A stretch of 64,000 bases of DNA from Candidatus Krumholzibacteriia bacterium (GTDB lineage: Bacteria > Krumholzibacteriota > Krumholzibacteriia > JAJRXK01), in contig JBGPIA010000002.1 in assembly GCA_041484665.1 (NCBI GenBank), positions 672,001 to 736,000 on the forward strand. Reading direction: 5' to 3'. Below the pieces are notes generated by a model. The model made no database searches. It worked only from the letters and a program-made list of their open reading frames with translations, and was not told where the DNA came from. The stretch's first letter is position 1. The number at the start of each line of letters is the position of its first letter. The position numbers and the translations under genes are program-made. Shown piece by piece: positions 1-64,000 of this stretch.

Positions 1-245
1 ATGGCCTTGCAGCTTGCGCACTCGCCGCACGGCTGCGGCGTGGGGCCCAGGTCGCAGTTGAGAGCCTTGGCCAGCAGGCGAGCCATGGTCGTCTTGCCGC
101 AGCCGCGCGGACCGGTGAACAGGTAGGCGTGGGCGACGCGGCCGCTGCCGAGCGCATTGGCCAGCGTGGTCGTCACGTGCTCCTGCCCGACCATCTGCGC
201 GAAGGTCTGGGGCCGCCACTTGCGCGCGAGAACCTGGTAGGACAT
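1..245 (-). CDS. dnaX: DNA polymerase III subunit gamma/tau (5' part; runs off window)
   Basis: Manual translation from ATG at 245: [24 protein letters not shown]...[18 protein letters not shown]...[16 protein letters not shown] (Walker A plus Zn module). Not in the ORF track. Confidence 0.97.
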
Positions 246-289
246 GACCCCGGATCGGTCGGGAGGCGGCCCCGGCTGCCCGGCGGGGA

Positions 290-398
290 GAGCAGGGCCA
301 GGTGATCTGCGGCACACGCCAGGACTTACGTACCGCTGCTACTTTCCAGTCCTGACGGGGTTGGCAAGCTGGCGTTGCGCAGGACCTGGCCCCACACC
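290..398 (-). ncRNA. ffs: Signal recognition particle RNA (small bacterial type)
   Basis: Minus strand has the domain IV motif CCGTCAGG-ACT-GGAA-AGT-AGCAGCGG (compensatory ACT/AGT stem), closed by GGGGCCAGGT/ACCTGGCCCT. Usual position upstream of dnaX. Ends approximate. Confidence 0.9.
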
Positions 399-508
399 TA
401 CGGCGTTGCGTCCGTCGTCGAAGCCAACGTGCATGGCGGACGCGACCGCCCCGGCAGCGCTCGGATGGGCAGTTGCTTTGGCGGCGGGCCGGTTGAATCG
501 GCTATTCT

Positions 509-584
509 TGGTGGAGATGAGCGGGCTCGAACCGCCGACCTCCTCGTTGCGAACGAGGCGCTCTCCCAGCTGAGCTACATCCCC
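509..584 (-). tRNA. tRNA-Ala(CGC)
   Basis: GGGGATGTAGCTCAGCTGGGAGAGCG-CCTCG-TTCGCAA-CGAGG...GGTTCGAGCCCGCTCATCTCCACCA; G3.U70 identity pair; CCA encoded. Confidence 0.97.
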
Positions 585-647
585 AGGCGGGATGATAGGT
601 AACATGAAGGCCTTGGGCTGTCAACGCGCCCCGGCCGCGGAGACGGA

Positions 648-1256
648 ATGCGACGTCGCAAGCCTGAGCCAACTGCGGATGCCGCAGCAGTGCACGCGGA
701 GATCCTGCGCGATCTCGAGCGGCGCCCTCCGCGCGCAAGCGACAAGCAGGCGCCTCCCGAGCTGCCGCGGCGCACGTCTGGATCGTCGCCCGCACCGCAG
801 TCGAGCCCCACTCCAGGGTCCCGGTCCAGGTCGGCGCCCCGGCCGTTGGCCGGGGACGCATCCAGGTCGACACCCGCGCCGGCGTCCAGGTCGCAGTCGG
901 GGGCCCCCAACCGGCCGCCAGCGCAGGATCCATCCCGGTCCGGCCCCGATCCGAAGCGCAAGCGCCGGCCCGGCGCTGCGCCGCCGGCGCGCCGCCAGCT
1001 CGACTTGCACCTGCTGACCGTCGAGCAGGCGCTGGCCGCCATCCGCCTGAACGCGGCGTCATGGCGCCAGCAGCAGATCGAGGAGGTGCTGTTGATCGTC
1101 GGCCGCGGGCGCCACAGCGAAGGCGGGGTACCACGGCTGCGCCCGGCGGTGGAGGAGTTCTGCCGCGCACGCACCGACCTGTTCGTCTCCGTCGCAGAGG
1201 CGCCCCGCGACCGGGGCGGGGCCGGAGCGCTGGTCGTCAGGTTGCGCCCACGCTGA
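648..1256 (+). CDS. Smr/MutS2 C-terminal domain protein
   Basis: C-terminal LDLH...VLLIVGRGRHS.GG..LRPAV...APRDRGGAGALVV matches the Smr domain; low-complexity N-terminus. Confidence 0.85.
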   Translation: MRRRKPEPTADAAAVHAEILRDLERRPPRASDKQAPPELPRRTSGSSPAPQSSPTPGSRSRSAPRPLAGDASRSTPAPASRSQSGAPNRPPAQDPSRSGPDPKRKRRPGAAPPARRQLDLHLLTVEQALAAIRLNAASWRQQQIEEVLLIVGRGRHSEGGVPRLRPAVEEFCRARTDLFVSVAEAPRDRGGAGALVVRLRPR

Positions 1257-1317
1257 GCCCACGCTGAGCCGGTGCGTCTCAGGGATCCGACCGGCGCGCC
1301 GATCGCGCGCAGGGGAA

Positions 1318-1406
1318 TGGCGGAGAGGCAGGGATTCGAACCCTGGGTCCCCAAAGGGGACAACGGTTTTCGAGACCGTCCCGATCGACCGCTCCGGCAC
1401 CTCTCC
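1318..1406 (-). tRNA. tRNA-Ser(CGA)
   Basis: GGAGAGGTGCCGGAGCGG...ACGGT-CTCGAAA-ACCGT, long variable arm, GGTTCGAATCC...GCCA. Confidence 0.96.
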
Positions 1407-1478
1407 GCACCGCCTTCTCGGGCCGCCGTCAGCCGCGCTCCATCTTAAGCGGCGCGCGAGCGCCGGCCCTGGACTGCG

Positions 1479-1566
1479 TGGCGGAGAGAGAGGGATTCGA
1501 ACCCTCGGTACCTTGCGGTACACACGCTCTCCAGGCGTGCCGATTAAACCACTCTCGCATCTCTCC
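1479..1566 (-). tRNA. tRNA-Ser(GGA)
   Basis: GGAGAGATGCGAGAGTGG...CACGC-CTGGAGA-GCGTG, long variable arm, TTCGAATC, GCCA end. Confidence 0.96.
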
Positions 1567-1606
1567 GCCCTGAGCCTCCAATGTATAGCCGCCCAGCCCA
1601 GGCTTT

Positions 1607-2179
1607 TCAACCGGGGGGGTCCGTCCGCGCGCGCAGATCGCGGTAGAACGCCTGCAACAGCGCGAGCGCGTCGTGCTCCAAGCAGCCATCGGTGATCGCC
1701 AGGTCGTGGCGGTAGGGGTTGCCTTGCACCACGTCCAGGAAGCTGCCGCACGCGCCCGCGCGCGGATCGCGCGTGCCGTAGACCAAGCGCGCGACGCGCG
1801 CGAGCAGGATTGCGCCAGCGCACATGGTGCACGGCTCCAGGGTGACGTAGAGCGTTACGCCGGCCAGCCGCCACTCCCCCAGCGCCTGCGCAGCGCTGCC
1901 CAGCGTAAGGATCTCCGCGTGCGCCGTGGGATCGCCCAAGGCCTCGACGCGGTTGTGACCGCGCCCCAGCAGGCGCCCCTCGTGCACGGCCACCGCGCCC
2001 ACGGGCGTCTCCCGATCGGCGAAGGCCTGCTCGGCCTCCTGCAGCGCCAGGCGCATCCAGCGCTCGTCGTCGGGCGGTGTCCGCGGTGCCACCGTCGGTC
2101 GCGCACTGCCCTGTGCACCGTTGGGCCGCGGGCGTGGCGCCGGCGTGTCGCCGCCGTCCGCATCGTGCCCGGCGTTCAT
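1607..2179 (-). CDS. tadA: tRNA adenosine(34) deaminase
   Basis: ETPVGAV, DPTAHAEI and LYVTLEPCTMCAGAI motifs; start chosen at the ATGA overlap with the upstream stop. Confidence 0.95.
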   Translation of the reverse strand: MNAGHDADGGDTPAPRPRPNGAQGSARPTVAPRTPPDDERWMRLALQEAEQAFADRETPVGAVAVHEGRLLGRGHNRVEALGDPTAHAEILTLGSAAQALGEWRLAGVTLYVTLEPCTMCAGAILLARVARLVYGTRDPRAGACGSFLDVVQGNPYRHDLAITDGCLEHDALALLQAFYRDLRARTDPPG

Positions 2180-4398
2180 TGCTTCGCGGGGCGCGCATCG
2201 CGCAGCTCGCGCAGCACGACGTTGCCGGCCGCGTCCACCGCGCGCAGCCAGATCCAGTCGGAGTCCGCCGCGCTGCGGGCCTGCGGCCGCGGACCGTGCA
2301 CCTGCTCCTCGGAGGAGTCGAGGACCCCGTCGACGGGCGAGAGCGCCTCCCACTCACCCTGCTGCGTGCGGACCGCAACGTCCGCGATGGGCGACGACGC
2401 GTCGCGCACGCGCGCGGTCACCTGCGTGCGAGCGTCGTCCTCGAAGCGCAGCTCGAGCACGACCGGCGGGGTGTTGTCGACGTGGAGGGTACCCGTGACC
2501 TCTTCGGACTCGCGTCGAGTGAGTGCGGGGTTGTCCTGGCCGTCGTTGGCGCGCACGCGCACGCGGTAGATGCCGTCCTCGAAGGCGCGCGTGTCCCAGG
2601 CGTAGAGCGGGTCGCGCAGCTCCGTGGCCAGCTGCTGCCAGGCGCCGTCGGGCTCGCGGCGCACGTCCACGGCGTAGCGCACGTCGTCGTCGTTGGGGTC
2701 GTCGGCCTCCCAACGGACGGTGCGCAGGCCGCGTGCCCACGCGGTCAGCTCCGCCGGTGCGCCGGCGCGCCGGGTGTAGACCTGGTACTCGACGGCCAGG
2801 CCGTCGTCGAAGCGCTGGCTCACCTGCGGCGGCGAGGAGTTCACGCCACCGCTCTGGAGCTCGCCGCCGGCCGGCTCGACGCGCAGGGCGTGGATGCGCG
2901 GAGGCAGGTTGCGCTCGCGGTAGGCGATGCGCACCGCGGCGACGCGCGGCTGCGACGCCGGGCTGCCGAGCTCGAGGCGGTACTGCAGGTAGGGCCCGAC
3001 CGGCGATCGGATGGGCTCGCCGGAAGGCTGCGGGTCGCTCCAGGGGCTCCAGGTGGTGTCGGGCGCGTTGCGAAAGCCGCTGCGCGTGCGCACGGTGACG
3101 CCCTCGGTCTCGCCCTCGAGCGTCAGGCGGCCCCACTGCTCGAGCTGGCGGGCCTCCACCACGCGCGAGGTGATTTGACCCTTGGCGCGCCGTTCCGGCG
3201 CCAGCTGCACGACCTTGCCCTGGTTGCCTGTGCCCACCGTGATCGCGCCGTCACCGTCCACCTGGAGCGCGAGGGCGTCTCCACCGTCCAGATCGGTCCA
3301 GATCTCGCGGCGTCCCCGCCGGTCGATGTGCAGCAGGCGGCCCGACTCGGCCTCGCCGGCCAGCAGCGTGCCGTCGGACAGGCGCGCCAGCGAGAGCAGG
3401 CGCTGCGCGGAAGCGTAGATCTCCTCGAACCCGCCGCTGCGTGGGATCCAGACGATGCGGCTGGCCGTTGGACCGCCCGAGCTGATGGGCACGCCGGAGC
3501 CGCCGGGGCCGCTGCCGCCGGGCTCCCCACCCCCGTGAGGTCCGCTCGCTGCCCCCGGCGATGGTGCAGGCGTAGCCGGCGGCGGACCGGCCGCGGGCGA
3601 CGACCCACCCACCGTGAGCACGTAGACGCCCTGCTCGCCGTCCCCCACGATCCGGCGGATCTCCTCTTCCTTGGCCTCGTAGGCGATGCGACACGTCGGG
3701 CCGTCGCTTCCCTCCACGCGCGCCACGAGCGCGGGTGTGGACGTGCCGATCCACAAGCCGGCCGCGTCGCGCAACAGCGTCGTGGCGTTGGCCGCGGGCA
3801 GCTCCAGCAGCACTTCGCCTGATGGCGCCTTCGTGGAGACGCGCACGACGCGCGCCCCGGGCCCCGTCGCGGCCAGCCAGCTGCCGCGCTCGCTGCCCTC
3901 TGCCAGGTCCCACACCGATTGCTGCGGCACGTCCAGTGCGACGGACGCCGTGCCGTCGGGTGTGACGCGGTAGACCACGCCGTCGGGGCTGCTGCCGGCC
4001 AGCAGCTCGTCGCCCTGCGGCATCAGGCACAGGATCTCGAAGGCCAGCGTATGGACCCACGGCAGCAGCGTGTCGCCCTGCTGGCGGAAGATCGCGCCCG
4101 AGTCGCCGGTGCCCACCAGCAGCCGGCCTTTGCGGTCGCGCGCCAGGCTCCACACGTGCAAGGCGTCGGTGTGCCACGTGCGCGTGACACGCGGCGCGGA
4201 CACCAACTGGCCGGAGGAGTCCAGCGCGACGCCGCGCAGCTCGCCCTGCAAGAACTCGGGGGCGCCCTCCGACAGCGTGCGGCTTCCCGCGGCGCGCGCT
4301 GGCACCGCTGACGCCACGGCGCAAACGAAGCAAAGCGCCGCCGCGGCGGGCGCCATGGACAACGACGTGGGCACGCGCAACGAGGGACGACGATTCAT
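2176..4398 (-). CDS. Secreted beta-propeller plus Ig/FN3-like domain protein
   Basis: Signal-like N-terminus, repeated 'VWSLA.D..G.L.VGTG..G.I' blades, C-terminal 'W.A.DPNDD...Y...WDT..F.DG.YRVRV.A.D' sandwich; start trimmed to MNRRP. Confidence 0.7.
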   Translation of the reverse strand: MNRRPSLRVPTSLSMAPAAAALCFVCAVASAVPARAAGSRTLSEGAPEFLQGELRGVALDSSGQLVSAPRVTRTWHTDALHVWSLARDRKGRLLVGTGDSGAIFRQQGDTLLPWVHTLAFEILCLMPQGDELLAGSSPDGVVYRVTPDGTASVALDVPQQSVWDLAEGSERGSWLAATGPGARVVRVSTKAPSGEVLLELPAANATTLLRDAAGLWIGTSTPALVARVEGSDGPTCRIAYEAKEEEIRRIVGDGEQGVYVLTVGGSSPAAGPPPATPAPSPGAASGPHGGGEPGGSGPGGSGVPISSGGPTASRIVWIPRSGGFEEIYASAQRLLSLARLSDGTLLAGEAESGRLLHIDRRGRREIWTDLDGGDALALQVDGDGAITVGTGNQGKVVQLAPERRAKGQITSRVVEARQLEQWGRLTLEGETEGVTVRTRSGFRNAPDTTWSPWSDPQPSGEPIRSPVGPYLQYRLELGSPASQPRVAAVRIAYRERNLPPRIHALRVEPAGGELQSGGVNSSPPQVSQRFDDGLAVEYQVYTRRAGAPAELTAWARGLRTVRWEADDPNDDDVRYAVDVRREPDGAWQQLATELRDPLYAWDTRAFEDGIYRVRVRANDGQDNPALTRRESEEVTGTLHVDNTPPVVLELRFEDDARTQVTARVRDASSPIADVAVRTQQGEWEALSPVDGVLDSSEEQVHGPRPQARSAADSDWIWLRAVDAAGNVVLRELRDARPAKQ

Positions 4399-4469
4399 GG
4401 GGGCGCTCCTTGCGGATGCGCGGGCAGCCCGCTGCGGCGGCAGGTTACGGCGCTGCGCGCGACCGGGAT

Positions 4470-6503
4470 CTACTTCGATTCTGCGGGCCTGACCGTGACG
4501 GCGATCTTCTCCGCCCCGTCCAGCACCCACTGCGTCGTCAGCTGCGTGCCCGCCACGGGGGTGGCGAGGACGCTCTCGGCGGTGGGGGTGCCGCGCGCGC
4601 GACCGAGCACCGCCTGCACGCTGGGCGGCAGCTGCTCCAGCTCGCGCCCGCGCACCACGACCGCTTGCGGGGCCCCGTAGAGCGTCGCCACCAGCGTGCT
4701 GGCCGGACGGCGCAGCGCGAAAGCCTCCCGCACCGCGCGGACCCCGGGATTGCGCCAGCGGGCCATGGCGCGCGCGAGCTCCTCGCGGAATGCGCTGCTG
4801 CCGTCGGCCAGGTGCAGCTCGTAGAGACCGGGCTGCGTGCGCGGCGGCACGGTGATCTCCAGATCGGTCCACACCGGCGCGGCGTGTCGCGGCAGCAGCT
4901 CGACGCGCACCGCCACCCGCTGTCCGGGGCGCGGATCGGGCGGCTGCGCCAACACGCGCCCGAGCCGCGCTGTCTGTTCGCCGAAGCCCAGCTCCAGTTG
5001 CGCCTGCACGGCCTGCAGGCGCACCGCCTGCTCATCGTTGAACGCCACCATCGAGATCGGCAGGATGACCTCCGACGCGAGATCGGCGCCCTGACCCAGT
5101 CCGCTGAAGGCCGACTCGCTGACCACGGGCGGCTCGCCGGGCACGTCGAGGCGCAGCTGCATGCGCACGGTGGACTCGCCCAGGTTCTCGTGGCCGCTCA
5201 GCAGCGCGCTCTGGATCGTCCAGAGCACGAGCGTGGTCATGATGGCCGGCTCGCGCGCCACACCGTAGGAGAAGTGGTCCTCCCGGCCACCCTGCTCCAC
5301 AACTCGCACGTGCACCGGCAGCAGGTCGGCGGTCACGCCGATCCGGCCGCAGACGCCCGTGGAGCGATCCAGCAGCAACGCGCCGACGGTGGGACCGGCG
5401 GTGGCGAACTTGAAGCTGATCTCGCTGCTGGGCAAGAGCGCCACGACGCTGGCGCCGGCCAGCGGCAGGCTGAGCGGTCCCGCGCCCAGCAATGGGTGGC
5501 CGAAGCCCAGCACCGTGTCGCCGATGCGCTCGGTCATGGTTCCCACGGCGCCCAGGCGGGCGTCCCCGTCGACCAGCAGCACCGCCATCGCGTCACCGGG
5601 ATGCTGCAGGGCGCCCGCCGCGGACGCGCTGGCGGCGGGCCCCGCCCCACCGACATCCGCCGCGCTGCTCACCACCACACTGCGGTCAAGACCCGCCGCG
5701 CGGTCCGCACCCGCAGTGGCGCCCACGGCCGCGGGAAGCGTGGCGTCGAGCGCCTGCGCGATCGTGCTGCGCACCGCGGGCGCGAATCCGGAGACGGTCC
5801 AGGCGAGCCCACTGCTCGCCAACCGACGCGCCAGCCCCTGCGCCGGATCGTGCGGCGGTTCGACGGGCGCACCGCCCAGAGCCGGCAGCGACGGCAGCGA
5901 CGAAAGATCGAACACCTGTGGATGAGGCCACAGCGGCGGATGCGACCAAGCGGAGGCCAGCGCGCCGTCGGCCGCCGCGAGCGCGGCGGCACCGGCCCCG
6001 GCCGTCCCGCCGGCCATCGTGACGTCGCCCAGCGCGAGGCCCGCCGGCGCGCCAAAGGAGGGCGCCAGCGCTTGCTGATCACCCGGCTTCCAGGTCGGGT
6101 GCTCGCCACGCTCCAACGCATCGGCCATGCGGCGCATGTCGGCAATGGGACGGATCGCGGCGATGGGCTCCTTGGCGAAGCCCCAGGTCGCCATCACTGC
6201 CCCGATCAGCTCGCCGTCGATCAGCACGGGGCTGCCGCTCATGCCCTCCAGCACGCCGGTCTGGGTGAGCGGGTCGCCGGAGAGGCGGGCCAACAGCACG
6301 TCGCCGGTCGTGCCCCAGCGCTCGAGGCGGCCGAGGATCTCGACCTGGAAGGTGTCCACCTTCTGGCCCGAGAAAACCGTGTAGCCCACGCCGCGGTCGC
6401 CGGCCTGCGGCGGCCGCGCCGCGGCCAGCGGGGTGCGAACGCTCAGCACGCCGGGCGCGCAGAACGCGCAGAGCGTCAGCAGGTGGGTCCTCAGCCGGCG
6501 CAC
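4470..6503 (-). CDS. SpoIVB-like peptidase S55 domain protein
   Basis: GYTVFSG...F.VEILG, GVLEGMSGSPV.IDG.LIGAV and GFGHP motifs; signal-like N-terminus; GTG start. Confidence 0.85.
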   Translation of the reverse strand: MRRLRTHLLTLCAFCAPGVLSVRTPLAAARPPQAGDRGVGYTVFSGQKVDTFQVEILGRLERWGTTGDVLLARLSGDPLTQTGVLEGMSGSPVLIDGELIGAVMATWGFAKEPIAAIRPIADMRRMADALERGEHPTWKPGDQQALAPSFGAPAGLALGDVTMAGGTAGAGAAALAAADGALASAWSHPPLWPHPQVFDLSSLPSLPALGGAPVEPPHDPAQGLARRLASSGLAWTVSGFAPAVRSTIAQALDATLPAAVGATAGADRAAGLDRSVVVSSAADVGGAGPAASASAAGALQHPGDAMAVLLVDGDARLGAVGTMTERIGDTVLGFGHPLLGAGPLSLPLAGASVVALLPSSEISFKFATAGPTVGALLLDRSTGVCGRIGVTADLLPVHVRVVEQGGREDHFSYGVAREPAIMTTLVLWTIQSALLSGHENLGESTVRMQLRLDVPGEPPVVSESAFSGLGQGADLASEVILPISMVAFNDEQAVRLQAVQAQLELGFGEQTARLGRVLAQPPDPRPGQRVAVRVELLPRHAAPVWTDLEITVPPRTQPGLYELHLADGSSAFREELARAMARWRNPGVRAVREAFALRRPASTLVATLYGAPQAVVVRGRELEQLPPSVQAVLGRARGTPTAESVLATPVAGTQLTTQWVLDGAEKIAVTVRPAESK

Positions 6504-6534
6504 AGAATCGTCGGTGGCAGAGGGGGGGCTGGCG

Positions 6535-7218
<684 letters not shown>

Positions 7219-7327
7219 CAGGACCTCCCGCCGCGCAGCGCGCTCGTGGGGAGGCGCGCAGGGCGACGCTGCGTCAGGATAGGTGGCGGTTGCGGGCCGT
7301 GCAACCGCGCGCCTGCGCGCAAACGAG

Positions 7328-7361
7328 CGAGGGCCAGCGATCGCGGCGACGCTGGCCCTCG
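7328..7361 (-). terminator. GC-rich hairpin downstream of the tRNA cluster (terminator or processing stem)
   Basis: Perfect 12-bp inverted repeat CGAGGGCCAGCG...CGCTGGCCCTCG directly 3' of tRNA-Arg; weak T tail. Confidence 0.5.
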
Positions 7362-7366
7362 TGAAG

Positions 7367-7443
7367 TGGTGCGCCCAGAGGGACTCGAACCCCCAGCCTT
7401 TTGGTCCGTAGCCAAACGCTCTATCCAATTGAGCTATGGGCGC
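7367..7443 (-). tRNA. tRNA-Arg(ACG)
   Basis: GCGCCCATAGCTCAATTGGATAGAGCG-TTTGG-CTACGGA-CCAAA...GGTTCGAGTCC...CACCA. Confidence 0.97.
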
Positions 7444-7505
7444 GTCAGATCCCGCGTCGGCGGCATGCTCGGCGCGGCGGCCGCATCGCGCGACCGCGCG
7501 CGTGG

Positions 7506-7599
<94 letters not shown>

Positions 7600-7700
7600 G
7601 TTGAAGTCTGTTCGCTCTTGCCTCCCGTGACGGCTCGCCGCGGCCGTCGTCGGCCGCCCGCCGCAGTTGTGTTTCCTGCCCGACCGCGCGTCCCGGATGT

Positions 7701-7787
7701 TGGCGGAGGGCGGGGGATTCGAACCCCCATGGGCGTACGCCCGGCGGTTTTCAGGACCGCTGCCTTGCCAATTAGGTCTAGCCCTCC
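7701..7787 (-). tRNA. tRNA-Ser(TGA) with atypical C33
   Basis: GGAGGGCTAGACCTAATTGGCAAGGCA-GCGGT-CCTGAAA-ACCGC-long arm-GGGGGTTCGAATCCCCC-GCCCTCCGCCA. Confidence 0.9.
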
Positions 7788-7958
7788 GTGCGGCCACGTG
7801 TGCGAGAGCCCGCGCGTAGAGGCTCGCGCCGACTGTGTAACTTGTTTTGCCGCAACAAATTATGTGCGGCCGACCGGCTCGGTGGGCAACGGGTGCTGAA
7901 TCTAGCACCGGCCCCGGGGGGTGTCAAGCAACCGGGCGCGTCGCAGCCGCGGCACCGC

Positions 7959-10664
7959 TCAGTCATTCCCGTTCTTCTTCTTCAGGCCATCCAGCAGGTC
8001 CTTGACCGCCTTGCTCGCTTTCTCCTTGAGGCTGTCAGAAGCGGCGGCGGGGCTTTGCCCAGCGGGTGGCGGGGTCCCGCTCCCTGCACTGGTGCCGGGG
8101 CCGGCCGGCGGCGCGCTCCCGCTCGCTGCGCCGGGAAAGAACTGTCGCAGCTTGTCCTTGAGCGCCTGCTGGCCGCCTTCCTTGGCGCGCTTCTGCACCT
8201 CGGCCAGGTCGAGCTCGATCTTCGGTTTGCGCGCCGGGCCGCTGACGCGCAGTGCGACGGTGATGCGTCCCTTGTCGTCGCGCAAGAGCGACGCCAGCGA
8301 CGTGAACGCTCCCAGGTCGGGTGTCACCCCCGGCGGCAGCTTCACCGTCAGCGAGTAGTCGACGCGCTGATCCACGATGCCGATGGACCCGCGCGCCGCC
8401 ACGCTGGTGGGCCCGTCCAGCAGCAGATCGTCGAAGCGCACCTGACCATCCTGCAGCTTGAGGATGGTAGCGATGCTGCTGAAGTCGAGCGCTTCGAAGC
8501 GCTTGGCCTCCGCGGCCCCCAGCAGGCTCGTGAGCTGGTCGCCCAGCAATGGTTGCGTGCGCAGCTGCCCCTTGTCCGATTTCACGTCGCAGGTGCCGGT
8601 CAAGTGGGACTGGATCGCCACCGCATCCGCGACCACGGGCCCAGACAGCTGGATGCGCCCCGAGAGGTTTGCGCTGAGGGCCTGCGCCAGCGATGCGGCG
8701 AACGGCGCAAACACCTCCTTCGCGGGTACGGCCGTGGCCTGCGCGTCCACCGACCAGGTCGGCGTGGGCTTCGTCAAATCGACGGTACCGCCGCCCACCA
8801 GCTTACCCGTGCCGAGGTTGGCCTGCAGGTCGCCAAAGCGCAGGACGCGCTTCTCCAGCTGCCCGCGCGCGAGCAGGTCCGTCAACTGGTAGCCGCGTGA
8901 GCGCAGCTCGTCGGCGCGGATCACCAGCTTCGCGACCAGGTTCTCCGGCGGCACGGGCAGCGTCACGGGCGCGGTGGCTGCCCCCTGCGCGCGTGCCTGC
9001 GGCGGCAGCACGCCCTGCAACCAGGCCTTGCGCACGTCCTTGCGCGCGGCGGCGCCTGGCTGGCCACTCTCCTTCGGCATCCAGGCGTCCAGGTCGAGCT
9101 GGCGGAACGCCAGCTGCCCGGTGACGTCGATGCGCTCCGGCCAGCCCGACAGCCCCGCGTTGATCGTGCCGCGGGTGCCCGGCCCCTCGATCTCGATGTT
9201 GAACAGATCGGCACGCAGCATCGTCCCGCGGGCGTTGCCGCCCAGCACGTGCAGCGTGTCGGGCAGTGCCGCGCTCCAGAGCGCCAGGCGACCGAGCGTC
9301 GCCTCCCAGGCGACGGGCGTGAGCTGCGGATCCAGCGGCTTACCCCTGGGCAGCTTCAGGTCCAGCAGCACGCTGACCGTACCCGTCACCCCCGGCCACT
9401 GCGCGGGATCCTGCTTCCCGGCGCGCAGCTCGGCCGGCAGCTTCGGCCAGATCTCCTTGGCGAGCGCCAAGGCGGGTGCACAGTCGAGGTCGAGCGTGAT
9501 CTTGCCGCGCAGATCGCCGCCCGGAAGTGCCTGGGCGGTGACCGAGCCGTTGGCGCGCACCCCGGGCGCGGCCGCTGCGAGGTCGTCCAGCTGCACCTTG
9601 CCGTCGCGCAGCGTCCAGCGCGCCGAGCCTTGCACCAGATCGGCGCGCCCCAGAGCGGAGATCCGCAGATCCTTTGCGCTGCCCGTCCCCGAGACCAGCG
9701 CGATCCATTGCTGCGGATTCTCCTGCTCCTCTGGCAGCGCTCCCTCGACGCGCAGCTGCCCCTGGATCCTTCCGCCCCGGATCTCGACGGGCTGTCCCGC
9801 GGCTTGCGGAATCGCCGCCAGCGGTCCTAGCGCCGCCACGGCGGCGGGTAGATCCACGTCCAGCTCGAGTTCCGCCTTCACCGCCGGTTTGGCGGCGAGA
9901 TCGAGCTCGATGGGGCCCTTCAGCCGCGCGCCGGCGGCCGTGAGGTCGGCGATCGTCAGCGTAGCGCGGCGCGCCTGCAGGTTGCCCTCCACGCGCAGTG
10001 AGACCTTTACGCCGGTCAGGCGGAGCGGCCCGGGAAGCGCCGCACCGGCGACCTCGAGGGTGCCCACGGTCGACTCCACGCTGCCCGTCAGCGCGCCACC
10101 CTCCTGCAGGTGCAACCGCGCGCGCTGCTGCACCCCATCGAGGCGGATCTCCTGCGCGTGCGGCGCGTGCACCGCAACGCGGCCGTCGCTGATCGAGAAG
10201 AGGCCGATCGCCGCAGCCAGATCTGACGGAACGCTGCGCAGCCCCGCGCCGCCCGCCGCGCCCGGCGTGGCCTCGCCAACGGGCGCGCCCGGCGTGGGCT
10301 CGGGCACCCAGACCTCCAGATCGGGGTGCTGCAGCCGAATCTCCTGCAGGCTGGGTTTGCGCCGCAAGAGCGACATCAGCTCGGCGGTCACCACCACTTC
10401 CTGCACGGTGCCCTGGACGCGCGGCCCCGCGGTCTGGCCCGCGCGCTCGGGCCCGGAGACCTGGAGTTGGCGTAGCTTGATCCCCACCGGCCAGGGAAAG
10501 CTCACCGTGGCCGACGCTGCTGACGCGTGGATCCCGGTGCGCGCGTAGAGCTGGTCGAAGCCCTTGCGCATCAGTGCGTCGGCGGGGACCAAGAGCCGCA
10601 CGGCAACCACGGCGGCCACGAACACCACGACCACCACAAGAACGACCCGGATCAGCTTGCGCAT
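7959..10664 (-). CDS. AsmA family protein
   Basis: N-terminal TM anchor, 'SLL...EIRL..P.L', repeated beta-taco-like segments, C-terminal 'ITV.L.VSGP..KPKI.LD'; GGAGG RBS before MRKLI. Confidence 0.8.
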   Translation of the reverse strand: MRKLIRVVLVVVVVFVAAVVAVRLLVPADALMRKGFDQLYARTGIHASAASATVSFPWPVGIKLRQLQVSGPERAGQTAGPRVQGTVQEVVVTAELMSLLRRKPSLQEIRLQHPDLEVWVPEPTPGAPVGEATPGAAGGAGLRSVPSDLAAAIGLFSISDGRVAVHAPHAQEIRLDGVQQRARLHLQEGGALTGSVESTVGTLEVAGAALPGPLRLTGVKVSLRVEGNLQARRATLTIADLTAAGARLKGPIELDLAAKPAVKAELELDVDLPAAVAALGPLAAIPQAAGQPVEIRGGRIQGQLRVEGALPEEQENPQQWIALVSGTGSAKDLRISALGRADLVQGSARWTLRDGKVQLDDLAAAAPGVRANGSVTAQALPGGDLRGKITLDLDCAPALALAKEIWPKLPAELRAGKQDPAQWPGVTGTVSVLLDLKLPRGKPLDPQLTPVAWEATLGRLALWSAALPDTLHVLGGNARGTMLRADLFNIEIEGPGTRGTINAGLSGWPERIDVTGQLAFRQLDLDAWMPKESGQPGAAARKDVRKAWLQGVLPPQARAQGAATAPVTLPVPPENLVAKLVIRADELRSRGYQLTDLLARGQLEKRVLRFGDLQANLGTGKLVGGGTVDLTKPTPTWSVDAQATAVPAKEVFAPFAASLAQALSANLSGRIQLSGPVVADAVAIQSHLTGTCDVKSDKGQLRTQPLLGDQLTSLLGAAEAKRFEALDFSSIATILKLQDGQVRFDDLLLDGPTSVAARGSIGIVDQRVDYSLTVKLPPGVTPDLGAFTSLASLLRDDKGRITVALRVSGPARKPKIELDLAEVQKRAKEGGQQALKDKLRQFFPGAASGSAPPAGPGTSAGSGTPPPAGQSPAAASDSLKEKASKAVKDLLDGLKKKNGND

Positions 10665-11797
10665 GATACCTCCACGAGTCTGCCGCCCCCCACGACGACG
10701 TCGCCGCGGTAGAGGACGACCGCCTGGCCCAAAGCAGGTGCGCGGTCGGGCTGCTTCAGGGCCACCTGCAGCCGCTGGCCGTGCAAGCGCACCTCCCTCA
10801 CCGGCAGGCCGGCATGACGATAGCGCGTCTTGGCGATCAGGCCCGGGCCGCCCGCCAGCGGATCGCGCAGGAAAGCCTCGTCGCACTCCAGCTCGTCGCG
10901 CAACAGCGACGCGGCGTCGCCCACGACCACGCGGTTGGTCCCAGGCTCCAGGCGCACGACGTAGCGCGGCGCGCCGCCCGCCAGTCCCAACCCCTTGCGC
11001 TGCCCCACGGTAAAGTGCGGGAGGCCGGGATGCGTGCCCAGCACCCGTCCCGCCTCGTCCACAATCTCGCCCGGGCCTTCGCCGTCACCGACCAGCGGCC
11101 GCCGGTCGCCGTCGGGCAGGAAGCAGATCTCCTGGCTCTCGGGCGTCTCCGCCATCGGCAGCCCGTGCGCACGGGCGGTCCGGCGCACCTCTTCCTTGGT
11201 CTTGTCCCCGACCGGGAACGCCAGCAGCGCGAGCAGCGCCGGCGGTACGCGGTACAGGAAATAGGACTGGTCCTTCGCCGCATCCCGTCCGCGCGCCACG
11301 AAGGCCTGGCCCGCGGCGTCCACCTGCAGCCGTGCGAAGTGGCCGGTCGCGATGCGGGCGATGCCCAGGCCGCGCGCCCAGGCGAGGATCCCCGGGAAGC
11401 GCACCCGCTCGTTGCAGCGCACGCACGGGTTGGGCGTGCGACCGCTGCGGTACTCGAGGATGAAATCGTCGATCACTCCCTCCTGGAAGGGGCGCGCCAG
11501 GTCGAGCACCACGTGCGGGATGCGCAGGCCGGCGCACAGCTCGCGCGCCGCCTCGACGGCCTGCGCGCTGCAGCAGCTGCGCGCGCCGAGCGCGCTGGAG
11601 AAGGGCGGCTCGCCGTAACAGAAATTGCGCGTGGTGACGCCCACCACGTCGCAGCCCTGCTGCACCAGCGTCCAAGCGGCCACGGCGCTGTCGACGCCGC
11701 CGGACAGCGCCACGGCCACCGGCTCGCCCGGGCGCGGCTGCGCGGCCGCACGCCAGAGGCCGGTGTCCGCCGCCCCCGTGGCCGCGGGGCCGCTCAT
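10652..11797 (-). CDS. mnmA: tRNA 2-thiouridine(34) synthase
   Basis: SGGVDS, GRTPNPCVRCN, ATGH, KDQSYFL, ESQEICF and TVGQRKGL motifs. Confidence 0.97.
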   Translation of the reverse strand: MSGPAATGAADTGLWRAAAQPRPGEPVAVALSGGVDSAVAAWTLVQQGCDVVGVTTRNFCYGEPPFSSALGARSCCSAQAVEAARELCAGLRIPHVVLDLARPFQEGVIDDFILEYRSGRTPNPCVRCNERVRFPGILAWARGLGIARIATGHFARLQVDAAGQAFVARGRDAAKDQSYFLYRVPPALLALLAFPVGDKTKEEVRRTARAHGLPMAETPESQEICFLPDGDRRPLVGDGEGPGEIVDEAGRVLGTHPGLPHFTVGQRKGLGLAGGAPRYVVRLEPGTNRVVVGDAASLLRDELECDEAFLRDPLAGGPGLIAKTRYRHAGLPVREVRLHGQRLQVALKQPDRAPALGQAVVLYRGDVVVGGGRLVEVSCAS

Positions 11798-12543
11798 CCG
11801 CCCGAGGAGGGCGAGGGCGGCTTGTCCGTGCCCGACGGCAGCTTGGGCGTCTCGGTGGATTCAAGCTGCTCGATGATCTTGATGTTCTCGGCGCTGCGCT
11901 GCCCCAGGTCGCTGGCCTTGTCGAGGTCGACGGCCTTCTGCCATTCGACCTTGGCCTCGCGATAGATTCCGGCGTCGGCGAACAGGATCGCGATGTTGTA
12001 GTGGGCCAACTGCGAGCGCGGGTTAGCGAGCAGAGCCGATTTGAAATTCTCCAGGGCCTTGTCGATCTGTCGCTTCTTGAAGTAGACGCCTCCCAGGTTA
12101 CAGAGCGTCTTCTCGTCCTTGGAATCGATGGCCAGGGCCTTACCGTAGGCGACCACGGCCTGATCGAGCTGACCCAACTCGTCGTACACGCTGCCCAGGT
12201 TGAGCCAGCCCCCGATGAATTCGGGCTTCTGCTCCGAGACCATCTTGAGGTGCGCGACCGCGCTGTCGAGCTGCCCCTGGTCGAAGTAGAGGTTGCCCAG
12301 GCTGAAGCGCAGCCCGTAGTCGCGGGGCTTCTTGGCGAGCTCGCCGCGCAGGAAGTCGATGCGCGTCGTGTTGTCGGGCAGGCTGTCGAGCTTCTTTTGC
12401 GTCTCGGGCGAGAGCAGCGCGTTGGCCGCCAGACAGGTCAAGGCGCCGGCCAGAAGCCACGCCAACGCCGTTGCGGCGCCCAGCGCGCGCCGAGCCGCTC
12501 GCGCGGTCCCGACGCCACCTTCCAGACGCGGATGCCACTCCAT
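11794..12543 (-). CDS. Exported tetratricopeptide repeat protein
   Basis: Four to five TPR units (LGNLYFDQG.LD.A, NLGSVY..LG..DQA, NLGGVY, YNIA.L). Confidence 0.85.
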   Translation of the reverse strand: MEWHPRLEGGVGTARAARRALGAATALAWLLAGALTCLAANALLSPETQKKLDSLPDNTTRIDFLRGELAKKPRDYGLRFSLGNLYFDQGQLDSAVAHLKMVSEQKPEFIGGWLNLGSVYDELGQLDQAVVAYGKALAIDSKDEKTLCNLGGVYFKKRQIDKALENFKSALLANPRSQLAHYNIAILFADAGIYREAKVEWQKAVDLDKASDLGQRSAENIKIIEQLESTETPKLPSGTDKPPSPSSGG

Positions 12544-12620
12544 GATCTCCCCTTTCCGCCCACCGAGCAGGCGAACGTCGCGCAATCCCGGGCCGGCGAG
12601 GGCCCCGTCATGCCGCGTGC

Positions 12621-13910
12621 TCAGAACCACTTCTCCGAGCCCGTGAGGCTGAACGCAAGACGCCAAATCTTCTCACGGACGCCATTCTCCTGCAGCGATC
12701 CAACCTCGCTGTAGCCCAGGGCGATGTCCCCTCGGCTGCCCCCGCCGAGCATCCGGATCGCCGTCCCGACCGTGATCCCCCACTCCTGCACGCGGTGCCC
12801 TTGCAGGCTGTAGTTCCAGCGGCGCACGTAGGCTCCCGCTCGCAGCGCCAGCGGGCCGCCTCGGGCGGCCTCCTCGCGCTCCAGCCCCACGCGCGCCACG
12901 CTCTCGTCCTGCAGCGAGCCCTCGTAGGACGGACGGCCGCGGTAGTGGCTCCAGAGCTCCTGCTCCAGGTCGGCGCCGATGCTCCAGGCCGCTCCCACGG
13001 ACGCCCGTGCGCCAACGCCCCAACGCGGCGGCAGGCGGTCCTTGCGGGTGCTGTTCTCGCGGGCATCCAGCGCCACTCCGCGGCGCTGCACGTCCACGTT
13101 GGCCGTACGCTGGGGAACGAAGTAGCCGCCCAGCGAAAGGCCCCGCAGATCATACACCGCCAGCGCGATCTCGGACGCGGTCGCGGTGAAGACGTCCTCG
13201 CGCACGTCGGTGGGATCGATGAGATCCGTGCCCGCCAGATCGGCCGTGTAGCTCTCGCGGATGGTGCCCCGCTCGAGCAATACCCCCATCCCCAGCCGGA
13301 CGTGGCGGTTCACGCCGACGCCCAGCTCGAGGGGGACCTCGAACTGCGTGCCCTCGCGCTGGATGCGCTCGATGATGGTCGGATTGCTCGCGTTCGGCCG
13401 CACCACGGTCCATTGCGTCGTACGCCGCGCCTGGAAGCCCGAGCCGAAGCCCAGGTGCCGTCCCAGCGGCAGCGCCACGCGCAGCGTCGGGCTCATGAGA
13501 TCGTACCGGGTGATGCTGGCGGCGTCCTCCCGCGAGTCCCGGCGGGCCCATTGGCTGGCCAGGCTCACGGTCACGCGGCGCACGTCCACCAGCTGCGTCG
13601 GCAGCGTGATGTTGGCGTTGAGGGAGTCGCGAAAGGCCAGCCCGGTACCCCCGCGTCCCTCGGCGCGGGCGTCGGACAGGCGCGCATCGCCACCAAAGTA
13701 CACGAGCCCGAACACCGAGTCGGCGCGGACGGGCGCGGGGTGCAGCGCGGCGCAGGCGGCTGTGGCCAGGATGGCGGTCCACACGGCGGTCCACACGGGG
13801 GCCCGCACGCAGGTCCAAACGGAGGTCGCCGCGCGCGCACGGCCGCGCAGCTGCGCGGCGGCGGTCCAGGCCCGCCTGGTACGCGTTCCGTTGCCCTGGG
13901 CGGCGCTCAT
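12621..13910 (-). CDS. Outer-membrane beta-barrel protein (FadL/PorV-like)
   Basis: Signal peptide, 'AR.EG.GG.GLA..D..NA...P.QL' N-terminal hatch, alternating strands, C-terminal EKWF. Confidence 0.65.
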   Translation of the reverse strand: MSAAQGNGTRTRRAWTAAAQLRGRARAATSVWTCVRAPVWTAVWTAILATAACAALHPAPVRADSVFGLVYFGGDARLSDARAEGRGGTGLAFRDSLNANITLPTQLVDVRRVTVSLASQWARRDSREDAASITRYDLMSPTLRVALPLGRHLGFGSGFQARRTTQWTVVRPNASNPTIIERIQREGTQFEVPLELGVGVNRHVRLGMGVLLERGTIRESYTADLAGTDLIDPTDVREDVFTATASEIALAVYDLRGLSLGGYFVPQRTANVDVQRRGVALDARENSTRKDRLPPRWGVGARASVGAAWSIGADLEQELWSHYRGRPSYEGSLQDESVARVGLEREEAARGGPLALRAGAYVRRWNYSLQGHRVQEWGITVGTAIRMLGGGSRGDIALGYSEVGSLQENGVREKIWRLAFSLTGSEKWF

Positions 13911-13918
13911 CTGCGCTC

Positions 13919-15229
13919 CTAATCCCGGTAGTGCGCCGGCGGGGTGACCAACAGCTCGATGCGCGGGCGCAGCGCCGGGTCGCTGGCGTTGGTCCCGAAC
14001 AGTCCTGCCCACCCCAGCTCCAGCAGCTCGCTATTGAGCGCCAGGAGCAGGCCGTCGTCGGGCTGCAATACTCCGTTGACCTTGCGCTGGACGAATTCGG
14101 TGACGTTGACCCGCACCCGGACCGCCGCGCGCAGGTCCACCGACGAGGCGCTGTTGAGCACGGCCTCCAGGGTCGTCGCATCCGCTACCCCGGCGTTGGC
14201 CAACGTCGAGCGGTACGCAGCCATGGCCGCATTGGCCGTGCCGACGGTGCGGCTGCGGTCGATCGGCAGCACCAACAACGCGCGATTGATGGTGGACGTT
14301 GGATCGATGGCGCTCAGATCGAAACGCAGCCAGACACGCGCCGGCAGGTGCGACCCCAGCGCGAGGCCCGGATCAACCGGCGGGTCGGCCGGCCGCACGA
14401 AGTGGGTGAGGTCGTCGATCGCCGGGTACGCGCGGAAGGTCAGGTTGGGATCGCCGAGCTCGATGACGATCTCCGGAGCAACGACCTCCAGCGCCTGCTC
14501 GGGGAGCAGCAGGGAGAAGTGGGTGAGCTGCTTGCTGGCCAACCCCACGATGTTGGTGTCGGGCGTGTCGGTGCGGTCCACCAGCGCCAGTCCCATGTGC
14601 CCCCGCGCCTGGATCCAGCTGGCCACCCGGGTTGAGTCGAGCGGGATCCGGAAGTCGGCGGATCCCGGCAGGTCCCGCGCAATCGCCAGCGAGTCGCCCA
14701 GTACGGCCGCGAGCGTGCTGTCGGCCAGCCCGGCGTTGAGCGTGTCGCGCAGCGCGTAGAGGGCGACCGTGCGCGCGCCGCGCCCGAGATCGCTCGCCAG
14801 GATCTTCAGCTCCAGGCTTACCCGCAGCCAGCGGTACGCGAAGACATGGACGGTGTCCGGGACGGCCGCGAAGTTGAAGCGCACAAGCGGCGTCGCTCTC
14901 CAGCCTGCCGAGCGCTGGGTCCCTAGGTAGAGCACCTCGCGGTCGATCAACAGCTGGCTGGCGGCCGGGATCACCTTCATCTCCTGCACGGTGCCGACCA
15001 CGCTGTCCGGCACGGCGAGGTGGTCCTGCTGCACGTCGATCGGCAGCCCCGACCCTGCGGTGTTGAACGGATTGCTGTTGCAGGCACAAAGCAGCAGAGC
15101 GGGCAGAAGCAGCGCCAAGAGCGGCGGCGCGGGCAAGCGCAGCGCCGAACACGGCAGCGCCGGCCGCGGTGCCCGCCGCAGCAGCGGCCGGGGCTGGGGT
15201 CGCGCCCCAGAGCGTCCGCGCCGGATCAC
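13919..15229 (-). CDS. Lipoprotein of unknown function (DUF4270-like)
   Basis: Lipobox LLCAC; beta-rich; 'LRFDLS.I...TINRA.L' and C-terminal 'RP.IEL'; start uncertain. Confidence 0.55.
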   Translation of the reverse strand: MIRRGRSGARPQPRPLLRRAPRPALPCSALRLPAPPLLALLLPALLLCACNSNPFNTAGSGLPIDVQQDHLAVPDSVVGTVQEMKVIPAASQLLIDREVLYLGTQRSAGWRATPLVRFNFAAVPDTVHVFAYRWLRVSLELKILASDLGRGARTVALYALRDTLNAGLADSTLAAVLGDSLAIARDLPGSADFRIPLDSTRVASWIQARGHMGLALVDRTDTPDTNIVGLASKQLTHFSLLLPEQALEVVAPEIVIELGDPNLTFRAYPAIDDLTHFVRPADPPVDPGLALGSHLPARVWLRFDLSAIDPTSTINRALLVLPIDRSRTVGTANAAMAAYRSTLANAGVADATTLEAVLNSASSVDLRAAVRVRVNVTEFVQRKVNGVLQPDDGLLLALNSELLELGWAGLFGTNASDPALRPRIELLVTPPAHYRD

Positions 15230-15672
15230 CGGCCCGCTCTCCCGGGCAGCGGCGCGAGCTCGGTGCCGACGCTCACGCCCGCGAACCCGGCCTCGCGCAC
15301 CAGATCCAGCAGGTGCACGACGTCGCCGTGGCGCGCGCCGGACTCCGCCTTGATCAGGATGCGCTGCCCGGACGCCCGGCCCGCGATCTGCGCAAGGCGG
15401 GCGGGGAGCGCCGACTGTTCGGTCGCCTTGCCGTCCAGCATCACCGCGCCGTCGGCCAGCAGCACGAGCTCCGACTGTTGCTGCGACTCGCCGGCCCCCG
15501 CCGCGACGGCAGTGGTGGACTTGGGCAGGTCGAGCTTGAGCTCGCCGTGGCGCCGAAACGTGGTGGTGAGAACGAAGAACAGCACCAGCACGAACAGCAC
15601 GTCCACCAGCGAGATCACGTTCAACATCGTGATTCGCCTGCGCCGCGTGTAGGTTCTAAACACCATCTGCAT
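15226..15672 (-). CDS. exbD: ExbD/TolR family biopolymer transporter
   Basis: LNVISLVDVLFVLVLFFVLTT and DLPKS motifs, 'HGDVV..LD..REAG'. Confidence 0.9.
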   Translation of the reverse strand: MQMVFRTYTRRRRITMLNVISLVDVLFVLVLFFVLTTTFRRHGELKLDLPKSTTAVAAGAGESQQQSELVLLADGAVMLDGKATEQSALPARLAQIAGRASGQRILIKAESGARHGDVVHLLDLVREAGFAGVSVGTELAPLPGRAGR

Positions 15673-16292
15673 CAGGAGAGCACCTCGGCGCGGCGCTGGC
15701 GCAAGCGCGACACCAGACGGCTGGCGTAGGACTCGATCTCGACGACGTAGGTCTCGGCGCGCGCCGCGATGAGGTTGTAGGCCACCAGCGTGGGAATTCC
15801 GATCGCCAGGCCGGTCGCAGTGCAGATCATGGCCTCGCTGATGCCCGTGGAGAGCATGGCGGGATCCCCGAGCGCGCCCGAGGAGATGGCGCGGAAGACC
15901 TTCATCATCCCGGTGACCGTCCCCAACAGCCCCAGCAACGGCGCGACACCCGCGATCGTCTCGAGGAACACCAGATTGCGCTCCAGCCGCGGGATCTCCT
16001 GGCGTCCCGCGTCGAGCACCGCGTCACGCATGACCTCCCACGGCTCCCCCGCATGCTCGAGCCCGGCGCGCACCACCGCGCTGAAGGCGCCGCGGCTGCG
16101 CCCGCACAGGGTGATCGCCACGCTCAAGTCGCGCCCCGGCTCGACCGCCTCGGTGATATCGACGATCTCGCGGGGGAGGATGCGACTGCGGCGCAGCGCG
16201 AGCACGCGCTCGAACGTGATCGTCGCCGCCAGGAGGCTGCACAGCCCCAGCGGGATCATGACGGGGCCGCCCTTGGCCAGGAAACTCCACAT
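15672..16292 (-). CDS. exbB: MotA/TolQ/ExbB proton channel protein
   Basis: KGGPVMIPL, APLLGLLGTVTGM and GISEAM..TA.GL.I.IP motifs. Confidence 0.9.
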   Translation of the reverse strand: MWSFLAKGGPVMIPLGLCSLLAATITFERVLALRRSRILPREIVDITEAVEPGRDLSVAITLCGRSRGAFSAVVRAGLEHAGEPWEVMRDAVLDAGRQEIPRLERNLVFLETIAGVAPLLGLLGTVTGMMKVFRAISSGALGDPAMLSTGISEAMICTATGLAIGIPTLVAYNLIAARAETYVVEIESYASRLVSRLRQRRAEVLS

Positions 16293-16430
16293 CGCTCTCT
16301 CGTCCTGCGGTCCCGTGGGGGCCCCGGAGCGGGCCACCCAGGGGGGGACCACCTTAGGGGGTTGGCGGCGGACCTGGCAAGTGGCGCGTCCGGTCGGTGG
16401 TCTGGGTGCTGCCGGTGGTGCCCGCGCGCA

Positions 16431-17582
16431 TCAATGCTCGTGGTCGGGGTAGATCATCTTCAGGCGAAGGACGAGCGAGGGCTCTGGAAAGTCCTCTGGC
16501 AATGCCTGGTAGGGTGCTGTCGACCGCAAGGCGGCAATGCTGTGCTCACGCAGCGAGCTGTGTCCCTCCTCGCCGAGGACTTCCAGGCGGACCAGCTTCC
16601 CGTCGCGCGCGACTTCCAGCTCCACGAGGGTGTAGCCATGGATCACGCCGAGGTAGTACGCGTACGGAGCCCGCCAGTTCCGTTGGACCTCCCGGAAGAA
16701 GTGCTGCAACCACGGCGCATAGGCCCACTTGATGGTGCTGAGGCTGACGTCTCCGAAGAGCTGGACGTTGCCCCCGGGGTTGTCCATCTCCTCCTGGTAG
16801 ATGTCGGTCGTGCCAAGCCGCTGGAGCAGCACCGGCGTCGCCGGCCCACCCTCGCCGCGTCCCAGCAGGTCTTCGCGGGAATCCGCGGTGGACGCCCGGC
16901 GCCGCCGCGCGTCGTCAGCGGCGGCCGCGCTACCGGCGTCCTGGGCGGTGGCGTTCTGCGCGGTTGCGTCCAACGCGGAGCCATCCTGCGGCGGACCACC
17001 CGGGCCGGGGCCCGCGGCGGGCGGGCGCGCTGGCCGGCCGCCTGGGGATGCTTGCGCGCCGGCGGCGGACGCCTGCGCGCCGGCCGGCGGCAGCACTGGC
17101 TGGGGCTGGCCGGCGGGCTCCATGCCGACGTGGGGTGCCTCGCCCCGTCCCTTCAGCTCGGGCAGGCCCGTGTCTTCGCCTCCGGGACGCCGGTCGCGCG
17201 CCCGGCTGTCGACGTTGCTCAGGAAGTCGGGGCGCTCCGGGCGCACGTCGGTGCGGTCCACGGGCAGCTCGCTGAATTCGCTGGGCTGCTTGGGCTCCGG
17301 CGGTGTCGGCGCGGGCCGCTCGCCGCTCACGGCAGCCTGGGATGCGGCCGATGCGCTCACCGCCTGGTCGAAGACGAACGAGACAGGCTCGGGAGCGGAG
17401 GCCTGCAACGTGGCCGGCCCACCCAGCCCCACCCAGCGGGCCCCCAGGCCGCACACGATGTGGAACAGCAGCGCCAGGATCAGCGCCGCCAGCCAACGCC
17501 CCCGCTCGGAAGCCGCCGACTCGCAGGACGCAAACGCTTGCTCGCGGGAGGCGGGCCCGAAGGTTGCTGGCTGAGTTGACAT
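16431..17582 (-). CDS. TonB/TolA-like energy transducer
   Basis: TM with 'LLFH', Pro/Ala-rich linker, C-terminal 'V.RNW..P...V.RDG.L...S...ALR..APY..LP' domain. Confidence 0.75.
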   Translation of the reverse strand: MSTQPATFGPASREQAFASCESAASERGRWLAALILALLFHIVCGLGARWVGLGGPATLQASAPEPVSFVFDQAVSASAASQAAVSGERPAPTPPEPKQPSEFSELPVDRTDVRPERPDFLSNVDSRARDRRPGGEDTGLPELKGRGEAPHVGMEPAGQPQPVLPPAGAQASAAGAQASPGGRPARPPAAGPGPGGPPQDGSALDATAQNATAQDAGSAAAADDARRRRASTADSREDLLGRGEGGPATPVLLQRLGTTDIYQEEMDNPGGNVQLFGDVSLSTIKWAYAPWLQHFFREVQRNWRAPYAYYLGVIHGYTLVELEVARDGKLVRLEVLGEEGHSSLREHSIAALRSTAPYQALPEDFPEPSLVLRLKMIYPDHEH

Positions 17583-17629
17583 GGCGTGAGCACGCACCCT
17601 AACGTGGCGGCGCGCCGGGAATCCCATCC

Positions 17630-18604
17630 ATGCAGCAGGCCTCCACGCCGATCAGCAATCTAGCCGCAGATCCGCGGTACGACGAGCTCGACGCGCGGTT
17701 TCCGGGGCGCCTGCGCCGCGGCGTCCCACTCGCCGAGCGCACCAGCTTCCGCATCGGCGGAGCCGCCGCCATCCTGGCCGAGGTGCAGTCCGCGAGCCTG
17801 ATGGCGGAGCTGCTCGCCGCCGCGCGCGAGCTCGCACTGCCGTGCTTCTTGCTGGGGGGCGGCAGCAACCTCCTGATCGACGAGAGCGGAATCCACGGCC
17901 TGGTCCTTGTCAATCAGATGCGAAGCCAGCGCTACGATGGTGACCTGCTGCGGATCGACGGCGGTGTGGGCTTCAACGACACCATCCTCGACGTGGTGGA
18001 GCATGGACTGGGCGGGCTGGAGTTCGCCGCCGGCATCCCCGGCACGCTAGGTGGAGCGGTCTGGGGCAACGCGGGCTGCTACGGGCAGGCGATCGGCGAT
18101 TTCCTGGTGGAGGCGCGCTGGATCGACCGCCGGGGGAAGATCGAGACCGTGGGCCCCGACGCCTTCGCCTTCGTGTATCGCGACAGCAAGCTCAAACGCA
18201 ACGGCGCGGTGCTGCTGGACATGGTGCTCCAGCTGCTGCCAGGCGACCGCGCGCGCAGCGAGTCGATCATCGCTGAGAACATGGGCCTGCGTTGGCAGAA
18301 ACATCCCCACCTGGAGCCCTGCGCCGGGAGCTACTTCAAGAACGTCCCGCCGCCCGATCCATCCCAGCGCCGCATCCCGGCCGGCCGGCTGCTGGAGGAG
18401 GTCGGCGCCAAGTCGCTGTCGGTTGGCGGAGCGGCGATCTTCCCCAAGCACGCCAACATCATCATCAACCGCGGCGGGGCCACGGCGAGCGACGTACGCG
18501 CCCTCGCGGCCGAGATGAAGCGCAGGGTGGGCCTGCAGTTTGGCATCGAGCTCGAGGAGGAGGTCACCTACATCCCGCCCGACCTCAAGGGCTGCTCCGT
18601 ATGA
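17630..18604 (+). CDS. murB: UDP-N-acetylenolpyruvoylglucosamine reductase
   Basis: TSFRIGG.A, LGGGSNLL, GIPGTLGGA..GNAG, AGSYFKN, KHAN.IIN and LEEEV motifs. Confidence 0.97.
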   Translation: MQQASTPISNLAADPRYDELDARFPGRLRRGVPLAERTSFRIGGAAAILAEVQSASLMAELLAAARELALPCFLLGGGSNLLIDESGIHGLVLVNQMRSQRYDGDLLRIDGGVGFNDTILDVVEHGLGGLEFAAGIPGTLGGAVWGNAGCYGQAIGDFLVEARWIDRRGKIETVGPDAFAFVYRDSKLKRNGAVLLDMVLQLLPGDRARSESIIAENMGLRWQKHPHLEPCAGSYFKNVPPPDPSQRRIPAGRLLEEVGAKSLSVGGAAIFPKHANIIINRGGATASDVRALAAEMKRRVGLQFGIELEEEVTYIPPDLKGCSV

Positions 18605-21290
18605 GCGGCACACTCGCGCGGCGCCCGCCAGCTTCGACATCCACGTAATAGCTCCCCCTCCCCACCGACGCCCCCCGCCCGTCGCGCCCCGACCAGACGG
18701 CCGCGAACCAGCCCGATCCCTCTGGCGTCGCCTGCACGCGCGCCACCACCCGACCGCGCGCGTCGCACACGCGTACACGCGGCGGCCGGTCACCCGCGGC
18801 GCGGAAGCGCAACGTCACCGGGCCGAAGCTGGGATTGGGCGAGGGAGTCAGCAGCACGATCGATCCCGCAGCACTTGCCGCCGCAGCAGCGGATGCCTCG
18901 ACTGCGGCCTGCGCCAGAACGTCGCCCGTCGCAGCCACGAGCGCGTAGCGCTCCGGCCCGCTGGCCGGGGCGGGATCGCGGCCCGTCCAGCTGCGCTCGC
19001 CCGGCGCCGCGGAGCCATCCGCCGCGGCAGGCTGCGCCACGAGCGCGATCGGCCGGCCGTCCCGCACGCGGCGTGCCACGACTTCCACCGAGGCGCTGGC
19101 GGTCAGCTCGACCGCCGTGCCCGTGCGCCGCGCGCTGAGCGCGCCGCGGGCGACCGGCACCGCCTGCTGCGGCTGGTTGAACAACGTGACGATCGCGTCG
19201 CCCAGCGCGTCGAGCACGACGACGTCGCCGCGTCCGTCACCGTCCAGGTCGGCCCCCACCTGGTCGAGCGGCAGCGACGAACAGCGATACGTCACCGGCA
19301 CGACGAAGCTGCCGTCGCCGGCGTTGATGTGCAGCGAGATCTCGCGGAAGGCCGGCGAGGAGACCACCAGGTCGTCTTGGCCGTTGCCGTCCACGTCGAG
19401 CGCGGTGATCCGCCCCGCCCCTACGGGGACCTTCACGTTGCGCGATCCGATGTGGTAGAAACGCGGAAAGGAGCTGAGGATGACCGTGAACGTGCCGTCA
19501 CCGGAGTTGGCGCAGGCGATGTCGGGCAGGCCGTCGCTGTTGAAGTTTCCGCAGGCGATCGTCCGCGGCTCGTCGCCGGCGTCGAAGCGCGTTGGAGCCT
19601 GCAGCCCCGTCGAGTCGCTGAAGGCGACGTAGAGGGAGCGGTACCCATCGAGGGCCAGCACGTCGTCACGCCCGTCGAGGTCCAGGTCGCGCAGTTCGGT
19701 GACCTCCGGCGAGCCCTGCAGCGGGACGGAGTCGGTGGGGATGAAGCCACCGCTGCCGTCACCGCGCAGGACCTGCAGCGCCCCCAGATCGCTGTCCGCC
19801 AGCACGAGGTCGCCCCGACCGTCGCCGTCGAGATCGCCCGCCGCGACGTCGCGCACACCGGCCGACAGCGGCAGCACCACGGGCGGGGAGAAGCCTCCTC
19901 CCTGGCTGAAGCGCAGCTCCACCAGTCGTCCGGGGACGATCACCAAGAGGTCGGGCCGCCCGTCGGCGTCGAGGGACACCCAGCGCAGCTTCGCCGCACC
20001 CGCCGTGACCGACAGCTGCCCCATCTGACGCCAGCGCAGACCGTGCAGCTCGTACAGCCGCACCTCCCTGGATCCGGCGCACAGGACAGCCAGACGGCGC
20101 GCCGCCCCCGCAGCCGGCAGGCTGAGATCGAGACTGATGGGGAGCTGGCCGGTCGCGGCGGAAGGGTAGGCCAGGAAGCCGCTCCCGAAGCTGCGCAGAA
20201 CCACCAGGGCGTTCTCGCTCGACAACGGCGCGACGATCTCGTCGCTGCCATCGCCATCCAGGTCGACCGGCAGGAGCTGGCCGAGCCCCTCGCCGAGGAA
20301 GTACGAGTCCTGCAACTGAGCGGATCCCGTGGCCCCGATGCGGTAGAGGCTCAGGCGGTCCAGCGGGGCCTCGCTGACCACGACGCGCCGCATCGGGCCG
20401 GCATCGGGCAGGCGCGCGAGCCCCGTGGAGGAGGGCGCAACCGGCCACGAGAGCACCGGTTGGAAGCGGCCGTCCGCGGTTCCCTGCATCACCACCACCG
20501 CGCCCTGGATGCCGTCCAGGGCGAGCAGGTCGGGATATGCGTCAGCGTCCCAAGCGCCGAGCAGCAGGCCGCGAGCGTCCCTCACCGGCAGTGACTGGGA
20601 GAGTCCGAAGCTCGCTCCCTGGTAGACGCCGATGTCGTCGGAGAGTGCTCCCGGCTGGGCGATGACGACCTGGGGCGTGGTCGCGCCGGGCCACCACGCC
20701 GCGCGTACGCTCGCGGGCTGGTCGCCTGCGGGATAGGTCTGCGCGGGCTGCAGGATTCCGCCGGCGTTGCGATAGACCGAGAGCAGGTCGGCCCCCTGGT
20801 TGGCCACCAGGACGTCGAGCCAGCCGTCCTGCCCGAGGTCCACCAACGCGAGCGACACTGCCTCGTCGCCGCCGGGCAGCGACTGCACGGCGCCAAACGG
20901 CAGCGCGCCGGTCGTCCCGAAGGCCCAGGACAAAGCCCCGCTGCGCCGGTCGACCCAGACCAGGTCGGTCCGTTCGTCATGGTTGAGGTCGGCGACGGCA
21001 ATCTCGACTGGCTCCCCCCCCACCACGAACACTCGGGGTGGGAGGAGCTCCCCATTGCCGCTCCCCTGCAACATCAGGATCGCGCCATTGGCGCTGCCAG
21101 TGGCGAGCACGTCGAGGACGCCATCGTCCGTGAGATCTGCTGCCGCGATCGAGGTCGGCTGGCCGGGGCAGGAGAACAGGGAGGGCCCGGGGAAGAACTG
21201 CGCGCAGGCCGGGCAGGGCGCCGAGACCTCCGCCAGCCAAACCGCGAGTACGGCCGCCGTGCGAGGCGCCCACGCGCGTCGGGCGGTCAT
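18585..21290 (-). CDS. Secreted FG-GAP repeat protein with C-terminal FlgD-Ig/T9SS-like sorting domain
   Basis: More than 10 DLDGDG.xD repeats; C-terminal PNPS...V.DARGR.V...W.GRD..G.....G.YYV. Confidence 0.85.
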   Translation of the reverse strand: MTARRAWAPRTAAVLAVWLAEVSAPCPACAQFFPGPSLFSCPGQPTSIAAADLTDDGVLDVLATGSANGAILMLQGSGNGELLPPRVFVVGGEPVEIAVADLNHDERTDLVWVDRRSGALSWAFGTTGALPFGAVQSLPGGDEAVSLALVDLGQDGWLDVLVANQGADLLSVYRNAGGILQPAQTYPAGDQPASVRAAWWPGATTPQVVIAQPGALSDDIGVYQGASFGLSQSLPVRDARGLLLGAWDADAYPDLLALDGIQGAVVVMQGTADGRFQPVLSWPVAPSSTGLARLPDAGPMRRVVVSEAPLDRLSLYRIGATGSAQLQDSYFLGEGLGQLLPVDLDGDGSDEIVAPLSSENALVVLRSFGSGFLAYPSAATGQLPISLDLSLPAAGAARRLAVLCAGSREVRLYELHGLRWRQMGQLSVTAGAAKLRWVSLDADGRPDLLVIVPGRLVELRFSQGGGFSPPVVLPLSAGVRDVAAGDLDGDGRGDLVLADSDLGALQVLRGDGSGGFIPTDSVPLQGSPEVTELRDLDLDGRDDVLALDGYRSLYVAFSDSTGLQAPTRFDAGDEPRTIACGNFNSDGLPDIACANSGDGTFTVILSSFPRFYHIGSRNVKVPVGAGRITALDVDGNGQDDLVVSSPAFREISLHINAGDGSFVVPVTYRCSSLPLDQVGADLDGDGRGDVVVLDALGDAIVTLFNQPQQAVPVARGALSARRTGTAVELTASASVEVVARRVRDGRPIALVAQPAAADGSAAPGERSWTGRDPAPASGPERYALVAATGDVLAQAAVEASAAAAASAAGSIVLLTPSPNPSFGPVTLRFRAAGDRPPRVRVCDARGRVVARVQATPEGSGWFAAVWSGRDGRGASVGRGSYYVDVEAGGRRASVPLIRSSP

Positions 21291-21460
21291 CGGTGTCGGA
21301 CCCTCCTCGGGTCCCCTGGGGGGTGGACCCGCGCAGTGGGGCCCCCTCAATATCGGGGGCGCGGGGCCGCCGGGGCAACCGCGCGCATTGACAAATGCCG
21401 CCCCAATCAAGTATTTATCCCTGGTTTCCCACCCCACGGGACCCGCTGAAGGAGTCCGCC

Positions 21461-22372
21461 GTGCGACGCGCCGCCTTGCTGTCCGGAATGCTGCTGCTTC
21501 TGGGGAGCGCGGGAGCCTGGGCCCAGACGCCCAGGGAGCCCCAGATGCCCAAGCAACCCGACCAGCCCGAGGAGACCCAGCCCGGCCGGGAGCGCAACGA
21601 GGTCGTCACCGAGAAGCTGTTCGTCCCGGGACTCAAGCGCAACGCGTGGCAACTGGACGTGCAGCTGGGCACGCTTGGCCTTGCCAAGACTTTCCTGAAG
21701 GCCGATCGGATCCTCGTCGACTACGAGTCCGACGCGGGCAGCGCCCTGTATGGGAACATGTCCCTGCAGGGACAGAGCTCGTTTAGCCCGCAGGTCAAGC
21801 TCGGACACACGATCAAGTCGTTCAGCCTCGAGGAGGGCGTCGGGTTCGCCATCGGGGACTTCAAGCAGCAGGTCGATCGCGGCAGCATCGTCTCGCCCGC
21901 CCCGACCAACACCAACACGCTGACCGACAACGAGGTCAAGACGGGCTCGTATTTCATGTGGTTCCACGAGACGTCGGTGTCGTGGTACCCCATCGTACGC
22001 GGGCGCTTGCTGCCGTACGTGTCGGGCGGCGTCGGCGGACAGTACTACTTCCTCGACAGCTCCAACTACGTGCACGGCACGACCTCGAGCCTGGCGTTCA
22101 GCACCGGCGTGGGCCTGCGGCTCGTCGGCGACAACGTTCTCTCGGCGCGGCTCGAAGTGCGCAACTACTGGTACTCGGTGGACTTCACACCGTCCCAGAA
22201 CTTCCTGAAAGACGTGCCGAATCCTGACCGTGGGGCTCCCGTCGGGGAACGGCTGTTGAACATCCCGCTCACGGCGTTGGACGCCGACGGCACGGCGCAG
22301 CAGGTGACGAAGTACGACAAGCAGTCTTTCAGCAACCTGTGGATGTCGGTCGGGTTCGTGGCGGCGTTCTAG
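21461..22372 (+). CDS. Outer-membrane beta-barrel protein (OmpA/OmpW-like)
   Basis: GGAG RBS plus GTG, signal peptide, 'PYVSGGVG', 'G.GLR...ARLEVR', terminal Phe. Confidence 0.7.
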   Translation: MRRAALLSGMLLLLGSAGAWAQTPREPQMPKQPDQPEETQPGRERNEVVTEKLFVPGLKRNAWQLDVQLGTLGLAKTFLKADRILVDYESDAGSALYGNMSLQGQSSFSPQVKLGHTIKSFSLEEGVGFAIGDFKQQVDRGSIVSPAPTNTNTLTDNEVKTGSYFMWFHETSVSWYPIVRGRLLPYVSGGVGGQYYFLDSSNYVHGTTSSLAFSTGVGLRLVGDNVLSARLEVRNYWYSVDFTPSQNFLKDVPNPDRGAPVGERLLNIPLTALDADGTAQQVTKYDKQSFSNLWMSVGFVAAF

Positions 22373-22385
22373 TCCCCGGTTTGCT

Positions 22386-23894
22386 TCACGTCCTGCGGTA
22401 GGCCAGCGCTTCCGACAGTTCGTCGGTTCCCACCGCCGCCCGCCCCTCCAGATCGGCAATCGTGCGCGCCACGCGCAGCGCGCTGTGCAGCGCGCGCAGC
22501 GAAAGCCCCTTGAGGTCGGCCCACTGCTCGGCCTGGCGACGCACCGCGGGGCCCAGTCGGCAGAGCTCCTGCAAGCGCTCGGGGGCCAGCTGCGCGTTCA
22601 GCGCTCCACCGCGCGCCAGCGCCAGCTCGCGCGCCTTGTGGATGCGCGCGCGCAGACCGTCGTCGCCATCGGCGTTGTCCCACAGCTTCCCCGCCGGCTC
22701 GCGGTCCATCTCGACCCATAGGTCGATGCGGTCGCGCAGCGGGCCCGACAGTCGGCGCTGGTAGCGGGCGATCTCGGAGGGCAGACAGCGGCAGGGGCGC
22801 GTCGCGCTGCCCAGGTAGCCGCACGGGCAGGGGTTAGTCGCCGCAAGCAGTTGGAAGCGTGCGGGGAAGCGCACCGTCTCTCCCAGGCGCGAAAGCCGGA
22901 TCTCGCCTCGGGTCAGCGGCTCACGCAGGAGGTCGAGCTTCTCGGCGCCCAGCTCGGCAGCCTCGTCCAGCAGCAGCACTCCGTGGTGGGCGAGCGTAAC
23001 TTCCCCGGGGCGCACCGGACGCCCCCCGCCGATCAGGCCGGCCACGCTCACGGAGTGATGCGGCGCGCGCAACGGCGGCAGGGCCGCGGCCACCGGGTCG
23101 ACGGCGAGCCCAGCGCAGCTCTGGATGCGCAGCCGCTCCAGACGCTGCTCGCTCTGCAGCGCGGGCAAGAGCCCCGGCAGGCAGTGTGCGAGCATCGTCT
23201 TGCCGCAGCCGGGTGGCCCGATCATCAGCACGTGATGCCCACCCGCCGCGGCGATCGCCAGCGCCCGCTTGGCCTTCGCCTGGCCACGAACCTGCCCGAA
23301 CGGGCTGTCCTGCGCCGGCGAAGGCGCAGGCGGTGCGGTGCCACCGCAGGCGGGCGCGTCGGGCAGCCGGCGCAGCGCCTCGGCCAGCTCGCGCAGGTGC
23401 GATAGCGTCACGCGCCGTAGGCCGGGGATGCAGTCCAGCTCCCGCGCCTGCGCGGCCGGCACGAGCAGGCGGTCGGCACCCATCGAAGGCGCGTCCAGCC
23501 CCAACGCCAGCGCGCCGCGCGCGGGGCGCAGGGCGCCGTCCAGCCCCAGCTCGCCGACGATCAGCGTGCGTCGCAGCACGCCGTCGGGCGGGCGCGCCAG
23601 TTGGCCGGACGCCAGCAGCAACCCCGTCGCGATCGCCAGATCCATCGCCGCTCCATCCTTGCGCAGATCGGCCGGAGCGAGGCTCACGGTGATCCGCCGC
23701 TCGGGCCAGCTGAAGCCTGCGTGCCGCAGCGCCGCCCCCACGCGCTCGCGGCTCTCGCGCACTGCGGCACTGGCCAGTCCCACCATGGAGAAGCCGGGCA
23801 GGCCGCGCGCGAGGTCGACCTCCACTCGTACGCGCAGCCCGGCCAGCCCGTGCAGCGTCCCCGTGACGACCCGGGCCACCTCGTCGTCGTTCAT
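22386..23894 (-). CDS. YifB/ComM family Mg-chelatase-like AAA+ ATPase
   Basis: VRESRERV, GPPGCGKTMLA, RAPHHS.S..GL.GGG, PGEVTLAHHGVLLLDE, NPCPCG and LSGPL.DRID motifs. Confidence 0.95.
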   Translation of the reverse strand: MNDDEVARVVTGTLHGLAGLRVRVEVDLARGLPGFSMVGLASAAVRESRERVGAALRHAGFSWPERRITVSLAPADLRKDGAAMDLAIATGLLLASGQLARPPDGVLRRTLIVGELGLDGALRPARGALALGLDAPSMGADRLLVPAAQARELDCIPGLRRVTLSHLRELAEALRRLPDAPACGGTAPPAPSPAQDSPFGQVRGQAKAKRALAIAAAGGHHVLMIGPPGCGKTMLAHCLPGLLPALQSEQRLERLRIQSCAGLAVDPVAAALPPLRAPHHSVSVAGLIGGGRPVRPGEVTLAHHGVLLLDEAAELGAEKLDLLREPLTRGEIRLSRLGETVRFPARFQLLAATNPCPCGYLGSATRPCRCLPSEIARYQRRLSGPLRDRIDLWVEMDREPAGKLWDNADGDDGLRARIHKARELALARGGALNAQLAPERLQELCRLGPAVRRQAEQWADLKGLSLRALHSALRVARTIADLEGRAAVGTDELSEALAYRRT

Positions 23895-24116
23895 CCGTCA
23901 TGCGATCCCGTCCGGGAGGCGGGTGCGGCGCGCGCCACGCAGGCGCGGGCTGAGGCAGACGCGGAGAATCTCGCGGGAGAGCTTGGAGCGAGAAGGCGCA
24001 AGCGAAGCACCGGCCGCGGGATGCTAGCGCGCCGCGCCTGCACGGCGCAAGATGGCAAGGCACGGCGCCGCGACCGCTGAGCGCGGCCCCGCGACCGTGG
24101 AGCCCCCGCCCGCAGA

Positions 24117-25163
24117 ATGAAAGGACGCTCGACCGTGGACGAGCTGCAGGTCATCGCCGCCCCGATGGACCTCCCGCTGCAGCGGCCCTTCACCATCGCC
24201 CGCGGCAGCAAGACCGTGGCGCAAAACGTCCTGGTGCGGATCAAGAGCCAGGGCGGGGCGGGGCGGGGAGAAGCAGCTCCTTCCCCCCGCTACGGCCAGT
24301 CGCAAGCCTCCTGCCTGCAGGCGCTGGCGGCCTTCCGGCCGCCCCAGGGGCTCGGCCCGTTGGACATGCCCGAGATTCTCGACGCGTTCTCGGCGCAGTT
24401 CCCAGGTGAAGCCGCCGCGCGGTGCGCGCTGGAGTCTGCGCTGTGGGATTGGGTCGGCCGCCGACGGCACCTGGCGCTGCACCGCCTGCTCGCCATCGAT
24501 CCCGCGCGCACCCCGTTGTCGTCGTTCACGATCTCCATCGATGAGCCCGACGCCATCGAGGCCCGCGTGCGCGAGGCCGAAGGCTGGCCCATCCTCAAGG
24601 TCAAAGTGGGTGGCGGAGCGGCCGACGTCGCGGCGATCGAACGCCTGCGCGCCACGACCGACCGCCCCTTCCGCGTCGATGCCAACGAAGCCTGGAGCGA
24701 AGCCGAGGGGCGCGAGAAGATCGCGTGGCTGGCGGGGCTCGGCTGCGAGTTGGTGGAGCAGCCGCTGCCCGCCGGCTCACTGGATGCGATGGAGCGCCTG
24801 AAGGCGGCGAGCCCGCTGCCGCTGGTCGCTGACGAGGACGCCACCGACGCCGACGCGGTCTGGGACCTGGCCCGCGGCTTCCACGGCGTCAACGTGAAGC
24901 TCATGAAGACCGGGGGCCTGCGCGACGCCGTGCGGATGATCCACGCGGCGCGCGCCGCCGGGCTGGGCGTGATGTTGGGCTGCTTCGTGGAGAGCAGCCT
25001 GGGGATCGCCGCGGCGGCCCACCTGGCTCCCTTGGCGCGCTGGGCCGATCTCGACGGCGCCGCGCTGCTGGCGAACGACCCCTATCGCGGGGCGGAGGTC
25101 GTGGACGGTCGGATCACCATCCCCACCGGATCCGGACTGGGCGTCGAGGAAACGGACGCCTAG
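24117..25163 (+). CDS. L-Ala-D/L-Glu dipeptide epimerase (enolase superfamily)
   Basis: PFTIARGSK, KVK, VDANEAW, EQP, ADE, NVKLMKTGG and DLDG motifs. Confidence 0.9.
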   Translation: MKGRSTVDELQVIAAPMDLPLQRPFTIARGSKTVAQNVLVRIKSQGGAGRGEAAPSPRYGQSQASCLQALAAFRPPQGLGPLDMPEILDAFSAQFPGEAAARCALESALWDWVGRRRHLALHRLLAIDPARTPLSSFTISIDEPDAIEARVREAEGWPILKVKVGGGAADVAAIERLRATTDRPFRVDANEAWSEAEGREKIAWLAGLGCELVEQPLPAGSLDAMERLKAASPLPLVADEDATDADAVWDLARGFHGVNVKLMKTGGLRDAVRMIHAARAAGLGVMLGCFVESSLGIAAAAHLAPLARWADLDGAALLANDPYRGAEVVDGRITIPTGSGLGVEETDA

Positions 25164-25328
25164 CGCCGCCCGCCAGGCGATCGTCGCTGCCTGGGACCAG
25201 CGCTCTCCACGCAGCCGTCACCCACAGCAACGCCGCGCCACAACTGCCCCGCAAACGCCGGCGCCCCCCGCTACCTGCGGTGGGCGCCGACTCGAGGGCG
25301 AAGGCCGCGCGCGCAGGCGCGCGGTGTG

Positions 25329-25997
25329 CTACGGGTGGTAGCTGTCCTTCAATGTCCCCCAGCTGCGCTGCTCGGTCGGCACGCCTTCGGTGCAGACCAT
25401 CTTCGCGTTGAACGTGCGCGTGAACGGCGCGCTCGGCATCGGATTGAACACCGGGCTGCCGCCGTGGATCACGCTCGCCAGGAACGAGCAGTCCAGCGGG
25501 GCGGTGGCCAGGATGTCAGCGTAGCGGGTCCCGCCGACGTACAGGTAGCTGCCCACGCCGTTGCCGTAGGCCAGGCCGAAGACGTCCGTCTGCAGCGAGG
25601 CCGTGAACCCCGAGAGCGACCCGGTCAGGATCGCCGTCCCGTCGGAGAACGTTCCCAGACTGGCGTAGCTGGCCGGCGTGGAGGCATCCTCGTAGATCGC
25701 CCAGCTGCCGGTCGCGTACGTGTCGTTCAGCTGCGTCGCCAAGGTGCCGGTCTTGCCCGTCTGGATCAGCGCTGCCACGAGCGTGTACTGCTTCGTCGCG
25801 AAATCCAGGGGGATCGGCGTTGGAGTGCCCGGCGTCGGCGGGTTGGCGATCCCGTAGACGTACAGGGTGCTCCCGATGGCGTCGTCGGTGGGCACCGCGT
25901 AGCTGAATCCCTCGAAGGTGAACGCCCCATTCGCGGCCGCACCGCTTGCGAACGCAGCGACGAACGCGAAGGTGAGGATCGCTGTCGCCATCTTCAT
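25329..25997 (-). CDS. Secreted protein with C-terminal SWGxLK motif
   Basis: Signal peptide; beta-rich body; ends VPTEQRSWGTLKDSYHP. Confidence 0.8.
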   Translation of the reverse strand: MKMATAILTFAFVAAFASGAAANGAFTFEGFSYAVPTDDAIGSTLYVYGIANPPTPGTPTPIPLDFATKQYTLVAALIQTGKTGTLATQLNDTYATGSWAIYEDASTPASYASLGTFSDGTAILTGSLSGFTASLQTDVFGLAYGNGVGSYLYVGGTRYADILATAPLDCSFLASVIHGGSPVFNPMPSAPFTRTFNAKMVCTEGVPTEQRSWGTLKDSYHP

Positions 25998-26063
25998 GTT
26001 GTCTGATCCCCTTTCCGCTTGATCAAGCCGACCTCGGCGCGCCGCTGTCGGCGCCGCCGCGTT

Positions 26064-26768
26064 CTAGTTCTTGTAGAGGGCCTTGAGCTTGCCCCACGAG
26101 TTCTGCTCGGCAGGCACGCCCGAGTCCACGAAGATCTGGCCGTCGAGCTCCAGGTTGTAACCCTGGGGAATGAGCGGGTCGAGCTGGGGCCCCACGATGC
26201 CTTCGAACAGGAAGCTGTTGCCCGTGGGCGGCAGGGGACCGTTCTGATCGGCCGTGAAGACGATCACGCCCTGGGCACTGCCGGTGAAGCGCACCGTGTT
26301 GTACCGCAGGTTGAACTGGGTGAAGTGCCCGATCAAGTAAACCGAGCCATCGGTGAACGTGCCGGGAGCCGAAGCATTCGGCGGGTTGATCCCGTAGTCG
26401 CCCACGGTGTAGCTCCCGCCGCCCACCTGGTCCGTGTGGATCTCGACGTTCCCCCCCGCGTAGGACACGAGGATCTCATCGAGATTGGCCGGATTCACGA
26501 TCTGGCCGCCCGACACGAGATTGGAGAAGTAGTAGGTGTACTCGTACGGTCCGAGCGGAGGCGTGAGCGCCTGGCTCGCGCCATCGACGAAGCCGACCGC
26601 GAACATCTGGTCGCCAGGATCGCTGGGCGGAAAGACGTTGGGGCCGCCCCCGCCGACCGAGCTCTCCCACACGTTGCCGATGATGTCGAACACGACATAC
26701 TGGGCGGAGGCCGGACCGACCAGCATTGCCAGGAGAAGCGCTGTCGTCGTTAGCAAGGAAATTCGCAT
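26064..26768 (-). CDS. Secreted protein with C-terminal SWGxLK motif (probable paralog of neighbour)
   Basis: Signal peptide MRISLLTTTALLLAMLVGPASA; shares 'YT...GTF.DG...L.G' with neighbour; ends VPAEQNSWGKLKALYKN. Confidence 0.8.
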   Translation of the reverse strand: MRISLLTTTALLLAMLVGPASAQYVVFDIIGNVWESSVGGGGPNVFPPSDPGDQMFAVGFVDGASQALTPPLGPYEYTYYFSNLVSGGQIVNPANLDEILVSYAGGNVEIHTDQVGGGSYTVGDYGINPPNASAPGTFTDGSVYLIGHFTQFNLRYNTVRFTGSAQGVIVFTADQNGPLPPTGNSFLFEGIVGPQLDPLIPQGYNLELDGQIFVDSGVPAEQNSWGKLKALYKN

Positions 26769-26834
26769 CGATACCGCCTCGTCGTCGATCGGGTTGTAGA
26801 ACACTGCGCTACGAGCGCAGCTCGCGTCAGGAGT

Positions 26835-26864
26835 CAACGTGGCGATGCCAACGTGGCGATGCCA
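26835..26864. repeat. 14-bp tandem direct repeat (CAACGTGGCGATGC x2)
   Basis: Read directly; lies in the upstream region of the SWG-motif genes. Confidence 0.8.
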
Positions 26865-27290
26865 GGAGGGAGCCTGCATCCACTCTACCATGGGACAGCC
26901 AGGAGCCTCAAGAAAGAACTCCGCTCAGCGGGATCATTCGGGGACACGCGGGAGTTCCGGAGGAAGGGCACAAAAAGCGAAAGCCGATGTGGGTGCAAAA
27001 CGCCCCGGCGCCGGACGAAGTCGCCTCGGCACACGTTGCGCCACCGCGCAGGCCGCTGGGCAGACCAGCGCTCGCCCCCACCGCAAGGGCGATACTCCCA
27101 CTCCCCACTCGCCCTTTGCGGGGGCAGCCGGGCACCACGCGGAACTTGCGGCCATTACTCTCCCCCCAGAGCAGCGGGCAGTCGTTATGGGGCAGCCCGT
27201 GCCACGCCGCGGCACCCGCCCGGGGCGGCGCCGGTCCGCCCGTACCGGCGGCCATGTTGGCACGCAGGTTGTACCTCTGCGGAATCCGTG

Positions 27291-28727
27291 ATGCGTGGAA
27301 GCCGTTTCAAGCACTTCCAGATCCTCGCGCCGCTGGGCAGCGGGGGCATGGGCGAGGTGTATCTCGCCCTGGACACCACGCTGGAGCGCCGCATTGCGCT
27401 CAAGTTCCTCCCACGCTCGCTCACCGGAGATCCCGCCGCCCAGGGACGCCTGCTGGATGAGGCGCGCACCTGCTCGCGCATCCAGCACCCCAACGTCGCC
27501 GTCGTCCACTCCATCGAGGAGGACGGCGGCATCTTCGCCATCTGTATGGAGTACGTGGAGGGCATGACGGTGCGGGAGCTGATTGGCTCGAGGCCACTGC
27601 CCCTGCGCCAGGTGCTTTCGATCGCCACCGGCATCGCCGATGGACTACATGCGGCCCACGAGCTCAAGGTCATCCACCGGGACCTCAAGCCGGCGAACGT
27701 GATCGTGACCGACCACGGCGAAGTGAAGGTCATGGACTTCGGGCTGGCGCTGCGGCCGGCGCGCACGGTGCAGACCGCGGGTCCCGAGTCGTTCGGCACG
27801 GTGGCCTACATGTCGCCCGAGCAGGCCAGGGGCAGGGAGCTCGACCGGTCCACGGACATCTTCTCGTTCGGGTCGACGATCTACGAGATGCTGGCAGGGC
27901 GGCTCCCCTTCGAAGGCGAGAACGACCTCGCGGTATTGCAGGCGATCATCGGTCAGGAGCCACCCCCGTTGCGCGAGGTGCGCCGCGACGTGCCGCCAGC
28001 ACTCGACCGCCTCGTTCGCTGCTGCATGGAGAAGGACAAGGAGCGCCGCCACGGCACCATGGCCGCAGTCGCCGAGGACCTGCGCACGTTGCAGCCGATC
28101 GTCGAGAGCGGACCCAAGGACCTGATCGGTGAGCTCGCCTCGGGCCTGCGCGACAAGGAAACGAGGCTGCTGCGACCCTCCGGTCGCCAGCACCCCACGC
28201 GACTGTCCCCCACCGTCGCCCGCACGGCGCCGGCCCCCGGCACCTCCGCCAGCGTGGCCGACGTAGCGGTCGCCCCGAGCCCGCCCGGCGCGGGCGCCGC
28301 CGGGCGCGGCGGCGCGCGTGGCGCTGCCGGCGCACCGGGGCGGGTGGCTGCGCGCGGGGCCGCGCGCGCTGTGGCTCGCGCAGAGGCTCGCGGCGATGCG
28401 CCTGGAGCTGCCCGCAGCCCGGGCCGCCGCGCAGGCCGCGCTGCAGCACCGGCGGCCGGAACCAGCCCGGCGGCCGCCACACGGGAATCCGCGGCCGTCG
28501 CGGACGAGGCGGAGATGCTCGCCCGTTATTCGCGCCGGCGCATAGGCCCCAAAGCCATCCTCGGCATCTTCATCGCCTTCCTGATCGTCGCAATGGGGAT
28601 CTTCGTGCTGGGACGGATGAGCGCGCGGCACGCGGCCGCCAGGGCCGGCGCAGGCGTCCCGGCGGCCACAGAGACCCCCCAGGCCCCTCTGCAAGAACGG
28701 ACCGCTAGCAGCGGCGCGCGCCGCTGA
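27291..28727 (+). CDS. Membrane-anchored Hanks-type Ser/Thr protein kinase
   Basis: LGSGGMGEVY, ALK, HRDLKPAN, DFG, GT.AYMSPEQ and DIFSFG motifs; Ala/Arg-rich linker; single C-terminal TM. Confidence 0.93.
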   Translation: MRGSRFKHFQILAPLGSGGMGEVYLALDTTLERRIALKFLPRSLTGDPAAQGRLLDEARTCSRIQHPNVAVVHSIEEDGGIFAICMEYVEGMTVRELIGSRPLPLRQVLSIATGIADGLHAAHELKVIHRDLKPANVIVTDHGEVKVMDFGLALRPARTVQTAGPESFGTVAYMSPEQARGRELDRSTDIFSFGSTIYEMLAGRLPFEGENDLAVLQAIIGQEPPPLREVRRDVPPALDRLVRCCMEKDKERRHGTMAAVAEDLRTLQPIVESGPKDLIGELASGLRDKETRLLRPSGRQHPTRLSPTVARTAPAPGTSASVADVAVAPSPPGAGAAGRGGARGAAGAPGRVAARGAARAVARAEARGDAPGAARSPGRRAGRAAAPAAGTSPAAATRESAAVADEAEMLARYSRRRIGPKAILGIFIAFLIVAMGIFVLGRMSARHAAARAGAGVPAATETPQAPLQERTASSGARR

Positions 28728-28744
28728 CCCCCCGGCGCCCGTCC

Positions 28745-29470
28745 TTAGCGCGGCCGCGTCGGCGCGACGAGCGCTAGCAACTCCGCCAGGATCATGGCGG
28801 TGGCGCCCCACAGCACGTTGCCGCCGCCGGGGCGCCCCCGGTCGCCTGGGCTTGCGGACCCCTCACTGCCGCGCGCAGTGTCGGCGCTGCCGCCGTTGAT
28901 GCGCCAACACGGGATCTCGTGTCGGGTCCCGCGGATCTCCAGGGGAAACGTCTGCTCGCAACTCGGCGTCTCGAGCTCCTCGAGCGACGTGATGAGGATC
29001 TCCGCGACTTCTTTGGGGTCGGGGCTGTAGGCGGGCGCACGGGCTGCGACGGTCACCACGGGCATCACACGGAAGCCGCTCACGGGGATGAAGTGGGGCG
29101 ACAGGCGGCCGATGACGCGCAGCTCACCGCTCTGGACGCCCAGCTCCTCGCGAGCCTCGCGCAGTGCGGTCTGCTCCGGCGTCTCGCCGGGCTCGCGGCT
29201 GCCGCCAGGTAGCGAGATCTGGCCGCTATGGGCGTCGTGGGCGACGCTCGTGCGGCGCATGAGCGGCAGGCAGACACGCTCTGCGTGCGGGTAGAGCAGG
29301 ATCAGGACGGCGGCGCGGCGCGCCTCGGCCGGGTCGATCACCGGCGGCCTGGCCGGCAGACGGCTGGGCCACATACGCTGCTTGGCGGGATCGCCGGGAA
29401 GAGCGCCCTGCGCGAGGGCCTGCTCCAGAGCGGCGAGGCGCTGGTGGGGTGTCGGCGGCGCGGCGGACAT
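28745..29470 (-). CDS. Nudix hydrolase, CoA pyrophosphatase type
   Basis: AAVLILL, HSGQISLPGG..EPGE....TALREA.EELG and WGATA.IL motifs. Confidence 0.9.
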   Translation of the reverse strand: MSAAPPTPHQRLAALEQALAQGALPGDPAKQRMWPSRLPARPPVIDPAEARRAAVLILLYPHAERVCLPLMRRTSVAHDAHSGQISLPGGSREPGETPEQTALREAREELGVQSGELRVIGRLSPHFIPVSGFRVMPVVTVAARAPAYSPDPKEVAEILITSLEELETPSCEQTFPLEIRGTRHEIPCWRINGGSADTARGSEGSASPGDRGRPGGGNVLWGATAMILAELLALVAPTRPR

Positions 29471-29675
29471 GGGCGGCGGGGCCAATATACGAGGCCGGCC
29501 CGATCCGGCCAGACGCCCCAGGCGGCAACGGAGCGGCCGGCGAAGTCTCCGCCTCGCCGGCCGCACTCCACCGTTGCACCGGATCGCTCGCCACGCCGGC
29601 TGGGCCGCGGGCACGCCTGGCACCGCAGTTCACGCGGCGAGCGGCCGGGCCCGCGACGGAGCGATCAGGGACGAC

Positions 29676-32405
29676 TCACTTGACCATCCCGATCTTCCTC
29701 GCCTCGCAATGGCCGGATGCGGTGCTGAGCTGCACGAAGTAGACGCCGCTGGGCATCGGCGCGCCGCCATCAGCGCGACCATCCCAGCGCAGCTCGCTGT
29801 GCAGCCCAGCTTCGAGCACCGCGTCGACCAGCGAGCGCACCCTCTGGCCGCGCGCGTTGTAGATCGTCACGGCGGTCCGCTCACGCTGCGCCAGCGTGAA
29901 CAGGATCGTCGTGCTCGGGTTGAACGGGTTGGGCTGGTTGCCCAGCAACCGCGTCAGCCCCGACGGAACCGGCGGCGTCGGCGTGCTGTAGTCGACGGGC
30001 AGCCCCGGCGTCGCGGTATCGCCGCAGCCGAAGACGTGGCCGCCCGTCCCCCAGTTGGCCGCGTCGGTGTTATCGCCGAGCTCGTTCCACTGCATCGACG
30101 AGCCGTTGGGAATCGGCCAGGGCACCGCCCCGGTATAGTCCACCTCGTCGACCACGGTTCCCGCCGGGTTCAGCAGGATGATCTCGTCGGCCGCGTTGCC
30201 CAGCGCGAAGTTGGCGTACTGGTAGAACGGTGTGATCCCCTGCCCGGTCAGTGTCGCGGAATCGCGGGCGAAGACCACGTATTGGCCGGCGTTGATCAAG
30301 AGCGGCCCGCCGTTGCTGATCACGTGGAGGTCGGCGCCGGTGTCCTTCATCGTCCAGCCGTCGAGGTCGATGGTGACCGCGCCGTGGTTGCGCACCTCGA
30401 ACCACTCAGCGAGGTTGTCGGCCACGCAGAGTGGGTTCTGCATGATCTCGGTGATCTGGATCGCGCCCACGCCCAGGCTCGGATCCCGGATCACCGCCGT
30501 GGTGTTGGCAGCGATCGTGGCGCCGCCCAGGTCCTTCACATTGTTGACCCGCACCGAGTGCGAGATGCCGGCCGGCACGTTGGCGGCCAGCGTCAGCAGC
30601 ACCTGCGAGTCGGGCACCTGCACCGCGGCGCTGGTAACCGCAATCGTGGTGGCAGGACTGGAAGTCCGGAACACCACGTAATTGCCGGCCGTATTGCCCG
30701 AGACCGGATCGATGCTCTCATTGAACGTCAGCGTGACCTGATTGGCCGCGGTCAGCACTGCGTTGGTCAAGAGCGGCGGCGGGTTGCCCCCCGTCAGCGC
30801 GATGCCGGCCGCCTCGCCCACCAGGATCTCCCCCTGGCCGGTGAAGGTGCTGCCCGCGCCGCGCCCGACGATTTGATCGTTCAGGTGGAACGCAGTGTCG
30901 AGGTCGGCGCGCAGGTCGTCGTCCACGCGCACGATCACAGGCCCGCTGCCGTCGCTGATCGTAAAATTGTGGGCGGTGGTGCCCGCAGTGCCCGTGATCG
31001 CGATGGCCGTGATGACGCCCGTGGACTGGACGTAGGTGCCCTCGTTCCCGGGCGCGGCGGCGGCCGCCGTGCTCGGCTGGACGGCTGGCGTCCGCGGCGG
31101 GTTGCCGGTGCTGACCAGCTGGATGTCGTACTGCTCCAGCTCGACTGTGGTCGTGCTGAAGATGATCACCGTGCCGGTGATCTGCACGATGTTGGAGACG
31201 TCGTTCAGCAGAGTCTGCCCGAAGCTGCCGCCGTCACCGAAGATGTTGATTCCGCGGCCCGAGCCATCCTGCACGTAGGCGCTGGTGGCGTTGCCAGGGC
31301 CCTTGTAATCGCCGGGAACGTACACCTGGGCCTGGATCTGCACCTGCGTGCCGGTGTAGGTCCCGAGGTTCGCGTGGATCGTCGCGATGGGAGTGATCAC
31401 GTCGTTCTTCACGGTGTACGTGTTGGTCGTGGCCGGCGCGCCAGCGGGGCTCACCGAGAGGGCGCCCAGGTTGTCCTGCGCCTGAACGTAGTAGTCGACG
31501 ACCGTGTTGAGCGCCTGGCCGGGGATGGCCGCCTTGTGGGTGGTTCCGCTGTCCAGGGGCATCGCCACCGAGGTGAATCCGCCCCCGTTGATGCGGTAGT
31601 ACAGCGTGACCGAGCCCACGGTGCCGTCGATGTCGGAGACGTCGGCCTGGACGGTCGCGACTTCCGCGGGATTCACCACGAAGGGCCGCTGCGCCAGGTT
31701 GGTGATGGTCGGGGCCTGATTGCCGCAGCTGTTCGCCGCGCCAGGGGTGTCGTTGCCGACCGGCGGCAAGCCGTCCTGGCCCGCGTTCCATGTGCTTCCG
31801 CACTTGTGGACGTGCATGGGCGCTGCGCCCCCGGGGCCGGGCCCGACGGTCGTGGTGCAGTACACACGTTCGCTGGTCCCGGCCGCGCCGGTACACGCGA
31901 TGGTGTAATTGCCCACGAGCGCGACGCAGTCGACGATGCTGGTCCAGGGCGTGATATCCAGGACGCCGTCGTCGTTGGTGTCGAGGTCCTGAAGGGCAGC
32001 GCCGGTGAAGTTGGTGACCAGCATGTGGGTCACGTTGTCGGAGTTCTCGAAGGTCAGAGCGACGGTCGCGTCGTACCCGGCCAGGGCCGGAATGTCACCG
32101 GTCCTTACGGCGGAAAAGAAACCATCGGGCTGGATCGCGAAGGCGCTGAGGTCCACGGCCATCTCGACGACACCGCAGCCGCCCGCGGGGCTGTCACCGA
32201 GCACGACGTACCAGACCCCGGTGAGCGCCTCGGCCGGCGTACCGGCCAGCTCGAAGTACTCGTCGGAATCGGTGCCGGGGTTGTCGGTGCGGATCTCGCT
32301 GATGGTCACCGCGGCCGACGCGGCAGCGGCGAAGAGAAGCATCGCCCCCATCAGGGGCAAGACCCTGAGCCAGCGCTGGGCCAGGGTGGAAGGCATGAGG
32401 ATCAT
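29676..32405 (-). CDS. Secreted lamin-tail/Ig/OB-fold multidomain protein with FlgD-Ig/T9SS-like C-terminal domain
   Basis: Two LTD-like domains (ISEI..D...EYFEL; ITEIM.NP...EWFEV.N), OB-fold 'YVQD..G.GI', C-terminal PNPFNPSTTI...IYNARG..VR.L...WDG...SGVYF. Confidence 0.85.
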   Translation of the reverse strand: MILMPSTLAQRWLRVLPLMGAMLLFAAAASAAVTISEIRTDNPGTDSDEYFELAGTPAEALTGVWYVVLGDSPAGGCGVVEMAVDLSAFAIQPDGFFSAVRTGDIPALAGYDATVALTFENSDNVTHMLVTNFTGAALQDLDTNDDGVLDITPWTSIVDCVALVGNYTIACTGAAGTSERVYCTTTVGPGPGGAAPMHVHKCGSTWNAGQDGLPPVGNDTPGAANSCGNQAPTITNLAQRPFVVNPAEVATVQADVSDIDGTVGSVTLYYRINGGGFTSVAMPLDSGTTHKAAIPGQALNTVVDYYVQAQDNLGALSVSPAGAPATTNTYTVKNDVITPIATIHANLGTYTGTQVQIQAQVYVPGDYKGPGNATSAYVQDGSGRGINIFGDGGSFGQTLLNDVSNIVQITGTVIIFSTTTVELEQYDIQLVSTGNPPRTPAVQPSTAAAAAPGNEGTYVQSTGVITAIAITGTAGTTAHNFTISDGSGPVIVRVDDDLRADLDTAFHLNDQIVGRGAGSTFTGQGEILVGEAAGIALTGGNPPPLLTNAVLTAANQVTLTFNESIDPVSGNTAGNYVVFRTSSPATTIAVTSAAVQVPDSQVLLTLAANVPAGISHSVRVNNVKDLGGATIAANTTAVIRDPSLGVGAIQITEIMQNPLCVADNLAEWFEVRNHGAVTIDLDGWTMKDTGADLHVISNGGPLLINAGQYVVFARDSATLTGQGITPFYQYANFALGNAADEIILLNPAGTVVDEVDYTGAVPWPIPNGSSMQWNELGDNTDAANWGTGGHVFGCGDTATPGLPVDYSTPTPPVPSGLTRLLGNQPNPFNPSTTILFTLAQRERTAVTIYNARGQRVRSLVDAVLEAGLHSELRWDGRADGGAPMPSGVYFVQLSTASGHCEARKIGMVK

Positions 32406-32649
32406 GGGAGGCTCCCCCAACTCGCTAGAGGGTGGTCGGCAGTTGCAAGCCCTTGCCGATGCGACAACGCTGCATGCGGGGCACGCGTGTGGGCGGGGGT
32501 CGGTCGGGCCGGGCCCCGGATCCAGCCGTCGGTCGCTGGCTGGAGCGACTGGAGTATAGTACGCGGCAACCAGCGGTGAAAGCGGCAGGACACGAAGCGA
32601 CAGGCGTTCCCGAATACCGACGTCCCGGACCAAAAACGCTCGTGACAGC

Positions 32650-34677
32650 CTACCCGACGGGGGTTGTGTCCTTTGCGGAAGCACCCGCACCGGACTCCGA
32701 TCCGGACGCTGCCGCAGGCGCGGCCACAGGCGCCGGCGAGGCCTCCTCCTCCACCCACTGCGGATGGTGGTGGCGCGCGTGTGCCGCGGGCATCGTGCCG
32801 CGGAACATGGCGAAGCTCAGCGGGTAGATCTCCGGATGGGCGATGACGTAGAAGAAGTGGAACACCAGGATCGCCAGAGTCGCCAGCCATGCCTCGAACA
32901 GATGAATGACCTGGCTCACCTTCACGATCCAGAACGGGAAGAGCGAGGTGGCCCACACCGGGAACCACAGCACGAACCCCGTGAGCGCCATGACGACGGT
33001 GCCCCACACCAGCGCCCAATATTCCGCCTTGGCGGGGTAATCGTACTTGGCGAAGGCCGCGGGCAGGTCGCTGCGGCCGAGGTGGAAGCGGAGATTCTGG
33101 CGCAGTTGGTCCCAATCGCGCAGCCGCGGCAGGATGCGGCGGATCTCCGCGCGGCCATAGGGCGTGAACAGCGCCCAGATCACGTGCTGCAACCCCGCTG
33201 CGATCATCACGAGCGCCGCGACGCGGTGGACCCAACGGCGCGTGGACTCGGTCAGCCCCAGCTGCAGGAAGAGCCGGCTCCACCACGTGTCGGGATAGGC
33301 CAGCATAAATCCGGTGAACACGAGGGTGAAGAAGCTGACGGTCAAGATCGCGTGCTGCGCCATCTGCGTGCGGCTGAAGCGCAGGCGCTCCGGCCCCGCG
33401 CGCTCGTCGCGCAGGCGGCGGCGCACGTGCCACGACAGGATGATCGCGTTGTGCGCGAGCATCCCGCCGATCACGGCGAACAGCAGCACCCAGTAGACGC
33501 GGCTCACCCAGCGCGCGATGACCACGTCCTGGGAGGCCTCGCCCGTGGCCTGGAAGTGCACCGGCCCCCGCGTGAACTGCACGCTCGCGCCGGGGTGGCA
33601 GCCGCCGCAGGTGGTCTGCAGGTTGGCCGCGGCCACGCGTGACCGCGGATCCGAGGACGGATAGATCGCGTGGATCCCGTGGCAGCTCGCGCAGTCGGCG
33701 ACCCGCTCGCTGCCGCGCTTGCTGGCCAGTCCGTGGTAGCTCCCGAAGTAGCTGGCGACACGCTGGTCCTTCACACCACGGGCGCTGGTGAGCGCGTCGC
33801 TGGCGTGGCAGGCGGGACACGTCGTACGCACCAGCCGCTCTTCGGCGGGCGTAGCGCCCGCGGCCGCCACCAACTTGATGGTGTGGATGCCGTGGCAGTC
33901 GGGGCAGGTGGGCGCCGCCGTCACGCCGCGCGCCGCGGCCAGCCCGTGCACCGAGCCGGAGAAGTCCGCAAACTCCTGCTTGTGGCAGAGGCCGCAGGTC
34001 GCGGGCACGTTGAACGGATTGATGGGCGAGGAAGGGTCCTTGGCCAGCTTGATGTCGTGCGATCCATGGCAGTCGGTGCACACTGCCGGCTTGGCGTTGG
34101 GATCCTCCAGCTTCAGCCCGTGCACGCTCTTCTGATAGTCGTCGAACGGCGCCGTGGTCAGACCGCCCGGTCCGACGATCGCGAGGTCCTGGTGGCAGCT
34201 ACCGCAGGTCTTGGGGATGTTGCGGAAGTAAACCCTGCTCTGCGCGTCGTCGACCGCGCGCACGTCGTGCACGCCGTGGCACTTGGCGCATGGATCCGCC
34301 GCCGGGAACGGCGAGCTGCCGTTGCGCTTGTCGCCGATGTGGCCGTGGACGCTTCCGGCGAAGGCCTTTGCGGCGTCCGCGTGGCAAGTGGAGCAGCGCG
34401 CAGGAGCCGCGTCTGGCGCGTGCGGGAAGTCACCCTTGCCCGCGTGGCAGTCGATGCAGCCCAGGCCCGCCGCGGCGTGGATCGAGGCGGCGAACGCCGC
34501 TGCATCCACGCGGTGCTGCGCGTCGAGGTCGACCACGTCGGCGCCGGCGCCGTGGCAGCCCAGGCAGTCATCGTTTCCGGCGGCCCGCGCGGGGGCAGCG
34601 CCGGTGCGCACCGCCCCCGCCAGGACGAGAACCAGGGTCACGACGCCGGGCAGGCCCGGATGCGGGAGGATTCTCAT
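32650..34677 (-). CDS. CbcL-like multiheme c-cytochrome fused to a cytochrome b membrane domain (11 CxxCH)
   Basis: Signal peptide, 11 CxxCH counted, TM region with FdnI-type His ligands (QH, HR, QH, IH..EA.LA, FH) and 'K.EYWALVWG'. Confidence 0.85.
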   Translation of the reverse strand: MRILPHPGLPGVVTLVLVLAGAVRTGAAPARAAGNDDCLGCHGAGADVVDLDAQHRVDAAAFAASIHAAAGLGCIDCHAGKGDFPHAPDAAPARCSTCHADAAKAFAGSVHGHIGDKRNGSSPFPAADPCAKCHGVHDVRAVDDAQSRVYFRNIPKTCGSCHQDLAIVGPGGLTTAPFDDYQKSVHGLKLEDPNAKPAVCTDCHGSHDIKLAKDPSSPINPFNVPATCGLCHKQEFADFSGSVHGLAAARGVTAAPTCPDCHGIHTIKLVAAAGATPAEERLVRTTCPACHASDALTSARGVKDQRVASYFGSYHGLASKRGSERVADCASCHGIHAIYPSSDPRSRVAAANLQTTCGGCHPGASVQFTRGPVHFQATGEASQDVVIARWVSRVYWVLLFAVIGGMLAHNAIILSWHVRRRLRDERAGPERLRFSRTQMAQHAILTVSFFTLVFTGFMLAYPDTWWSRLFLQLGLTESTRRWVHRVAALVMIAAGLQHVIWALFTPYGRAEIRRILPRLRDWDQLRQNLRFHLGRSDLPAAFAKYDYPAKAEYWALVWGTVVMALTGFVLWFPVWATSLFPFWIVKVSQVIHLFEAWLATLAILVFHFFYVIAHPEIYPLSFAMFRGTMPAAHARHHHPQWVEEEASPAPVAAPAAASGSESGAGASAKDTTPVG

Positions 34678-34732
34678 GATGGTCCGGGCCCCGGCGAGCC
34701 CGAACGCCCACCGGATCGCGCGCCCGTCGTCC

Positions 34733-35329
34733 TCAGGACTTGGGCTTCGTCTCCGGCTTCGCCTCGGCCGCCTTCGGATACGGATGCGCAATCACCGCGC
34801 TCATCTTCGCGAAGTCGAAGGGCTTGTAGGTCGGGCTCTTCTCGTTGTGGCAGGTCTTGCAGGTGGCCTCGGTGGGCATCACCAGTCCGGCCGCGATCGC
34901 CTTCGCCTTGTCCTTCATCGTGCTGATATCCTTGTAGTCGGAGCCGGGGCCGTGGCAGCTCTCGCAGCCCACGCCATCTTCCTTCTTGAACTTGAGCCCG
35001 ATCAGCTCGGACTTCACCCCGCACGCGGTGACGTGGCAGGAGAGGCACTTCTCGCTCTGCTGGGGGTCGCCCGTCACTCCGGCCTTGGCCGCGACCTCCT
35101 TGGCCTTGGGGTCGGCCAGGACGGCGTAGGCCTTGGCGTGCGGGCTGGCGAGCCACTTGCCGTACTGATCGCCCTTGGCGGCCACCTTGTGGCACAGCTT
35201 GCACCCGTCGGTTCCGATGTAGGAGTGGTCCTTCTTCGCCGCCGGCGGCGGCGCCTGAGCGAAGGCGGCAGGCACGGCAATCAGCGTGCACAGGAGCAGG
35301 GCCAGCGCGGCGAGCGCGATCTTCCTCAT
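34733..35329 (-). CDS. Periplasmic tetraheme cytochrome c554-like protein
   Basis: Signal peptide; YIG...CKLCH, CLSCH, GVGCESCHGPGS, CKTCH. Confidence 0.88.
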   Translation of the reverse strand: MRKIALAALALLLCTLIAVPAAFAQAPPPAAKKDHSYIGTDGCKLCHKVAAKGDQYGKWLASPHAKAYAVLADPKAKEVAAKAGVTGDPQQSEKCLSCHVTACGVKSELIGLKFKKEDGVGCESCHGPGSDYKDISTMKDKAKAIAAGLVMPTEATCKTCHNEKSPTYKPFDFAKMSAVIAHPYPKAAEAKPETKPKS

Positions 35330-35469
35330 GGTTCTCTACCTTCCTGCTGGACATCCCATCCCGGTGCCTCGCGCCGGGCGCGCGGGCGGGCCGGGACACC
35401 ACATTCCCACCCCCAAAGATTCGACCTGCGCCCCGGCTTTGCAAGTAAAGCTTGGGGAGCGCGTAACCC

Positions 35470-36084
35470 TCAACCGTCGTTGGGGTTGGAGGCGCGCAGC
35501 GAGCGGACCGCCCCGGCGCAGCTGCCACAGAACGCATCAGGCTTGAGGTCGACCTCCTCCACCACCGTGGAGAATCGCATCACGCAATCCAGCGCGCGGC
35601 AGTGGTGCAAGCCGAGCAGATGGCCCACCTCGTGGAGCGCCTCGCGGCGGGCGCGGCCCCGCAGCAGGGCATCGTCGGGCGGCAGCCCGTAGAAGGAGGG
35701 ACGCAGTCGTTGCAGCGAGAACAGCGCGGCGTTGCCGGCCGGGCGCGCCTCGCCGAACACGTGGGTGAACACCGAGGAGTACAGATCGAGGTCGGCCACG
35801 CCCAGCGCCGCGAACCGCAGTACGGTAGGCTGCTGCGCGGCGGCGCCCAGCGCCCCGGGCTGCAGCGCGGTGGGCTGCTGCGCGGCGGCGGCGCGCTGCT
35901 CGAGCTGTACCAGCAGCTTGCGCGCATCCAGTTGGCGCCGCGCAGCCACGTACGCCAAAGCGGGATCCACCACGTCCAAGGCGACGCTGCAGGGGCGCCC
36001 GATGCTCTGCGCAAGGAACGCGGCGAGGTGGGCCAGGATCTCCCGCGGCGCTTCGCCGATGGCGATCAGCGACAGCCGCTCCAC
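35470..36084 (-). CDS. Archaemetzincin family Zn metalloprotease (M54)
   Basis: HEVGHLLGLHHC....CVM.FS..VEEVD.K...FC..C; VFGEA. Confidence 0.92.
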   Translation of the reverse strand: MERLSLIAIGEAPREILAHLAAFLAQSIGRPCSVALDVVDPALAYVAARRQLDARKLLVQLEQRAAAAQQPTALQPGALGAAAQQPTVLRFAALGVADLDLYSSVFTHVFGEARPAGNAALFSLQRLRPSFYGLPPDDALLRGRARREALHEVGHLLGLHHCRALDCVMRFSTVVEEVDLKPDAFCGSCAGAVRSLRASNPNDG

Positions 36085-36087
36085 GGC

Positions 36088-37449
<1,362 letters not shown>

Positions 37450-37452
37450 GCC

Positions 37453-39282
37453 TCATCCCCTTGATACCGGCGTGCCCGAGAGCGCCTGTGCGGTCGATTC
37501 CGCCTGCAGTGCCGGCGTGACCGGCAACTCGATCCAGAAGGTCGTCCCCCGTGCGACCTCCGACCTGAAGTCGACCCGCCCCTGATGCCGCTGCACGATC
37601 CCGTACAGCACCGAGAGGCCCAGGCCCGTGCCTTGGCCGTGGGCCTTGGTGGAGAAGAAGGGCTCGAAGATGCGTTCGCGGAGCTCGGCCGGGATCCCTA
37701 CGCCAGTGTCGGCCACCTCGACGCGCACCCATGAGCCATCGCGCAGCCGCTGCGTGCTCACCGTGAGCGAGCCGCCGTCGGGCATGGCCTCGATTGCGTT
37801 CATGATCATCGCCACCATGGCCTGCTCGACCTGACCGGCATCGCAGATTACCGGCGGCAGCTCCGCATCGAGCTGCGTGGCCACCGCAATCTCCTGCAGC
37901 TCCACCTGGTGATTGAGCAGCTTCAGGCTGCGCCGGACGATCTCGTTGACGTCCTCCGGCGACGCGGACAGGTCGCGGCGCCTGGAGAACAGCAGCAGGT
38001 TGCGCACGATGTCCCCGCAGCGGGCCGCCTCGCGCTCGATCATGACCAAGGTCTCGGCGAGCTCCTGCTCGGCCGCCGAGGCCGCGGGCGGCGACGCCGG
38101 GGGCGGGCTCCCCGGTGCGGTCGCGGCCGGCAGCGCCGCGCCAGGCACCGCGGCGGGTGGCAGTACGGCGAGCGCCCCGCTGACCGGATCGCGGCCGCAG
38201 ACGCGAGGCAGCTTGCGCCGCACGAGCTTGGCGGACACGAGGATGCCGGCCAGCGGGTTGTTGATCTCGTGGGCAACGATCGCGGCCAGCTTGCCCAACG
38301 ATGCCATCTTCTCCGCGAACACCATCTGGTCGCGGGCGCGCTCGAGCTCGTGCGTCTTCTGCGCGACGCGCTCCTCGAGCGTGTGGCTCCACTGGTCCAG
38401 CTCGGCACGGGCGTGCTCGAGGCTCTCGGCCATCTCGTTGAACGAGCGCGAGAGCTCCTGCAGCTCGCCGGTGGCCACCGCCGGGATGCGATGCGAGAGG
38501 TCACCGCGCGCGAGCTGGCGGGTGCCGCGCAGCAGCGCGGCGATCGGCGGATCGACCACGCGCCACGCGATCAGCCCGACGCTGGCGCAGATCAGCACTA
38601 TGCTCAGCAGCACCAGCAGGGCCATCTGCCGCCCCGCGCTGGTCATGGCCGCGTCCAGCTGCGCCATAGAGAGCTCCACGTCCAACAGCCCCAGCACGCG
38701 CTGACTGGCGGGGTGCATGTGGCAACCCGCCGACGAGCACTCCGGCCGGTTGAGCACCGGCACGGCCAGCCCCAGCGCCTGCGCGCCGCTGGGCAGCGGG
38801 TAGAACGACAGCCCTTCGCGCAGCGTGGCCGGTGCGCGCGGCGTGCCGCCCTGGTGGCAGGAGCGGCAGGCGGGGGCGCTGACGTCGGCGACGCGTCCCA
38901 CCTCGCCCGGGCGGCTCGAGTAGCTGACGGTGCCGCTCGCGTTCACGAGTCTTACCGCCAGGACGCGGTCGCGGCCGCCGATGATCTCGATGATCTGCCG
39001 CAGGTGCTCGCGGTCGTTCTCCAGCATGGACGCGTGCGTGCTGGCGAGGATCGTCTCACCCATGCCCATGGCGGTCTGCTCGAGGGTCTGGACCAGGTGC
39101 TGCCGATGCAGGCGCAGCGTCAGGAAGCCGGTGGCGCCCAGCAGCGCCACGAGGCTGCCGCTGAGCAGCAGGACGAGCCGCCAGGCGAGACTGCGGCGGA
39201 TCGGCAGGAGCCACACCACGAGCCCTGCGCGGCGCGGGGGGCGCGGGAGGGCGCCGCTGGGCCGATCCGGGCGAGTCGCCAT
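37453..39282 (-). CDS. Sensor histidine kinase with heme-c motifs in the periplasmic domain (HAMP-HisKA-HATPase)
   Basis: Two TMs flanking CRSCH and [29 protein letters not shown] and GTGLGL motifs. Confidence 0.93.
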
Positions 39283-39600
39283 GGCACCGTCCCTCCGATT
39301 CTGTGATCCGCCGGGCCGACCGGCGGCAGCGCACGCGACCGGCGCTCGCGTGCCCGGCCGCGCCGCTGCAACAGGCGCCGGCGCCTCGAATCTAGGGCGT
39401 GCGCATGGCGCGTCCAAACCGCCTGTGTGCCCTGCTATGACCGCCGGATCCGCCCGGTCGATGTTGTGGGGCGCACTGGCGGGCGGGCCGGTGCGCCGGG
39501 TGGTCGCCGCACCCTCCCCAGGACGGCGCAACCCCGGGCGCTCTGGCGCAAGGGCGCCGCACCCGGGGCGCAACGATGGGAAGAAAGCCCGGCGCGCCGA

Positions 39601-40920
39601 TCAGACCATCGGCGTCTCGGGGCGGGCCAGCGCGGCCGCGGACGCTGCCACGGGCGGCGAGGCCGGCACCGCAGCGGCGCCCACGTGCCTCTGCCACGCG
39701 ATCTCCTGCGCCCAGAGCCATTCGCGCTGCTGCTGCTCGTCCGCCGCGGCCTCGAACACGGGCAGGAACCGCCCAGCCAGGTTGAACAGGGTCACGCCGA
39801 TGGTGATCAGCATGAGGGTGATCGCCACCTCGGTCCAGGCCGGCACGTAGGTGACGCCGCTCATCGCCTCGAAACCGGTGATCGAAACGTCGAGGCGGTA
39901 CACAATGAAACCCAGGATCAAGAGCTGCGCCGACCGGTACATCCAGCGCGCGTTGCCGCGGATGCGCGGGGAGGCCAGCAGGATCATGGGCACGAGGAAG
40001 CCCACGATTACCTCGACCAGGAAGAACACCCCCGCACGGTTCAGCGGCCACAGGCTGCGCAGGGCGCCGCGGTAGATCAGGTCCAGGAAGCGGATGCTCA
40101 GGAACACGCCCGCCATCACGGCGGCGCCGCGCGCGGCCCCCCGCAGCACTTCCATCTCGATGTAGCGCCCGAACGCGCGCGCGCTGAGGTTCGACTCCAC
40201 GATGACCATGGCCAGGCCGGCCGCCACGGCCGAGGTGAAGAACAAGACCGGCAGGAGCATGGAGTACCACAGCGGGTGCAGCCGCCCGGGCATGATCAGG
40301 AACAGGCTCCCCAGCGACGACTGGTGCAGCATGGACAGCAGCACGGCCATGATCGTGAGCGGGAAGGTGAGCAGATGCGCGATGCGCGTGGCGCGCGGCC
40401 AACGCAATCGCTCGAACACCATCGCGGACACCTCCGCCGCCAGCACGATGGTGTACAGCGTGACGCACCACGCTACCTCGAACATCACCGAGTGGGGGTT
40501 CCACATCACCAACGGGTGCCAGATGTTCCAGGGCCGTCCCAGATCGAACATCAGCCCGCCGATCACCAGCAGGTATCCGATGAAGGCCGTGAGTACGGCG
40601 GGACGGGCCAGGGCCTTGTAACGCTCCAGCCGGAACACGTAGACCATCGCGCTAAGCGTGAAGCCGCCCGCGGCCAGGCCCACACCGCACAGCACGTCGA
40701 ATCCGATCCACAGCCCCCACGGGAAGGCGTCGGACAGGTGCGTGCTGCCGGCCAGCCCGCGCGTGAAGCGCAGGACCCCCGAGTACAGCCCCGCGCTCAA
40801 GCAGATTAGGCCAAGGACCCGCCACGGCTGCAGCAGCGCGCGCAGCATGGCGCGGCTTCGTGGGGGCGCGGATCCCTGCGGCTTTCGGGCCGCGACTTCG
40901 TTCCCATCCCAGCGGGTCAT
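39601..40920 (-). CDS. NrfD/HybB-family integral membrane quinone-interacting subunit
   Basis: PWGLWIGFDVLCGV.LAAGG, DLGRPW, SVMFEV..C and LS.LHQSSLG motifs; about 10 TMs. Confidence 0.92.
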   Translation of the reverse strand: MTRWDGNEVAARKPQGSAPPRSRAMLRALLQPWRVLGLICLSAGLYSGVLRFTRGLAGSTHLSDAFPWGLWIGFDVLCGVGLAAGGFTLSAMVYVFRLERYKALARPAVLTAFIGYLLVIGGLMFDLGRPWNIWHPLVMWNPHSVMFEVAWCVTLYTIVLAAEVSAMVFERLRWPRATRIAHLLTFPLTIMAVLLSMLHQSSLGSLFLIMPGRLHPLWYSMLLPVLFFTSAVAAGLAMVIVESNLSARAFGRYIEMEVLRGAARGAAVMAGVFLSIRFLDLIYRGALRSLWPLNRAGVFFLVEVIVGFLVPMILLASPRIRGNARWMYRSAQLLILGFIVYRLDVSITGFEAMSGVTYVPAWTEVAITLMLITIGVTLFNLAGRFLPVFEAAADEQQQREWLWAQEIAWQRHVGAAAVPASPPVAASAAALARPETPMV

Positions 40921-40922
40921 GG

Positions 40923-41711
40923 CTACTTCTCCTCCTGGCCCTGGTGGTCGCCTGTGGCCGGAGCTGTGTCGCCATCCACGACAACCGCCTCCCGGCGCAG
41001 CGTCATGCGGCGATTGATGACCCAGCTCACACCCAGCATCCCCGCGCCCACCACCGTGACCACCGTAGGGATCTGCGAGAGCACCTTCCACGTGCGCTGC
41101 GGCAACGACTCCAGCGGCACGTTCGTGGGCAGAACGCTCGCCAGCACCACCTGGGGTCCGATGTAGAGCACGCAGGCACCGCCCGCCTCCTCCAGGCCGT
41201 AGACCTTAGCAGCGTACTTCTTTGGCTCGGCGGCGATACGACGCCACGCCTCGGCGATCAGCTGTGTGCGCTCTCCGAAGCTGGTCGCGCCGGTGGGGCA
41301 CGCTTCCGCGCAGGCCGTGGGCTTGCCCTGCAGGACGCGCTCGGGGCACATGCGGCACTTCTGCACGCGCGGCGTGATCGAGCTCCACTCGTAGCGCGGG
41401 ATCTTGTACGGGCACGCCACCATGCAGTAGCGGCAGCCGATGCACTTGGCGGCGTCGTAGACGACCGGGCCCTCTTCCATCTTCTTCAGCGCGCCCACCG
41501 GGCACGCCGACGCGCAGCTGGGGTGCAGGCAGTGCATGCACATCCGCCGCACCCAGGTGTCGTCGCCGTGCTGCTCCAGCACCGTGTAGTCGGTGGCCGA
41601 CAGGCGGTCGGCGCGCGAGTCGGGGAGCTTGTTCTCCTGCTTGCACGCCTGGACGCACGCGCCGCACCCCACGCACAGGTTGACGTCGATCAACATCGCG
41701 TACATGGCCAT
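40923..41711 (-). CDS. HybA/NrfC-like 4x[4Fe-4S] protein with C-terminal TM
   Basis: CVGCGACVQAC, CMHC.HP.CASACP, CIGCRYCMVACP, KC.MC......P.ACAEACPTGA; no twin-arginine leader. Confidence 0.92.
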   Translation of the reverse strand: MAMYAMLIDVNLCVGCGACVQACKQENKLPDSRADRLSATDYTVLEQHGDDTWVRRMCMHCLHPSCASACPVGALKKMEEGPVVYDAAKCIGCRYCMVACPYKIPRYEWSSITPRVQKCRMCPERVLQGKPTACAEACPTGATSFGERTQLIAEAWRRIAAEPKKYAAKVYGLEEAGGACVLYIGPQVVLASVLPTNVPLESLPQRTWKVLSQIPTVVTVVGAGMLGVSWVINRRMTLRREAVVVDGDTAPATGDHQGQEEK

Positions 41712-41723
41712 TGCCCCCTCCGC

Positions 41724-42410
41724 CTACTGGCGGTCCGCATCCTGCAGGAGGAACTCGTCGACCAGAGACTTCCATTCCTGCTTCCCGAGGTGCTCGGCCA
41801 GATCGCTCGCCAGCACCCCCCCATCCTGGAACACGCTGCCGGTGGCCAGCATCAGCCGGTGCTGGAAGCGCTCGCGCACGTCCTCGGTCCAACGGCGTGC
41901 CAGCGAGCCCGCGAGCAGGTTGGGCAGCTCCTCGAACAGGTGTGCGGAGCGGATCTTGAACAGCCAGCCGCGGCCGTATCCGTCCTCGGACAGCAGATCG
42001 GGCTGGCCCTTCAGCCGCTTGTTGACCGCCACGACCTCGCCGCTGATGGGTGCGAGCAACCGCGCCTGCTGGCCGTCGCGGCGGACGGCCACCGCCGCCT
42101 GGCCCTGGCGCACGTACGCGCCCACGGGCGGCGCTGCCACCTTGACCTCGCGACCGAGCAGCCGGCGGGCGAAATCGTCGAGCCCGACGTAGGCCGTATC
42201 CGGGCCGACCTGGTGGACCCAGGCGTGCCCCTGGTGGAACCGCAGCATGGGCGGCAGCTCGAAGCCGGCGACCCAAAGCGGAGGAGTGTCCTTGATCCCC
42301 TCGTGGAGTGCCTCGCCCTCGGCCGCCAGCAGTTTGCGGTGGCGCCGTTCGAGCGAGGCGTCCACGGCGATGAACGCGATGAACATGATAGCGACCAGTA
42401 GGACGACCAT
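41724..42410 (-). CDS. Membrane-anchored glycine cleavage H-protein-like protein lacking the lipoyl-lysine
   Basis: GH.WV, VGLDDFA, APISGEVVAVN and YG.GWL motifs; N-terminal TM; RRDG where GcvH has ESVK; GGAGG RBS. Confidence 0.85.
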   Translation of the reverse strand: MVVLLVAIMFIAFIAVDASLERRHRKLLAAEGEALHEGIKDTPPLWVAGFELPPMLRFHQGHAWVHQVGPDTAYVGLDDFARRLLGREVKVAAPPVGAYVRQGQAAVAVRRDGQQARLLAPISGEVVAVNKRLKGQPDLLSEDGYGRGWLFKIRSAHLFEELPNLLAGSLARRWTEDVRERFQHRLMLATGSVFQDGGVLASDLAEHLGKQEWKSLVDEFLLQDADRQ

Positions 42411-42486
42411 TGTGCTCACCTCCGGTAGCGCGCGCCGCGTGCAGCTTGTGGACTCCCGCACGCGTCCCGCGCGCACTGTTCCGCAA

Positions 42487-42502
42487 GGCATCACCCGTGC
42501 CG
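42487..42502 (-). promoter_or_regulatory. Putative sigma54 -24/-12 promoter of the GcvH-like operon
   Basis: CGGCACGGGTGATGCC (GG-N10-GC), about 77 nt upstream of ATG 42410. Confidence 0.55.
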
Positions 42503-42928
42503 TGCCCCGCACGCACGCGCGCGCAGCGGCGCGCGGCCTCGCAACTCCAAGCGTTCGCGCTGGTTGTACGCGCGCGCCGTGAAGCTCGCTGCTGCGGACG
42601 TCCGCAGTCGCGTCGAGCGTGATCGTTGACGAGCTCTACACCCGGCGCGCGCCGCGCAAGCACGGGGCGCGTGAAGCGGCGCTGCGGCAATTGGTTGGAG
42701 GCGCTGCTGCGATCCTCCACACGAGTGTGGAGAAGCTCGACGACGCGACGATGCTCGCGGACGCTGAAGGCTGCGTCAGACGGTGGGAGATGATGGAAGG
42801 TGGTGGACGGAAGTGGAAGGTGGTGGCCAACGCGACCGGCTGCGCCCGTGGGGGGTGCGGGGCGAGCGGACGGCGGCGGGTCACACGACCCGCCGCGCCC
42901 TCGACGCGAGGATTCCTGGACTGTCTTG

Positions 42929-43594
42929 CTACAGGTGGCAGTCGCCGCAGCCGACGCCGCTTGTCCCGCCGCTGAGGCCAAACCCGTGGCAGCGGGTGCA
43001 CTGGTCGACGCCCGAGGTCAGCACGAGGAGACCGTGGAAGCTGGAGCTGCGCGGGTTCAACCACCCATCGGGATGGCCGCTGGGGCCGCCGCTGTGGCAT
43101 TCGAAGCACGACCGCGCGCTCCAACCGCCGCGGTAGTCGCTGCCGTGGCACGCCTTGCACGGCGTCGGGCCCGTCGTCTCGACCGTCTTGCCGTGGAAGT
43201 TCGCCGCACCGCGTTGCGCCCAGCCGCCCGGGTGGCCTCCCGGCCCGTCATGGCAGCCAAAGCAGCTGGGAACGGTCGTGGTACCCTCGTAGTTGGTCCC
43301 GTGGCAGCCGACGCACGTGGTGGGGCCGCTGGCCAGCACCCGCGTGCCGTGGAAATCGACCGACGCGGGCGCGTTCCACTGCGCCGGATGGGCCTGCACG
43401 CCCGTGTCCTGCGCCGCCCTCCGGTCGGCGCATCCCGCCACCACGAGCACCACTGCGGCCACCGCCAGCGCAGCGACCGACGCGAACGGCGCGAACGGCG
43501 CGCGCGCCACGCCAGGCCGGCGCCGCGACGGCGCGCGTTCCCAGGCTCGCGCTTGCGGCTCCTTGCGTGCGCGACCTCTACCCGCTGCGTGCAT
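42929..43594 (-). CDS. Hexaheme c-cytochrome lipoprotein
   Basis: Lipobox VVAGC; CVGCH, CFGCH, CKACH, CFECH, CTRCH, CGDCH in three 'HP..W....FHG' repeats; start approximate. Confidence 0.85.
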   Translation of the reverse strand: MHAAGRGRARKEPQARAWERAPSRRRPGVARAPFAPFASVAALAVAAVVLVVAGCADRRAAQDTGVQAHPAQWNAPASVDFHGTRVLASGPTTCVGCHGTNYEGTTTVPSCFGCHDGPGGHPGGWAQRGAANFHGKTVETTGPTPCKACHGSDYRGGWSARSCFECHSGGPSGHPDGWLNPRSSSFHGLLVLTSGVDQCTRCHGFGLSGGTSGVGCGDCHL

Positions 43595-43608
43595 GGTGAC
43601 GACCTCCC

Positions 43609-44562
43609 CTACTTCCCGTGGCAGTCGGCGCACACCGGTGCACTCTCGCCGCCGGCGTGGCACGAAACGCAGCTCTCCAGATCGAAGCGCGCCTCCTCCG
43701 CGTGCCGGCCGCCGCCCACACTGGCACCCAGCACCCAATCGGCGCTCGAGTGGTTGCGCGGCAGGACGTTCTCCGCGGTGTGGCAGGACGAGCAGAACTG
43801 CGCGTCCTCGTGACAGGTGCGGCAGGAGAGTTCGTTGCCGCGCGCCTCGAGCGCGTGGTCGAAGGCGAAGTTCAGCCGGTGCGAGCGCGGCCGCACGTTG
43901 TCTCCCGAGTGGCAGTCCTGGCAGTCCTTCTGCGTGTGACACGACTCGCAGCTGACGCCGTCCAGGCGCGCGTCCACGCCGTGCAACGATTTCCAGTCGG
44001 GCGCGTGCGAGACGGGCCGCAACGGCTCGGAGGCCGCGTGGCAGACCTCGCAATCCTTCAGCGCGGACGCCGTCTCGTGGCAGCTGCGGCAGCGCGCCAT
44101 CTCGGGGATGCTCGGCTCGCCCGCCGCGCCGGCACGGTGGCAGCCCGTGCACTGCATGCCGTCGGCGAGGTGGGTCTGATGCGAAAACTTCTGGACCGCC
44201 GAAACACGGCGAGCGGCCGCTACCGGCTCCGCCACATTGGTGTGGCAGGTCCCGCACTTCGTATCGTCGGCGACGTCGTGACAGGCGCCGCAGGTGTCCA
44301 TGGTCGGCAACAGGTTGTCGGTGCCGGCAGCCGAGGTGGCGGCCGCGCCGTGACAGGTCTCGCACTCCACGTCGTTCTGGACGTGGATGCGGTGCAGCGG
44401 CCGGATGGTGTCGGGCTTGCTCGCGGCGGGCGGCGCGGCGAGGGCTGCCGGCTGAAGGCCCGGCGCTCCGCTCAACCCCAACCAGAGCCCGCCAGCCAGC
44501 AGGGCCGTCGAGGCAGCCAGTCCCACCAGGGCGCCCAGCCTCGTGCGCATCACCGCAACCAC
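43609..44562 (-). CDS. Periplasmic dodecaheme c-cytochrome
   Basis: Signal peptide; 12 CxxCH counted; c3/c7-like 'FSH..H' and 'H..DW...H' units. Confidence 0.9.
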   Translation of the reverse strand: MVAVMRTRLGALVGLAASTALLAGGLWLGLSGAPGLQPAALAAPPAASKPDTIRPLHRIHVQNDVECETCHGAAATSAAGTDNLLPTMDTCGACHDVADDTKCGTCHTNVAEPVAAARRVSAVQKFSHQTHLADGMQCTGCHRAGAAGEPSIPEMARCRSCHETASALKDCEVCHAASEPLRPVSHAPDWKSLHGVDARLDGVSCESCHTQKDCQDCHSGDNVRPRSHRLNFAFDHALEARGNELSCRTCHEDAQFCSSCHTAENVLPRNHSSADWVLGASVGGGRHAEEARFDLESCVSCHAGGESAPVCADCHGK

Positions 44563-45899
44563 CCCCCTTGGTCGAGACCGAACCGCGACGCGCCGCGGCC
44601 CATGTCCACGTCCACCCCCAGCAGCAGCCGCACGTCCTTGGAATAGACTGGATTATCCAGGCTTTGGACCTCGGCGCTCACGCGCAACCCGTCGCGGACG
44701 CGGGCGCGCGCGCGGGCGTAGATCGTGGTCAGGTCGCGCTGATCACTGTCAGGGGCGTCCTGCAGCAGCGCGTAGGTGGAGAGCGTCGCGCCGCCATCGA
44801 GGGACAGCCACCCCACGGGCAGCCAGCGCAGGAAGCCGTACCAGCTGCTCTCCTCGCCGGCGTCACCAATGCGCGCCGAGTAGCCGACCTGCCCGTAGGG
44901 AAACAGCAGAGCCGCGCCCAGGCGCGTGGCCGTGCGCTCGTCGACGAACGATCCGACGTACTCCAGCTCCGCTCCCATCCGCGTGCGGTGCTCGTAGCGC
45001 AGCGTGCAACGCGCCAGCCGCAGACGCTCGGCCGCGCCCACGAAGCGGGCGAAGTAGGAGCCGTCGTCGATGGCGGGCGCGCGGTCGATCACCTGCGCAG
45101 AGAGCACCGGCAGGTTCCGCCGGGGCTGCCATTGGGCCAGCGCCTCGGCCCGGTCCCAGCGCTCGCGTTGCAGATCGTAGGACAGCCGCCCGGTGCCGCG
45201 CAGGCCCGGCCACGGCGTGAGGCCTGCTTCCAGCCCCAGCGGTCGCGTGGCGATGCGGCCAGCCGTTTCGCGGTAGGCATAGGACGCGGCGAGCTGTAGC
45301 TGTCGCAGCGGCGCGCAGGTCACGCGCGCACCCCATGCCGGATCGTCACCGAGGGTCCCGGCCTCGATCTTGCGCGACAGCGGAGCTCGGGCGCCGCCGA
45401 ACACGCGCAGCCCCCACATCGCGCTCGGGCGCAGCGCGAGCCATAGACCGTCCAGCGTCAGGCCGGTGGGGCCCTCCTGGACGAACTGCCGGCCCAGCCG
45501 TGCCGTGAGCATCGAGCCGAGCCGTCCCTCGACGTGCCCGGTGTACAGTCGCTCGCGAGTGGTGGTGCGCTCCTTCAGCCACAAGTCGTCGGCGAAGCGT
45601 CCGGCGGCGCGGACGGTGAGGTGGCCGTCGACCAGGCCGCTCACCGCGCCGTCGAACTCCTGGTATCCGCCCAGGTGATCGAGATCCGGTCCGGACGGAT
45701 CGACGGTCTGGAAGCCGTAGGTCGTCGTGCGCAGCTGCAGCCGCCACGAGGGCGCGTTCCACGCGTAGCCCGGCTCGCCTGCGGCGGCGGCCCGACACTG
45801 CGGCACGGACAGCGCCGCCGCGGCGCCGAGGATCAACAGCAGGAGCGCACGCGCTGGGGCCGCCGAACACCGCCCGGGGATCATCCGCCTGTTCGCCAT
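44550..45899 (-). CDS. Outer-membrane beta-barrel porin of a porin-cytochrome cluster
   Basis: Signal peptide, 'RLGRQF...LDG' motif, amphipathic strands throughout, flanked by multiheme cytochrome genes. Confidence 0.75.
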   Translation of the reverse strand: MANRRMIPGRCSAAPARALLLLILGAAAALSVPQCRAAAAGEPGYAWNAPSWRLQLRTTTYGFQTVDPSGPDLDHLGGYQEFDGAVSGLVDGHLTVRAAGRFADDLWLKERTTTRERLYTGHVEGRLGSMLTARLGRQFVQEGPTGLTLDGLWLALRPSAMWGLRVFGGARAPLSRKIEAGTLGDDPAWGARVTCAPLRQLQLAASYAYRETAGRIATRPLGLEAGLTPWPGLRGTGRLSYDLQRERWDRAEALAQWQPRRNLPVLSAQVIDRAPAIDDGSYFARFVGAAERLRLARCTLRYEHRTRMGAELEYVGSFVDERTATRLGAALLFPYGQVGYSARIGDAGEESSWYGFLRWLPVGWLSLDGGATLSTYALLQDAPDSDQRDLTTIYARARARVRDGLRVSAEVQSLDNPVYSKDVRLLLGVDVDMGRGASRFGLDQGGWLR

Positions 45900-45990
45900 G
45901 GACCCAAGCCCCCTTCCTTCCACCACGAGACGCTGGAGCGAAAGGAGCGCCCCGCGCGCTCCTTTCGCCGATTCCCAGCGCAGCAGCCCC

Positions 45991-47676
45991 CTAGTCCGGC
46001 CGCCTCAGCACGTAGGCCTCGGCGGGCAGGGCGGTGGAATCCAGGAACAGGATGCTCTGCTGCAGCAGCTGCACCGCGTAATTCGCGTTGTGCACACCGT
46101 GCGATCCGTCGAACGAAACGAACGCCCAGTTGTAGGCGGCCTTGCGCTGATCGACCGTGGTCAGCGTCGCGTCGCCCATCCGGCCCTCGAAGTTGGCGGT
46201 GAGCGAGTCATGGGCCGCCTGCGTCGTGCTGGCGGCGACGATGCTCTGCTCGAGCACCTCAAGCAGCCCGTCCACCTCGTCCTGGACTCCCTCGACCTGA
46301 CCGTCGCCGTCATAGTCCTGCTTGGCCATGACGTCGCGGAAGCTGGCGATCGTACCGTGACAGGGGGCGCACGCCTCGACCACCGGCCGGAAGTTGTGCC
46401 CCATGAAATTGGCGATGCCGGACTCCGGGTCGCCCGGATGCGGGTGCGTGTGGCAGGTGACACACGCGTCCTGCACCAGGATGTGTTTGCTGGATGCCCA
46501 GAAGAACGACGGGTTGATCGCCTGGTAGGCGTTCACCCCCGTGATCATGTCGCCCTGCACCGAGTGGTGGGGGCCGAGGTGCGCGTTGCCGTTGGCGATC
46601 TGGTTGTTCACGTCCGTGTTGGTGCGCCGCCCGTTGTGGCAGGCCATGCACAGGCGGCCGGCACCGGCCTTCTCCACCAGTACGCCATTAGGCAGCGCCC
46701 GATCGGTGACCGATGCGTCGCGCAGGCTGCCGGGGTTGGCGTTCCCGTGGGGCTCGTGGCAGCCGGCGCAGGTCAGCATGAGGGACTCGGTGGGATTGGC
46801 CGCCAGCGCGGCGAAGCCCTCCGGGTTGTCGAGGTAGTCGGGCGCGAACAGGCCGTTGTGGCACTTCGCGCAGCTCTTGTTGAGCGCGGCGTCCTCCACG
46901 ATGCCGGCGTGGGCCGAGGACTGCCACTCGTCGTAGGTCGGGTGGTGGATCCCGTTGTGGCACTGCCCGCACAACGAGGCGTCCAGAGTCTTTCCAACCG
47001 ACGCGAAATCCGGATCGTGATGATCGCTGCCCGGTCCGTGGCAGTTCTCGCACTGCACGCCGGCCAGACGGTCGACGTGGGTCTCGTCCCAGCCGCCGTT
47101 GTTGAGAGCCGCGTCTGCGTTGAGCCCGTACGAGCCCACGGTATGACAGCCGACGCAGGCGGGGTTCTCGCCCTGCCCGATGCTCTTCAGCGAGTTGAGC
47201 GCGCCTGCGTGCCGGGAGGTGGACCAGGTGGCGTACTGCTGGCCGCCGGGGCCACCGTTGTGGCAGGTGGAGCAGAAGGTGACACCGCGGTAGAAGGGCG
47301 TGACCGACGGCAGGTAGGACGCGACACCGACATTGGCGCTGCCGATCGCGACGTCCTTGCCGTCGGTGACGACCACGGCGAGCCGGTAGATGCCCGCATT
47401 GTCGGGCGCCGTCCAGACGGTGCTGTCGGCGCTGGCGTTGGTGAAGCTTCCCCCGTCCGCAGTCCACTGATAGCTCAATGGGCTGGCGTTGGTGGCACTC
47501 GCCACCGCCTGCACCGTGATCGGCTGTCCCGTGTCCACGCTCTGGGGGGTCGCCTGGACGGTGACCTGGATCGCGGGCTTCGGGGACACGTTGACGATTT
47601 TCTCATCCCCGCACGCCACCAACAGCGCGCCAGCCAGGCACGCCGCCAGCAGGATTCCTTTCCGCCACATCATCAT
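45991..47676 (-). CDS. Nonaheme outer-membrane lipoprotein cytochrome with N-terminal PKD/Ig domain (OmcB-like)
   Basis: AGGAGG RBS, lipobox LLVAC, PKD-like 'LSYQW...GG...WTAP...G.Y', 9 CxxCH, C-terminal 'AAYNW..V..DGS.GVHN..YA..LL..S'. Confidence 0.85.
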   Translation of the reverse strand: MMMWRKGILLAACLAGALLVACGDEKIVNVSPKPAIQVTVQATPQSVDTGQPITVQAVASATNASPLSYQWTADGGSFTNASADSTVWTAPDNAGIYRLAVVVTDGKDVAIGSANVGVASYLPSVTPFYRGVTFCSTCHNGGPGGQQYATWSTSRHAGALNSLKSIGQGENPACVGCHTVGSYGLNADAALNNGGWDETHVDRLAGVQCENCHGPGSDHHDPDFASVGKTLDASLCGQCHNGIHHPTYDEWQSSAHAGIVEDAALNKSCAKCHNGLFAPDYLDNPEGFAALAANPTESLMLTCAGCHEPHGNANPGSLRDASVTDRALPNGVLVEKAGAGRLCMACHNGRRTNTDVNNQIANGNAHLGPHHSVQGDMITGVNAYQAINPSFFWASSKHILVQDACVTCHTHPHPGDPESGIANFMGHNFRPVVEACAPCHGTIASFRDVMAKQDYDGDGQVEGVQDEVDGLLEVLEQSIVAASTTQAAHDSLTANFEGRMGDATLTTVDQRKAAYNWAFVSFDGSHGVHNANYAVQLLQQSILFLDSTALPAEAYVLRRPD

Positions 47677-47754
47677 GACCCTGAACCTCCTCTTGCGATC
47701 GAGGGCAGCTCGCCGTCCGCGCGTCATGCACGCCTGGACGGTCCGCCCCCCGGC

Positions 47755-47770
47755 TGCAAACGTGATGCCA
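47755..47770 (-). promoter_or_regulatory. Sigma54 -24/-12 promoter of the porin-cytochrome operon
   Basis: TGGCATCACGTTTGCA, near-consensus TGGCAC-N5-TTGC, about 80 nt upstream of ATG 47676. Confidence 0.8.
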
Positions 47771-48138
47771 GGCGAAAACATCGGCACCAGGCAACCCGAA
47801 GTCACGCTCAATTCTGTGATCTCGCAGCCAGTGCAGAGGATCCCGGCATCTGGCGGACCCGAGCCGCCGGGTCCGTGCGGGCTGCCTTGGACATTCTGGC
47901 AGGAGCAGAGCGCCGCCCCTGCAATCCTGTCAACACTAGATCCTAAGAGATCGCGCCGAGATCGCCCGCGGAGCGGGCGTGGTGCGCCCGTCCTCGGGCA
48001 GCCACTCAGGTTTTCCTTGTGCTCGCTGCCGCGGAGTCCTATTTCGTGAGGTTCGGCGCCGCGGGGGCCCCGTGCAGCGGCTCGGGACCGCACGCCCCAG
48101 GCGCCGCTTGCTCCCCCCACGCAGGAGGTCGTCGCCCC

Positions 48139-49695
48139 ATGCCCAGCGAGCCGAGCGATCCGGTCCCCCCCCGCGATCGAAGCAAGGACGGCGGCTCCGG
48201 TCCGCGACGTCCGCTGCCGACGTCGTTCTACAATCCCATAACGCTGCTGGGCTCGCTCATCGCCGTCGTCAGTTTCGGCCTGATCCTCTTCTTGATCCTG
48301 CTGGAGGCGACTTCGGGGCACCAAAAGCCCTACATGGGGATCATCGCGTTCGTGATCCTGCCGGCCATTCTGCTGCTGGGCCTCTCGCTCGTCGCAGCGG
48401 GAGTGCTGCGGCAGCAGTACCGGCGCCGCCACGGCAAGGAGGTGGCGGCGCGCTTGCCGCGCATCGACCTCAACGATCCGCGCCACCGCCGGGCCGTGCA
48501 GCTGATCGCGCTGGGTACGGTCCTGGTGCTCGCACTGTCGGCGTTCACCAGCTTCAAGGCCTACGAGCACACCGACTCCGACCAGTTCTGTGGCCAGACC
48601 TGCCACAACGTGATGCAGCCGGAGTACACGGCCTACCGGAACTCGCCCCACGCGCGGGTCGGGTGCGTGCAGTGCCACATCGGCCCCGGAGCGAAGTGGT
48701 TCGTACGCGCGAAGCTGTCGGGCGCCTACCAGGTCTACGCCACGCTGTTCGACAAGTACCCGCGCCCCATCCCCACCCCGATCGACAACCTGCGCCCCTC
48801 GCGGGACACCTGCGAGACGTGCCACTGGCCCCAGCACTTCTTCGCGGAGAAGTTCGTCCAGAACCAGTACTACCTGTCCGACGAGCAGAACCACTCCGTG
48901 AAGCTGGACCTCTCCATCAAGATCGGCGGAGGGAACGTGGAATCGGGCCCCACGTCCGGGATCCACTGGCACATGAACGTAGCCAACGAGGTCAGCTACA
49001 TCGCGCTGGACCGCCAGCGCACGAAGATCCCCTGGGTGCGCAGCCGCTCCCGCGACGGCCTGGAGACCGTCTACCGCAGCTCGGAGCTCCCGGCCACCGA
49101 CGATGAGCTGGCCAAGGGCGAGCACCGCACCATGGACTGCATCGACTGCCACAACCGCCCCACCCACATCTACCATCCGCCCGCCAAATCCGTGAACGAG
49201 GTGATGTCCCTCGGCTGGATCGATCCGTCGCTCCCCTACGTCAAAAAGGTCGCGGTCGAGGCCATCGACCGGCCCTACAGCTCAGCGGCGGTGGCGCAGG
49301 ACAGCATCCGGGTCACGATCGAGTCGTTCTACCGCGAGAGCTACCCGGAGATCGCGGCGGCGAAGCATGCGCAGATCGAGCGGGCGGTCGTGGAGGCGCA
49401 GCGCATCTTCAGCCGCAATTTCTTCCCCGAGATGCGCGTCAGCTGGCGCAGCTTCCCGGACAACATCGGCCACATGTACTCGCTGGGCTGCTTCCGCTGC
49501 CACGACGGCAAGCACGTCAGCCAGGACGGCAAGGTGCTTTCGCGCGAATGCACCGCTTGCCACACGATCCTCGCCGAGCAGATCGGCGAAGGGAGCCAGC
49601 AGGTGTCCCTCACCGGCGTGGACTACCAGCACCCGGAGGACATCGGCGACGCGTGGCGCGAGATGAACTGCGTCGAGTGCCACGGCCCGCAGTGA
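48139..49695 (+). CDS. ImcH-like NapC/NirT-family heptaheme inner-membrane cytochrome
   Basis: Three N-terminal TMs; FCGQTCH.VM.PEY..Y..SPHARV.CV.CHIG.GA.W...KL.G..Q; then CETCH, CIDCH, CFRCH, CTACH, CVECH; AGGAGG RBS. Confidence 0.9.
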   Translation: MPSEPSDPVPPRDRSKDGGSGPRRPLPTSFYNPITLLGSLIAVVSFGLILFLILLEATSGHQKPYMGIIAFVILPAILLLGLSLVAAGVLRQQYRRRHGKEVAARLPRIDLNDPRHRRAVQLIALGTVLVLALSAFTSFKAYEHTDSDQFCGQTCHNVMQPEYTAYRNSPHARVGCVQCHIGPGAKWFVRAKLSGAYQVYATLFDKYPRPIPTPIDNLRPSRDTCETCHWPQHFFAEKFVQNQYYLSDEQNHSVKLDLSIKIGGGNVESGPTSGIHWHMNVANEVSYIALDRQRTKIPWVRSRSRDGLETVYRSSELPATDDELAKGEHRTMDCIDCHNRPTHIYHPPAKSVNEVMSLGWIDPSLPYVKKVAVEAIDRPYSSAAVAQDSIRVTIESFYRESYPEIAAAKHAQIERAVVEAQRIFSRNFFPEMRVSWRSFPDNIGHMYSLGCFRCHDGKHVSQDGKVLSRECTACHTILAEQIGEGSQQVSLTGVDYQHPEDIGDAWREMNCVECHGPQ

Positions 49696-49863
49696 TCAAG
49701 TTTCCGGTGGTGTGCTGAGCCTGCGCGGCGCGCGCCGACGCGCTGCTCCTGCAGCTGGGGTGTCGCCGCGCGCGCTGCCGCGCCGTGTGCGCGTGCGAAT
49801 GCGCCCCGGCGCAGTGTGGCGCTCCTCTGCTCTGGATCTGTGATCTTCTGCAACGATCCTCCA

Positions 49864-49896
49864 CACCTGCGCGCGCCGTGCGCAGGTGCCTTTTTT
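49864..49896 (+). terminator. Intrinsic terminator
   Basis: CACCTGCGC...GCGCAGGTG stem followed by CCTTTTTT. Confidence 0.75.
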
Positions 49897-49999
49897 CCCC
49901 TTGGCTGCATCGCGAGCGTGTCCTTGTTTTCCCGTGGCCGATGATGGCCGGTATATCGAAACGTACCGCATCTCGCTCACTGGATCGGGGCGCTGGGCA

Positions 50000-51211
50000 A
50001 TGCCTGCCGATCGTGCATCTTCGCTCGCGGTGATCTCGCTCGCCCGGCTGCTTTGCGGCGCGGGTGTGCCGGCGATTCTGGCTGCAGCACCGCCCGGATC
50101 CGCTGCACCGCTATCGGGATCCGCCGCAGTACTGTCTGAATCCTCTGCACCGCTGTCCGGATCCTCTGCACCGCTCTTTGAATCCGCAGCGCAGCCGCTC
50201 GCCGCGCTGGGCGATGCTCACGACGTCGCCGTCTCCATCAAGTCCGTCATCGCGATCCTCCCCGGCCCCTCTGCGCTGGACACTTTCCGCAGGCCGGTGG
50301 GCCTGTGCGCCGACGCGCGGCGTCACATTTTCATCGTGGCGGACACGGGCAATCAGCGTCTGGCGATCTTCGACGAGGCGGGGCGCTGCCGGGGCACGCT
50401 CGCCTACGCGCAGGGCCGGCCCGGGCCGGTCACACCCGGCGTCCCGCAGGTCCGCACCGCTGAGCCCGCGTCCGTGGCCATCGATGCGCGCGGGCGCTTG
50501 TACGTGCTGGACAACATCGGGCACACCGTCGAAGTGCTCACCGCCCTCGGCTCGCACCTCAGTTGGCTGGAGCCGCCGTTGCCCGGCGCAGCGGCGAGCG
50601 AGGCACAGGCCGACTACGTGGCCGTAGGCGCCCTCGGCAACATCCATCTGTTGTACTCCGGCGCCGTGCCCGGCCTGGTGATCGTGGAGCCCAAGGGGGA
50701 CCTGATCGCGTCACTGGGCTTCGAGCGCGGCGATGCGCGGGCGCTCAGGACCCCCATCTGCGTCGCAGTCGATCCGCAGGAGCGCGAGCTCGCCGTGGTG
50801 GATCCGGAGGCGGAGCGTGAGGTGCGCGTGCTCGGAGTGGACGGCACGCTGCTCGCGGCGTTCGGCACGCACGGCGAGGCGCAGGGCACCCTCTCCATGG
50901 CCGTGCACGTGGCGTGGGGCCCGGGCCACTCGCTGTGGGTCACCGACACCATCCGCCATTCGATCAGCATCTTCGACGACCGGGGCGCGTTCCTGGACCG
51001 CATCGGCGGCTTCGGGGCGGCTCCGGGCCAGTTCAACTATCCGGCCGCGTGCGCCTTCCTTGGCGACGACCGGCTGGTGGTGCTGGAGCGGGCGGGCGCC
51101 CGTTGCCAGATCCTCGAGGTGGAGACGCAAGGTCTCCGCCAGGCCCGCGCGACCCGCACCGCTGCGGGTCGCGCCAAGCCACAGCGCGTGGCAACCGGGA
51201 ATGGGGGGTGA
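50000..51211 (+). CDS. Exported NHL-repeat beta-propeller protein
   Basis: F.RP.G...VADTGN.R..IFD, P.SVAID..GR.YV.D, FG..G...G, IGGFG..PGQF.YP repeats; start uncertain. Confidence 0.88.
   Translation: MPADRASSLAVISLARLLCGAGVPAILAAAPPGSAAPLSGSAAVLSESSAPLSGSSAPLFESAAQPLAALGDAHDVAVSIKSVIAILPGPSALDTFRRPVGLCADARRHIFIVADTGNQRLAIFDEAGRCRGTLAYAQGRPGPVTPGVPQVRTAEPASVAIDARGRLYVLDNIGHTVEVLTALGSHLSWLEPPLPGAAASEAQADYVAVGALGNIHLLYSGAVPGLVIVEPKGDLIASLGFERGDARALRTPICVAVDPQERELAVVDPEAEREVRVLGVDGTLLAAFGTHGEAQGTLSMAVHVAWGPGHSLWVTDTIRHSISIFDDRGAFLDRIGGFGAAPGQFNYPAACAFLGDDRLVVLERAGARCQILEVETQGLRQARATRTAAGRAKPQRVATGNGG
50099..50182 (+). repeat. In-frame 21-bp tandem repeat x4 (SAAPLSG/SAAVLSE/SSAPLSG/SSAPLFE)
   Basis: Read directly: four TCC(G/T)C.GCA...G(G/A)A units. 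Confidence 0.85.
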
Positions 51212-51305
51212 GAGCGGCAAACGAATCCGCGTCTTGATGGACTCCCCCGACAGCAATCGCGGCGAGGGTCGTCGCGATGCCGAAGGGATCTCAGGGAGGT
51301 GAGAA

Positions 51306-52364
51306 TTGTACAGCAAGAGAATCCTGACATCGGTGGGTGTGGTGTTGGCCATCATGGCGATGGCGAGCCTGAGCATCGCGGGCGATTTCCATGCTGGGAT
51401 CAACCTGGTCTGCAGCGATTGCCACGTCATGCACTTCAGCCAGGGCCACGGGTACAATGCCAATGGCTCGGGCAACACCACGGCGTTGGGAGCTGCGGGG
51501 CCGTACGAGCTGCTGCTGCGCAACGACATCAGCGAGCTCTGTCTGAGCTGCCACGACGGCCAGGCCTGGGCTCCCGACGTGTTCGAGAGCCACGGCAACG
51601 GCTACGTGCGCCAGGCGGGGGCGTTGAATGAAGTGGGCGGCAACGGGCAGTATCCGCCGACCACGGGGCATACCCTGGGGTCGACGGCGGTTGCTCCGGG
51701 GAGCAGCCCGCCATGGAGCAGCCCGGACGGGTTGGAGTGCACCAACTGCCATGCCGCGCACGGTGGCGGCACGGCCGGCAACTCGTACCGCAATCTGGGC
51801 GGATTTGGCACGGTGCCCGGCCCGGCGTTGGCTATCAGCTACTCGCGTGGCGACGTCGAAGTCAGCAACGACCTGACCAAGTGGGTCTTCGAGTCGGCGT
51901 CGAGCGGCGTCACCGCGAACCACTACGGCGTGGGCGCCATCACGTTCAACGAGCCCGACCAGAACAAGTCGAAGTACGGTGAGTTCTGCAAGAGCTGTCA
52001 CACGAACTTCCACGGGGACGTGGGCGGCACGGAGCTCGGTGGCGGGGCGGCGGGCCGTTTCCACCGTCACCCGACCAACGGCGCCGACATCGCAGGATCG
52101 AACCTGACCCGCTTCCTGGGCAAGGCCAACGAGGTCCAGGTGATGTCGGCCGCCGGCCACAAGCCCGGCACCTACGTTGCAACCGACACCGATCTGACGC
52201 CTTCCTGCATGACGTGCCACAAGGGGCATGGCGACCAGAACGCGTTCGGCCTCATCTTCATGGTGGGGACGGGCACGGTCACGGAGCAGGGAGACAATGG
52301 GGTCGACATGCGCAACACCTGCCGCCAGTGCCACCCCCAGGGCGGCACCAGTACGGCCTACTAG
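51306..52364 (+). CDS. OmcS-like hexaheme c-cytochrome (candidate nanowire subunit)
   Basis: GGGAGGT RBS plus TTG; signal peptide; FH-x6-CSDCH-VMH, CLSCH, GH...APG...CTNCH..HG...YR.LGG, FCKSCH.NFH...RHP, CMTCHK.H, CRQCH. Confidence 0.8.
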   Translation: MYSKRILTSVGVVLAIMAMASLSIAGDFHAGINLVCSDCHVMHFSQGHGYNANGSGNTTALGAAGPYELLLRNDISELCLSCHDGQAWAPDVFESHGNGYVRQAGALNEVGGNGQYPPTTGHTLGSTAVAPGSSPPWSSPDGLECTNCHAAHGGGTAGNSYRNLGGFGTVPGPALAISYSRGDVEVSNDLTKWVFESASSGVTANHYGVGAITFNEPDQNKSKYGEFCKSCHTNFHGDVGGTELGGGAAGRFHRHPTNGADIAGSNLTRFLGKANEVQVMSAAGHKPGTYVATDTDLTPSCMTCHKGHGDQNAFGLIFMVGTGTVTEQGDNGVDMRNTCRQCHPQGGTSTAY

Positions 52365-52551
52365 GTCGGGTCGCTGGCGGGCAGGGGCGCTTTGCTCGGT
52401 GGCTCGCGCAAGGCCCCTGGGCGGGTCTTGGATGGAAGCGTCCTGACGCTGGAACCCAGGGTCGAGCCGCCGACACTCCGGCCAATGTCGGCGGCCGCAC
52501 CTGGGGTCGCTCTCCACTCTCCTCCAACCGCGCGGCCGGCGGGAGTCTGCG

Positions 52552-53733
52552 GTGAAGACCGTATCCGGCGCGGCCTCGATCCTCGCTGTTGCGATCAGCC
52601 TGCTCGCCAACGCCTCCAGCACGGCGCAGGCCCCTGCCATCGTCTTCGATCCGCACGGAGACCCACAGACGGGCGTGTTGCGCGTGCTCACCGATCCACC
52701 GTCGCGCGGCGAGTGCCAGCAGTGCCATCCCACCCACGGTGACGAAACAGAGCCGTTCCCGTCGCCGCCCGTGCTCTTCACCGAGAACGACAACCGACTC
52801 GCGTTCTGGAACGACGGCATCCAGCCCTGCCACAGCGTCCGTCCCGAGAACTACCCGCTGGCCGAGCAGGACCGCATGCCCGAGAGCGCGCCCGACCCGG
52901 GCTACTTCGAGGCCAACGTAGGCGGCCTGCGCCGTGCGGGCGTGCAGTACCGCGGTCGCTGGCCCGGCGAGCTCGTGTACACCAATCCCGGGCAGACCCC
53001 GCGCGGCCACTGGATCTCCCCCCACGGGCACGATCCCGACATGCCGCGCAAGGATAGCGGCGGCGAGGGCCTCTGCCTGAACTGCCACGATCCGCATGGC
53101 AACAGCGACCGCCGCGATCTGCTGGTCGCGGACTACGGCGGCGTCGGCGGCCGGGCCTCGGTGGGACCGCCGCAGCAGTACGCCCTTTGCTTCTGGTGCC
53201 ATGGGACCAAGGGCGCCGCGGGCATGGAGCCGGGCAGCCGCTTCGTCGAGGACTACTATGACGCGGGCCTCAACGGCAGCCGCGCCGGGCACCAGATCCG
53301 CAAGAACCCGAGGATCGCCCTCTCCTGGCCCGCACACGTCCAGGCGGGCGACATGCTTCCTTGCTACGACTGCCACAACCCGCACGGCTCCCAGGGAAAC
53401 AACCGCTCCCAGCCGAACGGGTACCTGATCAGCGACGAGCGCCAAGGATGGAGCGGCCTCACCGACCCGCTGGACTATCCGCCCCAAGCCCGGGCGTTCT
53501 GCCTGGGCTGCCACATCCTCTCTGACGGGATTGCGGGATCCCAGGTGGTCGAGGGGATCGTCATGAACACGCTGTCTGACGACCCCGCGCACCGCTCGTC
53601 GGCGACGGCGGCCTGCCCGGATTGCCACGGCCGCGACTACACCGGGCCGACGAGCAACAACGCGCACAATCCCGGGGCGGGTGTGGACAAGACCAAGACG
53701 CCGGGAAACCTGGGGAGCCCGTGGGAACCATGA
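52552..53733 (+). CDS. Exported multiheme cytochrome (6 CxxCH plus 1 degenerate motif)
   Basis: CQQCH, CLNCHDPH, CFWCH, CYDCHNPH, CLGCH, CPDCH and C-terminal AH; GTG start. Confidence 0.85.
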   Translation: MKTVSGAASILAVAISLLANASSTAQAPAIVFDPHGDPQTGVLRVLTDPPSRGECQQCHPTHGDETEPFPSPPVLFTENDNRLAFWNDGIQPCHSVRPENYPLAEQDRMPESAPDPGYFEANVGGLRRAGVQYRGRWPGELVYTNPGQTPRGHWISPHGHDPDMPRKDSGGEGLCLNCHDPHGNSDRRDLLVADYGGVGGRASVGPPQQYALCFWCHGTKGAAGMEPGSRFVEDYYDAGLNGSRAGHQIRKNPRIALSWPAHVQAGDMLPCYDCHNPHGSQGNNRSQPNGYLISDERQGWSGLTDPLDYPPQARAFCLGCHILSDGIAGSQVVEGIVMNTLSDDPAHRSSATAACPDCHGRDYTGPTSNNAHNPGAGVDKTKTPGNLGSPWEP

Positions 53734-55313
53734 GGGGCGTCCTCGCCACCGCGGCGTGCGCGCTCGCGCTGGCGAGCGCTGGGTGGCCCGCAGCCCCGGC
53801 TCGCGCGCTGGAAGGCCGCTACCTTGCTTCCATGGTGCACACCGAGGGGGCCGAGAGCGACGACATCCTGCGCCAGCGCTACGACATGGGCACGCAATCG
53901 GTCACCCCGGGCAACCTCAGCCTGGATCTGCGCATGTCGTTGTCCCACCAGGTCCGGCCCGGGGAGTCCAACACTGGGCTCTTGGGCAGCCGTTTCTTCG
54001 GCGACCTGCGCAGCCCCGCGTGGCGCCTGCGCGGACAGATCGTCCCGTGGCAGGACCTCAACCCGGGAGCCAACTCCCCGCGCGAGCGCAATCTGCAGGC
54101 CGGTCTGGATCTGATGCCGCGCGGAGCGCCGCGCCTTTCGCTCGACTACCAGAGGCTCGACCGCGACGTCCAGAACCAGCGCAGCTTCTCGGAGGACCGG
54201 CGCGCCCAGCTCGCCTACGAGACGGGCGGCGTCTCGGCAAACCTCCGCTACCGCAATCTCGGCACTCGCTCGCCCGAGAGCCGCACGCCGGGCGCGCAGA
54301 CGCGGGAATGGCGCGGCTTCGTCAGCGGCACGCGCAGCTACAAGCGCCTCAGCGGCCAGGCCTCCTACGATGGACTGCTCTCCCGCTTCCGCTCCGGAGA
54401 TCGCGCCCGCGACCTCACGACCCAGCAGGTCGACCTCAGCGGAACGTGGAGCCCGAGCCGCAAATTGACCCTAGGCGCCACTGCGCTGGATCGCTGGGGC
54501 CAGGTGCAGGACAACATCCAGAACGGCGACCGCGCGATCGCCGCCCGCGCCCTCAGCGCGCGGGCGGATTACACGCCCGTCACGCCTATCCAGCTGCAGG
54601 CGGCGCGCGAGTACCGGCGCGAGGCGGCCCCGACCGGCGACGTCGTCTCCGATTACCTGCGCCTGCAAGGGATCTTCCGCCGGCCGCTCCTGCGCGCCAT
54701 GACCTTCCAGACGGGCTACGAGCAGACCGTGAACCTGCAGAGCGGTGGCGGCAGCGTGCCCAGCAGCACGGGCTTCGCCCTGCTGGATGGGCACGTGCGC
54801 ACTGGCGTCGAAGGGCACGGCGAGGTGCGGGCCGCGCACACTCCAGGCGGGGGCGCGCCGGGCATCCAGTGGATGCGCCTGCTGCAGCTGCGCACCTATC
54901 CCAGCCGCAGCTCGCGGCTGGAGGCCAGCTACCGTCTCGAGACGCTTCCGGTCGACTCGCTGACGCAGCGGGATCGCCAGTGGGACTTCACGGCCGGATA
55001 CGATCCTTCGGCGAACATCAGCTTGGTGGGCTCCTACCGCATGCAGGACGGTACGGGGCGCGTCGACCGCTCCGAGCGCAACGCCTCAGCCAGCACCACG
55101 TGGCGAGCCGCCCGGCGGACATCGATGGGCGTGAACTGGTCCCACCGCCGGGCGCGCGCGGCTTTGGCGCAGACGCGCGAGACCGTCACAGGGGTGGACG
55201 TCACGTTCTGGCTGCCGGGAGAATGGAAGCTCCACGGCTCGGCCAACTACGTGACCAGCGATTATCGTCAGGACATGACCTCGTACAACGTGATCCTCGA
55301 GAAGGTCTTCTGA
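53730..55313 (+). CDS. Large outer-membrane beta-barrel protein
   Basis: ATGA overlap with upstream stop, signal peptide ending ARA, continuous amphipathic strands, C-terminal YNVILEKVF beta-signal. Confidence 0.8.
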   Translation: MRGVLATAACALALASAGWPAAPARALEGRYLASMVHTEGAESDDILRQRYDMGTQSVTPGNLSLDLRMSLSHQVRPGESNTGLLGSRFFGDLRSPAWRLRGQIVPWQDLNPGANSPRERNLQAGLDLMPRGAPRLSLDYQRLDRDVQNQRSFSEDRRAQLAYETGGVSANLRYRNLGTRSPESRTPGAQTREWRGFVSGTRSYKRLSGQASYDGLLSRFRSGDRARDLTTQQVDLSGTWSPSRKLTLGATALDRWGQVQDNIQNGDRAIAARALSARADYTPVTPIQLQAAREYRREAAPTGDVVSDYLRLQGIFRRPLLRAMTFQTGYEQTVNLQSGGGSVPSSTGFALLDGHVRTGVEGHGEVRAAHTPGGGAPGIQWMRLLQLRTYPSRSSRLEASYRLETLPVDSLTQRDRQWDFTAGYDPSANISLVGSYRMQDGTGRVDRSERNASASTTWRAARRTSMGVNWSHRRARAALAQTRETVTGVDVTFWLPGEWKLHGSANYVTSDYRQDMTSYNVILEKVF

Positions 55314-55325
55314 GGGGGGCGCATC

Positions 55326-55904
55326 GTGACACGCTCGAGCCCATCCTGGGCGCCCGTCGTGCTGGCGGCGCTCGCGCTGGTCGGATGCGCCGGCCCGGCA
55401 CGGTTCGTCGACCCCGAGGCCGACCTTCCCTTCTATGAGGTCGTGGGAGTCGTCCCCTTCGTCACGCTGGCGCAGGACCGCCTCGCCGGCGAAAAGGCCA
55501 CCAACGTGTTCTTCACCGAGCTGCTCGGCCGCCGCTTCGCCCGCGTCACGGAGCCCGGCCAGTTCACCGCCGCCATGCAGCGCGTGCGCGGCGGGACGTC
55601 AGCGGCCAACCCCTGGTCCACAGCGGAGCTCGTGCGCCTGGGCGAGGAGGCCGGCGTGCAAGGGGTCTTCATGGGGACGGTGCGCGACTGGGACATGGCG
55701 CCAGCCGGGCGCGAGTCGTTCCCGTTGATCTCGCTCGAAGTCCGGCTGGTGGACACTGCGTCGGGACGCGTCGTCTGGAGCGCGAGCCAGACGCGCAAGG
55801 GCGGCCCCGCGCTGCCCCTGATCGGCTGGGGCGAGATCCACACGCTCGGTGAGCTGGCCTCCGACATGTGCCGCAACCTGCTCAAGACGCTGCCTCGAAA
55901 ATAG
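55326..55904 (+). CDS. CsgG/GNA1162-like lipoprotein
   Basis: Lipobox LVGC; 'V.VVPF..L', 'LG...GV..V..G.V', 'RLVD..SG.VVWS'. Confidence 0.75.
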   Translation: MTRSSPSWAPVVLAALALVGCAGPARFVDPEADLPFYEVVGVVPFVTLAQDRLAGEKATNVFFTELLGRRFARVTEPGQFTAAMQRVRGGTSAANPWSTAELVRLGEEAGVQGVFMGTVRDWDMAPAGRESFPLISLEVRLVDTASGRVVWSASQTRKGGPALPLIGWGEIHTLGELASDMCRNLLKTLPRK

Positions 55905-55916
55905 AGGACGAGCGCG

Positions 55917-56663
55917 ATGGAGCTGCACTTCCACCCACTGCATCCGCGGCCACGCGTCCACCGGCTCGCTGCCGGGCGCGCACGCGGGCGCAGGCGGTGC
56001 TCGGTGACCGCGTTGCCGGGCTCGGCGACGCTGGGCGGCCCTGCGCTGCTGGGCGCCGCGCTGCGGGCCACGGCGCTGCTGGTCACGGCGCTGCTGGGCG
56101 CCTGCGGCGGGGCGTCTCCCCACGCCTTCGTCACCGAGCCGATCCAAGGGCCATTGCGCGTCGCGATTCTTCCGCTAGCCAACTACGCACCCGCGCGCGA
56201 TGCCGTCGATCGTGTGATGCCGGCACTGCTCGTTGGCCTGGGGCGCATGCGCGGTCTGGAGGTCGTGGATCCTGGACGCGTCGAGGAAGCGCTCGCACAG
56301 GAGCCCTGGCTGCTCATGGACCGCATCCCGCCGGACCTGGTGGGACGGCTGGGACAGTCGCTGGGCGCCGACGCGCTGCTGATGGGCTCCCTGCTCTCCT
56401 ACGGCTACCGCGAGTCCGGCGGCGAGCGCACGCCCCAGGTCTCCTTCTCGCTGCGCCTGGTGCAGGTGCCGAGCGCGCGCGTGCTCTGGAGTGCCGTACA
56501 CAGCCGCGACGGCGCCGACCACGAGTGGATCTTTGGCCTGGGGCGCGTGGAGAGTCTCGATCTGCTGACCACGCGGACGGTGGAGGAGATCCTCGAGAGC
56601 CTCCCGGTGAATGCCGACGGCAGAGCAGCCACGGCCGAACAAGAAACCGGAAAGGGGAAGTGA
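55917..56663 (+). CDS. CsgG/GNA1162-like lipoprotein (paralog)
   Basis: Lipobox LGAC; 'VAILPL.N', 'LG..LGADALL.G', 'LRLV.V....VLWS'. Confidence 0.75.
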   Translation: MELHFHPLHPRPRVHRLAAGRARGRRRCSVTALPGSATLGGPALLGAALRATALLVTALLGACGGASPHAFVTEPIQGPLRVAILPLANYAPARDAVDRVMPALLVGLGRMRGLEVVDPGRVEEALAQEPWLLMDRIPPDLVGRLGQSLGADALLMGSLLSYGYRESGGERTPQVSFSLRLVQVPSARVLWSAVHSRDGADHEWIFGLGRVESLDLLTTRTVEEILESLPVNADGRAATAEQETGKGK

Positions 56664-56665
56664 CC

Positions 56666-57235
56666 ATGTTCGCGGAGCACGCCCTCGTGGCTTGGTTGAT
56701 CTGCGGTCTGGCATCGCCGGCGCCTCCTGCGCAGCGCGCGCAGCCCGCGGCAGCTGCGCCGGCAGCCATCGCGCCGGCAGCGCATACGGCGCCCGCCGCG
56801 CATCCGGTGCCCGCCGCGCCGCCGGCAGCGGCCGGGGAAGCGAAGGCGGCCGGCGACTCGACCCAGGCGCCCAACGTCAAGTTCGTGCCCGTGCCGCAGG
56901 ACACGAGCCTCGTCTTCCTGATCCAGGCCGGCAACCGCCTCTATCCCGAATGGAAGGAGGAGCACAGGGTGCGCCTGCACGAGCGCTTCCCGCTGGGCGA
57001 CACGCGCAACAGCGCGGAAGTCGGCCGCTTCTTCCCCGACTTCCGCATCATCGACGGCAAGCCCATGAACGTCGGGCGGACGCTGGGCAATCCAGCCATC
57101 CGCGTGTTCGTGTTCGAGGAGGAAGCGCCAAAGGACAGCTCGTGGGCGTTCCTGAATTTTCCGCCGCATTTCTCGCCGCACTCGTTCTACACGTTTCAGC
57201 TCGAGCAGGTGAAGGGCTACCCAGCCGCGAATTGA
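56666..57235 (+). CDS. Exported protein with ResB-periplasmic/DUF2155-like domain
   Basis: Signal plus Ala/Pro linker; 'F.PDF.I.DG.....NPAIRV.V.E......W.F..FP' pattern (family assignment from memory). Confidence 0.55.
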   Translation: MFAEHALVAWLICGLASPAPPAQRAQPAAAAPAAIAPAAHTAPAAHPVPAAPPAAAGEAKAAGDSTQAPNVKFVPVPQDTSLVFLIQAGNRLYPEWKEEHRVRLHERFPLGDTRNSAEVGRFFPDFRIIDGKPMNVGRTLGNPAIRVFVFEEEAPKDSSWAFLNFPPHFSPHSFYTFQLEQVKGYPAAN

Positions 57236-57307
57236 TGCGTCGACTGGAAGGGTTGCCTCCCGGAGAGCGCCCGGCGCCGCGGAGGCTCGTGGGTGTGGAG
57301 GTCTGCC

Positions 57308-60300
57308 ATGCGTAGGGCAACGGGGATCGGGTGGGTGGAGTCCTGGAGGCTCTCCCTGGGGGTCGCGACTGCGTTGGTATGCGCGGCGGCCACGGCCACG
57401 GCGCCGCCAGCGCGCGCCGCCACCGGCCGGCCCTGCTACGAATGCCACAAGGAGGCGCGGGAGCAGTTCAAGAAGCTCGTGGTCCATCCACCGGTGGCCA
57501 AAGAGGACTGTGAGGCGTGCCACAAACGCCACGGCTTCGCGCAGACGCTGATCCTCCAGAAGAGCTTCCCCGATCTCTGCACCGGATGCCACGCGAACGT
57601 GATTGCGCCGCCCTCCGGCGCCCAGGCTGGCAAGACGGGGTCCAACCACCTGGTGTACGCGTCGGTGAACTGCGTGTCGTGCCACGATCCCCACGCCGCC
57701 GACCGCAAGGGCCTCCTGCGCGGCACGCAGGCACAGACCTGCGCCCAATGCCACCCGCGCATCCAGGCCGCGCTCACCGCCAAGGAGCCGCACAAGCCGT
57801 TTGCCGAGGGGAAGTGTGACGCCTGTCACGGAACCCACGACGCGCCGCAACCCAACCTGCTGCTGGCGCCCGAGGCCGAGCTGTGCGCCCGCTGCCACGG
57901 TCCAACGGTGGGGTTGCCGGAACTCCATCGTCGACCGGAGGTGGCGGGCGCCGCCTGCTCCTCGTGCCACGATCCCCACGGGGCGCCCAAGGCGGGCAGC
58001 GGCGGCGGCTACATCCACCAGCCGTTCGCCGAGGCCAACTGTGGCGTCTGCCACACCGACCCCAAGGCCGATCCCAAGGCGCTCACCGCCACCCAGGGCG
58101 AGCTGTGCGGGACATGCCACGGCGAGGTGGCCACGGTCGCCCAGGCACAGGGTGGACATCCGCCTGCCGCGGCCGGGGATTGCACGCGCTGCCACGAGCC
58201 ACACCGCTCCGACCGCGGCGCGCTCCTGAAAGGTGACGCCGAGGATCTTTGCATGCCCTGCCACGGCGACTTGCGCGACCAGCAGAAGCTCGCCGCGCAG
58301 CACGCGCCGTTCCGCGACCTGGACTGCTCCGCCTGCCACGCGCCGCACGGCAGCACGACCACCGCGATGCTGAAACAAGTGCCCCAGGCGCTGTGCCAGT
58401 CCTGTCACCAACCGATCGTGGACAAGGCCAAGGCCGCCAAGGCGCAGCATCCGCCGGTGCTGACGGACTGCTCGGCCTGCCACGTACCCCACGCCAGCGA
58501 GCAGCCGAAGCTGTTACACGATCTTCCCGGTCAGACCTGCCTTGGCTGCCACTCTGCCCAGGAGGCCGAGCAGAAGCTACCCGTGGTGCACTTGCCATTC
58601 TCCGTGGGTGACTGCGGCTCGTGCCATGGAGCGCACGGGACCGATGTGCCCGGCATGCTGGTGCGCAGCGATCCGGTGCTCTGCATCACGTGTCACCGCA
58701 AGCAGGGTGACGAGCGGCACATGGCCGCTCCCCACGCCCCGTTCGCTGCGGGCGAATGCTCGACGTGCCACGCCCCGCACGCGGGGAGGAATGGCGGGCT
58801 GCTGGTCTCCTCGCAGCAGGAGCTTTGCGCGAGCTGCCACGGCCAGATCAAAGGCACCGCGGCAGCGGCGACCGCGGCGGCCCCCAGCGCCGCCAGCCTG
58901 CACGCGCCGGTCGCGGGCGGCGAGTGCTCCGCCTGTCACAACCCGCACGCCGTCGACTCGGGCAAGGCGCTGCTGCGCGAGGCGGGCGGTGCCGAGCTGT
59001 GCTTCACGTGCCACACCGCGCTCAAAGACTCCTTCGCCGCGGGCGTCGTCCACGCCCCCGTCAAGGAAGGCAAGTGCACCACTTGTCACGACGGCCACCA
59101 GACCATGGATGACAAGGGCCAGATCCTGCTGAAGACGGCCTGCACCAGCTGCCATGACGCCGGCACGGGCGACTTCCGCAAGATCCACGGGGAATTCCAG
59201 CTGGAGGCCTCGACCTGCGTGGAGTGCCACGACCCGCACCGCAGCGACGCCAAGGGACTGCTGCGCAAGGTGCGCCACGAGCCGTTCGCCAGCGATGCGT
59301 GCGGTACCTGCCACCAGCCGCCGGCTCCCGGCCGCGCCCCGCAGCTCTTGTCCGAGCAGGGTAAGCTGTGCGCGAGCTGCCACGGCGCGCCGCAGGAGCC
59401 GGCGCCGCCCAAGGGGCTGCACGCGCCCGTGGCCGCCGGTGAGTGCAGCGAGTGTCACAATCCCCATGTGGCGCAGCGGGCCGCCCTGCTGCGTGGCAGT
59501 GGCGGTGACCTGTGCCTGCGCTGCCACGACGACCTCGACTTGGCCCTGAAGACCGCCGGTCCCGAACTCGTCCACAAGCCCGTGGAGGCCAAGCAGTGCG
59601 ACGCGTGCCACGGCGGGCACACCGGCATCATGCCGGGCCTGCTGGACCAGAGCGTCCCCGGCTTGTGCGCGACCTGCCACGGCGATGTGCTGGAGCGCGC
59701 CGGGCGCAAGTTCGGCCACGCGCCCGCCAAGCAGGGCAAATGCCTGGAGTGCCACGACCCGCACCTGGGCAAGAGCAAGGGGCTGCTGGTCACCGCCAGC
59801 ACGCGGGAACTGTGCGCCAAGTGCCACGACAGCAACGCTGCGCACTTCCAGACCGCCCATCGCGGCTTCAAGGTCGGACTCGGCAACTGCGCCGGCTGCC
59901 ACGACCCCCACGGGTCGGACCAGAAGGGGCTGATGCCGGCGTTCGCCCACGTTCCGTATGCAGAGGGCGAGTGCGCGTCGTGCCACGCATCGCCGGATCA
60001 GCTGGTGGCGTCACCGCCGCAGCTGTGCACGAGCTGTCACGACGACCACGCGCAGGACGCCCAGAAGGCCTTCCCGCACAAGGCCGTCTCCGAAGGGCCG
60101 GCGTGCCTCAACTGCCATGCTCCCCACGCAGGCAAGACCGCGTCCCTACTGATCCGCGAGGACGTGGGCAGGACCTGCTGGACGTGCCACGAGCGCGCCG
60201 CCTTCCAGCACAAGAACCAGCACCCCGACCTGCAGAGCGGTTGCACCAACTGCCACGACCCGCACGGCAGCGCTACGGGAAGGATCCTGAAGGCGCCCGA

Positions 60301-60526
60301 GGCGGAGCTCTGCATCAAGTGCCACGACGCCACCAAGACCCACGCCCACCCGATCGGCGCTCCGGCGAAGGACCCGCGCACGGGCGAGGCCTTGACCTGC
60401 ACGTCGTGCCACTCGCCGCACAGCAGCGATCAGGAGGCGCTGCTCACGCACGAGAAGAAGCGGGAGCTGTGCGTGCAATGTCACCTCGGCCCGAACCTCG
60501 AGGTGCGCGGCAGGAAGTCGCACTAG
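57308..60526 (+). CDS. Giant periplasmic multiheme cytochrome (42 CxxCH)
   Basis: GGAGG RBS, signal peptide ending ARA; 42 CxxCH counted in 'H.P....CxxCH.PH...LL.....LCxxCH' doublets. Confidence 0.95.
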   Translation: MRRATGIGWVESWRLSLGVATALVCAAATATAPPARAATGRPCYECHKEAREQFKKLVVHPPVAKEDCEACHKRHGFAQTLILQKSFPDLCTGCHANVIAPPSGAQAGKTGSNHLVYASVNCVSCHDPHAADRKGLLRGTQAQTCAQCHPRIQAALTAKEPHKPFAEGKCDACHGTHDAPQPNLLLAPEAELCARCHGPTVGLPELHRRPEVAGAACSSCHDPHGAPKAGSGGGYIHQPFAEANCGVCHTDPKADPKALTATQGELCGTCHGEVATVAQAQGGHPPAAAGDCTRCHEPHRSDRGALLKGDAEDLCMPCHGDLRDQQKLAAQHAPFRDLDCSACHAPHGSTTTAMLKQVPQALCQSCHQPIVDKAKAAKAQHPPVLTDCSACHVPHASEQPKLLHDLPGQTCLGCHSAQEAEQKLPVVHLPFSVGDCGSCHGAHGTDVPGMLVRSDPVLCITCHRKQGDERHMAAPHAPFAAGECSTCHAPHAGRNGGLLVSSQQELCASCHGQIKGTAAAATAAAPSAASLHAPVAGGECSACHNPHAVDSGKALLREAGGAELCFTCHTALKDSFAAGVVHAPVKEGKCTTCHDGHQTMDDKGQILLKTACTSCHDAGTGDFRKIHGEFQLEASTCVECHDPHRSDAKGLLRKVRHEPFASDACGTCHQPPAPGRAPQLLSEQGKLCASCHGAPQEPAPPKGLHAPVAAGECSECHNPHVAQRAALLRGSGGDLCLRCHDDLDLALKTAGPELVHKPVEAKQCDACHGGHTGIMPGLLDQSVPGLCATCHGDVLERAGRKFGHAPAKQGKCLECHDPHLGKSKGLLVTASTRELCAKCHDSNAAHFQTAHRGFKVGLGNCAGCHDPHGSDQKGLMPAFAHVPYAEGECASCHASPDQLVASPPQLCTSCHDDHAQDAQKAFPHKAVSEGPACLNCHAPHAGKTASLLIREDVGRTCWTCHERAAFQHKNQHPDLQSGCTNCHDPHGSATGRILKAPEAELCIKCHDATKTHAHPIGAPAKDPRTGEALTCTSCHSPHSSDQEALLTHEKKRELCVQCHLGPNLEVRGRKSH

Positions 60527-60833
60527 CGGCGGGCGACGAGGCGCGAGGCACTGCATTCCCTGCCCGCAGACGTGCACGGTGCGGCTGCGAGAGATTCGAG
60601 TGCCTGGGTGTGGCTCTGTCCGGCCTGGGGCAGTCTACGGGCGACACTCCGCAGCCCCGCGGCCAGCGTTGCCAACGGCGATGTGGCTGGCGCCCCTTGG
60701 CCTGGGCCGCCGAGCGGTGGCCACTCGAGCGTCGCCGCTGACCGCCCAGGCCGAGGGGCCCAGGGCAATGCCGCAGCCACCAGCAGATTGCCGCGGGGCG
60801 AGGACGTCGCACGGAGACTGCCCCCGGGCCGGG

Positions 60834-60917
60834 CAGCGGCCAGCGGGCAGCGCCCAGTGACCGGCATGCAACGACCAGCAGCCAGCGACCCGCAGCCAGC
60901 GAACAGCGGCCAGCGAC
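60834..60917. repeat. Degenerate heptamer tandem array (consensus CAGCGRC, 12 units)
   Basis: cagcggc cagcggg cagcgcc cagtgac cggcatg caacgac cagcagc cagcgac ccgcagc cagcgaa cagcggc cagcgac. Confidence 0.8.
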
Positions 60918-60968
60918 ACGCTACGAGCGGCAGACGAGCAGCGGCCGTCCTCTGTCACCGACCCGACG

Positions 60969-62972
60969 CTACGCAGCCTCGCGACTCTCCCGCAGCGACA
61001 CGCGCCACAGATAGACGCAGAATCCCGTGAAGCCGACCAGCGAGACGAGCTGCGAGATGCCCAGGTGGTCGTAGAAGGGCGTCTTGATCCGATCCTCGGC
61101 GTACCAGGGGAAGAGCCGCAGCGCCGCGCCCAGCACGCCGCCCAGAGCGCCGCCGGCCATCAGCCCCGACGCGATGACCACGCCGCGCTCGCGGATCGAG
61201 GCGCCCTTGCGGCCGCCAACCCGCTCGGACCGCCGGGTGAGGAAGTGGTGCAGGAACCCGCCGACCAGGGCCGGCGAGTTCAGCTCCAGCGGCAGGTACA
61301 TCCCCAGGGCGAAGACCAGGGCGGGCACCTTCAGCATCTCCATGACCAGGGCGATCATGGCGCCGGCACCGAACAGCAGGTACGCCACCGGCTGGCGGCT
61401 CATGAACCCCTCGACCAGCGCCTTCATGATCGAAGCCTGGGGGGAGGCCAGCACCACGCGGGTGTCACCCGGCGCGGCCTCGCCGAACTGGAATCCCTTG
61501 GCCAGCATCACGATGGTCAGGCCGGAGGCCACGGACGCCGCGACCACGCCCAGGAACTTGACGCGCTGCTGCGCCGCGGGCGTGGAGCCCAGCCAGTAGC
61601 CGGTCTTCAGGTCGGTGATGGTCTGGCCGGAGACCGACAGCGCGGTGCAGACCATCCCCGCGATCGCCATGACGAAGAACATCCCGGACGTGCCCGACAC
61701 CCCGAACTGCAGCAGCACCACCGACGAGATGATGATGGTCAGCATCGTCATCCCTGAGACCGGATTGCGGGCGGTGGTGGCGATGGCGTTGGCCGCCACC
61801 GAGGTGAAGAAGAACGAGAACACGACGACCAGCAGCAGGCCCAGGATCACGATGCTCAACGAGGCGTGCAGCGTCCCGAAGAAGGCGGCCACGCCCAGGC
61901 TGCTCAGAATGACGCCGACGAGGATCGACATCACGGTGATGTCGCGGTCGGTGCGCTCCAGGCCGCCGTGCTCGCCCTGGCGGAAGGCGCGCGTAGCGAT
62001 GGCGAAGCTCCCCAGCACCACGCGCAGCGACTTGATGATCCCGAAGATCCCGGCGGTCGCGATGCAGCCGACGCCGATGAAGCGCACGTAGCCGCGAAAG
62101 ATCTGATTGGCGTCCATCTGGGCGATGGGCACGGTCGCGGGATAGACCACCGCGTCGGGAAAGTGGCGGCCGATCATCCAGATGAGCGGGACCAGCGCGA
62201 AGTTCGCCAGCACGCCCCCGGCGCACAGGATCATCGAGGAACGCAGCCCCATGACGTAGCCCAGTCCGAGGATGAACGCGACCGCGTCGAAGTTGAACAC
62301 GACCCGCGCGCGTTGCGCGATCCGCTCCACGACCGGAACGAACCGGAAGCTGATGTTCTCGCTCCAGACGTGGAAGGTCGTTACGAGGAAGTCGTAGACG
62401 CCGGCCAGGGCGGTGGCCTGCAGCAGCAGCTTCGCCTGGGAGCCGCCCTTCTCCCCCGTCACCAGTACCTCGGTGATCGCGGTTGCCTCGGGGTAAGGCA
62501 GCTGCCCGTGCATCTCGCGCACGAAATAGCGCCGCAGCGGGATCAGGAACAGCACGCCCAGGCAGCCGCCGGCCAGACAGATGAAGATGGTCTGCAGCGG
62601 GTGCGGATCGAGCTTGAGGATGTAGAGCGCGGGCAGCGTGAAGATGGCGCCCGCGACCACCGCGCCCGAGACGCCGCCGATCCCGGTGATGATCACGTTC
62701 TCCAGCAGCGTGGAGCGGCGCGCGTACACGCGGGCCATTCCGATGGCCAGGATCGAGATGGGGATGGCCGCCTCCATCACCTGCCCGACCTTCAGGCCCG
62801 AGTAGGCCGAGGCGATGGTGAAGATCACGCAGAGGAACAGGCCCCACAGCACCGACCGCGCTGTCAGCTCCGGCATCTTTGCGGGAGCGGGGACGATGGG
62901 CTGGTACACCTCACCCGGCGCGAGCCCGGTGTAGGCGTTCTCGGGCAGTGACTTGGTCTGCGCAGCGTCCAT
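60969..62972 (-). CDS. OPT family oligopeptide transporter
   Basis: ELT.RS...G, YSGLKVG...AAIP, LENVI, LPYPE.TA..EVL, NPVSGM, DLKTG..LGSTP..QQ and APQA-like motifs. Confidence 0.93.
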   Translation of the reverse strand: MDAAQTKSLPENAYTGLAPGEVYQPIVPAPAKMPELTARSVLWGLFLCVIFTIASAYSGLKVGQVMEAAIPISILAIGMARVYARRSTLLENVIITGIGGVSGAVVAGAIFTLPALYILKLDPHPLQTIFICLAGGCLGVLFLIPLRRYFVREMHGQLPYPEATAITEVLVTGEKGGSQAKLLLQATALAGVYDFLVTTFHVWSENISFRFVPVVERIAQRARVVFNFDAVAFILGLGYVMGLRSSMILCAGGVLANFALVPLIWMIGRHFPDAVVYPATVPIAQMDANQIFRGYVRFIGVGCIATAGIFGIIKSLRVVLGSFAIATRAFRQGEHGGLERTDRDITVMSILVGVILSSLGVAAFFGTLHASLSIVILGLLLVVVFSFFFTSVAANAIATTARNPVSGMTMLTIIISSVVLLQFGVSGTSGMFFVMAIAGMVCTALSVSGQTITDLKTGYWLGSTPAAQQRVKFLGVVAASVASGLTIVMLAKGFQFGEAAPGDTRVVLASPQASIMKALVEGFMSRQPVAYLLFGAGAMIALVMEMLKVPALVFALGMYLPLELNSPALVGGFLHHFLTRRSERVGGRKGASIRERGVVIASGLMAGGALGGVLGAALRLFPWYAEDRIKTPFYDHLGISQLVSLVGFTGFCVYLWRVSLRESREAA

Positions 62973-63069
62973 GGGCTCCCTCGTGTCTCGCGCACCATGC
63001 ACGTTGAAGGATCGGTACACCGGATCGAGTGGCCGATGGTAGGGGTCGGCCCCAGGGGCGGGCAAGTTC

Positions 63070-64000
63070 TCAGGTGGGGTGCGGGGAGCGCTCGATCTCG
63101 CGGATCCAGAGACCGAGCCCCACCGTGACGAGCAGGATGAGCGCCACCGCCACGGCCAGCCCAGCCCGCCGGCGCGAGAGCTCGCGCAAGGCGCCCTCCG
63201 CCTGCTCCAGCACGGCGCGCCCACCCTCGGCGCCGCGCCGGTAGGTCTGGGCGAACTGCCCCGGGTCGGAGTGGTCGAAGCTGTGGACCAGCACCTCGAG
63301 CGAGATCTCGGCATCCACCACTGCGCCCAGCTGGAAGGAAGCCTCGCCAACCTCCATGCCGGCGCGCTCGGCGCTGAGCAGCTTGCGCCGCGCGTGGGCC
63401 GCCAGGCGCGTCAGCTCCTGTTGGTCCTTGGAGAAGCCCGCCGCCACGGTGTAGCCAGCGTCGCCCGGCGCGTGGCAGTCGGCGCAGCGCGAGCTCGTCT
63501 CACCGATCTTGCCGACGCGGAACTTCAGGAACAGCTCGTCGAACTCGGCGCTGTGGTGGCGCTGCTTGGCGCGGTCCACCAGCCAGTCGAAGCGAGCCTG
63601 CGGATCGGTGGCGCCCGCGGCCTGCGACGCGGCCAAGAGCGACGCACGCTCGTCAGCGAACCCGGGCGGGTCGCCGGGAGAGTGGCAGATGTCACACGGC
63701 GTCTCGGGCACCGCAGCCAGCATGACGATGCTGGGGCGCGGCACCTCGTGGGAGCCGTGGCACGACATGCACTCGGGCAGCCCCAGCTGGTCGAATGCCG
63801 CTGCCTTCTTGCTGCCGCGGAACAGCTCCGCCTCGCGCGCGTGGCAGGTGCCGCACACGTTGGTTACGGAGTTGACGCCCGGGGGGACCGCACCGTGGTT
63901 GCCGTGGCAGTCGTTGCAGGCGGGGGCCGCGGTGTCCTGCCTCTTGAGCAGCGCGATCCCGTGCACGCTCGCCGTGTACTTCGCGTACTGGTCGGTGGCG
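63070..64000 (-). CDS. Multiheme cytochrome with C-terminal membrane anchor (5' end outside window; at least 5 CxxCH)
   Basis: Frame open to the window edge (..DQYAKYTASVHG..); CNDCH, CGTCH, CMSCH, CDICH, CADCH; helical stalk and C-terminal TM. Confidence 0.85.
   Translation of the reverse strand, partial: ATDQYAKYTASVHGIALLKRQDTAAPACNDCHGNHGAVPPGVNSVTNVCGTCHAREAELFRGSKKAAAFDQLGLPECMSCHGSHEVPRPSIVMLAAVPETPCDICHSPGDPPGFADERASLLAASQAAGATDPQARFDWLVDRAKQRHHSAEFDELFLKFRVGKIGETSSRCADCHAPGDAGYTVAAGFSKDQQELTRLAAHARRKLLSAERAGMEVGEASFQLGAVVDAEISLEVLVHSFDHSDPGQFAQTYRRGAEGGRAVLEQAEGALRELSRRRAGLAVAVALILLVTVGLGLWIREIERSPHPT

Follow-up and report, generated by a model that had tools for sequence, protein, structure and literature searches.

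We found that a stretch of about 34 kb in the genome of an uncultured bacterium that is probably a member of Krumholzibacteriota from sediment carries a supercluster of multiheme cytochrome genes, which is best read as a route for outward electron transfer. It is fairly probable, in our estimate, that the supercluster exports electrons from the quinone pool to extracellular acceptors, with the direction, the acceptor and the formation of a filament all being putative. The cluster is a mosaic of a block inherited within the family, consisting of ImcH, an OmbB/OmaB-like porin–cytochrome module, an NrfD/FeS pair and a haem-sensing two-component system, and an osc-type cassette with a separate history, which includes a divergent OmcS-family hexaheme.

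Haem content, composition and host of the cluster

In the window, which is the whole 64,000-nucleotide stretch of DNA analysed, a six-frame count of positions 32650–64000 gave 108 CxxCH motifs in ten multiheme cytochromes, compared with a single motif in positions 1–32649. This agreed with the initial annotation, which had counted ten cytochromes and about 108 motifs, and the last protein, listed there with at least five motifs, has ten in full. Shuffled sequences contained 1.52 motifs on average and 4 at most (50 shuffles), and the median of same-size genome tiles was 1 (153 tiles). The cluster accounts for 10 of the 21 genome-wide ORFs with at least three CxxCH motifs and for 112 of their 237 motifs, and it extends beyond the window to approximately 66.3 kb (near 66,313). 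Its GC content is 67–73%, the same as that of the flanks, and its GC3 is 0.84–0.95 compared with 0.88–0.91. The cluster is, hence, an island in the functional sense only, with no compositional anomaly, and the earlier description of it as an island was overstated because half of it is ancestral to the family and its composition is not anomalous. Nor is it a single operon; it consists of divergent transcription units, among which are interspersed an OPT-family transporter (60969..62972, minus strand), which is probably unrelated, an archaemetzincin-like protein (35470..36084, minus), which family members keep at the end of the operon, and a membrane-anchored GcvH-like protein (41724..42410, minus).

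The host was placed by 16S, which fits the FCB-side candidate phylum proposed initially, and its genome is 93.65% complete with 0.47% contamination; Ccm maturation genes are present on contig C1. Among 208 genomes of the phylum, ImcH was found in 126, the porin in 39 and the OscF-like lipoprotein in 71, indicating that the phylum commonly carries these genes. The suggestion that the capacity was new for the lineage did not survive, as the available part of a 2020 report describes, at the level of marker genes, a Krumholzibacteria MAG with OmcS, Cyc2 and iron-reduction potential, and an omcS-bearing Krumholzibacteria MAG reached 9.1% of the reads in an iron-fed reactor (Dalcin Martins et al, 2020; bioRxiv 10.1101/2020.09.22.307553). 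The potential inferred there likewise depends on OmcS, whereas the available part gives neither the anatomy of a cluster nor an inner-membrane tier or a subtype. The literature, as far as its text was accessible, yielded no experimental extracellular electron transfer for the Krumholzibacteria lineage.

Quinone-side proteins, porin–cytochrome module and regulators

The three quinone-interacting membrane proteins noted initially, NrfD, an ImcH-like and a CbcL-like protein, are present in the window, and a fourth, a cytochrome b, lies just past its end. ImcH proteins are defined by three helices, a NapC/NirT domain and seven haem motifs, features also seen in the copy of G104, a reference genome in which a hexaheme matching solved OmcS is surrounded by genes in the same order as in the cassette; we take that ORF to be ImcH. 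All these features were found in the protein encoded at 48139..49695 (plus), which has six CxxCH motifs and one Cx3CH and matches the Geobacter-type G104 copy over its full length (46%, E 3e-154), including helices and motifs, so that it is by homology an ImcH-family heptaheme quinol oxidase; its match in the PDB is NrfH. ImcH oxidises quinol above about -0.1 V according to the accessible part of the Geobacter literature, and it stands alone in Geobacter, whereas here it adjoins both outer-membrane modules.

The CbcL-like protein (32650..34677, minus) is assigned by CxxCH count and homology as a fusion of an 11-haem periplasmic domain with an FdnI/b561-type membrane cytochrome b, and it is 31% identical over residues 199–643 (445 residues) to a 9-haem 619-aa G104 protein. 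The joining of a multiheme c domain to a membrane b-type domain is shared with CbcL, which has nine haems and six helices in the available text of its description (PMC9129911), whereas 11 motifs and five predicted helices plus a signal were counted here; it is labelled only CbcL-like because of the 11 haem motifs. Next to it is a tetraheme c554-like periplasmic cytochrome (34733..35329, minus; 4 CxxCH, PF13435), a candidate soluble shuttle, which adjoins the osc cassette in 8 of 53 loci. The NrfD-family (HmcC/HybB-like) quinone-reactive membrane subunit (39601..40920, minus) is paired with a 4Fe-4S HmcB/HybA-like subunit (40923..41711, minus), which has a C-terminal helix; 4/4 relatives have no N-terminal extension. 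Pairs of the HybAB/HmcBC type are usually quinone-reducing; no catalytic partner, local dehydrogenase or Tat signal was found for this pair. At the other end, a membrane-anchored 10-haem cytochrome (63070..64000, minus, as the 3' part within the window with 5 CxxCH; whole ORF 63070–64584) is the last gene of a Rieske (65801–66313)/cytochrome b (64581–65798) operon past the window, which is 31–42% identical to a similar operon in G104.

The porin–cytochrome module lies on the minus strand and consists of a 6-haem lipoprotein cytochrome (42929..43594; 6 CxxCH), a 12-haem periplasmic cytochrome (43609..44550; 12 CxxCH), an OmbB/OmbC-like porin, barrel A (44550..45899), and a 9-haem lipoprotein cytochrome containing a PKD-like domain (45991..47676; 9 CxxCH), a candidate outer-surface subunit. 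The names OmbB, OmaB and OmcB for the duplicated G104 genes are our assumption from architecture. The C-terminal part of the 12-haem protein is OmaB/OmaC-like, being 40% identical over residues 165–316 to two identical 8-haem G104 proteins (E 6.8e-24). Barrel A matches a 403-aa G104 porin (E 1.5e-11 in a small database), its nearest named Atlas clusters are barrels (0.91–0.92), and it has no C-terminal aromatic residue; homology thus supports its assignment as an outer-membrane porin. The porin and the periplasmic multiheme are adjacent and homologous to the G104 pair. The 9-haem lipoprotein matches a G104 12-haem lipoprotein weakly (E 8.7e-7) and is 59–60% identical to copies that precede the porin in the genomes G011 and G026. 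A porin, a periplasmic multiheme and a lipoprotein multiheme in a single unit are shared with OmbB-OmaB-OmcB, in which the periplasmic subunit has 8 haems, whereas here it has 12 and there are two lipoprotein cytochromes.

A sigma-54 response regulator of the NtrC/AtoC type (36088..37449, minus; 70–72% to family copies) adjoins a HAMP histidine kinase (37453..39282, minus), in which a periplasmic CxxCH and a Cx4CH lie between two predicted membrane helices and are both kept in 4/4 relatives, in line with the haem-binding two-component system described initially. The haem-bearing kinase and the regulator would probably control the minus-strand units via the periplasmic redox state. With a loosened pattern and no background test, a sigma-54-like -24/-12 site was seen upstream of the GcvH-like gene (42487..42503, minus), and a similar site is present at -95 to -108 before 7/7 GcvH-like copies in five family genomes. 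A sigma-54 consensus site lies 95 nt upstream of the 9-haem lipoprotein gene (47755..47771, minus); it was not found in the upstream regions of 7/7 relatives, and, with at most one mismatch, the consensus occurs at 19 sites on both strands of contig C2.

An osc-type cassette with an OmcS-family hexaheme

The plus-strand cassette begins with an NHL beta-propeller (50000..51211; E 9e-31 to a G104 ORF), OscA-like by position, followed by S1 (51306..52364), a secreted protein with 6 CxxCH, which is, by profile and by modelled fold, a divergent member of the OmcS family and a candidate nanowire subunit. A 112-sequence profile of S1 matched OmcS in the PDB with an E-value of 2.2e-7 as the only significant match among the seven listed, whereas phmmer with the single sequence gave no OmcS match. 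With a structure model of pLDDT 74, OmcS was the top match by VIA (Z 10.6, rmsd 4.2, 236 aligned; next Z 5.2) and rank 1 by Foldseek (E 4.4e-3, TM-score 0.30, rmsd 11.6). S1 is identical to OmcS at 64 of 278 aligned positions (23%), and haem 6 of S1 was unaligned in the profile alignment. In the alignment, H29, H43, H122, H152, H236 and H308 of S1 correspond to H2, H16, H110, H147, H247 and H335 of OmcS, and these six histidines are invariant in 112/112 homologues. H16, which is aligned with H43 of S1, is presumably the inter-subunit ligand of OmcS. The accessible part of the OmcS structure paper describes one inter-subunit His ligand (Filman, 2019; PMC6584659). The features shared with OmcS (6EF8/6NEF) are, hence, the six CxxCH motifs, an N-terminal F-H...CxxCHxxH, the conserved distal histidines and the top fold match, whereas quick trees place S1 on a long branch as a distant subfamily.

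Of the two hexahemes, only S1 is classed as OmcS-like. The second one, S2 (52552..53733; 6 CxxCH), appears to belong to a separate family; its profile matched OmcS with an E-value of 0.31, and its hhalign match to the S1 family (95%, E 1.9e-8) is possibly driven by the motifs. S2 precedes barrel B (53730..55313), a 28-strand outer-membrane beta-barrel modelled at a pLDDT of 91, of which the top Foldseek match is MtrB (6r2q_B, 9% identity) and the profile of which matches the G104 barrel (E 8.6e-12). The two outer-membrane barrels reported initially were accordingly recovered, barrel B by model and barrel A by homology. In a complex model, S2 was placed inside barrel B with a score of 0.70, compared with 0.00 for the best control; the runs agreed in at least 60% of contacts with a partner pLDDT of at least 62, and 116 of 157 solved pairs attained the score mark used, as did 2 of 215 mismatched ones. 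The resemblance of the pair to solved MtrAB (6R2Q) may account for the score. Both arrangements have a cytochrome inside a large barrel, in the present case as a model, whereas S2 carries 6 haems and has no MtrA match.

Two PelC-like lipoproteins follow, an OscF-like one (55326..55904; E 3.6e-45 to a G104 ORF) and a single-domain OscG-like one (56004..56663; E 3e-40), for which the start may be 55917 or 56004; the E-values for the NHL protein, barrel and lipoproteins refer to G104 ORFs in a small database, and the labels OscA, OscE, OscF and OscG follow the order of the genes. Where OscH would be expected lies a small exported protein (56666..57235) that resembles part of a ResB domain (E 4e-10 to a ResB protein; hhalign 95% over 70 columns) and gave no Pfam, PDB or Atlas family. 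The cassette ends with a periplasmic cytochrome with 42 CxxCH (57308..60526), which corresponds colinearly to OscI (26 haems) fused with OscJ (16 haems), as its residues 41–669 align with OscI (32%) and 684–1059 with OscJ (35%) in the best alignments, so that both are represented by a single chain.

An omcS-companion (osc) cluster was reportedly described in Geobacter sulfurreducens by Shen et al in 2025. Judging from the available part of PMC13194489 and the G104 gene order, the NHL protein, the OmcS-like hexaheme, the barrel, two PelC-like lipoproteins and 26 + 16 haems are shared, with the NHL, barrel and lipoprotein genes in order around the omcS-like gene. The Geobacter cluster, in contrast, has three OmcS-like genes rather than one, an OmcS of 407 mature residues rather than about 325, a 729-aa rather than a 527-aa barrel and no counterpart of S2; the single-domain OscG and the fusion of OscI with OscJ likewise set the present cassette apart. 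OscB, OscD and OscH are missing here: the YVTN propeller OscD gave no tblastn match in the genome (one query, E 1e-4) and has no room in the cassette, and for the folding chaperone OscH only general PPIase-like matches were found elsewhere in the genome. The nanowire-export cassette is, therefore, a distinct stripped-down variant built from known families. The initial proposal of an apparently complete Geobacter-style chain holds with respect to the style, given the ImcH member, the CbcL-like protein, the OmbB/OmaB-like module, the OmcS homologue and most osc companions by comparison with G104, but not with respect to completeness, since OscD and OscH are lacking in the cassette, there is one OmcS-like hexaheme and no ORF of at least 70 aa with exactly three CxxCH, as expected for a triheme PpcA-type shuttle, was found genome-wide.

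Proposed electron route and alternative readings

In the outward reading, ImcH, the CbcL-like protein, the NrfD/FeS pair and the Rieske/cytochrome b proteins would, by homology, oxidise quinol at different potentials. As PpcA is lacking, electrons would cross the periplasm on the c554-like tetraheme and the OscI+J wire of 42 haems. Homology and models suggest two outer-membrane exits, of which one would be the OmbB/OmaB-like module with its 6- and 9-haem lipoproteins, and the other would be formed by the cassette barrel, PelC-like lipoproteins and NHL propeller, which may export or anchor the OmcS-like hexaheme. In the least certain step, S1 would polymerise to form a conductive filament that extends to Fe(III)/Mn(IV) oxides, humic matter or partner cells; what OmcS does in the reduction of Fe(III) oxide or anodes is a matter of dispute even for Geobacter, according to the accessible text of PMC13194489. 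The cluster itself would have arisen when the family-ancestral block, the gene order of which is kept in five same-family genomes, was joined by the osc cassette. Where tested, the barrels did not appear to be other than outer-membrane proteins, and neither oxyanion-reductase matches nor a chimeric contig were found.

In 18 of 53 loci, drawn from several phyla, all five core cassette genes are found together; the ResB-like gene is present in 23/53 and OscH in 7/53, and no locus has both (0/53). A tentative extension of the outward reading, which is rather doubtful, is that the cassette represents a second, widespread OmcS-nanowire machine, in which an S2-plugged 28-strand OscE-like barrel, rather than being an open secretion pore, would be an MtrAB-like conduit from the single-chain 42-haem wire to an outside OmcS-like filament and the free-standing ResB-like protein would replace OscH. 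If true, it would explain how a cytochrome nanowire can be both charged and anchored when PpcA is lacking, and the OscE barrel of Geobacter might hold a cytochrome too.

The direction of electron flow cannot be read from sequence, as was stated initially. The host is oxygen-capable, with two haem-copper oxidases, cytochrome bd and an alternative-complex-III-like operon, and its genome also encodes a type II DMSO-family enzyme and, outside the cluster, three Cyc2-like ORFs called by a motif, with no HMM match. With the oxidases, the type II DMSO-family enzyme and the Cyc2-like ORFs in the genome, therefore, inward or two-way flow is conceivable, and we consider it unlikely. In it, electrons given up by Fe(II), minerals, humics in reduced form or partner cells would come in through the porin–cytochrome modules and be passed either to quinone, via NrfD/FeS and the CbcL-like protein, or to the oxidases. 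The NrfD/FeS pair without a local dehydrogenase, the two NiFe hydrogenases, both of cytoplasmic types (Vhu and sulfhydrogenase), and the published MAG with OmcS and Cyc2 would fit such flow, but the Cyc2 call is from a motif only, and both ImcH and CbcL have been described as oxidising quinol to send electrons outward (CbcL: PMC9129911, in the part available).

It is improbable that the co-location is only regulatory or historical, with separate modules that serve as a haem capacitor or as a periplasmic relay that supplies the reduction of soluble oxyanions or O2 and with the OmcS-like protein as a surface cytochrome rather than a wire. The divergent units with unrelated genes inside, the missing OscH and OscD and the 125 of 237 multiheme motifs that lie elsewhere are consistent with it, as is the finding that barrel A adjoins the cassette in none of the 53 loci; among 22 other phylum genomes with OscF-like and barrel-A matches, many of which are fragmented MAGs, only G011 has both on one contig, 75 kb apart. 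Against it, the OmcS-type histidines, including the N-terminal CxxCHxxH, are invariant, the cluster contains no catalytic oxyanion reductase, and ImcH (within 10 kb in 7/53 loci), c554 and CbcL-like genes (5/53) turn up repeatedly next to the cassette in unrelated phyla.

An assembly chimera or binning artefact that joined cytochrome genes from several organisms is very improbable: S1 and the OscF-like protein fall among records labelled Eisenbacteria and others rather than among family copies, the 16S is on a different contig and the ImcH–NHL junction is bridged by none of the listed contig pieces, but contamination is low, GC3 is uniform and synteny of the left block is kept within the family. 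Moreover, 30/30 bins of 30.6–50.5 kb are covered by 4 of 24 listed read runs, with no possible-source flag on any of them; listed assembly pieces from these four other runs tile 30.6–48.4 kb at even depth with 0–5 differing letters each, and the four runs contain 0.89–0.95 of the words of 49.8–57.3 kb.

The cytochrome cluster and its osc-type cassette

The initial annotation had placed an apparently complete chain for extracellular electron transfer (EET), with ten multihaem cytochromes, in the right half of the window; this cluster was judged to be real and largely as described, and the haem counts were all reproduced by counting CxxCH motifs per ORF. A six-frame count gave 108 CxxCH motifs in 32,650-64,000; 50 shuffles averaged 1.52, the left half of the window had 1, and the median over 153 genome tiles was 1. 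Because the last cytochrome (10 motifs and a C-terminal helix), encoded after a Rieske protein and cytochrome b, runs past the end of the window, the cluster extends over about 32.65-66.3 kb. Of the 21 ORFs with at least 3 motifs in the host genome, 10 lie in the cluster, and these carry 112 of the total of 237 motifs. A recent transfer of the region as a whole was rejected on GC and GC3 values that are the same as those of the flanks and on the gene order of the left block (32650-49695), which is kept in the family, and oxyanion reductases within the cluster were ruled out by the domain and homology annotation of its genes. A search of 45-64 kb found no sigma-70 promoter.

The cassette runs from an NHL protein (50000) to a 42-haem cytochrome (60526) and comprises 8 genes in about 10.5 kb, in an order fixed across several phyla. 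It was compared with G104, a Geobacter-type genome that shares its class with a Desulfuromonadales-labelled record. A hexahaem of G104 matches PDB OmcS at E 1e-281 and is surrounded by an NHL protein, further hexahaems, a YVTN-position gene, a barrel, a pair of lipoproteins, a PPIase-like protein, and cytochromes of the 26- and 16-haem types. This gene set corresponds to the osc cluster as described in PMC13194489. With osc labels assigned by gene order, except for oscC, oscI, and oscJ, the window has counterparts of OscA, OmcS, OscE, OscF, and OscG, and OscI followed by OscJ aligned colinearly with its single 42-haem protein; OscD and OscH were not found in the cassette. The OscJ query was the 16-haem copy of genome G114, because the OscJ-position gene of G104 (L218:4189-5529) appears as two overlapping frames, one with 10 motifs and one with 5, which a frameshift may explain. 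Among ORFs in 53 related loci, exactly 42 motifs were counted in 21, 26 in 5, and 16 in 7. The cassette lipoproteins are PelC-like.

The OscH position is occupied by a small gene (56666-57235, plus strand) that belongs to no listed family and the profile of which matched a ResB protein (E 4e-10; hhalign 95% over 70 columns). Its identification as OscH was rejected, as it had no match to OscH, which is PPIase-like. The small gene was present in 23 of the 53 loci, OscH in 7, and both in none, where the loci span 10 kb each way and include kin that are not independent. A full ResB-family gene lies a few kb upstream of the cassette of another genome, G011 (L267:5483-7300).

S1, the OmcS-like hexahaem (51306-52364, plus strand), had 524 homologues among 8,000 scored candidates, and OmcS was the only significant PDB match of its 112-row profile; single-sequence searches of the PDB with S1 and with S2, the second hexahaem (52552-53733, plus strand), did not find OmcS. 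For the S1 model (pLDDT 74), OmcS ranked first in Foldseek, weakly, and in VIA (Z 10.6, rmsd 4.2, 236 aligned; next 5.2). One haem ligand of OmcS is reported to be donated by a neighbouring subunit. Six non-motif histidines of S1 map to OmcS histidines, and all are invariant. The neighbour-donated ligand is presumably H16 of OmcS, equivalent to H43 of S1. In the G061 family (6 genomes), the hexahaem matches were partial only.

Barrel B, the OscE-like barrel (53730-55313, plus strand), was modelled with 28 strands (pLDDT 91), and its top Foldseek match was MtrB, with several barrels within about 1.5 Z of each other in VIA. Since a word-based search with barrel B gave 3 proteins only, its 18-row alignment was built from gene neighbourhoods, with 11 of the rows 14-18% identical and 9 rows chosen by position. 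S2 is assigned to a separate family, and its reading as an OmcT/OscC-like paralogue was rejected on profile and homology comparison. When barrel B and S2 were modelled as a complex, the score was 0.70, compared with 0.00 for the best control among partners that did not include S1; 116 of 157 solved pairs and 2 of 215 mismatched pairs attained the mark used, with contact agreement between runs of at least 60% and a partner pLDDT of at least 62. The modelled contacts fall mostly on alternate barrel residues and touch all 28 strands, and S2 is therefore read as sitting in the barrel lumen in the model, although the pass may show likeness only, because MtrAB is solved.

The ImcH side

The protein encoded at 48139 (ImcH; 518 aa) has 46% full-length identity to a G104 protein that shares its three helices, 6 CxxCH and Cx3CH, and that is taken here as ImcH. 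Divergent from it lie, in order, a 9-haem lipoprotein, barrel A (44550-45899, minus strand), a 12-haem protein, and a 6-haem lipoprotein. G104 has a duplicated porin gene that matches barrel A (E 1.5e-11) and a duplicated 8-haem gene that matches the 12-haem protein (E 6.8e-24), values obtained with a small database, and by homology the pair is of the OmbB/OmaB type. There follow a GcvH-like protein, an FeS subunit that lacks a Tat signal, NrfD, a haem-motif kinase, a sigma-54 regulator and archaemetzincin, and, beyond these, a c554-like tetrahaem and a fusion protein resembling CbcL (31% over 445 residues), which has 11 haems whereas CbcL itself has nine.

Among 12 regions compared, the order from ImcH to archaemetzincin, minus the 9-haem lipoprotein, is kept in five same-family genomes at 43-72% identity, and a sixth, G005, has a different order; in a different family, two genomes have the 9-haem lipoprotein ahead of the porin. 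Sigma-54-like sites, which may act in regulation, lie upstream of two minus-strand units. With a search pattern that had been relaxed once this site was known, the site before the GcvH-like gene recurred in all 7 family copies; the other, before the second unit, was not found in the relatives. The GcvH-like membrane protein, Tat-less FeS subunit and NrfD (40923-42410) are family-conserved without a catalytic partner, and the GcvH-like gene is doubled in two family genomes.

Host genome and distribution in the phylum

The host genome (5.45 Mb, 69.5% GC, 93.65% complete, 0.47% contaminated) has a 16S gene (contig C3) about 90% identical to the nearest records. In a tree of the 30 of 37 matches with at least 900 aligned bases, it fell into a 7-row clade (100/100), all five phylum-labelled rows of which are Krumholzibacteriota. 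The placement in Krumholzibacteriota is probable rather than proven, because the search pattern was derived from the host itself and could retrieve look-alikes only; rpoB was not found in this genome.

Among 208 genomes of the phylum, ImcH-like proteins were present in 126 (E cut-off 1e-60), barrel-A-like in 39 (1e-8), and OscF-like in 71 (1e-20), a pattern suggesting that such EET hardware is common across the phylum; at these cut-offs, two families (43 and 8 genomes) had none. All nine weaker OscF-like loci inspected were osc clusters with an OmcS-like gene 26-36% identical to OmcS, and 8 of the 9 keep OscH. A 2020 preprint (bioRxiv 10.1101/2020.09.22.307553) claims the first description of OmcS-based iron-reduction potential in Krumholzibacteria. 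The literature also calls OmcS homologues widespread and reports syntenic porin-cytochrome clusters in peat Acidobacteriota and Verrucomicrobiota and Cyc2 in Krumholzibacteriota.

Two same-family genomes carry a Geobacter-order cluster on other contigs. Forcing the host S1 or OscF together with same-family copies was rejected (p-AU 3e-56 and 2e-41) in quick trees with long-branch warnings, the S1 test using 24 of the 49 named-locus rows of the wider tree, and both proteins fall among records that are unlabelled or labelled Eisenbacteria. Such a separate cassette history would be explained either by transfer or by an old paralogy followed by loss, and no donor is claimed.

Probable electron flow and its alternatives

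The analysis shows which parts are present, how they are related and ordered, and how barrel B folds in the model; the direction of flow, the partnerships, polymerisation and regulation are inferred from these, and flow is probably outward. Quinol would be oxidised by several oxidases at several potentials, the periplasm would be crossed via c554 and the 42-haem wire, and electrons would leave by two outer-membrane exits and an OmcS-like filament. The cassette may be viewed as a natural minimal version of the nanowire-export gene set, with the testable prediction that a hexahaem plugs the barrel and that a fused wire of 42 haems replaces PpcA; secretion, anchoring, and charging of cytochrome nanowires are still called speculative in a 2025 review. 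The apparent additions to what is known are the subtype that lacks OscH and has a ResB-like stand-in, the fusion of OscI and OscJ, the predicted plug, and the census across the phylum; no description of the subtype, fusion, or plug was found in the literature searched, and Shen 2025 may cover them. A common occurrence of EET hardware in this phylum would bear on sediment iron and carbon cycling.

Inward or two-way flow, which is conceivable but unlikely, is raised by oxidases elsewhere in the genome and by three Cyc2-like single-haem ORFs (C12:88906-90360, minus strand; C1:692076-693386 and C1:766936-768114, plus strand) that had no HMM match and that we assume to be Cyc2-like only from an N-terminal motif. 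The host, which is not a strict anaerobe, encodes cytochrome bd and two haem-copper oxidases, an operon resembling alternative complex III, and a further three Rieske/cytochrome b operons. Also present are a DMSO-family enzyme of type II, NiFe hydrogenases of cytoplasmic type, and Ccm genes. The C12 ORF is the first gene of a Rieske/cytochrome b/8-motif cytochrome operon.

A set of loosely related modules without a wire is rather improbable. The tight all-in-one layout appears uncommon, because OscF-like and barrel-A matches in 22 other genomes share a contig in G011 only (75 kb apart; hand tally), with fragmented MAGs hiding linkage; it is unusual, but alone adds little mechanism. Joining of the cluster by misassembly is very improbable: 30 of 30 bins of 30.6-50.5 kb are covered by contigs from four further sediment runs among the 24 listed, and their pieces tile 30.6-48.4 kb nearly without differences, although none of the 32 pieces listed in this comparison, beyond which there were 4,465 more, bridges the ImcH-NHL junction. 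No RNA run was among those listed as containing the sequence.

Elsewhere in the genome, C11:108663-116791 (L247:6663-14791) is a second candidate porin-cytochrome locus with a flavin/FeS oxidoreductase, 23- and 31-haem cytochromes, and a barrel-like protein (561 aa, C-terminal Phe, no Pfam or NCBIfam family). At C10:101997-104953 (L248:5997-8953), a b-type membrane cytochrome comes after a 19-haem cytochrome, the pair being a further candidate quinol oxidase. The DMSO-reductase-family enzyme (C7:135867-143968; L253), above the TIGR03479 cut-off and with a Tat-like N-terminus, is linked to a Rieske/cytochrome b/6-motif cytochrome set, and two octahaems (C1:782167-783774 and C11:138674-139855) weakly match the hydrazine-dehydrogenase family. 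A secreted protein of 997 aa that carries 5 CxxCH motifs and ends in a FlgD/T9SS-like domain (C1:745183-748176; L249:5183-8176) adjoins an aa3 oxidase operon, and such domains also occur on secreted proteins either side of the cluster (window 29676-32402 and, by eye, L001:11892-16379). Far from the cluster, 509-7787 of the window holds six tRNA genes in two groups, four of them tRNA-Ser.

Follow-up and report, generated by a model that had tools for sequence, protein, structure and literature searches.

A compact, divergent osc-type gene cluster of a Candidatus Krumholzibacteriia bacterium, putatively assembling and exporting an OmcS-family cytochrome filament

In sediments, electron transfer over long extracellular distances is driven by cytochrome nanowires, which are also sought after as conductive biomaterials. 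The osc (omcS-companion) cluster of Geobacter sulfurreducens, GSU2504-GSU2493, has reportedly been described by Shen et al. in 2025; two of its components, OscH and OscD, are linked by the literature to folding and morphology. In curli formation, the secretion of the fibre subunit is served by CsgG, the curli secretion channel. Roles of the osc set in OmcS nanowire formation are reported in the accessible part of PMC13194489, and according to the accessible part of a preprint, an OmcS-like hexaheme cytochrome is always accompanied by the GSU2500-2493 block (bioRxiv 10.1101/2025.11.06.686851). GSU2497 is annotated as a lipoprotein (PMC3495685). The OmcE nanowire gene cluster, as far as it is described in the part of PMC13712944 that was available, is built on another subunit family, represented by the tetraheme OmcE; its description suggests that cytochrome-filament loci share a common logic. 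In a review of 2025, the secretion of nanowires is still called speculative (PMC12307469). A literature search for other descriptions of OscE, OscF, and OscG yielded only papers citing Shen et al. 2025.

The cluster considered here lies at positions 50000-60526 of the window, that is, the whole stretch of 64,000 nucleotides that was analyzed. It comprises eight intact genes within 10.5 kb, all on the plus strand and all encoding N-terminal export signals; their third-position GC content is high (0.82-0.90), and the intergenic gaps are, in order, 94, 187, -4, 12, 12, 2, and 57 nt. All genes listed by the initial annotation are present on this strand, and their co-orientation with short gaps or overlaps (-4 to 187 nt) is borne out. 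A terminator-like hairpin on the plus strand (49864..49898), in which an 11-bp stem, 8 of its pairs being GC, precedes a T-run (CCTTTTTTCC), is predicted to end an upstream NapC/NirT-like gene and to mark the 5′ boundary of the operon; the adjacency of the NapC-like gene to the cluster is not kept in relatives. The first gene 3′ of the cluster is encoded on the opposite strand. No unusual RNA structure was found in the 187-nt gap behind the first hexaheme gene (z -0.69). The stretch is found in sediment-metagenome DNA sequencing runs, and no RNA sequencing runs containing it are listed.

The same eight genes occur in the same order in all seven relatives' loci inspected (L017-L021, L050, and L051; same phylum), the barrel in L019, L050, and L051 being recognized by position and open reading frame only; gene order conserved to this extent is not due to chance. 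Clusters of this type were found in 19 of the 208 genomes of this poorly known, sediment-dwelling phylum and in none of nine genomes of the window's own family, and they are kept as a block across several families. The initial annotation had called the cluster transferable. This is only suggested: the patchy distribution speaks for it, as do the flanks, which vary between relatives, while no mobility genes were seen with the cluster.

For comparison, 25 omcS loci from Geobacteraceae, Anaeromyxobacter, Myxococcales, and Nitrospirota were used. They are taken as true omcS clusters because a protein of one of them, L038, matches the solved OmcS structure 6EF8 over all 407 residues (E 8e-158). The recurrent order in those fetched loci that are long enough is NHL - OmcS - propeller - OscE - OscF - OscG - PPIase - large cytochrome, with the names OscD to OscI assigned by order and published descriptions and not by GSU locus tags. 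Judged from sequence, this conserved companion block contains homologues of six of the eight window genes, namely, the NHL propeller, the OmcS-family hexaheme, the probably OscE-related barrel, the two lipoproteins related to OscF and OscG, and the large multiheme cytochrome. The similarity to the Geobacter omcS neighborhood, which had been put forward in the initial annotation and for which a synteny and profile comparison had been proposed, is supported by the matches detailed below. The search for OscD, a YncE/lactonase-like beta-propeller lipoprotein, gave no tblastn match with E <= 0.01 in the window and in five relatives' loci, and there was likewise no tblastn match to OscH, a SurA-like PPIase, in these sequences; the position of OscH is occupied in the window by a 189-aa protein without Pfam match.

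The NHL-repeat beta-propeller (50000..51211, plus strand; 403 aa; Pfam NHL, E 2.8e-14) has a hydrophobic signal at its N-terminus and contains a linker rich in Ser, Ala, and Pro. In 14 of the 25 omcS loci, an NHL protein is encoded at the same place, immediately before the OmcS-type gene; by tblastn, the NHL protein of omcS loci matches the window with E 3.9e-5 and the relative L021 with E 5.6e-15. The following gene (51306..52364, plus strand), which has a TTG start behind GGGAGGTGA, a visible ribosome-binding site, encodes a compact hexaheme cytochrome of 352 aa with six CXXCH motifs, the signal peptide being followed by DFHAG...CSDCHVMH. This product is assigned, by profile comparison, as a distant OmcS relative that is approximately 22-26% identical. 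OmcS was not found by plain phmmer against PDB sequences and is detected only with the family profile (6EF8, E 4.4e-7); hhalign of the family against 14 true OmcS-family sequences gave 99.7%, E 1.4e-26 over 324 columns, in an end-to-end alignment that runs from the N-terminus to the last heme and is collinear over all six hemes. The N-terminal motifs FHxG and CHxMH are invariant in 28/28 homologues, as is, in 28/28 aligned homologues, the His aligned to His16 of OmcS, a residue to which Wang et al. in 2019 reportedly ascribed an inter-subunit role; a literature search yielded no paper giving the ligation of OmcS His16. Both motifs are also present in OmcS paralogues adjoining omcS (e.g., L024:12563-13891). 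The AF2 model of this hexaheme was unusable (pLDDT 41.6).

Separated from it by the 187-nt gap is the gene of the second hexaheme cytochrome (52552..53733, plus strand; 393 aa, signal peptide, six CXXCH). As shown by hhalign against the first hexaheme family (98%, E 2.7e-13, 262 columns), it is a distant, very divergent OmcS-superfamily paralogue of the first; with true OmcS, only 48 N-terminal columns align. The protein is 51-62% identical in relatives, it was not found at canonical osc loci, with chance-level matches only in the five canonical genomes, and its profile has no meaningful solved relatives. Of five orthologues flagged for one internal TGA, L050 was checked, and there the TGA is the terminal stop and does not encode selenocysteine.

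At the distal end of the cluster, a large c-type cytochrome of 1077 aa with signal peptide is encoded (57293..60526, plus strand). It contains 42 CXXCH motifs, in agreement with the count given initially, and 22 doubled-CXXCH Pfam stretches; exactly 42 motifs were counted in four of four relatives as well. To the large cytochromes downstream of the PPIase at omcS loci it is related with E 1e-38 to 1e-80 (tblastn). Features of an osc cluster that recur in the window are an OmcS-family hexaheme by hhalign and by the 6EF8 profile, OscF/OscG lipoproteins, and, in distal position, a counterpart of OscI, the very large multiheme cytochrome. Regarding the maturation of the cytochromes, there is no match to PF01578 (CcsA/CcmC/CcmF) on the window's contig, and the three matches obtained are all on contigs C1 and C5, which supports the earlier proposal that maturation is supplied in trans.

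Just upstream of the large cytochrome, a small exported protein of 189 aa (56666..57235, plus strand) is encoded, consisting of a Pro/Ala-rich linker and a conserved C-terminal domain of ~110 aa. It is kept at the same position in seven of seven relatives' loci and was not found at five canonical osc loci. The reading frame chosen by the initial annotation is correct, the ORF 56611-57315 being in the wrong frame, but the label given there, ResB/DUF2155-like, is weakly supported: Pfam, including ResB and DUF2155, has no match on the protein or on five orthologues (0/6), and its profile has no meaningful solved relatives. A homologue elsewhere in genome G043 does match DUF2155 (PF09923; E 8.4e-11), being related to the window protein with E 1.1e-6 by HMMER and only E 0.13 by BLASTP, and Atlas leads to DUF2155 were obtained at 0.81-0.84. 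The small protein is possibly a remote DUF2155 relative.

The gene between the second hexaheme and the lipoproteins (53730..55313, plus strand) encodes a putative outer-membrane beta-barrel of 527 aa with signal peptide and C-terminal Phe (...EKVF). The barrel call is based on crude sequence features: the protein has 22 segments of alternating hydrophobicity, where shuffled sequences have 5.5 +/- 2.0, and it is devoid of long hydrophobic helices. The protein has no Pfam match and no sequence match to PelB or to any solved chain, including by profile; an Atlas search gave a lead to porin clusters. The hhalign results against an OscE alignment, 95% with E 3.9e-8 and 93% with E 2.7e-7, apply to ~215 N-terminal columns only, by which the likeness is confined to the N-terminal third of OscE; the barrel alignments were built from genome loci, and a word-based homologue search gave three proteins only. 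Nothing was found by tblastn of OscE against the window, and the OscE profile has no meaningful solved relatives.

Two lipoproteins are encoded immediately downstream of the barrel, lipoprotein 1 of 192 aa with the lipobox LVGC (55326..55904, plus strand) and lipoprotein 2 with the lipobox LGAC and a likely start near 56004 (55917..56663, plus strand). They are paralogous to each other (27% identity over 186 aa, E 6e-18). The profile of lipoprotein 1 matches, among solved structures, PelC 9H80 with E 3.5e-7 (residues 11-179) and also 5T11 and GNA1162. Its AF2 model (pLDDT 91.5) is a compact alpha/beta domain without extended membrane hairpins, and the top Foldseek matches of this model are PelC structures (5T10, 5T0Z, and 9H80; E 3e-10 to 1e-9). 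With lipobox and PelC alpha/beta fold both present, the lipoproteins are assigned, from sequence and model, to the PelC type, CsgG being only a remote fold relative. Relationship to the osc lipoproteins is indicated by OscF, which matches lipoprotein 1 over the full length with E 3e-23 and 34% identity (tblastn), and by orthologues of lipoprotein 2 in L017-L020, which match the C-terminal domain of OscG (residues ~203-371) with E 5.7e-7 to 2.4e-21; this latter match belongs to the relatives' copies, window lipoprotein 2 not being among the OscG matches of the same run. The alignment of lipoprotein 2 comprises eight orthologues. Matches to the window lipoproteins are present in 19 of the 25 omcS loci, with E down to 1e-22, the loci for this comparison having been sought by a DNA pattern scan. 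Tandem-fused two-domain forms exist among 150 listed representatives, and these, together with the two-domain OscG, fit an oligomeric assembly.

Taken together, an OmcS relative and relatives of the osc companions are encoded in eight co-oriented genes, from which it is on balance likely that this compact, divergent osc-type cluster exports the OmcS-family hexaheme and assembles it into a filament outside the cell. The initial annotation, in which a cytochrome-filament export machine had been proposed, is mostly right in seeing an export cluster homologous to osc; since a system of this kind has been published before (Shen et al. 2025), the machine itself is not new.

An alternative that is doubtful yet deserves serious weight is a fixed conduit of the porin-cytochrome type, in which part of the 42-heme cytochrome would sit inside the barrel, the two hexahemes would be non-polymerizing terminal reductases at the surface, and the lipoproteins would only have a stabilizing function. 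Porin-cytochrome complexes are indeed made up of such parts, namely, a barrel together with a very large multiheme cytochrome of periplasmic type and smaller cytochromes that are exported, and another such set is present in the window on the minus strand (43609-47946). In addition, the OmcS paralogues next to omcS that carry the same motifs are, in the accessible part of the preprint, not known to form wires (bioRxiv 10.1101/2025.11.06.686851), and OscC is listed as periplasmic in the accessible part of PMC13194489. Against the conduit argue the homology of six of the eight genes to a set with reported roles in OmcS nanowire formation, the ordinary signal peptides of the hexahemes in place of lipoboxes, and PelC-type rings, which are known from polymer export (5T10, 9H80) and not from cytochrome conduits.

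The lipoproteins themselves had been interpreted in the initial annotation as CsgG-like and as forming the secretion pore of the outer membrane, which is now very unlikely. What is left in its favor is a sub-threshold Pfam match of lipoprotein 2 to CsgG (E 0.003, 17.3 bits versus a cut-off of 20.8), which is accompanied by sub-threshold matches to LpoB and GNA1162, and the alpha/beta fold shared with CsgG, whose structure 4UV2 is included in the Foldseek list of lipoprotein 1 with E 2e-5. However, CsgG is found there at rank 28 with TM 0.33-0.46, the TM to target being 0.33-0.41 for CsgG versus 0.67-0.83 for PelC, and PelC, GNA1162, FlgT, and LpoB all rank above it; moreover, CsgG is absent from the profile matches to solved structures, and lipoprotein 1 has no Pfam CsgG (PF03783) match. 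Mature proteins of ~170 residues leave no room for the membrane hairpins of CsgG, in line with the confident AF2 model, and a dedicated barrel gene directly upstream is conserved together with the lipoproteins. With lipoproteins of PelC type instead of CsgG, it is more likely that the separate barrel provides the pore, on the pattern of PelBC. Scarcely credible is an exporter of a Pel-like exopolysaccharide merely adjoining the cytochrome genes: PelC is the best match of the lipoprotein in structure as well as in sequence, and some homologues bear the JGI product name "polysaccharide biosynthesis protein PelC", but the block has no glycosyltransferase or other pel gene, lipoproteins and barrel stand in fixed order with cytochromes in eight genomes and in true omcS loci, and the barrel has neither a TPR region nor a PelB sequence match.

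If the cluster builds a cytochrome filament, its proteins would be exported by Sec, with heme supplied by a Ccm system whose genes are located on other contigs. On the inner side of the outer membrane, a ring of the two PelC-fold lipoproteins would surround the barrel, like PelC around PelB, and the hexaheme would pass through this ring-and-barrel channel to polymerize outside the cell, whereby the conserved His of the CHVMH motif would be donated to a heme in the adjoining subunit. Electrons would reach the filament base through the periplasm by way of the 42-heme cytochrome, and the NHL propeller might handle the filament in place of OscD. For the second hexaheme, the function of an anchor, a tip, or a periplasmic adaptor is a guess, and any role of the small protein is likewise a guess. 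A bolder version, which is considered improbable, would see here a minimal nanowire machine without PPIase or OscD, in which two OmcS-superfamily hexahemes occur in one filament, one as the shaft and the other at the base or tip. Polysaccharide secretion would have lent the PelBC-like ring-and-barrel exporter through which this filament is pushed, and the filament would be fed by one 42-heme cytochrome whose length suffices to bridge the periplasm. If true, no self-contained unit for moving cytochrome nanowires to other bacteria would be smaller than this block of eight genes.

Since only part of the companion set is present and the block is nevertheless conserved across several families, the six shared components are likely the core of the machinery, and the PPIase and the OscD propeller seem to be either dispensable or open to replacement. 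A concrete structural model of the channel, that is, a ring and a barrel, follows from the PelC assignment, and owing to its small size, the cluster is a practical choice for reconstruction in a heterologous host.

Among the known systems, CsgG (4UV2, 4UV3) resembles the window lipoproteins in being a lipoprotein itself and in its alpha/beta core fold, which is related to theirs, and differs in that the latter have no membrane hairpins, remain below the Pfam threshold, and are accompanied by a separate barrel. The resemblance to the exopolysaccharide exporter PelBC (9H80; PelC dodecamer 5T10/5T11) lies in a small PelC-fold lipoprotein encoded beside an outer-membrane barrel; in the window, the presumed cargo is a heme protein instead of a polysaccharide, two paralogous lipoproteins are present instead of one, the barrel is without PelB sequence similarity and TPR domain, and the ring is known as a proposal only. 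With OmcS (6EF8, 6NEF), the first hexaheme shares six collinear CXXCH motifs, the FHxG-type mature N-terminus, the His that lies three residues past the first heme motif and has position 16 in the solved chain, and several further conserved His residues outside the motifs; in contrast to OmcS with its 407 residues, it has ~326 mature residues, its homology is visible with profiles only, and its polymerization is putative. The osc cluster, finally, shares with the window an OmcS-family hexaheme beside a beta-propeller, a probably OscE-related outer-membrane protein, OscF/OscG-related PelC-fold lipoproteins, and a very large cytochrome, all co-oriented. Differences are the lack of OscD and OscH matches by tblastn, a barrel that is ~200 residues shorter and without the middle insert of OscE, and an OmcS relative that is ~80 residues shorter. 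Two single-domain lipoproteins stand against one single-domain and one two-domain lipoprotein in osc, the very divergent second hexaheme and the small, possibly DUF2155-related protein are additions of the window cluster, and its large cytochrome has 42 hemes versus the 26 heme-binding motifs reported for GSU2495 in the accessible part of the preprint (bioRxiv 10.1101/2025.11.06.686851).

The putative OmcS-type nanowire cluster consists of eight plus-strand genes, each encoding an N-terminal signal peptide or lipobox. The first product is a propeller of NHL repeats (50000-51211; E 2.8e-14 to Pfam NHL), followed by a first hexaheme cytochrome with a TTG start behind GGGAGGTGA (51306-52364), a second hexaheme cytochrome (52552-53733), a 527-aa protein without a Pfam match that terminates in ...EKVF (53730-55313), two lipoproteins with the lipoboxes LVGC (lipoprotein 1, 55326-55904) and LGAC (lipoprotein 2, 55917-56663, with a start likely near 56004), a small 189-aa protein (56666-57235), and a large cytochrome of 1077 aa with 42 CXXCH motifs (57293-60526). 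The intergenic gaps are, in order, 94, 187, -4, 12, 12, 2, and 57 nt. In the window, which has a GC content of about 70%, real genes were distinguished by their high third-position GC. The gene directly upstream (48139-49695, plus strand) codes for a cytochrome of the NapC/NirT family that is anchored in the membrane, carries 6-7 heme motifs, and may connect the periplasm with the quinol pool. Since this gene is followed at its 3' side by a strong terminator-like hairpin of its own (49864-49898), and the next gene downstream of the block, coding for an OPT transporter, lies on the opposite strand, the unit extends from 50000 to 60526, in agreement with the limits proposed in the initial annotation.

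The putative barrel protein (the 527-aa product) was found in 6 of 40 relatives searched and in none of the nine genomes among them that belong to the window's own family. Five loci fetched from this search contain the eight genes in identical order, as do two further fetched loci, while neither the NapC-like gene nor the other flanking genes are conserved beside the block in relatives. Identity to the window in the five loci is 30-62% for the cytochromes and lipoproteins and 18-36% for the barrel. In the window as in each of the four relatives whose motifs were counted (loci L017, L018, L020, and L021), the large cytochrome possesses exactly 42 CXXCH. Sequence identity among these proteins is only 35-52%, and the heme number itself seems to be under selection. 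Of 208 genomes sampled from the phylum, 19, that of the window included, encode the second hexaheme; they are spread over five of nine families. As to the organism, the names of homologues and the taxa in the Atlas suggest Candidatus Eisenbacteria (Eiseniibacteriota) or neighbours, and DNA of the stretch is present in sediment metagenome runs. One relative's locus has an extra 7-CXXCH cytochrome gene upstream of its NHL gene (L021:13944-15122), whose product aligns with the first hexaheme along 341 residues at 30% identity (E 9e-25), suggesting a local duplication of the OmcS-type gene.

The first hexaheme has at least 524 homologues (90% clustering), nearly all of them unnamed metagenome proteins. 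A plain phmmer search of solved-structure sequences gave no match; a profile of 28 homologues matched OmcS (6EF8; E 4.4e-7). A genome collection was scanned with a degenerate DNA pattern for the OmcS N-terminal motif taken from this match, yielding 25 loci from Geobacteraceae, Geobacter sp., Anaeromyxobacter, Myxococcales, Nitrospirota, and others. One of the encoded proteins matched the solved OmcS chain across all 407 residues (E 8e-158), and the fetched loci are therefore regarded as true omcS loci. In hhalign, the alignment of 14 true OmcS-type proteins with the first-hexaheme family spans 324 columns, beginning at the N-terminus of the mature protein and reaching the sixth heme motif (99.7%, E 1.4e-26). 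The motif DFHxG...CxxCHVMH is invariant in all 28 aligned homologues, and its last histidine aligns with position 16 of the solved OmcS chain; His16 ligates a heme of the next subunit, as Wang et al. reportedly described in 2019. The AF2 model of the first hexaheme is not usable (pLDDT 41.6), which is expected for a protein modelled without its hemes. The second hexaheme belongs to the same superfamily but is far more remote, aligning with the first-hexaheme family over 262 columns (98%, E 2.7e-13) and with true OmcS over only 48. The main rival explanation, a non-filamentous porin-cytochrome conduit, is judged rather unlikely but keeps some weight because OmcS motifs are also carried by paralogues not known to form wires, according to bioRxiv 10.1101/2025.11.06.686851.

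The lipoproteins are paralogous to each other (27% identity, E 6e-18), and their Pfam matches, CsgG (E 0.003), LpoB, GNA1162-like, and FlgT_M, are all sub-threshold. Compared with solved structures, a 35-sequence lipoprotein profile matched PelC of the PelBC structure (9H80; E 3.5e-7, residues 11-179), then PelC 5T11/5T10 and GNA1162 4HRV, with CsgG not among the matches. The confident AF2 model (pLDDT 91.5) retrieved PelC chains as top Foldseek hits (E 3e-10 to 1.5e-9, TM to target 0.67-0.83), followed by GNA1162, FlgT, and LpoB, and by CsgG at rank 28 (E 2e-5, TM 0.33-0.46). The fold lies within the CsgG-LpoB-PelC group, so that the CsgG-like fold claimed initially holds in this broad sense. 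The narrower CsgG reading, with lipoproteins that make up the pore themselves, is not supported; PelC assembles into a ring beneath a separate barrel, and a separate barrel gene always adjoins the lipoprotein genes here. The lipoprotein superfamily comprises 1981 representatives at E <= 0.001; among 150 listed, there are tandem two-domain fusions, one TPR-region fusion, and one OmpA-like fusion. Fused forms are the relatives P0301, P0305, P0323 (with a C-terminal OmpA-like region), and P0349, whose long TPR region recalls the TPR-plus-porin build of PelB.

The 527-aa protein carries a signal peptide and lacks any long hydrophobic helix; its last residue is aromatic in seven of eight locus-derived orthologues, and it shows 22 alternating-hydrophobicity segments (5.5 +/- 2.0 in column shuffles). 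These features give crude support to a predicted outer-membrane barrel. The small protein and five of its orthologues matched no Pfam family. Its description as ResB/DUF2155-like survives as a lead in the DUF2155 part: DUF2155 was recognised (E 8.4e-11) in a remote homologue encoded elsewhere in one canonical genome; HMMER, run on that genome alone, matched this homologue to the small protein of the window at E 1.1e-6, against only 0.13 in pairwise BLASTP, and clusters in which 13-32% of the members carry DUF2155 are among the Atlas neighbours (0.81-0.84). The ResB part is unsupported, and the genome (93.65% complete) gave no ResB match. Heme maturation in trans, also proposed at the outset, is borne out: the three PF01578 matches, a CcmF-sized 677-aa frame and frames of 264 and 344 aa, are on contigs C1 and C5, and none is on the window's contig, C2.

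Several further genes of note lie on the minus strand. A second electron-transfer module, at 43609-47946, reads away from the operon and encodes a 12-CXXCH cytochrome (43609-44652), a 484-aa protein, possibly a porin, without a Pfam match (44550-46004), and a PKD-domain multiheme cytochrome (~46000-47946); its layout looks like that of a porin-cytochrome complex. At 32650-35335, beside a tetraheme c554-like protein, a 713-aa fusion of an 11-CXXCH domain with a cytochrome b561-type membrane domain (Ni_hydr_CYTB) recalls CbcL, the inner-membrane quinol oxidase of Geobacter. At 36088-42635, NrfD-like, 4Fe-4S, and GcvH-domain genes adjoin those of a HAMP histidine kinase and a sigma-54 response regulator; they may serve the nearby cytochrome genes as a membrane redox complex and as regulators, respectively. 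A 1046-aa protein (29676-32816) contains a lamin-tail domain, Ig-like domains, and a weak match to Por_Secre_tail (type IX secretion sorting).

At true omcS loci of sufficient length, the recurrent gene order is NHL protein, OmcS (with paralogues beside it at some loci), YncE/lactonase-like propeller lipoprotein (443-481 aa), a 714-757-aa protein without a Pfam match, LpoB/GNA1162-like lipoprotein (183-198 aa), a 387-390-aa protein with two LpoB/GNA1162-like domains, SurA-like PPIase (576-603 aa), and a very large multiheme cytochrome. This order fits the citing papers' account of the osc operon of Shen et al. 2025, for which PMC13194489 gives OscH as proposed for folding, OscE/F/G for secretion, and OscD for morphology; in bioRxiv 10.1101/2025.11.06.686851, GSU2500-2493 are eight genes always found with an OmcS-like hexaheme, and GSU2497 is annotated as a lipoprotein (PMC3495685). 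Osc names were given to the fetched genes by gene order and published description only.

In tblastn, OscF matched lipoprotein 1 over its full length (E 3e-23, 34% identity), and the C-terminal domain of OscG matched the relatives' lipoprotein 2 (E down to 2e-21); window lipoprotein 2 matched OscF (E 6.6e-9), with no OscG match reported in the same run. The NHL protein upstream of omcS matched that of the window at E 3.9e-5 and that of a relative at 5.6e-15, and the large cytochromes of both cluster types matched at E 1e-38 to 1e-80. Barrel and OscE gave no tblastn match between cluster types, while profile-profile comparison aligned the barrel to the N-terminal 215 columns of OscE, using 6 sequences (95%, E 3.9e-8) and using 10 (93%, E 2.7e-7). 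The OscE-position genes (L027:12745-14919 etc., alignment A5; 714-757 aa) show faint CBM32 / F5-8 type C similarity in their middle region (profile positions ~306-399, E ~0.1), which is seemingly absent from the shorter window barrel. Neither OscD nor OscH had a tblastn counterpart in the window or at five loci of relatives; conversely, in five canonical genomes, the osc loci contained no counterpart to the second hexaheme or the small protein.

Summarizing, with the gene content, conservation, homologies, and lipoprotein fold observed, the most likely reading, on balance, is that the osc nanowire system occurs here in a compact variant whose channel resembles PelBC. The lipoproteins would form a ring, the hexaheme would pass through the barrel and polymerise, and electrons would be routed through the 42-heme protein. 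The value of the cluster is that it indicates a conserved core and offers a concrete structural model for the channel. Of the canonical set, two helpers are absent and two genes are special to the window type, while six of the eight genes are common to both; as a kind, the system is already published, and the window cluster is read as a variant of it.
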